Source of the DNA: a virus
Length of the DNA: 25,364 nucleotides
Virus record (IMG/VR): IMGVR_UViG_3300023171_000009
Coordinates: 73,113-98,476 of that record
Direction: 5' to 3' (one strand)
Under the pieces are notes generated by a model that searched no databases, was not told where the DNA came from, and saw only the letters and a list, made by a program, of their open reading frames with translations. Both the position numbers and the translations under genes were made by a program. Numbering within the stretch: the first letter of the stretch is position 1; the number at the start of each line of letters is the position of its first letter. This document shows, in pieces, positions 1 to 25,364 of this stretch.

Positions 1-1315
1 CGGATACGGCCTTGAAGTTAACAGTATTCTCTACAGTATAAGAGCCATCATATGTCCTAGCAGCAGGGACAGGACTTGTTTCCGCAAACGCTACCGTTCC
101 CATCATAGTTGTATTTTCATTGGCAATAGTAACGCCTTGATAGTTTAAAACGTTTACAGAGCCATATGGCACGATTTGAGGGTTTGCGGCCTGTGATTCG
201 TCGCCCTCGCCGGTCCCGCCTTTAGCTACAACTAAACGGCCTTGAGAGATAGGGGTAACACCGTCCGGAGCTAGCACAAACTCATAGATAGCAGCGTCAC
301 GCGCCGCGCCTTGTGTGCCTACTCCACCACACTCTACTAGCCCCAATAAACTACCGTCTGATAAAGTTCTAAAGCAATTGCTAGGCCATGTGATGGTATA
401 ACCTGCTGGAAGCCCTTCAGGAATAGCACTATCGTATAGCGCGGCTCTTGTCCAAGTTTTGCCATTATTAGATCCCCACATGGCGACATACCCTTGACCG
501 CCACCACCATAAAGACTACGCCCCACATACGCATAAGGCCAATAGGACAGGGTATTAGGCCACCAAACAAAATAGCCAGTATGTCCGCCTCCCGGTTCAT
601 CCAAAGCCACTGGAAGAATGATAGCACTACCGCTTTGATCCTGACGTGTAAAGTTTACGCCGTCGGTAGAAAGAGCCATCATTGTTTTCTGACCATCAGG
701 GCTAGGATCGCCTACAATATCTTTATTATGATAAGTAAGAATCCATTCTCCACCAATAATATTCACCCATGGAGTTTCAGAACCGGTGCCTTCCGTTGTA
801 TCTGCATAAATAGGGTTAGCGGAAGGTTTAGTAGTTAGATATGCGAATTCACCAGCGGCAAGGGCAGCGTTGTAGCTTTTCCAGTTAGCTAAAACTGTAG
901 GATCACCGTTAGCTACTTGCAGATAAATGCCTCCCGCTCCGTGGTCAGTAGAAGTATAACGATACCAATCATGCCCTTGATTACTATGAGAAGCTTTCCA
1001 CGCCCTACGGTCTACTAAACAAGGGTAATAGTTAGGGAATGAAGTTGGCGAGAAAGTTCCTAGCTTCGTTGCAGTAAACGCTCCGTTTACGGTAGGCGTG
1101 ACTACTTCCCCTCCACCTGAATAATAATAGCTTACGGGGACTCCATTTGCCTGTTTAACCGTAACTCCATTTGCTTGTTTAACCGTTATTAAAGTGCCTA
1201 CAGGACGCAAGCGTGCCTGTGTAATGGCTTTTAGTAAAGGCCCTGCCCATACGGTTGCAAGCCCCACAAAGGTAATGCATACCGCAAGTATGGTAAGTTT
1301 TTTATAGGGTTTCAT
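1..1315 (-). CDS. Secreted beta-propeller (GH43/sialidase-like) protein, 3'-truncated by the window edge; not in the ORF track
   Basis: Manually translated from the ATG at 1315: 438 codons with no stop to the window edge. N-terminal signal peptide MKPYKKLTILAVCITFVGLATVWA. Propeller-like blade segments YRYTSTDHGAGGIYLQVA, SETPWVNIIGGEWILTYH and GHTGYF. Asp-box/BNR-like motifs STDGVNF and SNNGKTW. Confidence 0.8.
   Translation of the reverse strand, partial: MKPYKKLTILAVCITFVGLATVWAGPLLKAITQARLRPVGTLITVKQANGVTVKQANGVPVSYYYSGGGEVVTPTVNGAFTATKLGTFSPTSFPNYYPCLVDRRAWKASHSNQGHDWYRYTSTDHGAGGIYLQVANGDPTVLANWKSYNAALAAGEFAYLTTKPSANPIYADTTEGTGSETPWVNIIGGEWILTYHNKDIVGDPSPDGQKTMMALSTDGVNFTRQDQSGSAIILPVALDEPGGGHTGYFVWWPNTLSYWPYAYVGRSLYGGGGQGYVAMWGSNNGKTWTRAALYDSAIPEGLPAGYTITWPSNCFRTLSDGSLLGLVECGGVGTQGAARDAAIYEFVLAPDGVTPISQGRLVVAKGGTGEGDESQAANPQIVPYGSVNVLNYQGVTIANENTTMMGTVAFAETSPVPAARTYDGSYTVENTVNFKAVS
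1140..1186. repeat. In-frame tandem duplication with a 24-bp period (encodes TVKQANGV twice)
   Basis: actccatttgcctgtttaaccgt (1140-1162) and actccatttgcttgtttaaccgt (1164-1186) differ at one position. Confidence 0.9.
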
Positions 1316-1321
1316 TTATTT

Positions 1322-1334
1322 TGCAATGATTTCA
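1322..1334 (-). repeat. Dispersed 13-bp motif (TGAAATCATTGCA)
   Basis: Intergenic, 6 nt upstream of the ATG at 1315. Confidence 0.85.
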
Positions 1335-1345
1335 CTGTTGCTTTC

Positions 1346-2530
1346 TTATTCAGTTATAAGGTAAGCAACAGTGCTGGTATCAGTGTTAGAAGAAGAAGTA
1401 ATGGTAAAGCTAGTCGCGGCAGTTCTAGCGGATATGCGAAGCCAGCCGGGGGTGCCTCCATCAACCTGTGACGTAACTTGAATATTGCTGTTTGCAGTAG
1501 TGGTAGTATCTGAAATCGTAACCGTGCCTCCTACAAGGACAGCCCGCCCTTGTTTAATCCTAGCGATATTACTTCCGTTAGCTCCACTACCTACTTTTAA
1601 GTTACCGCTAAGTGTTGCGTCTCCTACGGTGATAGGTGCATCTGTTCCAGTAGAAGTCTTAAATACTAAGGTAGTATCACTATTAGCGGTAATACGGCTT
1701 CGGCCAGTCCACCCTATGGTTCCGTCAGCGCCCGCAAAGATGTTATTTGTGATTCCCATATTACCAGTAGAACCAATACTACCAACTTCCGCCCAAGCTC
1801 CTCCGTTTGTCCTAGTGGAAAAGGTAAGGGCAGCGTTAGGGGCAGTCGTTCCGTTACTGGTTTTAACATACATTCTGAAGTCTGTGACCTGACTGCCTGC
1901 GGTGCTGTTAGTTTTCCATCCGCTACCGGTCCATTGAATGGCGGGCGAAAATTGACTAACTGTTGAAGTGGACGCCGTGGTATTGTTTAACAACACTCCT
2001 GAAGTAGGAACGTCGGCAGTGTTGCTGAAGTTATGGGATACCGCCCCTGTAGTTGTGTCAGCAGTAAAGCTAGGCAAACCCGCAAATGCTGACGCCGCGT
2101 TAAATTGAACTTGAGTATCAGCGCCTCCGGGTGTTCCAGAACCGCCACCGCTGCCGGAAGCGTTAATAGTCTGGTTAGGCCAACTTCCGGTTATGGTTAC
2201 GTTAGTTCCCGCTACAAGTGCGGGCGTTGCCGTGCCTGTTCCACCATTTGCCTTGCTTAACGGAGCCGACAGTGTAGGCGTTCCGCTAATGGTAGGGCTA
2301 TTTAACGTATTGCTATTTGCAAGCGCGGTTAAGTCAGCGTCTAAAGGCTGATACAGGCTATCGGTTTGCAGCAAGTTCAACCAAACAGAACGTTCTGGAG
2401 TAGTTAGAGTTTCTTCATACAGCAAAGATAAGATAGCTTCACTTGCTATTCCAGTAGTTCGGTCAGCCAGTGCGGAAGTTAAGGGTGAGAAAATTGCACA
2501 AATTGCAATGAATGTGGTAAGAAATTTCAT
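1346..2530 (-). CDS. Signal-peptide-bearing Gly/Ser/Thr-rich tail-fibre-like protein
   Basis: Signal peptide MKFLTTFIAICAIFSPLTSALA (AxA). Fibre-type motifs PLSKANGGTG and PGGADTQVQFN. C-terminal domain GRAVLVGGTVTI...ARTAATSFTITSSSNTDTSTVAYLI is typical of phage fibre tips. Confidence 0.7.
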   Translation of the reverse strand: MKFLTTFIAICAIFSPLTSALADRTTGIASEAILSLLYEETLTTPERSVWLNLLQTDSLYQPLDADLTALANSNTLNSPTISGTPTLSAPLSKANGGTGTATPALVAGTNVTITGSWPNQTINASGSGGGSGTPGGADTQVQFNAASAFAGLPSFTADTTTGAVSHNFSNTADVPTSGVLLNNTTASTSTVSQFSPAIQWTGSGWKTNSTAGSQVTDFRMYVKTSNGTTAPNAALTFSTRTNGGAWAEVGSIGSTGNMGITNNIFAGADGTIGWTGRSRITANSDTTLVFKTSTGTDAPITVGDATLSGNLKVGSGANGSNIARIKQGRAVLVGGTVTISDTTTTANSNIQVTSQVDGGTPGWLRISARTAATSFTITSSSNTDTSTVAYLITE

Positions 2531-2570
2531 AGGTGAGTTAATAAACGATTTTTGTCAGTAAGTGGGTATA

Positions 2571-3698
2571 TTAATTGAAGTCCCAAGTATCGGTTGCTAC
2601 TTTCTTGATACAGAAGGTTCCGTTAGTGGTTACCGTTGTAGATGTGGAGCCTCCTTCAACCGTAGCTCCAGAAAGAGTAATAGTTCCGCCTGAACTAGTT
2701 CTGCGAATGTATATTTCTGTTCCAATAGGGAACGCTACAGAAGCATTAGTCGGAACAACAATAGTGGTGGCACTAGCGTTTGTGCAACGAATATAAGCAT
2801 TAGCATCACTTAAAATAAGTGTGCGACTAGTTGTCGTTTCAGTTACAACAGAACCAAGAGTTCCAGTAGCCGTGGAGTTGATCGTTTGGTTAGGCCAAGT
2901 TCCACTAATTGTGATATTAGTTCCAGCTACAAGGGCAGGTGTCGCGGTGCCGGTTCCGCCTCCACTTACTGGAGTAATACCCGTATGCGTTGTGCGGTCG
3001 CGCAAAGCGGCATCAGTGCTGTTTGCAGTTGCACCAGCGGCAATTCCGTTAAGCTTAGTAAAGAAAGCGGGGTTTAGCAAACCTGCATTAGTCCCATCCG
3101 CTAACGGAATAGTAAAACCTGTTCCATTAGTGTTGGAAACAACATTATTAGTGCTTGAGGCCGTTAGTGTCAAATTGGAGATTACTCCTGTAGGAGTTCC
3201 CCAGCTTACCGCGCTTCCGTTGGTAGTTAGAAACTTACCGGACTGCCCCGCCTGATTCGGAAAGCTTGATGCACCTACTGGAATCCAGTTAAAGCCACCT
3301 ACTCCATCAGAAGTCCATACACCCGCAACCGCGCTTGAGTTAGCAAGGGCAACCAGATTGGCGGGAATAGTAGATGGATTTAGCGCGCTCCATGGATCAT
3401 TGCCGTAATGGTTAGCCCGATTGGCCGGGTCGAAAGCCAGCTTGCTCATGGGAATAGCAGCGTTAGCCGCGATATTCTCATTGAATATGAAACCGGGCGC
3501 AATTGCGCTAGTTCCGGGAGTGCCTGTGGATTTAAGAACCTGTCCGGCAGAAGAACTAGGCAAAGGAATGATAGCGGGAACGGAACTAGTTCCTCCTATA
3601 ACAGAAGTCAGCCCTCGAATATCTCCGGTTTCGCCGTAAGATATACTCCCTAAAAGTGAAATCGTTGCACCGATTAAAAGTGCCAGTTTGTTTTTCAT
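2571..3698 (-). CDS. Signal-peptide-bearing tail-fibre-like protein (true start probably 3698, not 3875)
   Basis: The ATG at 3698 gives the signal peptide MKNKLALLIGATISLLGSISYG and removes the overlap with 3727-3993. Fibre motifs GQSGKFLTTNGSAVSW, KLNGIAAGATANSTDAALRDRTTHTG and the C-terminal domain SRTLILSDANAYIRCTN...AFPIG...KKVATDTW. Confidence 0.75.
   Translation of the reverse strand: MKNKLALLIGATISLLGSISYGETGDIRGLTSVIGGTSSVPAIIPLPSSSAGQVLKSTGTPGTSAIAPGFIFNENIAANAAIPMSKLAFDPANRANHYGNDPWSALNPSTIPANLVALANSSAVAGVWTSDGVGGFNWIPVGASSFPNQAGQSGKFLTTNGSAVSWGTPTGVISNLTLTASSTNNVVSNTNGTGFTIPLADGTNAGLLNPAFFTKLNGIAAGATANSTDAALRDRTTHTGITPVSGGGTGTATPALVAGTNITISGTWPNQTINSTATGTLGSVVTETTTSRTLILSDANAYIRCTNASATTIVVPTNASVAFPIGTEIYIRRTSSGGTITLSGATVEGGSTSTTVTTNGTFCIKKVATDTWDFN
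3657..3669 (+). repeat. Dispersed 13-bp motif (TGAAATCGTTGCA)
   Basis: Exact copy inside the signal-peptide codons (encodes ATIS). Confidence 0.9.
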
Positions 3699-3726
3699 GA
3701 TAAATAAAATAAGATAGACTGTCGTG

Positions 3727-3993
3727 TTAGAACGAATTGGCAAAACCGTTAGAAACAACCCATTTATGAAGCCCGACTTTGTAATAAAAACGTCCGGTGT
3801 CGTCAGTATCATCAAAGAAAGCCCCAACCCCTCCCCTTGTGTCACCGGGTGTTGTTGGCGGGCTATCGATTTCAACAGAGCTTGTTATTCCAAGGGATGT
3901 TGTAATTTGTGCTTTTTCTGACGTAGTTAAAGGAATGCCGGTAATGAATTTACTTATGGCAACTCCTAACGTCACATTAGGTATTTCAGGCAT
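3727..3993 (-). CDS. Small virion-associated/fibre-adaptor-like protein
   Basis: Fits the operon packing. N-terminal helical LTTSEKAQITTSLG segment, plus a PTTPGDTRGGVG...DTGRFYYKVG..W module of the kind seen in phage fibres. Confidence 0.55.
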   Translation of the reverse strand: MPEIPNVTLGVAISKFITGIPLTTSEKAQITTSLGITSSVEIDSPPTTPGDTRGGVGAFFDDTDDTGRFYYKVGLHKWVVSNGFANSF

Positions 3994-4033
3994 GATATAA
4001 GGTAAGTTATGACTTAATAAAGCACGGTAATGA

Positions 4034-4426
4034 TTAAGGAGCCAAAGGTTGCCAAGGAGCGCCTAAAAGAACGGAGACAGGGCCAGTAGTTACGTCAAAT
4101 GACGTTAACGCAATTGGATGCATAATATTGGCTGCTAGACTTAGAGAAGTAACGACACTCCCAGCGGCGTTCCTTACTTCTTTTCCTACTTGAAAAACGC
4201 AATTCGCTAATACCATTGCACTACTTGAGTAGACATATAAGGTAGGCACTTTTGCAGCCAATGGGTTAGCTGTAGGATCACGATACTTCTCAGTAGCAAC
4301 AAGGTTTACTTGACCACAACCACCAGTTGCGGCGGCGAGTTGCATTCTAGTGATATTTTCATCCCCCTTTCCCGGAAAAAGTGTTCTAGGGAAATCAGCA
4401 GGATTAACATAATCGGTGACAGGCAT
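4034..4426 (-). CDS. Hypothetical protein (small, beta-rich; possibly a head-spike-base-like structural protein)
   Basis: Clean ORF within the operon. The C-terminal TLYVYSS...LSLAANIMHPIALTSFDV only loosely resembles spike-base jelly-roll proteins. Confidence 0.55.
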   Translation of the reverse strand: MPVTDYVNPADFPRTLFPGKGDENITRMQLAAATGGCGQVNLVATEKYRDPTANPLAAKVPTLYVYSSSAMVLANCVFQVGKEVRNAAGSVVTSLSLAANIMHPIALTSFDVTTGPVSVLLGAPWQPLAP

Positions 4427-4457
4427 ATAATTATAAGTTTATGTGTGAGTTAAGAAG

Positions 4458-4470
4458 TGAAATTATTGCA
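4458..4470 (+). repeat. Dispersed 13-bp motif variant (TGAAATTATTGCA)
   Basis: Intergenic, immediately past the GT32 stop codon. Confidence 0.7.
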
Positions 4471-4471
4471 A

Positions 4472-5254
4472 TTAACAGTCCCAAGGTATGTGCCTTGTTT
4501 TATCAGCCCAATCCATTTTATTTAAATGATGGCATACCGATTTCTTCCACGGCTGCCCCATATCATGCACTTGCCATAAAAAATAATATGGCGGCAGAGT
4601 AATTACCCTTCCTTCCAATTGCTTTGCACTCGCTTTAAGATAACGACTAATAGCCAAAGGTCCAGCGAAAGCTAGGACTTTTTCGTTAACGTTCCTTAGT
4701 GTATTTTGAATTAAGTCAACTAATAAGGGTGCTCCGGCTTTACCCCACATAACCGTATTTGCTATAGGATAGCCCCCTAACGAGGCATTTGGACAATGTT
4801 CACGGCTAAGAATCAATTCATACCGGCTAAAATCAGTAGCTATTGGAAATGCCTCCGTGTCTTTCAACGTGCTAGGAAAGGATGAATTCCGGCTATACTT
4901 GAAATTGGTAAAAGTGTGCTCAACCTGCGCTCCTTCCCACAATGAACGTATAGGTTTTAATGGTATACAGTCTAAATCAATATACCCGCCTCCGAATGCA
5001 TGGAGTATTAACAAACGTGAAAAGTCGCATTTTTTTATAATGCTAATTTTTTTATCTTGGCCTAATCCGATATCACAAAAGAAACGAAAATACTTAGGAT
5101 AAACTCTGCCGATAAACGTAAGTATTGCAACTTCATCCCAAACCTTTACTTGATATTCGGGGTTCATTTCCTGCCATTTTCTAGGCACGTCCTGAAGTTC
5201 TGAAGGTGCGGAAGACAGCCCTTGCCACCACATAAAATGTAAAATCTTTTCCAT
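4472..5254 (-). CDS. Glycosyltransferase family 32 (OCH1/capsular polysaccharide synthesis-like, DXD motif)
   Basis: KILHFMWW, W..MNPEYQVKVWDE and KCDFSRLLILHAFGGGYIDLD match the GT32 Gly_transf_sug signature (D..R..IL...GG.Y.D.D). Downstream AGP motif also present. Confidence 0.9.
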   Translation of the reverse strand: MEKILHFMWWQGLSSAPSELQDVPRKWQEMNPEYQVKVWDEVAILTFIGRVYPKYFRFFCDIGLGQDKKISIIKKCDFSRLLILHAFGGGYIDLDCIPLKPIRSLWEGAQVEHTFTNFKYSRNSSFPSTLKDTEAFPIATDFSRYELILSREHCPNASLGGYPIANTVMWGKAGAPLLVDLIQNTLRNVNEKVLAFAGPLAISRYLKASAKQLEGRVITLPPYYFLWQVHDMGQPWKKSVCHHLNKMDWADKTRHIPWDC

Positions 5255-5259
5255 AATAG

Positions 5260-5739
5260 TTATCTAAGATTTACAAGTATGTCAGTGAATAGGCTATAAG
5301 GATCATCTAACTCTTCGTAATCCATAGCAGCGCTATAACTAGGCAAGGGCGGTCTAGGTTCCGGTGGTTCTTCATCTATAACAGGTGTTATTTTACTACG
5401 GCGATAGGCGTCAAGAGAAGCTAGAAGCTTTACAGTAGGAACTCGCGTTGGATTCTTTTTTACAGGAACTTTATTAGCTGTTTCCACGTAAGCTAAGTTA
5501 TCCCATAAGGCATACTCTCTGGTTGTGGAAGCCGTGGACGTTGGCGCTTTAGGAAATACCACAATATCCCCACCGTCAAAAGTAAGCTTGCTAAGGATAT
5601 ACGGATTTTTATTAGCCACTATTGTAATAATATCACTATCTGACCTTCCATAATAGTTATGACAAACCTGCCGCAACGTCTCGCCTTGCGATGCGATGTA
5701 GGTTGTTGCAACGATTGCAAAATTTCCTAACGTAGACAT
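5260..5739 (-). CDS. gpX: P2 gpX-like (LysM-related) tail protein with a C-terminal extension
   Basis: YIASQGETLRQVCHNYYG...VANKNP...GDIVVFP and the family's terminal LWD motif at residues 78-80, followed by 79 extra residues. Confidence 0.8.
   Translation of the reverse strand: MSTLGNFAIVATTYIASQGETLRQVCHNYYGRSDSDIITIVANKNPYILSKLTFDGGDIVVFPKAPTSTASTTREYALWDNLAYVETANKVPVKKNPTRVPTVKLLASLDAYRRSKITPVIDEEPPEPRPPLPSYSAAMDYEELDDPYSLFTDILVNLR
5707..5719 (-). repeat. Dispersed 13-bp motif variant (TGCAATCGTTGCA)
   Basis: At the 5' end of the gpX-like gene (encodes AIVA). Confidence 0.8.
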
Positions 5740-5759
5740 AAATAGGGGTTTATAAAAGG

Positions 5760-8700
5760 TTAGATAGATTTTGTAGTTACGCGAAGCTGGCGCACGTATA
5801 AACGATTAGCAGGGCTTCCCGCTCCTTCAATTTGAATGCGTGTAGTGTAGTCAGGAGCTACAGCATGTGCTTTAAGCAAGTTAGCAGGACCGGACGAACC
5901 GGCCACGGCGGGCAATACCCATTCCGCTTCATACCAGCCATCTTCTAAAGCCCGTTCTAGCTTAAGCTCCATAGGACGCCATTCCGTAACCGCTACTCCA
6001 CTAGCGTAAAGCGGTGTTCCTCCGCTATCCCTTACATGAGATAACATCTTAGGTGTTGCAGTAGCTCCGGCTTGCTTTCTGTATTCAAAAACACACGTTG
6101 CACCAAAGAAATCCGTTATATTGATAAGGTCGCGGGCATTGAACTTTTTGCTAATGTAATTACCCGTGTCCAACATCGTCCCCTTAACAACCTGCGGGCG
6201 GGAATAAATAATAGGGGACAAGTTAGGGTTAGTGATAACATTCGCGGTTAGAATAACGTCCAGAATGATATCACCGGTAATACGCAAGGGCAGCGTTAGA
6301 GGGGTTTCTTCAGATACTTCATAGACAACACCCGTAGAAGTAGGAGTGAACCGGAACTTTACATCGCATTCCGCATTAGGGCGTAAGACTGTGGCTCTTG
6401 CTACCAAATCACTTATGTTTGTAGCGGAAACGTTACCCATGGGCACCGTAAAGGAGCTTGTGGTAAATTTCGCAGCGATAAGCCTAAACGTTAGATCCTG
6501 TTTAGGGTGCGGTGTCCAAGTGGAAGCATTAGAGGAAGACAACATTTCCCCTCCTTGATATGGCTGACCTGTAACAAATCCAGCAATACCACCGTTTAAA
6601 GCAGGGGTCATATATTCCCCAATACCAGCAATACAAATGCTATGATCGGGATCATCTGTCATTACAACAATAGCATATTCTTTTCCTCCGATGACGTGCG
6701 CTTCGATTTCAAAATTAATACGTGTCCAAACATTAAGCGGTATGCCGTTGGTATCCACGGTGAGGCTAGACATATCAAATATGCCTTCAGCAAATACCTC
6801 TTGGTTAGGAAACCCTACCGTAGTTTCTCTTAACTGGACATACACAATTTGCGGACCGCTTCCACGTTTACAGAATTTAAGATCGACGCCAGTTAAGATA
6901 CGATCTTCATCAAGAGTAAAGGTTTCCGCTAAAGGATCACAACGCTTTTTCTTTTTGCGCCTTCCGGAACGTGTAGCCTGACGAACAATAACAGGATATG
7001 ATATCTGGCTCATGCCAATAAATGAGCAATCCCCATAACTGCTATTGCCGATAAACTCCACTGCTTTTTCTCCGGTAGGAATACCGGCAGGTATAGAAAA
7101 GCTACCTGTAATTTTACCGTTAGCGTCAGCAGGACTTGTGCTTGTGAAGGGCAGCGCTCCAGCAATAATGTTGCTAAAGACTATGCCGTCAAAACGAATC
7201 TCCACTAGCTGTTCTCCGGGGCCAAACCCTTCCACAAGGAACGTGATAGGTTGTGGCCTTATGGTATCCCCTGCATTTACTTGAGTTGTTACAACACTGT
7301 TAGCAACAGTCAGGTTATTTATTGAAGGTGTCGCATTCTGGTCTTGGTCTACGGTAACCCGCAAAAAGTTAGATATAATCTGCGTGTTCCAGTTACTTGA
7401 GCTAACAATCCAGTTGTCGCTGGCAGGTGAAATCGTTGCACGCGCCGGAATAGGTTCAAACGCTTGATAAGGGTTAATCTTGCTGCAAGCGGTTACTTTG
7501 CTTTGATCAATAACAATCTCATCGGTGTAAGGCAGTAGATGATGCTTTAAGCTATTAGTGTAGTAGTTAGGAACTTCTGCGGTCCCTGAAATAGGTAGCG
7601 TAAGCAAACCGTCAATAATCGCCATGTCATTAGGCAGAAGGTTCTCGCGCAAATCGTTATCAAAAAACGGGTCGACAAACTGTCCGCGCCTATCCGCAGG
7701 AACCCGCGCCGTCAGATCATTACGCAATCGCGATTGTGCCACTAAATCATATAAATCATCGACACGATTAACAAGCTTCTGTTGATCGTCAAAGTTGATA
7801 GGAACAGTGCGAATGTCCTTAACTTCGGGATCGGTATACCAATTATACACTATAAGAGCCAGCTTTGTATGCGTGTCAGGAATAGGAGGCGCTGCGGGAT
7901 TAATCAAGGACGGCCTTCCCTTGATTACATGGAACGATCCTTCACGGTCGATAGTGATAGCATCAACCCTTTGTAGCTTGTAGGTGTAGCTTACGTAGAC
8001 GATGGAAGGTGTTGTGCTGGTGTTAGGAACTAAGCCGGTTAAGGTTATAGTTTTAAAGTCCTGTGCAACGATGTTACCACGTCCGTTAGTAAGCAAATTC
8101 TCACGAACCGCAACCTTTACCGTATAGCTTCCGGATGTTGGCTCTGTTGCTCCGCTTCCTGACGGTGACCAGTCTATTTTACCATCAACCAATAAATAGT
8201 CTCTTGGCGATTGATATACTGTAGCGCCCTGCTTGACTTCAGTTACATACTCAACACTGGAGTTTACAAGAGAATCCTGCCCACCAGTGGAGCCTTTTGT
8301 AAGGGTTTCAGTCAATTCCACAAGCCCGTTGATAGCCTGCAAAGTCGCTTTAGGGAATCTGTTAAGTGTCAGAATATACTGACCGCCATTAGGCACGTAA
8401 GTTTCTGATTCAGTTTCGCTAGTAGCGACATCGTAATTAATATCAATAGCAAGGGGCGTGTCGATAGTTCGGCCTACGTTATAGCCCCTTACATGAACCG
8501 TTCCTTGAGAAATCGTAAAGATGTATTGATCACTGGCGTGTTGCGCATTCGCGGCCTCAAATCGTGAATACCTAACTTTAAAACCATCAACTGCATAGTT
8601 TCCGTGCGCTGTGTAGTCATACCCTGCCACTGTGTCAATGATCGCGGTGACTGCGGGCGGCAAATCTTTGATAATAATGTTACCGTTATCTATGTCATAG

Positions 8701-9233
8701 ATAGGGTAAAAAACACCTTCTGGTGCGGTTTCATCCTGCAATCCTGTAGCGTCTGCCCATCCCCATTTAACAAGAGTTTGGACAACCGCCGCGCCGGGTT
8801 CCATGTAGTTATCGAATCCGATAGCGGGATCTTTAAGAAGCGGATCTTCTTGGTCTGTAACGGTCTTGATAACCGTTCTAATACCAACGCTAACCCGGCT
8901 ATTCATGGGAATAGTCAAAGTGCTTTCCCCCATGAAGAACACTTTTCCCAGCAAATACAGCCGCCCTTCTGCAATCCTAAGATTACCCGCAGAACTGCCC
9001 TCAAGTATAGAGGGGGCAAGACCTTCTAAAATGTCCCCATTGTTATAAAGACCGTCAGCCACTCCTTGAATCACATCGTAGAAATGGCCCTGCATAGCCA
9101 TTAATTCCGCAGATTGAATAGCTCTGCCCGCTCTAAATAAAGGCGCTCCGTAGCCCTTAGCTTTGCGGGCGGCAGAGTTGTTAAAATAATTGTCAGGAAG
9201 ACCGGGACCGGATTCTGGTATAAAGTCAGACAT
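5760..9233 (-). CDS. DUF4815-family large baseplate/tail structural protein
   Basis: Hallmark segments LFRAGRAIQSAEL..MQ, DPLLKDPA.G..NY.EPGA, GNYAVDG, GQFVDPFFDNDLR, INPYQAF, DPLAETFTL and LSSSNASTWTPH..DLTFRL. Confidence 0.88.
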   Translation of the reverse strand: MSDFIPESGPGLPDNYFNNSAARKAKGYGAPLFRAGRAIQSAELMAMQGHFYDVIQGVADGLYNNGDILEGLAPSILEGSSAGNLRIAEGRLYLLGKVFFMGESTLTIPMNSRVSVGIRTVIKTVTDQEDPLLKDPAIGFDNYMEPGAAVVQTLVKWGWADATGLQDETAPEGVFYPIYDIDNGNIIIKDLPPAVTAIIDTVAGYDYTAHGNYAVDGFKVRYSRFEAANAQHASDQYIFTISQGTVHVRGYNVGRTIDTPLAIDINYDVATSETESETYVPNGGQYILTLNRFPKATLQAINGLVELTETLTKGSTGGQDSLVNSSVEYVTEVKQGATVYQSPRDYLLVDGKIDWSPSGSGATEPTSGSYTVKVAVRENLLTNGRGNIVAQDFKTITLTGLVPNTSTTPSIVYVSYTYKLQRVDAITIDREGSFHVIKGRPSLINPAAPPIPDTHTKLALIVYNWYTDPEVKDIRTVPINFDDQQKLVNRVDDLYDLVAQSRLRNDLTARVPADRRGQFVDPFFDNDLRENLLPNDMAIIDGLLTLPISGTAEVPNYYTNSLKHHLLPYTDEIVIDQSKVTACSKINPYQAFEPIPARATISPASDNWIVSSSNWNTQIISNFLRVTVDQDQNATPSINNLTVANSVVTTQVNAGDTIRPQPITFLVEGFGPGEQLVEIRFDGIVFSNIIAGALPFTSTSPADANGKITGSFSIPAGIPTGEKAVEFIGNSSYGDCSFIGMSQISYPVIVRQATRSGRRKKKKRCDPLAETFTLDEDRILTGVDLKFCKRGSGPQIVYVQLRETTVGFPNQEVFAEGIFDMSSLTVDTNGIPLNVWTRINFEIEAHVIGGKEYAIVVMTDDPDHSICIAGIGEYMTPALNGGIAGFVTGQPYQGGEMLSSSNASTWTPHPKQDLTFRLIAAKFTTSSFTVPMGNVSATNISDLVARATVLRPNAECDVKFRFTPTSTGVVYEVSEETPLTLPLRITGDIILDVILTANVITNPNLSPIIYSRPQVVKGTMLDTGNYISKKFNARDLINITDFFGATCVFEYRKQAGATATPKMLSHVRDSGGTPLYASGVAVTEWRPMELKLERALEDGWYEAEWVLPAVAGSSGPANLLKAHAVAPDYTTRIQIEGAGSPANRLYVRQLRVTTKSI
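7428..7440 (+). repeat. Dispersed 13-bp motif (TGAAATCGTTGCA)
   Basis: Exact copy inside the DUF4815 gene (encodes ATIS). Confidence 0.9.
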
Positions 9234-9254
9234 AAGATAAGTAAAAACTAAAAG

Positions 9255-10538
9255 TTAAAGGCTAACAACGCGTGTCATTATGTGGGCGATAGCAGAAGAA
9301 TGAACAATACCCATCGAATCCTCTAAAACAAGGGGCGTGCCTTCTGCGGAAATAGCATTAATGGGAATGTTTTCTATGCCGTTTGCAATCGTTGCAGCGG
9401 CTCCACCTACGAATATTCCCATTTGGTTAATAGGCGTTGCATCTGCTATATCATCGGCTTGGACAACACTATTAAAAATAACGGCTCCAGTAGGTTCCGC
9501 TGTAATGTAATAACGATTTGATGATAAATCAGTATAGACGGCAGGCGCGCTAGACTTCCTAAGATGACTTTGCCTTATTATGGCACCTGTGGCTATATCA
9601 AATACGTCCCAAACAAGCGCTTTTTCTGTGGCGTAAATCATTGTTGCGCATCTGCTAGTATCGTTGCTCCAAAGTTTTACCGCATTAACCACCGCGCCTT
9701 CTAAACTACCACTAGCTAAAGTCTCAACTCTGGAACTGACATTTAACACTCTAACAGTTCCGGAAATATCAATCTCTTCATTTACGTGTTGATGGCCACA
9801 TAGAACTAAATCCCATGTTCCGTCCAATAAATGGGCCAATTCCGCTAACCAACCCGGACGGCCTGACACTGGTGGATAATGAACAGCCAATACCTTCCAA
9901 GGAGAGCTTGAAGCATTAGCCGCTGCTTTCAACGCTAGGGATTGCACACTCTCAATGCCTGTTCCATCCGGCTCTGTATCTACTCCCAAGCTATTCTTAC
10001 CGGCATGATAAGAACTAAAATGAACCGGAGGGACTTTTCCAGAAATTGGAGTGTCGTAATCGATTGTCCTTGAATAATAACGAGCGTTGCTAAGATAAGT
10101 AAACTTAGCGAGCATATTTGCTAGCCCTAAGTCATCTTGATCAAGATTTCCGTAAGCAGGAAAGAGTTTTTGAGTAGAAAACCACGGGTTAAACGCGGCT
10201 AACGCCGCATTTATGTTACTAGTTGTAGGGCTTAAACTAACTAGGTTGCCAGCATAAATAACGCTTTTAGCTACAGCAGACGTAAACTTAGCTACAATTT
10301 GATTTTGTCCCGTTCCAGTTAAGCCTGCATCAGAAGTATAGCCGATACTGGCTTTAGGTTGATCCATAACCTTAGAAGCATAACCTTTATTGAATACTCG
10401 CTTACGAAGAAACCTTGAAGCAAGGGCGGTTGAATCCGCAGTCAGGGGCGCAACACTGGAGCTAAATTCAAAGTGTATCTCAGAATCCAGTAAAGCTTTT
10501 AAGAGTGCGGCTTTGCCCGCTTTTGGAAAGGTTACCAT
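9255..10538 (-). CDS. Baseplate-associated protein (type found upstream of DUF4815 genes) with an internal degenerate metallophosphoesterase domain
   Basis: The N-terminus (AGKAALLKAL...TALASRFLRK) and C-terminus (RYYITAEPT...INQMGIFVG...GTPLVLE) resemble the small conserved structural protein. Residues ~62-328 carry calcineurin-like motifs SDAG, AGN, PAYGNLD, WKVLAVHYPP and LVLCGHQH. Confidence 0.75.
   Translation of the reverse strand: MVTFPKAGKAALLKALLDSEIHFEFSSSVAPLTADSTALASRFLRKRVFNKGYASKVMDQPKASIGYTSDAGLTGTGQNQIVAKFTSAVAKSVIYAGNLVSLSPTTSNINAALAAFNPWFSTQKLFPAYGNLDQDDLGLANMLAKFTYLSNARYYSRTIDYDTPISGKVPPVHFSSYHAGKNSLGVDTEPDGTGIESVQSLALKAAANASSSPWKVLAVHYPPVSGRPGWLAELAHLLDGTWDLVLCGHQHVNEEIDISGTVRVLNVSSRVETLASGSLEGAVVNAVKLWSNDTSRCATMIYATEKALVWDVFDIATGAIIRQSHLRKSSAPAVYTDLSSNRYYITAEPTGAVIFNSVVQADDIADATPINQMGIFVGGAAATIANGIENIPINAISAEGTPLVLEDSMGIVHSSAIAHIMTRVVSL
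9384..9396 (+). repeat. Dispersed 13-bp motif variant (TGCAATCGTTGCA)
   Basis: Intragenic (encodes ATIA). Confidence 0.8.
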
Positions 10539-10583
10539 AGGTGTTGTATATTAGCAGTTTTTACTAACTAGGCCAGGAAATAT

Positions 10584-10596
10584 TGCAACGATTTCA
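10584..10596 (-). repeat. Dispersed 13-bp motif (TGAAATCGTTGCA)
   Basis: Exact copy whose TGA is the gpI stop codon. Confidence 0.9.
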
Positions 10597-11385
10597 CTCT
10601 ACCGATCTAGCAGATACATAATCAATGGTTACTCCGTCAATATCGGTTATTTCGTCAGTGTTATTGTCAATAATAGGCCCTGTGGTGATTCCGTAGTCTT
10701 TATATGCAAATTTACTAAGAGTCAGCCCGCTTCCTCCGATAGCATAACTGTTTAAATTAGGGCTATATACCGCTATCCATAAGTCTTTATTGTGTGCGCT
10801 AGGTCTTCCGGAAAAATGCCCTAAAAGTTGCCTTCCTAGAGTGCCGTTTTGAATACCTTTCTTTTTCGATAGCACCATTCTACGGATATCAGTATCAAAT
10901 CCGTTATAAATACGCCTAAAACGACAACGTAAAGGTTTTATAAACTTGAGCGCTTTTTCAAGTCTAACCAAGGTATCTTGTTCAAGCCTAGTTACAGGCC
11001 CTAGACCTATTTGAAATTCGGAAAAATGGATAGTCTGCCATTCATGTTCCCATACTCTAACGCCTATAAATCCAAACATTTCACAAATACGAATGATAGC
11101 CGCAACAGTGCCGCGATGCTCCTTTAAATAGATAGAATTTTCAAGGATTACGTCCATATCATCAAAAGCTTCCAACAAGGGCAATTGTCCTCTTTGCTGA
11201 AGAATCCATATACGCCAGTCCGTGGGGATTTCAGTCTCCCCTACGGTATTCATATCAGACACTATTGCCTGAAGAATGCCGCTGTAAGGCACTAGCTTTA
11301 ACAAGTCCTGCTCTAGCTTGGTAGCATTAGGAGGCAGGAGCGTATAAAGAGGGTCGATTTCCCTAGTTGGTTCAGGTAATGGCAT
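10594..11385 (-). CDS. gpI: P2 gpI-like baseplate/tail protein (likely start 11385)
   Basis: LLPPNATKLEQDL, RGTVAAI and KPLRCRFRRIYNGFD motifs, directly after gpJ. The MPLPE start overlaps the end of gpJ by a few codons. Confidence 0.85.
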   Translation of the reverse strand: MPLPEPTREIDPLYTLLPPNATKLEQDLLKLVPYSGILQAIVSDMNTVGETEIPTDWRIWILQQRGQLPLLEAFDDMDVILENSIYLKEHRGTVAAIIRICEMFGFIGVRVWEHEWQTIHFSEFQIGLGPVTRLEQDTLVRLEKALKFIKPLRCRFRRIYNGFDTDIRRMVLSKKKGIQNGTLGRQLLGHFSGRPSAHNKDLWIAVYSPNLNSYAIGGSGLTLSKFAYKDYGITTGPIIDNNTDEITDIDGVTIDYVSARSVE

Positions 11386-12562
11386 TGTAAGCTGGTTGTA
11401 AAACTTCAAATATCAAGAACGCGATTTCATCTTCCGGAAGAACGACGTTAGTTGTTTGATTTACTATCAGGTTTCCTATGCCTAACCATGTAGCGAATCC
11501 TACGGTAGTAGGTTGTATAATACCTTCCCTTGCCTCTTTATTTAAGTCCGCTGCGATATCAAAAGCGGAGCGCTTATACCTTACGCAAGAATCATAGTAA
11601 TATCGGTATACACGGTCATAAATGCTAGTTTTTTCCGCGTCTGACAAACGATAATCGTCAACTTTATCAAATCCTCCAAACGTAAGCACAAGATTATGCA
11701 AGGACGGGAACTGAAATGGGCTTACCTTTATACTGGCTAAAGGTGCTTTGATTATAACGTCATGGACTCCGTCAATCGCCAGCGTTTTGATTATCCATCC
11801 TAAAGTTATGTCCTGTCCGAGAGCTAGTTGATTGTCAAAAGCATCAGTTATAATTGCGGATAACTGATTGAACACATCAATTGGCGTAGTCTGCTTAAGT
11901 ATGATAGTCGCTTGGATTGTTACTAGAACCGGCCTCGCGGCTTCCGCCTGAATAAGATCGCTAACTACCTTAACATTGGGTTGTTGTAGTGCAAAGTTAA
12001 CCTTTTCCAATAGATCAATGGAAGGAACTCCGGTTGATTCATAACTTAATACGGCAACGGACACCCTTCCTCCCATATTATATCCATCAGGGAAATCAGG
12101 GCTATAAATATTAACGTCTCTAACTCTTGCGTCCGCTTTTAACGCTATTGCGCGATAATAAGCTTCCGAACCCGCACCATTTCTCCCTGCAATAGTTGCA
12201 AAAAGCCTATCACGTAGTCTATCATCTGGCTCATATACTGCCGGAATAGGAGGCTCTGAATCAGGATCACCAGAATCCACTAAAACGCGGGTAACCCCTT
12301 CTGACAACGCTAGATGCTCCAAGTCTCCTTCCGCAGCAAATGCAATAAGCCGTGAGCGCGCTACTTTATTGATATACAAACGAAGTATCAATTCGCGCCA
12401 AGAACCATGTCTTAGCACTTTTGTTACCGGATCACTTTTAAGAAAGTAAGCGTAAGTAGGATCAAGTTCTTTAAAAAACTCAATGTCCCTTGTTTCAATA
12501 ACAGCTAGATCCGGCTCTTCAAGGACGGTAGGCGCTGGAATAGTTGAGAAATCTAAAGCCAT
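11372..12562 (-). CDS. gpJ: P2 gpJ-like baseplate wedge protein with a ~100-aa C-terminal extension
   Basis: DFSTIPAPTVLE, SDPVTKVL, AFAAEGDLEHLA, EPDDRLRDR and AGSEAYYRAIALKADARVRDV motifs. Confidence 0.92.
   Translation of the reverse strand: MALDFSTIPAPTVLEEPDLAVIETRDIEFFKELDPTYAYFLKSDPVTKVLRHGSWRELILRLYINKVARSRLIAFAAEGDLEHLALSEGVTRVLVDSGDPDSEPPIPAVYEPDDRLRDRLFATIAGRNGAGSEAYYRAIALKADARVRDVNIYSPDFPDGYNMGGRVSVAVLSYESTGVPSIDLLEKVNFALQQPNVKVVSDLIQAEAARPVLVTIQATIILKQTTPIDVFNQLSAIITDAFDNQLALGQDITLGWIIKTLAIDGVHDVIIKAPLASIKVSPFQFPSLHNLVLTFGGFDKVDDYRLSDAEKTSIYDRVYRYYYDSCVRYKRSAFDIAADLNKEAREGIIQPTTVGFATWLGIGNLIVNQTTNVVLPEDEIAFLIFEVLQPAYNAIT
12188..12200 (+). repeat. Dispersed 13-bp motif variant (TGCAATAGTTGCA)
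   Basis: Inside gpJ (encodes ATIA). Confidence 0.65.
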
Positions 12563-12574
12563 AAATAATGTAGG

Positions 12575-13000
12575 TTAAGCGGCGATTTGTTTTTTGAAAT
12601 CCAGTTCCATGTTTTGAAATTTTAAAGCAGCGCCACCTAGTCTATAGGTAGCATAAAGATCCAAGTGGATCTTACCGTTTTTTGAATCAGCCATTTTAAA
12701 CGACATCCTAGTTACTTGTAACCGTGGCTCATAACTACTCAGAGCCGTTACCGTGTAGTATGTTGCCTTGGCTCGCCAAGAGGCGTTAAATGGCCTATCT
12801 AAAAGCAAGTTTAAACTTGAACCGTAGTTAGGGTCATCAACTCTAGTTCCTATCGGCGTAGTTAGCAAGTCTACGATTGATTGTAATAAATGCCTGAATT
12901 CCGTTATGTCTTTACCATTAGAACGGCTCATTAAAGTATACGGATTATCGTATACAGATTGCTCTTCTGTATAAACAGATATTAATACTTCATCAGGCAT
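12575..13000 (-). CDS. gpW: gpW/gp25-family baseplate protein (likely start 13000)
   Basis: MSRSNGK.I....HL.QSI.DLLTTPIGTRV..P.YGS.L..LLD.P...AL..YEPR. The MPDEV start at 13000 avoids overlapping gpV. Confidence 0.92.
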   Translation of the reverse strand: MPDEVLISVYTEEQSVYDNPYTLMSRSNGKDITEFRHLLQSIVDLLTTPIGTRVDDPNYGSSLNLLLDRPFNASWRAKATYYTVTALSSYEPRLQVTRMSFKMADSKNGKIHLDLYATYRLGGAALKFQNMELDFKKQIAA

Positions 13001-13004
13001 ATAA

Positions 13005-14135
13005 TTAAGAATGAATAGCCGGGTCAGTGGCAGGGATGTAAGGATCATTTCCCGGAATCATAGCAGGCCATGATTTAGGAACATAGGCATTGATAGCGGG
13101 AGCTGCGCTAGGATCGGGAGCCTGCCCCGCAGGATAAGTTACCGGAGAAGCAGGCATACTAAACCAATCATAGGACGTGCCTTGAAGTGTAACTACAGAG
13201 CCAGTCATATCAAGGGCAGCACCATTTGAGGTTAGTGTAACATACCCTGAACTGCTTATTACTGCGGAAGTATTAGCGGTGTTAAGCGATATCCCTTGTG
13301 CATCAAGTATGGACTTAACCTGTTGATTAACTAGCTCCGAAATTATAGAGCTTGCGGTTAGCTCTTGAATAGTTTTTTCTACGCGTAACAATATCGCGTC
13401 TTGTGTTATTTTTAATTGAGCCGCTTCAGCAACTTGTGCGTTAATGCTAGTTTGATCAAGCTTAACAAAAGAGGCTCCTTTAATTAGTGCAATGATTTCA
13501 CTTTTGGATAACCGAATAGCAGTAGCGGCACCATCAACTTGAAGTTCAATCCTATCTTCGTAAACCGCTATCGATGTATTCTTTACCCGTAAGCTTATTT
13601 GATCAATAGTGCCTTCAATACAGGCCCCCGGAGCCATTTCTTTACCTATAGTAACAAAGAATCTCCCGCCTTCAGGCAGATGTGTTCTAACGTGCTTCTG
13701 TCTTCTATCTATTTCATTTACAATAGCGTTGATAAGCTCTTTGTCCTCTCCGTAGGCCCATCGACTTATTTCAGGATCAAGGGCAGCATGTGGTGCGTGG
13801 CCTTCTTTGTTTATACTGCAAAATATAAAGCCGTTTGTTATATCCCCGTTAGGTGAAAGAACGGCAACTTGATCGCCTAACTCATGAGCTTCCCAGCTTC
13901 TATTTTTACCGGCCCTAGAGACAGCTTGCGGAACCCAAAAAGACAGCACATCCGCCTTACCTTCTTTTTCATCAGGCATAGGCTCTTCACTTCCAATTCT
14001 AACACGGTATTTACCAGCGTCATGATCGACTTCCACCACTTCGCCAAAAGTAAGCATATCAGATAGCCTCTTATTTAAGAGAGCTACTTGTGCATTTTGG
14101 TTAAAGCCTTTTGGCCTAGTGCTGCTGTTATTCAT
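13005..14135 (-). CDS. gpV: gpV-family baseplate central spike
   Basis: N-terminal OB fold GEVVEVD...YRVRIG...W....RAG..RSW....GDQVAVLSPNGD..NG, followed by a long beta-helical repeat stalk. Confidence 0.92.
   Translation of the reverse strand: MNNSSTRPKGFNQNAQVALLNKRLSDMLTFGEVVEVDHDAGKYRVRIGSEEPMPDEKEGKADVLSFWVPQAVSRAGKNRSWEAHELGDQVAVLSPNGDITNGFIFCSINKEGHAPHAALDPEISRWAYGEDKELINAIVNEIDRRQKHVRTHLPEGGRFFVTIGKEMAPGACIEGTIDQISLRVKNTSIAVYEDRIELQVDGAATAIRLSKSEIIALIKGASFVKLDQTSINAQVAEAAQLKITQDAILLRVEKTIQELTASSIISELVNQQVKSILDAQGISLNTANTSAVISSSGYVTLTSNGAALDMTGSVVTLQGTSYDWFSMPASPVTYPAGQAPDPSAAPAINAYVPKSWPAMIPGNDPYIPATDPAIHS
13488..13500 (-). repeat. Dispersed 13-bp motif (TGAAATCATTGCA)
   Basis: Inside gpV (encodes EIIA). 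Confidence 0.85.
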
Positions 14136-15055
14136 TGATTATCGGCGTATTGAATAGGAACTTGAATCAGTGCTGAATTGTAAGTCAGTGTAAGTAAATG
14201 GTCATTAGTGTATACAAGGGCGGTCCCGTAATCCGGTAATGGGGGAACGTCGTAATCGATATCCTCAAGTGCTGCCCTTAGCGAATTAACGCTAGGCAGT
14301 TGTGTTGTCGCGAAGAAAGCTCTAGTCTGCTTTGGAAATTCAGGGATCTTTTCGTATTTAGTTAGCTTTAGATTTTGGTCATAGATGCTGGCTACTCGTT
14401 TCCATTCATAAGCAATAGCCGTGCTTAGCAAAGCCGGAGGCTTAAGTTGCGGCCCATATATCCATTCATCTTTAAATATAGGAATAGGGTTTTGACTGTA
14501 TATAAGAGCTAATTCAGTAAATGGGATGGGGGTTTCTTCTTCGCTATCAAGCCAATCCGGTCCTTGTGCTAACCCTTTAAAGGCGGGGTTAAATACCGTA
14601 TAGCCAAAACTCCAAACAACCTCATACCATAACTTAGCATTGTCAGAACCCAATGTCCCTTCATCTATGTATAAAGGCGTATCCGATAACACGATTGTTA
14701 CTGGCCTCCATCCTAAAATCGCGGCTTCTAATTCACCAACTAAAGGGTTAACAGAATCAACTACTTTAACAGCGTCCTTACCCGCACCACTTCCTTTTTG
14801 TCTACTATTATCAACACAGACAACAAATGAAATCGTTGCAATTCTTGGTTGTGAACTACTAACCTTATTGTAAGCCTCGCCTGAACCTGACACTTTTGAA
14901 ACTGCCAAGTAAGGTGTTTCTATGTTAAGACTTGGCAGCGTTACATTACTAAAAACGGAAAGACCTGCTACGTTATTATTGAAGGAGGGGCATTTTGCCC
15001 TCAGCAAAAGCACAAGTTCTTCCATGCTAAAATCTCTTTTTGACGTAGCGCTCAT
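14132..15055 (-). CDS. Tail terminator/tail completion protein with a C-terminal extension
   Basis: LRAKCPSFNNNVAG...LEAAILGWRP...LWYEVVW pattern, positioned after the HK97 gp10-like gene. Confidence 0.75.
   Translation of the reverse strand: MSATSKRDFSMEELVLLLRAKCPSFNNNVAGLSVFSNVTLPSLNIETPYLAVSKVSGSGEAYNKVSSSQPRIATISFVVCVDNSRQKGSGAGKDAVKVVDSVNPLVGELEAAILGWRPVTIVLSDTPLYIDEGTLGSDNAKLWYEVVWSFGYTVFNPAFKGLAQGPDWLDSEEETPIPFTELALIYSQNPIPIFKDEWIYGPQLKPPALLSTAIAYEWKRVASIYDQNLKLTKYEKIPEFPKQTRAFFATTQLPSVNSLRAALEDIDYDVPPLPDYGTALVYTNDHLLTLTYNSALIQVPIQYADNQ
14828..14840 (+). repeat. Dispersed 13-bp motif (TGAAATCGTTGCA)
   Basis: Exact copy inside the tail terminator gene (encodes ATIS). Confidence 0.9.
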
Positions 15056-15489
15056 GTAGTTAGCTCAGAAAATATTTGTCTAATTTTGCTTTTATAAATC
15101 TCTCTATATCTATCAAACCCCGGTTTCATAAAAGGACGGGGTTCCATCTTACGGGTTCCGCGTTCTAGGAAATCAGGATAAGGTGCGCCGGTTTTACTCG
15201 TTACCCTTGGCGCTATACTTGCCCTCATCCCGCCGCTAGTATAACGCGGATTTAAATCCTTGTAAAGAGCACCTGACAATATTGCGGGATACTCACCCGG
15301 CGCACTGGCTTGATGTAGCCTGCCATTAATCTTATAGATGCGCCCATGTTTAGGCTTGCGCATCTCTCCTTGTATGTGTCTTTGAATCTCTCTAGCGTAT
15401 TTACGTGTCCAGAATATAATCCTATTCCTAGCAGCTACAGGAATTTTAGAAAAGTTATTCGTAGGACGTAATACGCGAGCAACGGCCAT
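15052..15489 (-). CDS. HK97 gp10-like neck/tail completion protein
   Basis: HQASAPGEYPA..SG.L and Y..FLERGTRKMEPRPFMKP motifs. Confidence 0.88.
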   Translation of the reverse strand: MAVARVLRPTNNFSKIPVAARNRIIFWTRKYAREIQRHIQGEMRKPKHGRIYKINGRLHQASAPGEYPAILSGALYKDLNPRYTSGGMRASIAPRVTSKTGAPYPDFLERGTRKMEPRPFMKPGFDRYREIYKSKIRQIFSELTT

Positions 15490-15491
15490 AC

Positions 15492-16532
15492 CTAAAGATT
15501 AGTTGGAACAGTTACAAGGCTTCCTTCTGACGTATATACCATATCTCCATTTCTAGCATTAACTATGGAATACCCATGTAGAACAGATAGACGTATATAA
15601 GAACCCACAATTTGAATCGCCCTTCCGTCATAGGTGTATACTTGCTGAGCATCCTTGGTATAGACGAAAGAAGTTCCCGCTTGAGGGGTAGGCAAATCTA
15701 TTATCTGTATTATGGCTCCATTGTTATCAAGGACGGGTAACCCTTCGTTTTCGTAAACAAACGCATACCCTGTTTCAGGGGTATTAGTATAAAACCTAGG
15801 AATTCTTATAGCCGAACCGTCGTTTAGGAATGTCTGTTCCGCATTATTGGTATATACGTAAGAAAACCCTTCTTCCGGTATCATCACGCCAAGATCGGGA
15901 ATCAGCGGATACTTATGATCATTTAAAACAACCACTCTGCCGTCTGCCAAATACAAGAAACTGTAATGCGTTCCTATCTGAATAGGTGTTCCGTTTTCGT
16001 CTCTTACTATCGTGGTTTCGTCTACAGTTAAGTAATTAAAGTCCTCAACTCCTGCGGGTGTATCATCGGTCCAGTAAGGGTTAAATTCACGATTAAACGT
16101 AGTGTCGCCCGGCTCTGATACATCAATGTCCAAGTCCAAGGTAAAACCGCATTGTCCTACTTCTCCATACGGGTTACTGACAACTTCAAGGAAAGCGTTT
16201 ATCTTTCGTTCGCGACGGGAACCGATTACCTTATAAACCCTCAAACCCCATACCACAAAATCATTGAGCGTAACAAGCTGTCCTTCATCCCTTATAACGA
16301 ATACAGTCTGTATTTTACTATCCGAATCAATGACGCCGTCCAGTCGTTCCTCTCCTTCATCAACCGCCGCAAGCGTTTGGATAAACGGCTTAACACGTTC
16401 CTCAAATACAGCCGTTCCCTCTATGGCAACCTTTTTAGCGTGGATAAAGGCCACGGGTTCAACAAGTTCCCCCAGCCTGACTTTATTGTCAGCTTTCCAC
16501 GCACCTTTACGGCCATTTGAATAACGTTTCAT
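15492..16532 (-). CDS. Head closure (SPP1 gp16-like) protein fused to about six C-terminal repeats
   Basis: The N-terminal ~125 aa (RLGELVEPVAF...TVFVIR...DFVVWG.RVYKV) resemble head-closure proteins and fit the synteny. Residues ~159-343 are repeats. Confidence 0.65.
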   Translation of the reverse strand: MKRYSNGRKGAWKADNKVRLGELVEPVAFIHAKKVAIEGTAVFEERVKPFIQTLAAVDEGEERLDGVIDSDSKIQTVFVIRDEGQLVTLNDFVVWGLRVYKVIGSRRERKINAFLEVVSNPYGEVGQCGFTLDLDIDVSEPGDTTFNREFNPYWTDDTPAGVEDFNYLTVDETTIVRDENGTPIQIGTHYSFLYLADGRVVVLNDHKYPLIPDLGVMIPEEGFSYVYTNNAEQTFLNDGSAIRIPRFYTNTPETGYAFVYENEGLPVLDNNGAIIQIIDLPTPQAGTSFVYTKDAQQVYTYDGRAIQIVGSYIRLSVLHGYSIVNARNGDMVYTSEGSLVTVPTNL

Positions 16533-16535
16533 CTA

Positions 16536-17180
16536 TTAAATAATACGGCGATTTACTTGGGAACTCCAAAAGCCCGCTAACAATGATAGAGCACTCTGTG
16601 GTATAGCAAGGGCAGAATAATCGTTTACTTCTCCGGGGGTTGAAAGCCAATGTGCAATGATTTCAAAACATACATGAACCATCGAAGGTCTGTTAGGGTT
16701 TAGTTCGTCAAAACCGGCAGTGTATTTAACCGCTAGTTGTGATTTAATAGTGTAAGTAGTGCTAACCCCATTTTCGTCGAGCCAAAGCAGGCTTGCGCTT
16801 GCCCTTCTATTGTCGGGCCTACTAAGCCTATATTTAGCGGGCAAAATAGACGTAGTGCCATCTAGCACTTCATCGATGCTGATAATAGGGCCGTTAGGTA
16901 TAGCTATACCGTTTCTGGTTTGATCGCTGTCCACCCATTTTCCGTTAATCCCGTAAGGGTCGCAACTGTAGCGAGGCTTATCGAAATAACTGATATACTG
17001 CGTAGGCAGAATAACACAACGGGCGGTCTGTCCTGCTAGTTGGACAGCCGCCCTTAACATGCGTTTCAGTTTATTATCAATCTTAGGACTGACAATTACT
17101 AAATCCGATTTGAGTTGTGCTAATGGATAGAAAGCCTCAAACGCCGTCTCCAGTGGAGGGGTTAAAAGCTCTGTAGTCAT
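16536..17180 (-). CDS. Head-tail connector (HK97 gp6 / phiE125 gp8-like)
   Basis: PLAQLKSDL.I....DNKLKRMLRAAVQ, P.GPIISIDEV, VKYTAGF, IIAHW and IPQSALSLL motifs; synteny after the capsid gene. Confidence 0.85.
   Translation of the reverse strand: MTTELLTPPLETAFEAFYPLAQLKSDLVIVSPKIDNKLKRMLRAAVQLAGQTARCVILPTQYISYFDKPRYSCDPYGINGKWVDSDQTRNGIAIPNGPIISIDEVLDGTTSILPAKYRLSRPDNRRASASLLWLDENGVSTTYTIKSQLAVKYTAGFDELNPNRPSMVHVCFEIIAHWLSTPGEVNDYSALAIPQSALSLLAGFWSSQVNRRII
16653..16665 (-). repeat. Dispersed 13-bp motif (TGAAATCATTGCA)
   Basis: Inside the connector gene (encodes EIIA). Confidence 0.85.
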
Positions 17181-17204
17181 AATGGTTAGTCATGCAAACA
17201 ACTT

Positions 17205-17217
17205 TGAAATCGTTGCA
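17205..17217 (+). repeat. Dispersed 13-bp motif (TGAAATCGTTGCA)
   Basis: Exact copy, intergenic, upstream of the connector gene. Confidence 0.9.
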
Positions 17218-17221
17218 ATTC

Positions 17222-17602
17222 TTATTCAGGCTTTTTAGGCGCGGGACGGCTAGCAGCAGGACGGCCAACAGGGCGAACACCCGCCTTAGCTGCGATGTTA
17301 GGAGGCAGATGCCCGGCATCGTCGTCCCCGCCTTCTTCGCGTTCATCGTTGCTTTCTTCGAAATCATCCTCAGCAATCTTTGCGGCGACTTTGGCGCTGG
17401 AAGTGATTTCGAATTTATAACGATTTTCGATCTTCCCTTCAACCGTAACCGGGTCGTAAACGTCTTTGAGAACCCTAGCGACTGCCGGACTGACAGGCTG
17501 CGGTTGATCACGCTGAAAAGTAAGAAAGCGGGGTTTATCGTCAGGAGTTTCAGGATCACGGAGGCTGAATTGATCGCCGCGAACAAGGATAGCAATTTGC
17601 AT
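17222..17602 (-). CDS. Hypothetical protein (probably capsid-associated; acidic then basic low-complexity tail)
   Basis: Fills the gap between the capsid terminator and the connector gene. AT-rich leader like the other genes; GC content resembles the capsid gene. Confidence 0.65.
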   Translation of the reverse strand: MQIAILVRGDQFSLRDPETPDDKPRFLTFQRDQPQPVSPAVARVLKDVYDPVTVEGKIENRYKFEITSSAKVAAKIAEDDFEESNDEREEGGDDDAGHLPPNIAAKAGVRPVGRPAASRPAPKKPE

Positions 17603-17644
17603 ATGGTTTTGTAGGTATTTAGATTTTGTTCAAAAGGTTATTAT

Positions 17645-17693
17645 AAAAAGGCTGCTAGGTATAGAGGTTTTAAGTCCATACCTAACAGCCTTT
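17645..17693 (-). terminator. Rho-independent terminator after the major capsid gene
   Basis: The minus strand reads AAAGGCTGTTAGGTAT-loop-ATACCTAGCAGCCTTT (16-bp stem, one U.G pair), with the 3' arm running into TTTTTAT. Confidence 0.8.
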
Positions 17694-17738
17694 GAACGAC
17701 ACCGGAAAGCAACCCCTAACTCTCCGATGTCAAGTATA

Positions 17739-18788
17739 TTAGGCGATACCGGTTGCCTTTACAACGGCTTTTTCCTCTTCAATTTGGACGGCAACGCGGC
17801 AAGTCACAACGAACTTGAATTGACGGGTTTCAATGTCGCGGTCCACTTCCAGCGTAATCTTGCGGCGGATGCCGAAAATGATATTACGTGGATCGGTGAG
17901 GAACAAAGTGCCAGCGGCAAGGAGCGGAACTTCACGGGCAGGAATGCCGATAGGCGTCATGATATCCCATCCGTTAACGGACAAGTCACCTAGACCGGTT
18001 GCCCTTGCGGCGTAAGCCATACGAAGATCAACTTCGTTATTAGGGTTAACCAAGAACCGCAACGCACCACGATTGCTGCGATACTTATTAGGCATTAATT
18101 TATAGATAGCTGCCAATAGCGTATGAGTCATTGGAGCGCTACCCGCAGCAAGAACGTTGCTAGTGGTGCGTTTGATAATACCGTCCTGAGCGGACAACAG
18201 ACGATTAATCTGCGTGCTAGTGCCAAGGGTAGTGTCACCATAGAGAATCAGATTCTCCAAGTCGGCTGCGGATTGACCACCTACAAGGGCGAGCACGCTA
18301 TCAACGAAGCCGTCCCCTTCAATGTTATCCTCTAGGGATTCATAAGGGATATTAACTTGGCCGATAAGTTCCTCCGCATCAAGTTCAATGAAGCTAGCAA
18401 CTGGCGTAGTGCGGTCACCGATAGGGACAGCGGTGTTTTCGATGCCGCGCACAAAAAACTGGTTACCAATTCCGAGCTTAGGAATCTGGTATTTGTCAGT
18501 AGGCATCGGCTGAACGCGGCAGGAATTGAGAATGGTGGGACTCTCAATAAGGTCACGAATAAAACGTGTTTCCTGCGTAGGGTTAAGCGTGCCTCCTTGG
18601 CTCCGCAGAGTGCTTGTTACAAGGTCAGCCTTGCGGACAAACTCCATGCGGGCGGAACGTTCGAAATCAGTTACCGAAATGTTATGCGCCTTCATCAAAC
18701 GCATAAGTTCCTTCCGGCCTAGTTCGGCGTGCTGTAGAGATTTCTGAATGCGGCTAGCAGTCCCGGCTTTTTTCTTGATAATTGGCAT
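17739..18788 (-). CDS. Major capsid protein (HK97 fold, XkdG-like)
   Basis: KADLVTSTL..GG.LNP.Q..RFI, I.YESLEDNIEG.GF, DLENLILYGDT, QDGIIK, MPNKYR and LTDPRNIIFGIRRKI.LE.DRDI motifs. Confidence 0.93.
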   Translation of the reverse strand: MPIIKKKAGTASRIQKSLQHAELGRKELMRLMKAHNISVTDFERSARMEFVRKADLVTSTLRSQGGTLNPTQETRFIRDLIESPTILNSCRVQPMPTDKYQIPKLGIGNQFFVRGIENTAVPIGDRTTPVASFIELDAEELIGQVNIPYESLEDNIEGDGFVDSVLALVGGQSAADLENLILYGDTTLGTSTQINRLLSAQDGIIKRTTSNVLAAGSAPMTHTLLAAIYKLMPNKYRSNRGALRFLVNPNNEVDLRMAYAARATGLGDLSVNGWDIMTPIGIPAREVPLLAAGTLFLTDPRNIIFGIRRKITLEVDRDIETRQFKFVVTCRVAVQIEEEKAVVKATGIA

Positions 18789-18823
18789 ATAAATGGAATG
18801 TGAAATGTTTGTTGTGTTAGTTT

Positions 18824-18836
18824 TGAAATCGTTGCA
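18824..18836 (+). repeat. Dispersed 13-bp motif (TGAAATCGTTGCA)
   Basis: Exact copy, intergenic, upstream of the major capsid gene. Confidence 0.9.
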
Positions 18837-18842
18837 AAGTTA

Positions 18843-20078
18843 TTAACGGCGTTTTTTGGTGTTAGCGTTCAATGGCATACAGCGTGCATTGAGCATTTTT
18901 TGAAGCGCGAAAGGATCACCCCTATCGTCTCCTTCTGTTTCGTTGTTGTCTTCTCCATCTTCATCTTCCTCGTTAGCGTCTTCTCCATCCTCATCTTCAT
19001 CCAATACAGGCGCGGGAGACTGGCCCAAACTTTTGCTCATCTTAATGACAAGTTCTTTAAGCGCAGCTAGCTCTTTACGAGTAGCGGAATCAGAAGCACT
19101 TTCCTTAACTTCAAGGAGGGCGGAAGCTTGTTTCTTAACCTTAACGGCAGGCGTGGACTTGGTAGGGGTTTCTTCGTCATCGTCCCCCAACAGTTCCTTA
19201 GCATATTCCGCCTTTTTAACTTTGGTAGGGGCAGATTTCCAAACACCAACTAGGGCACGAAGATAATCGCCGTATTCAGTAATCAACCCGTCAACTTCTC
19301 CGTCAACGTCGTCAGACTTCATGAACACATTACGCAAACCAACGCGCATTGCGGCTTGAAGTTCATTAAGCCCTAGCGGTCCTTTATCCTCGCTAGCCGC
19401 AATAACGGCTTCAATGGTTTTAGCGGCGGTGCCGACACTCCAAGAGTCAAACTTTTTGATGCGGTCAGCGACGGCGGCAGGAAGTTTTTTCGCTTTAGGC
19501 GTAAAGCTAGTGGCATCAGTAGCGGGAGCGTCCTTAGTCACTTCCTTTTTACCTTTAGCCTTAACAACGGGTTTCACGTCTTCGGGCTTTGGCTTAACCA
19601 CTTCTTCTTCCTCTTCCTCCGTTTCGGCATCGGCATCTTCCGAATCACTTTCAGCGTCGTCAGCGTCAGCGTCCTCCGCATCTTCCTCCGCATCTTCATC
19701 TGCGTCAGCGTCCTCCCCTTCCTCAGCGGCGTCAGCGTCATCTTCCACTGCTTCCTCCTTGGCTTTATCAGCCTTGGCAACTTTCTTAACAGGCTTCAAT
19801 TCACCCGCGAAAATAACCATGCCTTCAACGTCGCTTCCGATGTTTTCAAGCTTGAGGAATTTGCTAGACGGAGAATCCACGACGACGAAGCGGTCAGCCT
19901 TCTCAAGGATAGTAACTCCTTCCATTTCGTATTTCTCATCAAGGACGGCCTGAACCGAATCTTGATCTTCGAAATCCGATTTCAGGAATTCAATACGTTG
20001 AATAACCGGTTCTGGATTGGCCTTCTTAACAAGCTTTACGCGCCCGTTAGTAAGGCTAGATAGTTTTTTGAGTTTCAT
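18843..20078 (-). CDS. Capsid scaffolding protein (acidic, low complexity)
   Basis: Sits between the protease and the MCP. Long D/E/A tracts alternate with Lys-rich segments. Confidence 0.7.
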   Translation of the reverse strand: MKLKKLSSLTNGRVKLVKKANPEPVIQRIEFLKSDFEDQDSVQAVLDEKYEMEGVTILEKADRFVVVDSPSSKFLKLENIGSDVEGMVIFAGELKPVKKVAKADKAKEEAVEDDADAAEEGEDADADEDAEEDAEDADADDAESDSEDADAETEEEEEEVVKPKPEDVKPVVKAKGKKEVTKDAPATDATSFTPKAKKLPAAVADRIKKFDSWSVGTAAKTIEAVIAASEDKGPLGLNELQAAMRVGLRNVFMKSDDVDGEVDGLITEYGDYLRALVGVWKSAPTKVKKAEYAKELLGDDDEETPTKSTPAVKVKKQASALLEVKESASDSATRKELAALKELVIKMSKSLGQSPAPVLDEDEDGEDANEEDEDGEDNNETEGDDRGDPFALQKMLNARCMPLNANTKKRR

Positions 20079-20108
20079 GTAATGTGTTTTATCAATAGTG
20101 GTTAGTAG

Positions 20109-20465
20109 TTAAGCCTTTACTCTTGGCATTTTGGTTCCAGAACGGCGATGATTTCGAACCATTCCTTTTGCCCCCGTCTTATCGTTTATGCGGGGTTTAC
20201 GGTCCTCCGGCACAAAATAACGATTACCTCTCTTATCCCTTACCCATTTACCTTTAGGTTCTTTCGTAGCTGCTACCTTATTAATACTAGCAGGTTTAAT
20301 AGCGCCGTCAAGCTGGATATCGGTAGGAGTTGTCTTGTTAGAGCGTTTTACGACGTGGAAAGCCAATCGATTAGCCGGACGATCTACAAGACTAACGTGA
20401 GTTACGTCCACGCTTTCCAACAATGAAACATTGCGCACAATCGTTTTCTTTTTTGGTGAAATCAT
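20109..20465 (-). CDS. Small basic protein carrying the prohead-protease-associated VSLVDRPAN motif
   Basis: LESVDVTHVSLVDRPANRLAFHVVK matches the segment found in XkdF/HK97-type protease or scaffold polypeptides. Confidence 0.7.
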   Translation of the reverse strand: MISPKKKTIVRNVSLLESVDVTHVSLVDRPANRLAFHVVKRSNKTTPTDIQLDGAIKPASINKVAATKEPKGKWVRDKRGNRYFVPEDRKPRINDKTGAKGMVRNHRRSGTKMPRVKA

Positions 20466-20469
20466 TGCA
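20457..20469 (+). repeat. Dispersed 13-bp motif (TGAAATCATTGCA)
   Basis: Overlaps the ATG of the 20109-20465 ORF. Confidence 0.85.
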
Positions 20470-20484
20470 AAGTTTAAGTGTTAG

Positions 20485-21084
20485 TTAGTATTCAAGATTA
20501 ATCCTGTGTCGATGGCCTTTATCAAATTCGGTTATGGTGTTGTATAGAATTTCGTGTGTATGTCCGTTGGTTTCGCTAGTATGCCCTTTAATAACCCTTC
20601 CTCCTTCATCCAATTCCACAAACAACAAGTGTCTATGGCCATCCTCAGCGGGAGTTGTATAGGCTAGTTTATGTTGTTGATATATCACAGAGACTTTAGC
20701 GGCACGCTTCATCCCCGTTCCTTCAAAACTATAACCAGTCAACTCCCCCCTTTGGATCTTATCCCAAATCCCATCCTTTGTTATTTGCATCCCTACCACC
20801 CAAGCACCTACATCAGGAAAATCAGGAGTAGGCTCGCGAACGATGAAGCTTTCAATAATCTGGCTATACGTAGGTATATGATTATGATTCTCATCGGCGG
20901 CAATAGACAAATCAGCTTTCGCTAAAAATCCATGAGCCGCTTTCTCAATCTCCCCTTCCGTCATTAGATCGCCATGCGCATCTATCATCATCGGAGCATA
21001 AACTACTCCCCAAACCTTTTTTTGCTTTTTATCTATCTTGCTAAACCTAACGAACGTCCGTTTTGAACGTTTTTTTATTAACAT
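20485..21084 (-). CDS. xkdF: XkdF-like prohead serine protease (peptidase S78_2) with a His-rich C-terminus
   Basis: VWGVVYAP...DAHGD.MT..EIEKAAH.F, D..H, IIESFI and GAWVVG..I....IWDKI..GELTGYSFEG. C-terminal GHRH, GHTH and GHRH repeats. Confidence 0.9.
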   Translation of the reverse strand: MLIKKRSKRTFVRFSKIDKKQKKVWGVVYAPMMIDAHGDLMTEGEIEKAAHGFLAKADLSIAADENHNHIPTYSQIIESFIVREPTPDFPDVGAWVVGMQITKDGIWDKIQRGELTGYSFEGTGMKRAAKVSVIYQQHKLAYTTPAEDGHRHLLFVELDEGGRVIKGHTSETNGHTHEILYNTITEFDKGHRHRINLEY

Positions 21085-21092
21085 CTTTAGCT

Positions 21093-21120
21093 ATACTAAC
21101 ACGACAAGGACGGCTATCAA
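21093..21120 (-). promoter_or_regulatory. Putative sigma70-type promoter for the head operon
   Basis: TTGATA (21120-21115), a 16-nt spacer ending in TGT (extended -10 TGn), then TAGTAT (21098-21093), 8 nt upstream of the protease ATG. Confidence 0.45.
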
Positions 21121-21140
21121 GCTATATTTGTAAAATTATA

Positions 21141-23198
21141 CTATGCAACGATTTCACTTCTTACCTTGGAGTCTCTTGGTATGATTTGGACTTCATTTGG
21201 CGGGCTAGGAGCGCCGCTTAAATCTATATAAAACAACCCGATATTTATTCTGCTATTCTGTAACCCGGCCCTTGTCGCAAATGCTCTTACTTCCGTCGTT
21301 GTGTTGATCGTTATAGGGCCTGTATATAGTGTTGAAGCAGTAGTAGGATCGGTTCCGTTTAGGGTGTAGTAAATAGCACTAGCTCCTGTGCTGTCCAAGG
21401 TGACCACAACAGGCTCCTCATAGGTGTAAGGTTCTGGAGTAAACACTGGCACATAGGCTGCGGAGGCTGTGCCACCACTTCCTTCAATGGCTCCTTTAGT
21501 GGTGAATACACTTCTTGGATTGTTGTTACCGTCGAAAGGAATAAGGCTTCTATTTGTAAGGGCGGTGACCGCTGCCGGAGAAAGAACATAGTAATCATGC
21601 TCTATAGGATCACGGTATTTAACAGTCCCTAGCGTGTGCCCTTCACCGGGTGCAAAACCTGTAGTTCTTCTGTTATGATTTCCCATCCATTTGATGCCGG
21701 GAACAAGTTCAGGGAAGTTTTCATTAGTAACAACTACATCGCCCAATGTCTTCTTATTTAGAGTCATCCCCATTATGTTGTAAGCGAATGAACTATCTTC
21801 TGACAATTCAAAACCATTAGGGTCACCCGTGTCTTTAGCCGTTCTGCTTTCAAGCTTAACGCCGATAACTTGGTTTCCGTAAGTATTATTCCAATGCACG
21901 CAACCCCTCATCCTGAAGAAATTGCTCTCCTTACCATCGCTAGCAAGTTTAAAGAACCTATTGTTTATGAGGGCATGCCTAATTATTTTCAGCGTGTCTG
22001 TCATGAATAGGCATTGCACTGCGGCATTATCCACAATGTTATTAACCCACATGCAGTTTTCTTTATCAACGATGCTGAATTGAATAGCGTCTCCGTGAAC
22101 ACCGTCCAAGGGGCGTTGATCTGTATAACGGCAATCCCGCACCCATGGCACATTCATCAAGTCTCCAGTGATGTTGTTAACATCCATTCCTGACATATAG
22201 TGCGTTGCGGTGCATTCTGCTATGTTACCCCAATCACGTATTCTAGCCCTATAACGGTTAGTCTTTGTGATGTAAGCAATACCGCAACTTTGCCCTTTAA
22301 GTGAGGACACCTGCCCTTCGATTCGACCCTTGCCAAAAACGTCAGAACCGTCAATCCACATTATGACTTTATCCCCGGTAGAGGCGCCTGCGAACGGTGA
22401 AGGATCGGTAGTTCTATCGATAGTAAGCTCTCTTAAACGTATTAATCGAAAGCTAGAGCGAACTCCGGTGGCTCCGATTTTTTCAGTTAAGACAACATTT
22501 TCGCGGTTACATCCGGGAGCCAAAGCCAAGGTTAGCCATCTGCTTTTCGCGGTGTAAGGCGCTCCTTCCATCGGCACTTGATAATGCCCATCCCTAATCA
22601 AAATGCACCCATTATCAAGCTGGCCGTTATAGCCTTTCTTAAAGCAATCGCTTAACGTCGTATAGGGCTTTGCTTCGCTTCCATCGGCAATTGCAGGGTT
22701 AGCAGTTTCATCAAGCCATAGTTTAGGCTTGGAATATGAATTAACAATAGAGGCGTTAGAATAAAGTATTAAGCAAGATTCACTGGTAGGAGGACCGCCA
22801 GTTGTTTTGAAGTTATCTTGCGCAATGAAGGGCGGTCCATCTTCCGGGTAGGCTATAACTCTAACCTGAACGGCTCTATTTTCTGTAGTAGGCAGCAATC
22901 GACATATGTATTCAAAATACCCTGTGTCAGGGTTTTGTTCCATGCTAGTAACATCTATAGGAGTGCCGTTGTCCGCTATGAATCTAACTTTTTTAATGCC
23001 TGTGCTGTAATGCATGTGTCCAGTAGGATGCACGGCAAAAAAACCTATTATTACAGGCGCTTCATAACTTTGGCATGACGGAGTGCTCCATCGTCCCATT
23101 GGCCTATATTTAGAACCCCACGCGCCCGGAACGCCTACCGATTCAGGTTGTGGTATAAGAGGCCAATTAAGATCATTGCCGGGGATTAAGTCTATCAT
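21141..23198 (-). CDS. Putative polysaccharide-binding/depolymerase protein: N-terminal Ig-like domain, right-handed beta-helix, C-terminal CHB_HEX_C/Fn3-associated domain
   Basis: [11 protein letters not shown]...I.IRDG.Y beta-helix cap, HGDAIQF motif and Asn-rich coils. C-terminal PVFTP...[29 protein letters not shown]. Confidence 0.75.
21144..21156 (-). repeat. Dispersed 13-bp motif (TGAAATCGTTGCA)
   Basis: Exact copy encoding the last residues (EIVA) before the stop; just upstream of the putative head-operon promoter. Confidence 0.9.
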
Positions 23199-25318
23199 AC
23201 TAAAGTTGTGTAAGGGTTATTTCCTTTTCTATATACATCCATTATGTCTTCATCCGAGAACCACGCCCCGCTAATCATAGCAAATTGCAGAGTGCCATAA
23301 AGACCGGAAGTCCCTGTAGAACTTTCAGCTTTAGAAGCCATTTTAGCACGCGTTGTTTCAATCGGCTCCGGAATAGTTACTGCTCCGGAAGTGTATACTA
23401 ACTCTCCATCAATATATGCGCGTATTCTAGCACCATCCCAAGTCATCGCTAAGAAGTGCCATAAGCCATCATTACAAACTTTAGTGCTTTCATAGTTTAC
23501 TAGCGTTATACCAGTATCACTATAAAGTCTAAACAAGGGGCATCTACCGTCTGAATTACCTGTCCGGATAGCGGCCCCTTTAGTTTTAGAATCATGCCCT
23601 ACGTGCATGAAGACAGCGAAAGCCTTATTAACGGTCCATTTAGCCCATACGCCTATCGTAAATTGAGAGAGGTTTGTGATTTCGCCTAGCGAGCTAGTAT
23701 TCCCGTTGCTGCCCGAATATGCGCTACCCGCAGTCGCACCAGAACCAAAACTAGTCGCAGGATCGGGTGAGCCTAGAATGCCAGTTATTCCATGCGTATA
23801 TGCCCCTGAATATCCGCCAGATTCGTGAGAACCTGCTAGATCGATCATTGCGGCTCCGGTGTCGCTAAGAGGGAAAAACTGTCTAACGTCTGGTTTAACC
23901 TGTAATATATAGTCTATATAGGTGTATAGGGTTTCATTGGTTGTAACTATTGCAATCGTTGCACTCCATTCCGATCCGCAAACCGTGGCGCTGGCATCAT
24001 TCGAATTTATAGAGCGTATTCTAACCCAATGTGTTGTAGAACCCGTCCTTCCTGTAACAACGTAAGTATCAATAGAAGCAGGAATTATATCCTCTAAATC
24101 CTCCCACGTTTGTTTATTATCAGTAGATATGCTGATTTGATATCCGCCATTTATAGGAAGGATAGAAGGCGGGTTGAAATTAACTCTGAACTCAGTATCG
24201 CTTACCACCGTTGCACTAAGTGAAGACGGCGGAATGGTAGGGGGAGTATAAATAACTTGAGGCTGCTGAACTATGGATAGGCCAAAATCGTTCCACCCAA
24301 CAATTCTCATTAGATAGCGCCTGTTAGACTTAAATCCACTAATAGTCTTAAATAGGTCTAGTCCTTTACCAGCAAGGGCGGCACTTGTCGCGACGGTTGT
24401 CCACGTTTCACCCTCATCAAGACTTACTTGATAGTAGAAACCGCGTTCCTTGCCGCTTGTATCTGTTGCGTAAAAATCGATATCCTCACCAATCCCGTTT
24501 TCAATAACGTGCCCTCCAAAACTTCGGGCAGTGACATCAAAAGTGTTTGCAGCCACTTGCAAAATCTGAATAGAAGTTGCTGGACCGTTAGTATCTCGGG
24601 AGCCGTTAACAGTCCCGCCGGTAACGTGACCTACTCCGGCACCAATCTGTCTAACATTCCAGATATAGGCAGCAAAAGACGAGTAAGGCAGTCCATCCGC
24701 CATAAAAACAGACACATCAGCCCCTCCCAACAAACGAATAACCTTACCTAATCCTGCATTGCTAGCATCAAGCGTAACAGAAGTTCCACTAACATTAATG
24801 ACTTCAATGGCTGTAGCACCTGCAATACCTTGGGAGCCAGTGTCCCCCTTGTCTCCTTTATCGCCTTTCAATCCTTGCGGCCCTTGAATGCCCTGCGCTC
24901 CTGTAGGCCCTGCAACTCCCTGCGGTCCAGTATTGCCAGTGTTACCTTTAGCTCCCGTAGCGCCAACCGGTCCTTGTGGTCCTTGTGGTCCTGCTGGACC
25001 AACCGGTCCTTGTGGTCCAGTAGCGCCTGTTAATCCTCTAGCACCGGTTGCCCCTGTAGGTCCGGCAGGTCCAGTATTACCTGTTGTCCCCTTATCTCCC
25101 TTTGCACCAGTAGCACCGATAGGGCCTTGTGGACCAACGGGGCCTTGCAATCCGCCGTCTTCTACAATAGTAGCTAGAGCATCCCTAACGTCTTGAAGGT
25201 CGGCATTACTTGGAACATCTAGGGTTGTCTGAAAAGTTTCTTTTTCGTCCGGACTCAATGTCTCTTTAAATAACAAAGAAGATACGGCTTCATCAAGTTT
25301 TCCGTTATTGCGGCTCAT
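23195..25318 (-). CDS. Collagen-like fibre with FN3 repeats and a C-terminal LamG/concanavalin-A-like lectin domain
   Basis: 38 uninterrupted G-X-Y triplets. Two FN3-like segments (YQVSLD.G.TW...YLMRIVGWN and [10 protein letters not shown]...WVRIRSIN). LamG segment FTIGVWAK...[21 protein letters not shown]. Confidence 0.85.
23951..23963 (+). repeat. Dispersed 13-bp motif variant (TGCAATCGTTGCA)
   Basis: In the FN3-LamG linker (encodes ATIA). Confidence 0.8.
24812..25153 (-). repeat. Collagen triple-helix repeat (38 G-X-Y triplets)
   Basis: Residues 56-169, from GLQ-GPV-GPQ to GIA-GAT. Confidence 0.95.
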
Positions 25319-25347
25319 ATGTTTAAATTGTATAAGGGTTAGTATTT

Positions 25348-25360
25348 TGAAATCGTTGCA
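25348..25360 (+). repeat. Dispersed 13-bp motif (TGAAATCGTTGCA)
   Basis: Exact copy upstream of the collagen fibre gene. Confidence 0.9.
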
Positions 25361-25364
25361 AAAA

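Follow-up and report, generated by a model that had tools for sequence, protein, structure and literature searches.

The 25,364-nucleotide stretch of viral DNA analysed here (the window) belongs to a 98,476-bp contig that carries, throughout its length, an evenly spaced array of the 13-base word TGAAATCGTTGCA and its near matches. Given this even spacing and the sister 14-base palindromes of related phages, the copies are most likely docking sites for a ParB/KorB-like protein, and we consider it probable that the genome-wide array is made up of sites for a dimeric, sequence-specific DNA-binding protein encoded by the phage itself, the likeliest candidate being a 404-aa protein described below. 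That a protein binds these sites at all, that the 404-aa protein is the binder and that binding has an effect are what we infer from the patterns set out here. The first-pass annotation of this DNA had proposed that a site-specific protein binds the phage chromosome at regular intervals, perhaps as a roadblock or for compaction, protection or self-marking; such a binder, probably dimeric, stands as a prediction, one that fits the enrichment of the word, its over-regular spacing, its independence of orientation, its maintenance in several reading frames and the perfect 14-bp palindromes of the relatives.

The window contains 18 matches to the word, as compared to 0.49 expected and a maximum of 4 in dinucleotide-preserving shuffles, separated by gaps of 552 to 2807 bp (CV 0.42). 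All 17 copies of the earlier list were recovered with their sequence, coordinate and strand, and both its per-word tally (8 exact TGAAATCGTTGCA, 4 TGAAATCATTGCA, 3 TGCAATCGTTGCA, 1 TGAAATTATTGCA and 1 TGCAATAGTTGCA) and its count of 11 plus and 6 minus orientations were reproduced; the 18th copy, TAACATCGTTGCA at 8064-8076(-), has two mismatches and was absent from that list. The flanks had been described as mostly unrelated, which is wrong, as the extended logo reads AAAAA-(G/T)-TGAAATCGTTGCA-A-W-W, with both flanks A-rich on the same strand.

Several of the window copies occupy short spaces between genes. The TGAAATCATTGCA copy at 1322..1334(-) lies 11 nt past the upstream stop and 6 nt ahead of the next start, the TGAAATTATTGCA copy at 4458..4470(+) 1 nt past a stop and 31 nt ahead of a start, and the exact copy at 17205..17217(+) 4 nt past a stop and 24 nt ahead of a start, while the exact copies at 18824..18836(+) and 25348..25360(+) are found, respectively, 6 nt past a stop and 35 nt ahead of where the major capsid gene starts, and 29 nt upstream of the start of the collagen/LamG gene (23195-25318(-)). 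Another TGAAATCATTGCA copy, 20457..20469(+), sits where the XkdF-type protease gene meets its downstream neighbour. Gene ends can be part of the word itself: the opening TGA of the exact copy at 10584..10596(-) is the stop codon of gene 10594-11409(-), and the exact copy at 21144..21156(-) encodes the final four residues (E-I-V-A) of gene 21141-23198(-), which sits just upstream of the protease gene, a junction that has a site in 5 of 7 genomes. The other copies are written into genes. An exact copy at 3657..3669(+) falls 68 codons into the longest ORF 2571-3875(-), whose real start is uncertain, and the TGCAATCGTTGCA copy at 5707..5719(-) lies 6 codons past the longest-ORF start of 5260-5739(-). 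The 1157-aa DUF4815 gene holds an exact copy at codon 597 (7428..7440(+), encoding A-T-I-S) as well as the weak copy at 8064..8076(-). Farther along are TGCAATCGTTGCA at 9384..9396(+) within 9255-10538(-), TGCAATAGTTGCA at 12188..12200(+) within the baseplate J-like gene, TGAAATCATTGCA at 13488..13500(-) within 13005-14135(-), where it encodes E-I-I-A, an exact copy at 14828..14840(+) within 14132-15055(-), again encoding A-T-I-S, TGAAATCATTGCA at 16653..16665(-) within 16536-17180(-), and TGCAATCGTTGCA at 23951..23963(+) within the collagen/LamG gene.

Across the whole contig there are 75 copies with no more than two mismatches, 42 of them exact, or about one per 1.3 kb, and the genome's top-ranked 8-, 10- and 12-mers all derive from the 13-mer. 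The gaps are far more even than a gene-boundary-aware null would have them (CV 0.52 vs 1.08, P<5e-5, with a minimum of 0.74 in 20,000 simulations), and the largest is 2,924 bp where about 6,900 bp would be expected. Although 94% of the genome is transcribed from the minus strand, the copies are oriented 33 plus to 42 minus, and the runs test (z 0.25) detected no orientation bias, strand polarity or domain structure in the 75-copy array. Just past stop codons there are 31 of the 75 sites, as compared to 4.5 expected. The word is present only in its 13-bp form, with no copies of TGCAA-N4-TTGCA in this phage. Its strongly kept asymmetry, its A-rich flanks on one strand and its 13-bp length are odd for a symmetric dimer.

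Gene interiors hold 26 copies, two of them in the middle of the 1157-aa gene. The codon-preserving shuffle, which had been named beforehand as the comparison on which the array should stand or fall, gave 8.2 +/- 2.4 (maximum 15 in 300 shuffles), and within the window the corresponding figures are 10 copies vs 2.35. The intragenic copies use at least three reading frames, which appear in the proteins as EIVA (13 copies), KSLQ-type (6) and ATIS or ATIA (8) peptides. The use of several reading frames and the excess over the codon shuffle show selection acting at the level of DNA.

The dyad array is thus real, as the first-pass annotation held, but this phage is not alone in having one: a large group of 80-110-kb phages carries a TGCA-N6-TGCA array, of which the present word is a shorter and asymmetric version. 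A sister palindrome of this form is present in eight cultured relatives with hosts in seven genera (Agrobacterium, Vibrio, Pseudomonas, Rhodobacter, Aeromonas, Stenotrophomonas and Rhizobium), each with a word of its own, and it is top-ranking by k-mer or dyad counts in 6 of the 8 and evenly spaced in all 7 tested (CV 0.41-0.67, all P<=0.03). The related 80-110-kb phages have 24-66 copies of a 14-bp palindrome, and most are transcribed largely from one strand. The sister words are TGCAAACGTTTGCA in JP1, TGCAGTTAATTGCA in VH2, TGCAAGCGTTTGCA in FBPa45, TGCAACYGGTTGCA in HJ05 and TGCAATCAATTGCA in DLP5; Rhizobium phage L338C has 52 copies of TGCAAC-NN-GTTGCA plus 14 of a 13-bp form, RHph_Y1_11 has 30 copies, and the word of the metagenomic relative L182 is TGCACACGTGTGCA. 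By comparison with the sister dyad, the word of this phage has one central base fewer and TGAAA as one of its half-sites. The inner bases differ by lineage, with a central CG in the clade of this phage, JP1, FBPa45 and HJ05 and a central TA, CA or TG in the clade of VH2, RcZahn and DLP5. The spacing, by contrast, is retained, and so are several positions at gene junctions: 6 of 7 genomes have a site at the 3' end of RuvC, 5 of 7 have one upstream of the protease gene and 4 of 7 one upstream of an AAA gene. As judged from these sequences, the word tracks phage phylogeny and not the host. Three phages with related capsids that lack a homolog of the candidate protein (B83, P21 and Daubenski) all lack the array. 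A 16-mer scan of one genome for each of 185,579 species returned, among the matches listed, only single and taxonomically scattered hits, and none of 80 loci drawn from the species-genome scan had more than one core motif. Searches of full-text literature by eight word forms and six phage names found no description of the array, and a term search of the paper describing RcZahn found no mention of it.

The best candidate for the reader, a 404-aa protein, is encoded directly after RuvC at a position beyond the window (G000:C1:35328-36542(-)). Every array-bearing phage has a homolog, with a site just upstream of the candidate gene except in DLP5, where no site lies beside it; the order RuvC then homolog holds in every examined locus, and in most of them a site is found at or just past the RuvC end. 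The family is among only about 16 gene families common to all seven genomes, and since it is part of the core of this phage group, its co-occurrence with the array is inseparable from shared descent. The protein is acidic and of low complexity towards its N-terminus, has a conserved helical domain and carries a basic tail rich in Ala, Lys and Pro. In its AlphaFold2 model (pLDDT 88), the helical domain contains a helix-turn-helix and weakly resembles the DNA-binding domains of ParB, KorB, SopB and Noc. The top Foldseek rows for the model are P1 ParB-DNA, Noc-NBS and SopB-DNA, although these matches are weak (E 0.5-4), and DNA-binding domains of ParB, SopB, KorB, VirB and Spo0J fill 8 of the top 13 VIA-align rows at Z 4.8-5.9, below the tool's own trust threshold (about 8, rising to about 13 when the proteins are helical); KorB domains align at Z 5.7 (8qa8) and 5.0 (1r71), and the RuBisCO-chaperone Raf1 matches the model equally well. 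Neighbours of the candidate in the Atlas and BFVD, also below trust lines, are DUF3102 and ParB-HTH (HTH_ParB). Pfam and PDB sequence searches with the candidate returned nothing significant, the ParB_N CTPase domain (PF02195) had no match at E<=1 in six frames of the whole 98-kb genome, and no ParA-like domain was seen among 25 of the 34 Pfam families in the genome screen. One helix of the candidate covaries with the word in a handful of lineages, uncorrected for phylogeny: YRTA(Q/M)YW accompanies TGAAAT half-sites in this phage, Y1_11 and L209, YRKAMYL accompanies TGCA(A/G)(C/T) words, and LPTAYHW accompanies TGTTAC in L183; JP1 and FBPa45 have divergent helices yet ordinary TGCAA words, and the metagenomic locus L209 encodes a homolog with just 2 sites in its 20 kb. 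Other DNA-binding candidates are a winged-HTH protein (G000:C1:52444-52725) and a MerR-like family kept in four relatives.

In L338C, 10 of the 22 TTGACAAAGGAT promoters have a palindrome whose first base lies 21-26 nt before the -35 element, where 0.08 are expected, and this fixed promoter-proximal placement is the only functional hint available. It would suit an arrangement in which the sites are operators of another phage regulator that controls transcription alone, at promoters or through stoperator-like roadblocks, with the ParB-fold protein unrelated to them, as would the 5-7 sites that abut a -10-like hexamer in JP1, VH2 and this phage and the enrichment of sites after stop codons. Regulators that might serve are the small winged-HTH protein and the MerR-like HTH protein encoded after an SF2 helicase in relatives, at the same gene position in DLP5, FBPa45, HJ05 and VH2; an HTH_36 protein is present in this phage. 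DLP5 is described as temperate and maintained as a phagemid (PMC5834331), so that genome-wide silencing could be useful to it. We nevertheless think a dedicated transcriptional regulator unlikely. The majority of sites are far from recognisable promoters, with no promoter link for about 55 of 66 in L338C; no association of sites with sigma-70-type promoters or terminators was found in this phage, the window scans for both being at chance level; 26 sites lie deep in genes; and orientation is random with respect to transcription, unlike that of stoperators. As for the proteins, the relatives have no homolog of the winged-HTH gene, this phage has no HTH_17, and the MerR-like family was undetected here, reached only E=9e-4 in JP1 and was not significant in RcZahn.

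Readers of other kinds appear much less probable. It is very unlikely that a LacI/GalR-family transcription factor of the host (PurR-, CcpA- or FruR-like) is what the sites recruit or titrate, the replicating phage DNA acting as a sponge or borrowing a host regulator. The words of JP1, FBPa45 and HJ05 do fit the operator shape TGNAANCGNTTNCA, the JP1 core GCAAACGTTTGC is a PurR/MalR box according to the literature, and a LacI-type HTH (PF00356) was found in none of six phages tested (this one, JP1, VH2, FBPa45, RcZahn and HJ05); but the word goes with the phage clade and not with the host, the gamma-proteobacterial hosts share one PurR box although the words of their phages differ, and site positions are kept across phages of unrelated hosts. 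Moreover, the 13-bp site of this phage lacks the hinge-helix CpG at an even-dyad centre, and two central bases are free in L338C. We give even less credence to the word as the target of a phage enzyme, either a bipartite TGCA-N5/6-TGCA methyltransferase or a nicking or homing endonuclease that marks the genome in the manner of T5 and the tf-type nicked phages. The genome has an N6_Mtase gene at 4335-5141 and a GIY-YIG gene, the TGCA...TGCA shape is like that of type I and type IIB targets, and an asymmetric, exactly kept 13-mer with extended flanks would suit a monomeric enzyme; against this, neither gene is common to the array-bearing relatives, the inner bases are kept within each phage, unlike those of a bipartite restriction-modification target, an enzyme would have no need of evenly spaced targets or conserved junctions, and palindromes cut on both strands would leave the genome broken. 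Least probable of all, in our estimation, is a cis-signal for the core replication and recombination machinery (a Chi-like stop, a priming or helicase-loading site, an uptake or packaging tag) that has no dedicated architectural protein. Okazaki fragments are similar in length to the 1.3-4 kb site spacing, the candidate gene and the best-conserved site lie within a module of RecA, resolvase, Cas4-like exonuclease and RuvC genes, and even coverage would limit the DNA lost per break. Yet Chi, KOPS and primase sites show a polarity or orientation switch that is missing here, the known signals of this sort are 3-8 nt long as compared to 13-20 nt in this array, only isolated chance hits were seen among those listed from the species genomes, and the sites are dyads in all relatives.

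A reader shared by dispersed sites would have a well-known counterpart in KorB of the IncP plasmid RK2. Its operator OB is a 13-bp palindrome (TTTAGCSGCTAAA) present in 12 dispersed copies, which lie beside the -35 element, at distances of tens to hundreds of bp from it or far from any promoter, and which are all read by this one ParB-superfamily HTH protein. L338C likewise has promoter-adjacent and promoter-distant classes of sites. Unlike the OB set, however, the phage arrays number 25-75 sites that are even and often intragenic, with a reader that is only predicted, and KorB has an N-terminal CTPase domain and the partners IncC (ParA) and KorA, whereas this phage lacks ParB_N. The array is best seen as this lineage's form of a conserved TGCA-N6-TGCA system. 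By analogy with KorB on its IncP plasmids or with Noc in Bacillus, the 404-aa protein would be nucleated along the entire replicon by its numerous scattered operators, while a promoter-adjacent minority of sites may tune transcription. That most sites are promoter-distant and evenly spaced, with no gap above 2.9 kb, suggests a chromosome-wide role, which might be to organise, silence or protect phage DNA. More tentatively, and with doubt prevailing, we entertain the possibility that a large and mostly unstudied clade of 80-110-kb phages places a lineage-specific dyad every 1-4 kb for a ParB-fold reader that has acidic and histone-like tails in place of a CTPase clamp, as a form of phage "chromatin" or self-marking with promoter control as a side function; the nucleation points would then keep the replicating genome compact, insulated or shielded, one example being protein roadblocks by which nuclease resection is limited to <3 kb. 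If true, this would add a new class to the virus-encoded systems that organise chromosomes.

Dispersed, even operator arrays are well understood in only a few plasmid and chromosome systems (KorB, Noc, MatP, SlmA), and the phage examples are mainly stoperators or unexplained repeats. The architecture described here recurs in cultured phages of seven host genera, its words co-evolve by lineage and it has a concrete candidate reader, so that the role of genome-wide dyad repeats becomes testable in tractable hosts. The lineages also provide a natural series of matched protein and site pairs in which DNA-binding specificity has drifted and even the dyad spacing has changed, from 14 to 13 bp. Should the array organise or protect phage DNA, it would bear on replication compartments, on the evasion of host defence and on the recoding of phage genomes for engineering.

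The first-pass annotation concluded that none of its comparators fits well, but closer ones exist in KorB operators, Noc-binding sites, the dispersed SopB centromeres of phage N15 and the 17-bp dyads of Cluster O mycobacteriophages. LacI/CcpA-type operators (cre, the PurR box) were set aside on the odd length of the 13-mer, the non-CG centres of some relatives and the absence of PF00356 from the six phages, and polar motifs of the Chi/KOPS type on the lack of orientation bias along the genome. The stoperators of Cluster A mycobacteriophages, asymmetric repressor sites of 13-17 bp, are alike in their length of about 13 bp, in numbering tens per genome, most of them in small gaps between genes from one genome end to the other, and in having one phage protein as their reader, here a predicted one; they were rejected because they point with transcription, unlike the mixed orientations here, and they differ further in that the sites of our relatives are true palindromes and no integrase or immunity repressor was identified. 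Noc-binding sites (the 14-bp palindrome ATTTCCCGGGAAAT) and parS/SopB sites, including those of phage N15, are scattered 14-16-bp palindromes that nucleate a ParB-fold protein, and the candidate's predicted model has the Noc-NBS and SopB-DNA complexes among its best structural matches. Noc and SopB nevertheless depend on a CTP-binding N-terminal domain for spreading or for the recruitment of membrane or ParA, where the phage candidate has its acidic N-terminal part and basic tail, and the phage sites are 10-100x as dense. The L182 word shares a central CACGTG with the parS consensus. Cluster O genomes carry, throughout, >30 copies of the dyad TGTTCGG-N3-CCGAACA, about one third of them intragenic and many at gene junctions (Cresawn et al. 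2015, PMC4351075); a dimeric binder was predicted and the function left unexplained, the central asymmetry is without meaningful orientation and most copies are not at promoters (PMC4351075). Tens of dyad copies, both intergenic and intragenic, orientation-neutral and mostly off promoters, are thus common to the two, as a descriptive class only. The Cluster O word is unrelated and of another length, its hosts are actinobacterial, its repeats are denser at one genome end, and its description mentions neither even spacing nor a candidate reader (PMC4351075), whereas the array reported here spans many phage genera with lineage-specific words.

Eighteen sites in the window match the 13-bp quasi-palindrome TGAAATCGTTGCA at two or fewer mismatches, against 0.49 (maximum 4) in dinucleotide-preserving shuffles. 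They include all 17 of the copies that the first-pass annotation had listed, each recovered with the sequence, coordinate and strand reported for it, and one further weak copy at window position 8064. Across the 98,476-bp IMG/VR contig, whose bases 73113-98476 make up the window, there are 75 such sites, 42 of them exact, and the commonest 8-, 10- and 12-mers of this phage's genome all derive from the word. The logo exceeds 13 bp, reading AAAAA-(G/T)-TGAAATCGTTGCA-A-W-W, and the A-rich flanks lie on both sides and on the same strand, whichever way the site is oriented. The gene content of the window is that of a tailed-phage virion module (major capsid protein, XkdF-type protease, a DUF4815 protein, fibre/hydrolase genes and baseplate proteins of the gp25, J, V and P2-I types), with every gene on the minus strand, which carries ~94% of the genes called on the contig. 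A second word in the window, CAAGG(A/G)C(A/G)G, has a strong strand polarity, with 17 copies on the plus strand against 1 on the minus, and so lies nearly always opposite the genes.

Orientation of the 75 contig sites is random (33 plus, 42 minus; runs test z 0.25). Their spacing bears out the earlier claim of regular intervals, being far more even than chance: the gaps have a coefficient of variation (CV) of 0.52 and reach at most 2,924 bp, compared with a mean CV of 1.08 (minimum 0.74) and a mean largest gap of ~6,900 bp in 20,000 trials of a null that preserved the observed split between boundary and interior sites. Gene boundaries are heavily used, 31 of the 75 sites starting -3 to +40 nt from a stop codon where 4.5 are expected. 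At window site 10584 (stop 10594-10596) and at six sites elsewhere in the genome, the TGA with which the motif opens doubles as the stop of the preceding gene, and window site 21144 specifies the final four residues of its gene, E-I-V-A; the array therefore shapes gene ends.

Another 26 sites lie well inside genes, on both strands and in at least three reading frames, where they encode the peptides E-I-V-A (13 times), A-T-I-S/A (8 times) and the K-S-L-Q type (6 times). The proposed enrichment survives codon-preserving shuffling, with 26 intragenic copies observed in the genome against 8.2 +/- 2.4 and 10 in the window against 2.35. The variety of frames, the use of both strands and this excess rule out a coding or codon artefact and indicate that the word is maintained at the DNA level. 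The two longest genes with interior sites have two each, as would be expected if large gaps were selected against, and both the density and the evenness of the word look to be under selection.

Cultured relatives identified by capsid protein are only distant (34-38% identity), and six of their genomes were taken for comparison. In five of the six the 12-mer counts are headed by a 14-bp palindrome belonging to this family; in the remaining one, RcZahn (24 sites), the palindrome is second in those counts and the top dyad. The words are TGCAAACGTTTGCA in JP1 (Agrobacterium), TGCAGTTAATTGCA in VH2_2019 (VH2; Vibrio), TGCAAGCGTTTGCA in FBPa45 (Pseudomonas), TGCAACYGGTTGCA in HJ05 (Aeromonas), TGCAATCAATTGCA in DLP5 (Stenotrophomonas) and TGCARTTGATTGCA in RcZahn (Rhodobacter). 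All six have the form TGCA-N6-TGCA, which has a single match in this phage, where the 13-bp form replaces it. Two further phages were reached through the candidate reader protein discussed below: in Rhizobium phage L338C, TGCAAC-NN-GTTGCA occurs 52 times and a 13-bp form of it 14 times, and RHph_Y1_11 has 30 copies, TGAAAT half-sites among them, with reversed-pattern controls giving zero in both. Gaps are again even in all seven relatives tested (CV 0.41-0.67, P<=0.03). The inner bases track phage phylogeny, being a central CG in the clade of this phage, JP1, FBPa45 and HJ05, and a central TA, CA or TG in that of VH2, RcZahn and DLP5, and some positions are shared: the 3' end of RuvC in six of seven genomes, upstream of the protease in five and upstream of the AAA gene in four. 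Words that shift in step across all the sites of a lineage while keeping their positions are what is expected if the sites co-evolve with a single reader. A scan of IMG/VR for the same word as a 17-mer gave only six single chance matches, the IMG/VR loci found by capsid were every one <=37% identical, and a word-index protein search returned the query itself as its sole match. A diverged relative on metagenomic contig ERZ28612946 (locus L183) has the dyad GTGTTAC-AA-GTAACAC. Of its four copies in 12.9 kb, one immediately precedes the gene for the candidate-reader homolog, so not every member of the family keeps the outer TGCA.

The seven genomes have only about 16 gene families in common: portal, terminase, capsid, protease, RecA, RuvC, resolvase, Cas4-like exonuclease, SF2 helicase, primase, PolA, DnaB, AAA ATPase, a gp32-like single-strand binding protein and two families without an assigned function. 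The candidate reader belongs to these last two; it is a 404-aa protein encoded outside the window at contig positions 35328-36542 (minus strand). The order RuvC then candidate reader holds in all the genomes and metagenomic loci that were examined, the second gene following directly except in DLP5, where one gene intervenes, and at most of these loci a site lies at the RuvC end or within the gap preceding the candidate gene. The N-terminal part of the protein is acidic, a conserved helical core spans ~residues 150-345, and the tail is basic and rich in Ala, Lys and Pro. An exhaustive HMMER search found homologs in 179 clusters; among cultured relatives the homologs include gp074 of L338C (AHC30491) and gp067 of DLP5, and JP1 and HJ05 also encode one. 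For its AlphaFold2 model (pLDDT 88, from a 37-sequence alignment) the best PDB rows in Foldseek are P1 ParB-DNA, Noc-NBS and SopB-DNA, at E 0.5-4, below the trust line; eight of the 13 highest-ranked rows from an independent all-against-all aligner are DNA-binding domains of ParB, SopB, KorB, VirB and Spo0J, with Z of 4.8-5.9, also below the trust line; and the Atlas and BFVD neighbours, DUF3102 and ParB-HTH proteins, likewise score below theirs. A ParB/KorB/SopB-type fold is therefore a lead only. Across the handful of lineages compared, uncorrected for phylogeny, changes in the putative recognition helix accompany changes in the word. Helices of the form YRTA(Q/M)YW occur in this phage, RHph_Y1_11 and locus L209, all with TGAAAT half-sites (the two 13-bp sites of L209 are identical to variants present in this phage), YRKAMYL-type helices pair with TGCA(A/G)(C/T), and L183, with its distinct dyad, has LPTAYHW; JP1 and FBPa45 are exceptions. 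Phages B83 (Bacillus), P21 (Clostridium) and Daubenski (Streptomyces; MN444876.1) have a related capsid and neither a homolog nor such an array. Daubenski does have an over-represented dyad, GTCCG-N3-CGGAC (15 copies), and a word, CCCCGAAGGGCC (10 copies); neither is related to the TGCA family, and they may represent terminators or a separate family of sites.

Other potential readers were set aside. Domain searches of this phage's genome found no ParB_N CTPase domain, LacI HTH or HTH_17, which removes all three as readers. The gene at 156-950, considered as a ParB, is Mu-F-like instead; that at 42095-43231 resembles a gp32-type single-strand binding protein; that at 38348-38719 matches a PHROG annotated as Holliday junction resolvase; that at 37501-38364 matches a PHROG annotated as exonuclease and, more weakly, a CRISPR/Cas-associated family; and in the sequence of that at 39901-40233 no DNA-binding features can be recognised. 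Between SF2 helicase and RecA, outside the window, is an open frame of <=172 aa (contig 40233-40759; L061:7233-7760, minus), a position occupied in four relatives by the gene for a MerR-like HTH protein; similarity of the frame to the MerR-like family, Pfam or PHROGs was not detected.

That a host factor of the LacI family reads the sites is very unlikely: the words of one clade do fit cre and PurR boxes, but the word follows the lineage of the phage and not its host, site positions are kept across hosts, and the site of this phage is an odd-length 13-mer. N6_Mtase and GIY-YIG genes in this phage's genome might point to the word as an enzyme target, but those genes are not shared with the relatives, and we consider this very unlikely. 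Polar signals such as Chi, KOPS and primase sites do not fit an array that has no polarity, and uptake sequences are not supported by a scan of GTDB genomes, in which the matches listed were only isolated ones. As for transcription signals in this phage, sigma-70 -35/-10 pairs are not in excess downstream of sites and TATAAT lies near them about as often as chance predicts (6 against 5); upstream of genes, the -7 motif of Bacteroidota, TAnnTTTG, is not enriched; and the spacing and GG/GC pattern of a sigma-54 promoter are mismatched, as judged by eye. An RNA hairpin or terminator was likewise rejected, the 13-mer stem being at best 5 bp and mismatched and terminator-like sites in the window being at chance level.

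The only hint of function comes from promoter placement in L338C (KF614509.1; loci L202-L207), which has a clear promoter family, TTGACAAAGGAT-N11-GTTAGATT, in 22 very regular copies all along the direction of transcription. Where chance predicts 0.08, 10 of the 22 have a palindrome whose start lies 21-26 nt upstream of the -35 element, and the remaining ~55 palindromes have no promoter link. The KorB operators of RK2 fall into promoter-adjacent and promoter-distant classes, which this split recalls, and KorB-OB, Noc-NBS and dispersed SopB sites are the closest mechanistic analogues. By this analogy we prefer to read the sites as dispersed nucleation points, in an array of the KorB/Noc kind, some of which would serve regulation; the evenness of the spacing points towards a role across the whole chromosome, perhaps organisation, insulation, or protection against resection. 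DLP5 is temperate and kept as a phagemid (PMC5834331), so silencing or partition-like roles are conceivable.

In purely descriptive terms the array comes closest to the 17-bp dyad repeat found in mycobacteriophages of Cluster O, for which no function is known either (PMC4351075). The full-text literature, searched by eight word forms and six phage names, yielded no description of the array, and apart from unrelated primers and PurR/MalR boxes the exact words do not appear there; a term search of the paper on RcZahn (R. capsulatus) returned no mention of repeats. Between the portal/Mu-F block and the protease, window positions 21141-25318 hold two large genes, one with collagen repeats, fn3 and LamG and the other with a chitobiase-C / Fn3-associated domain; relatives have other accessory genes at this position, that of DLP5 being a ParB-nuclease fusion.
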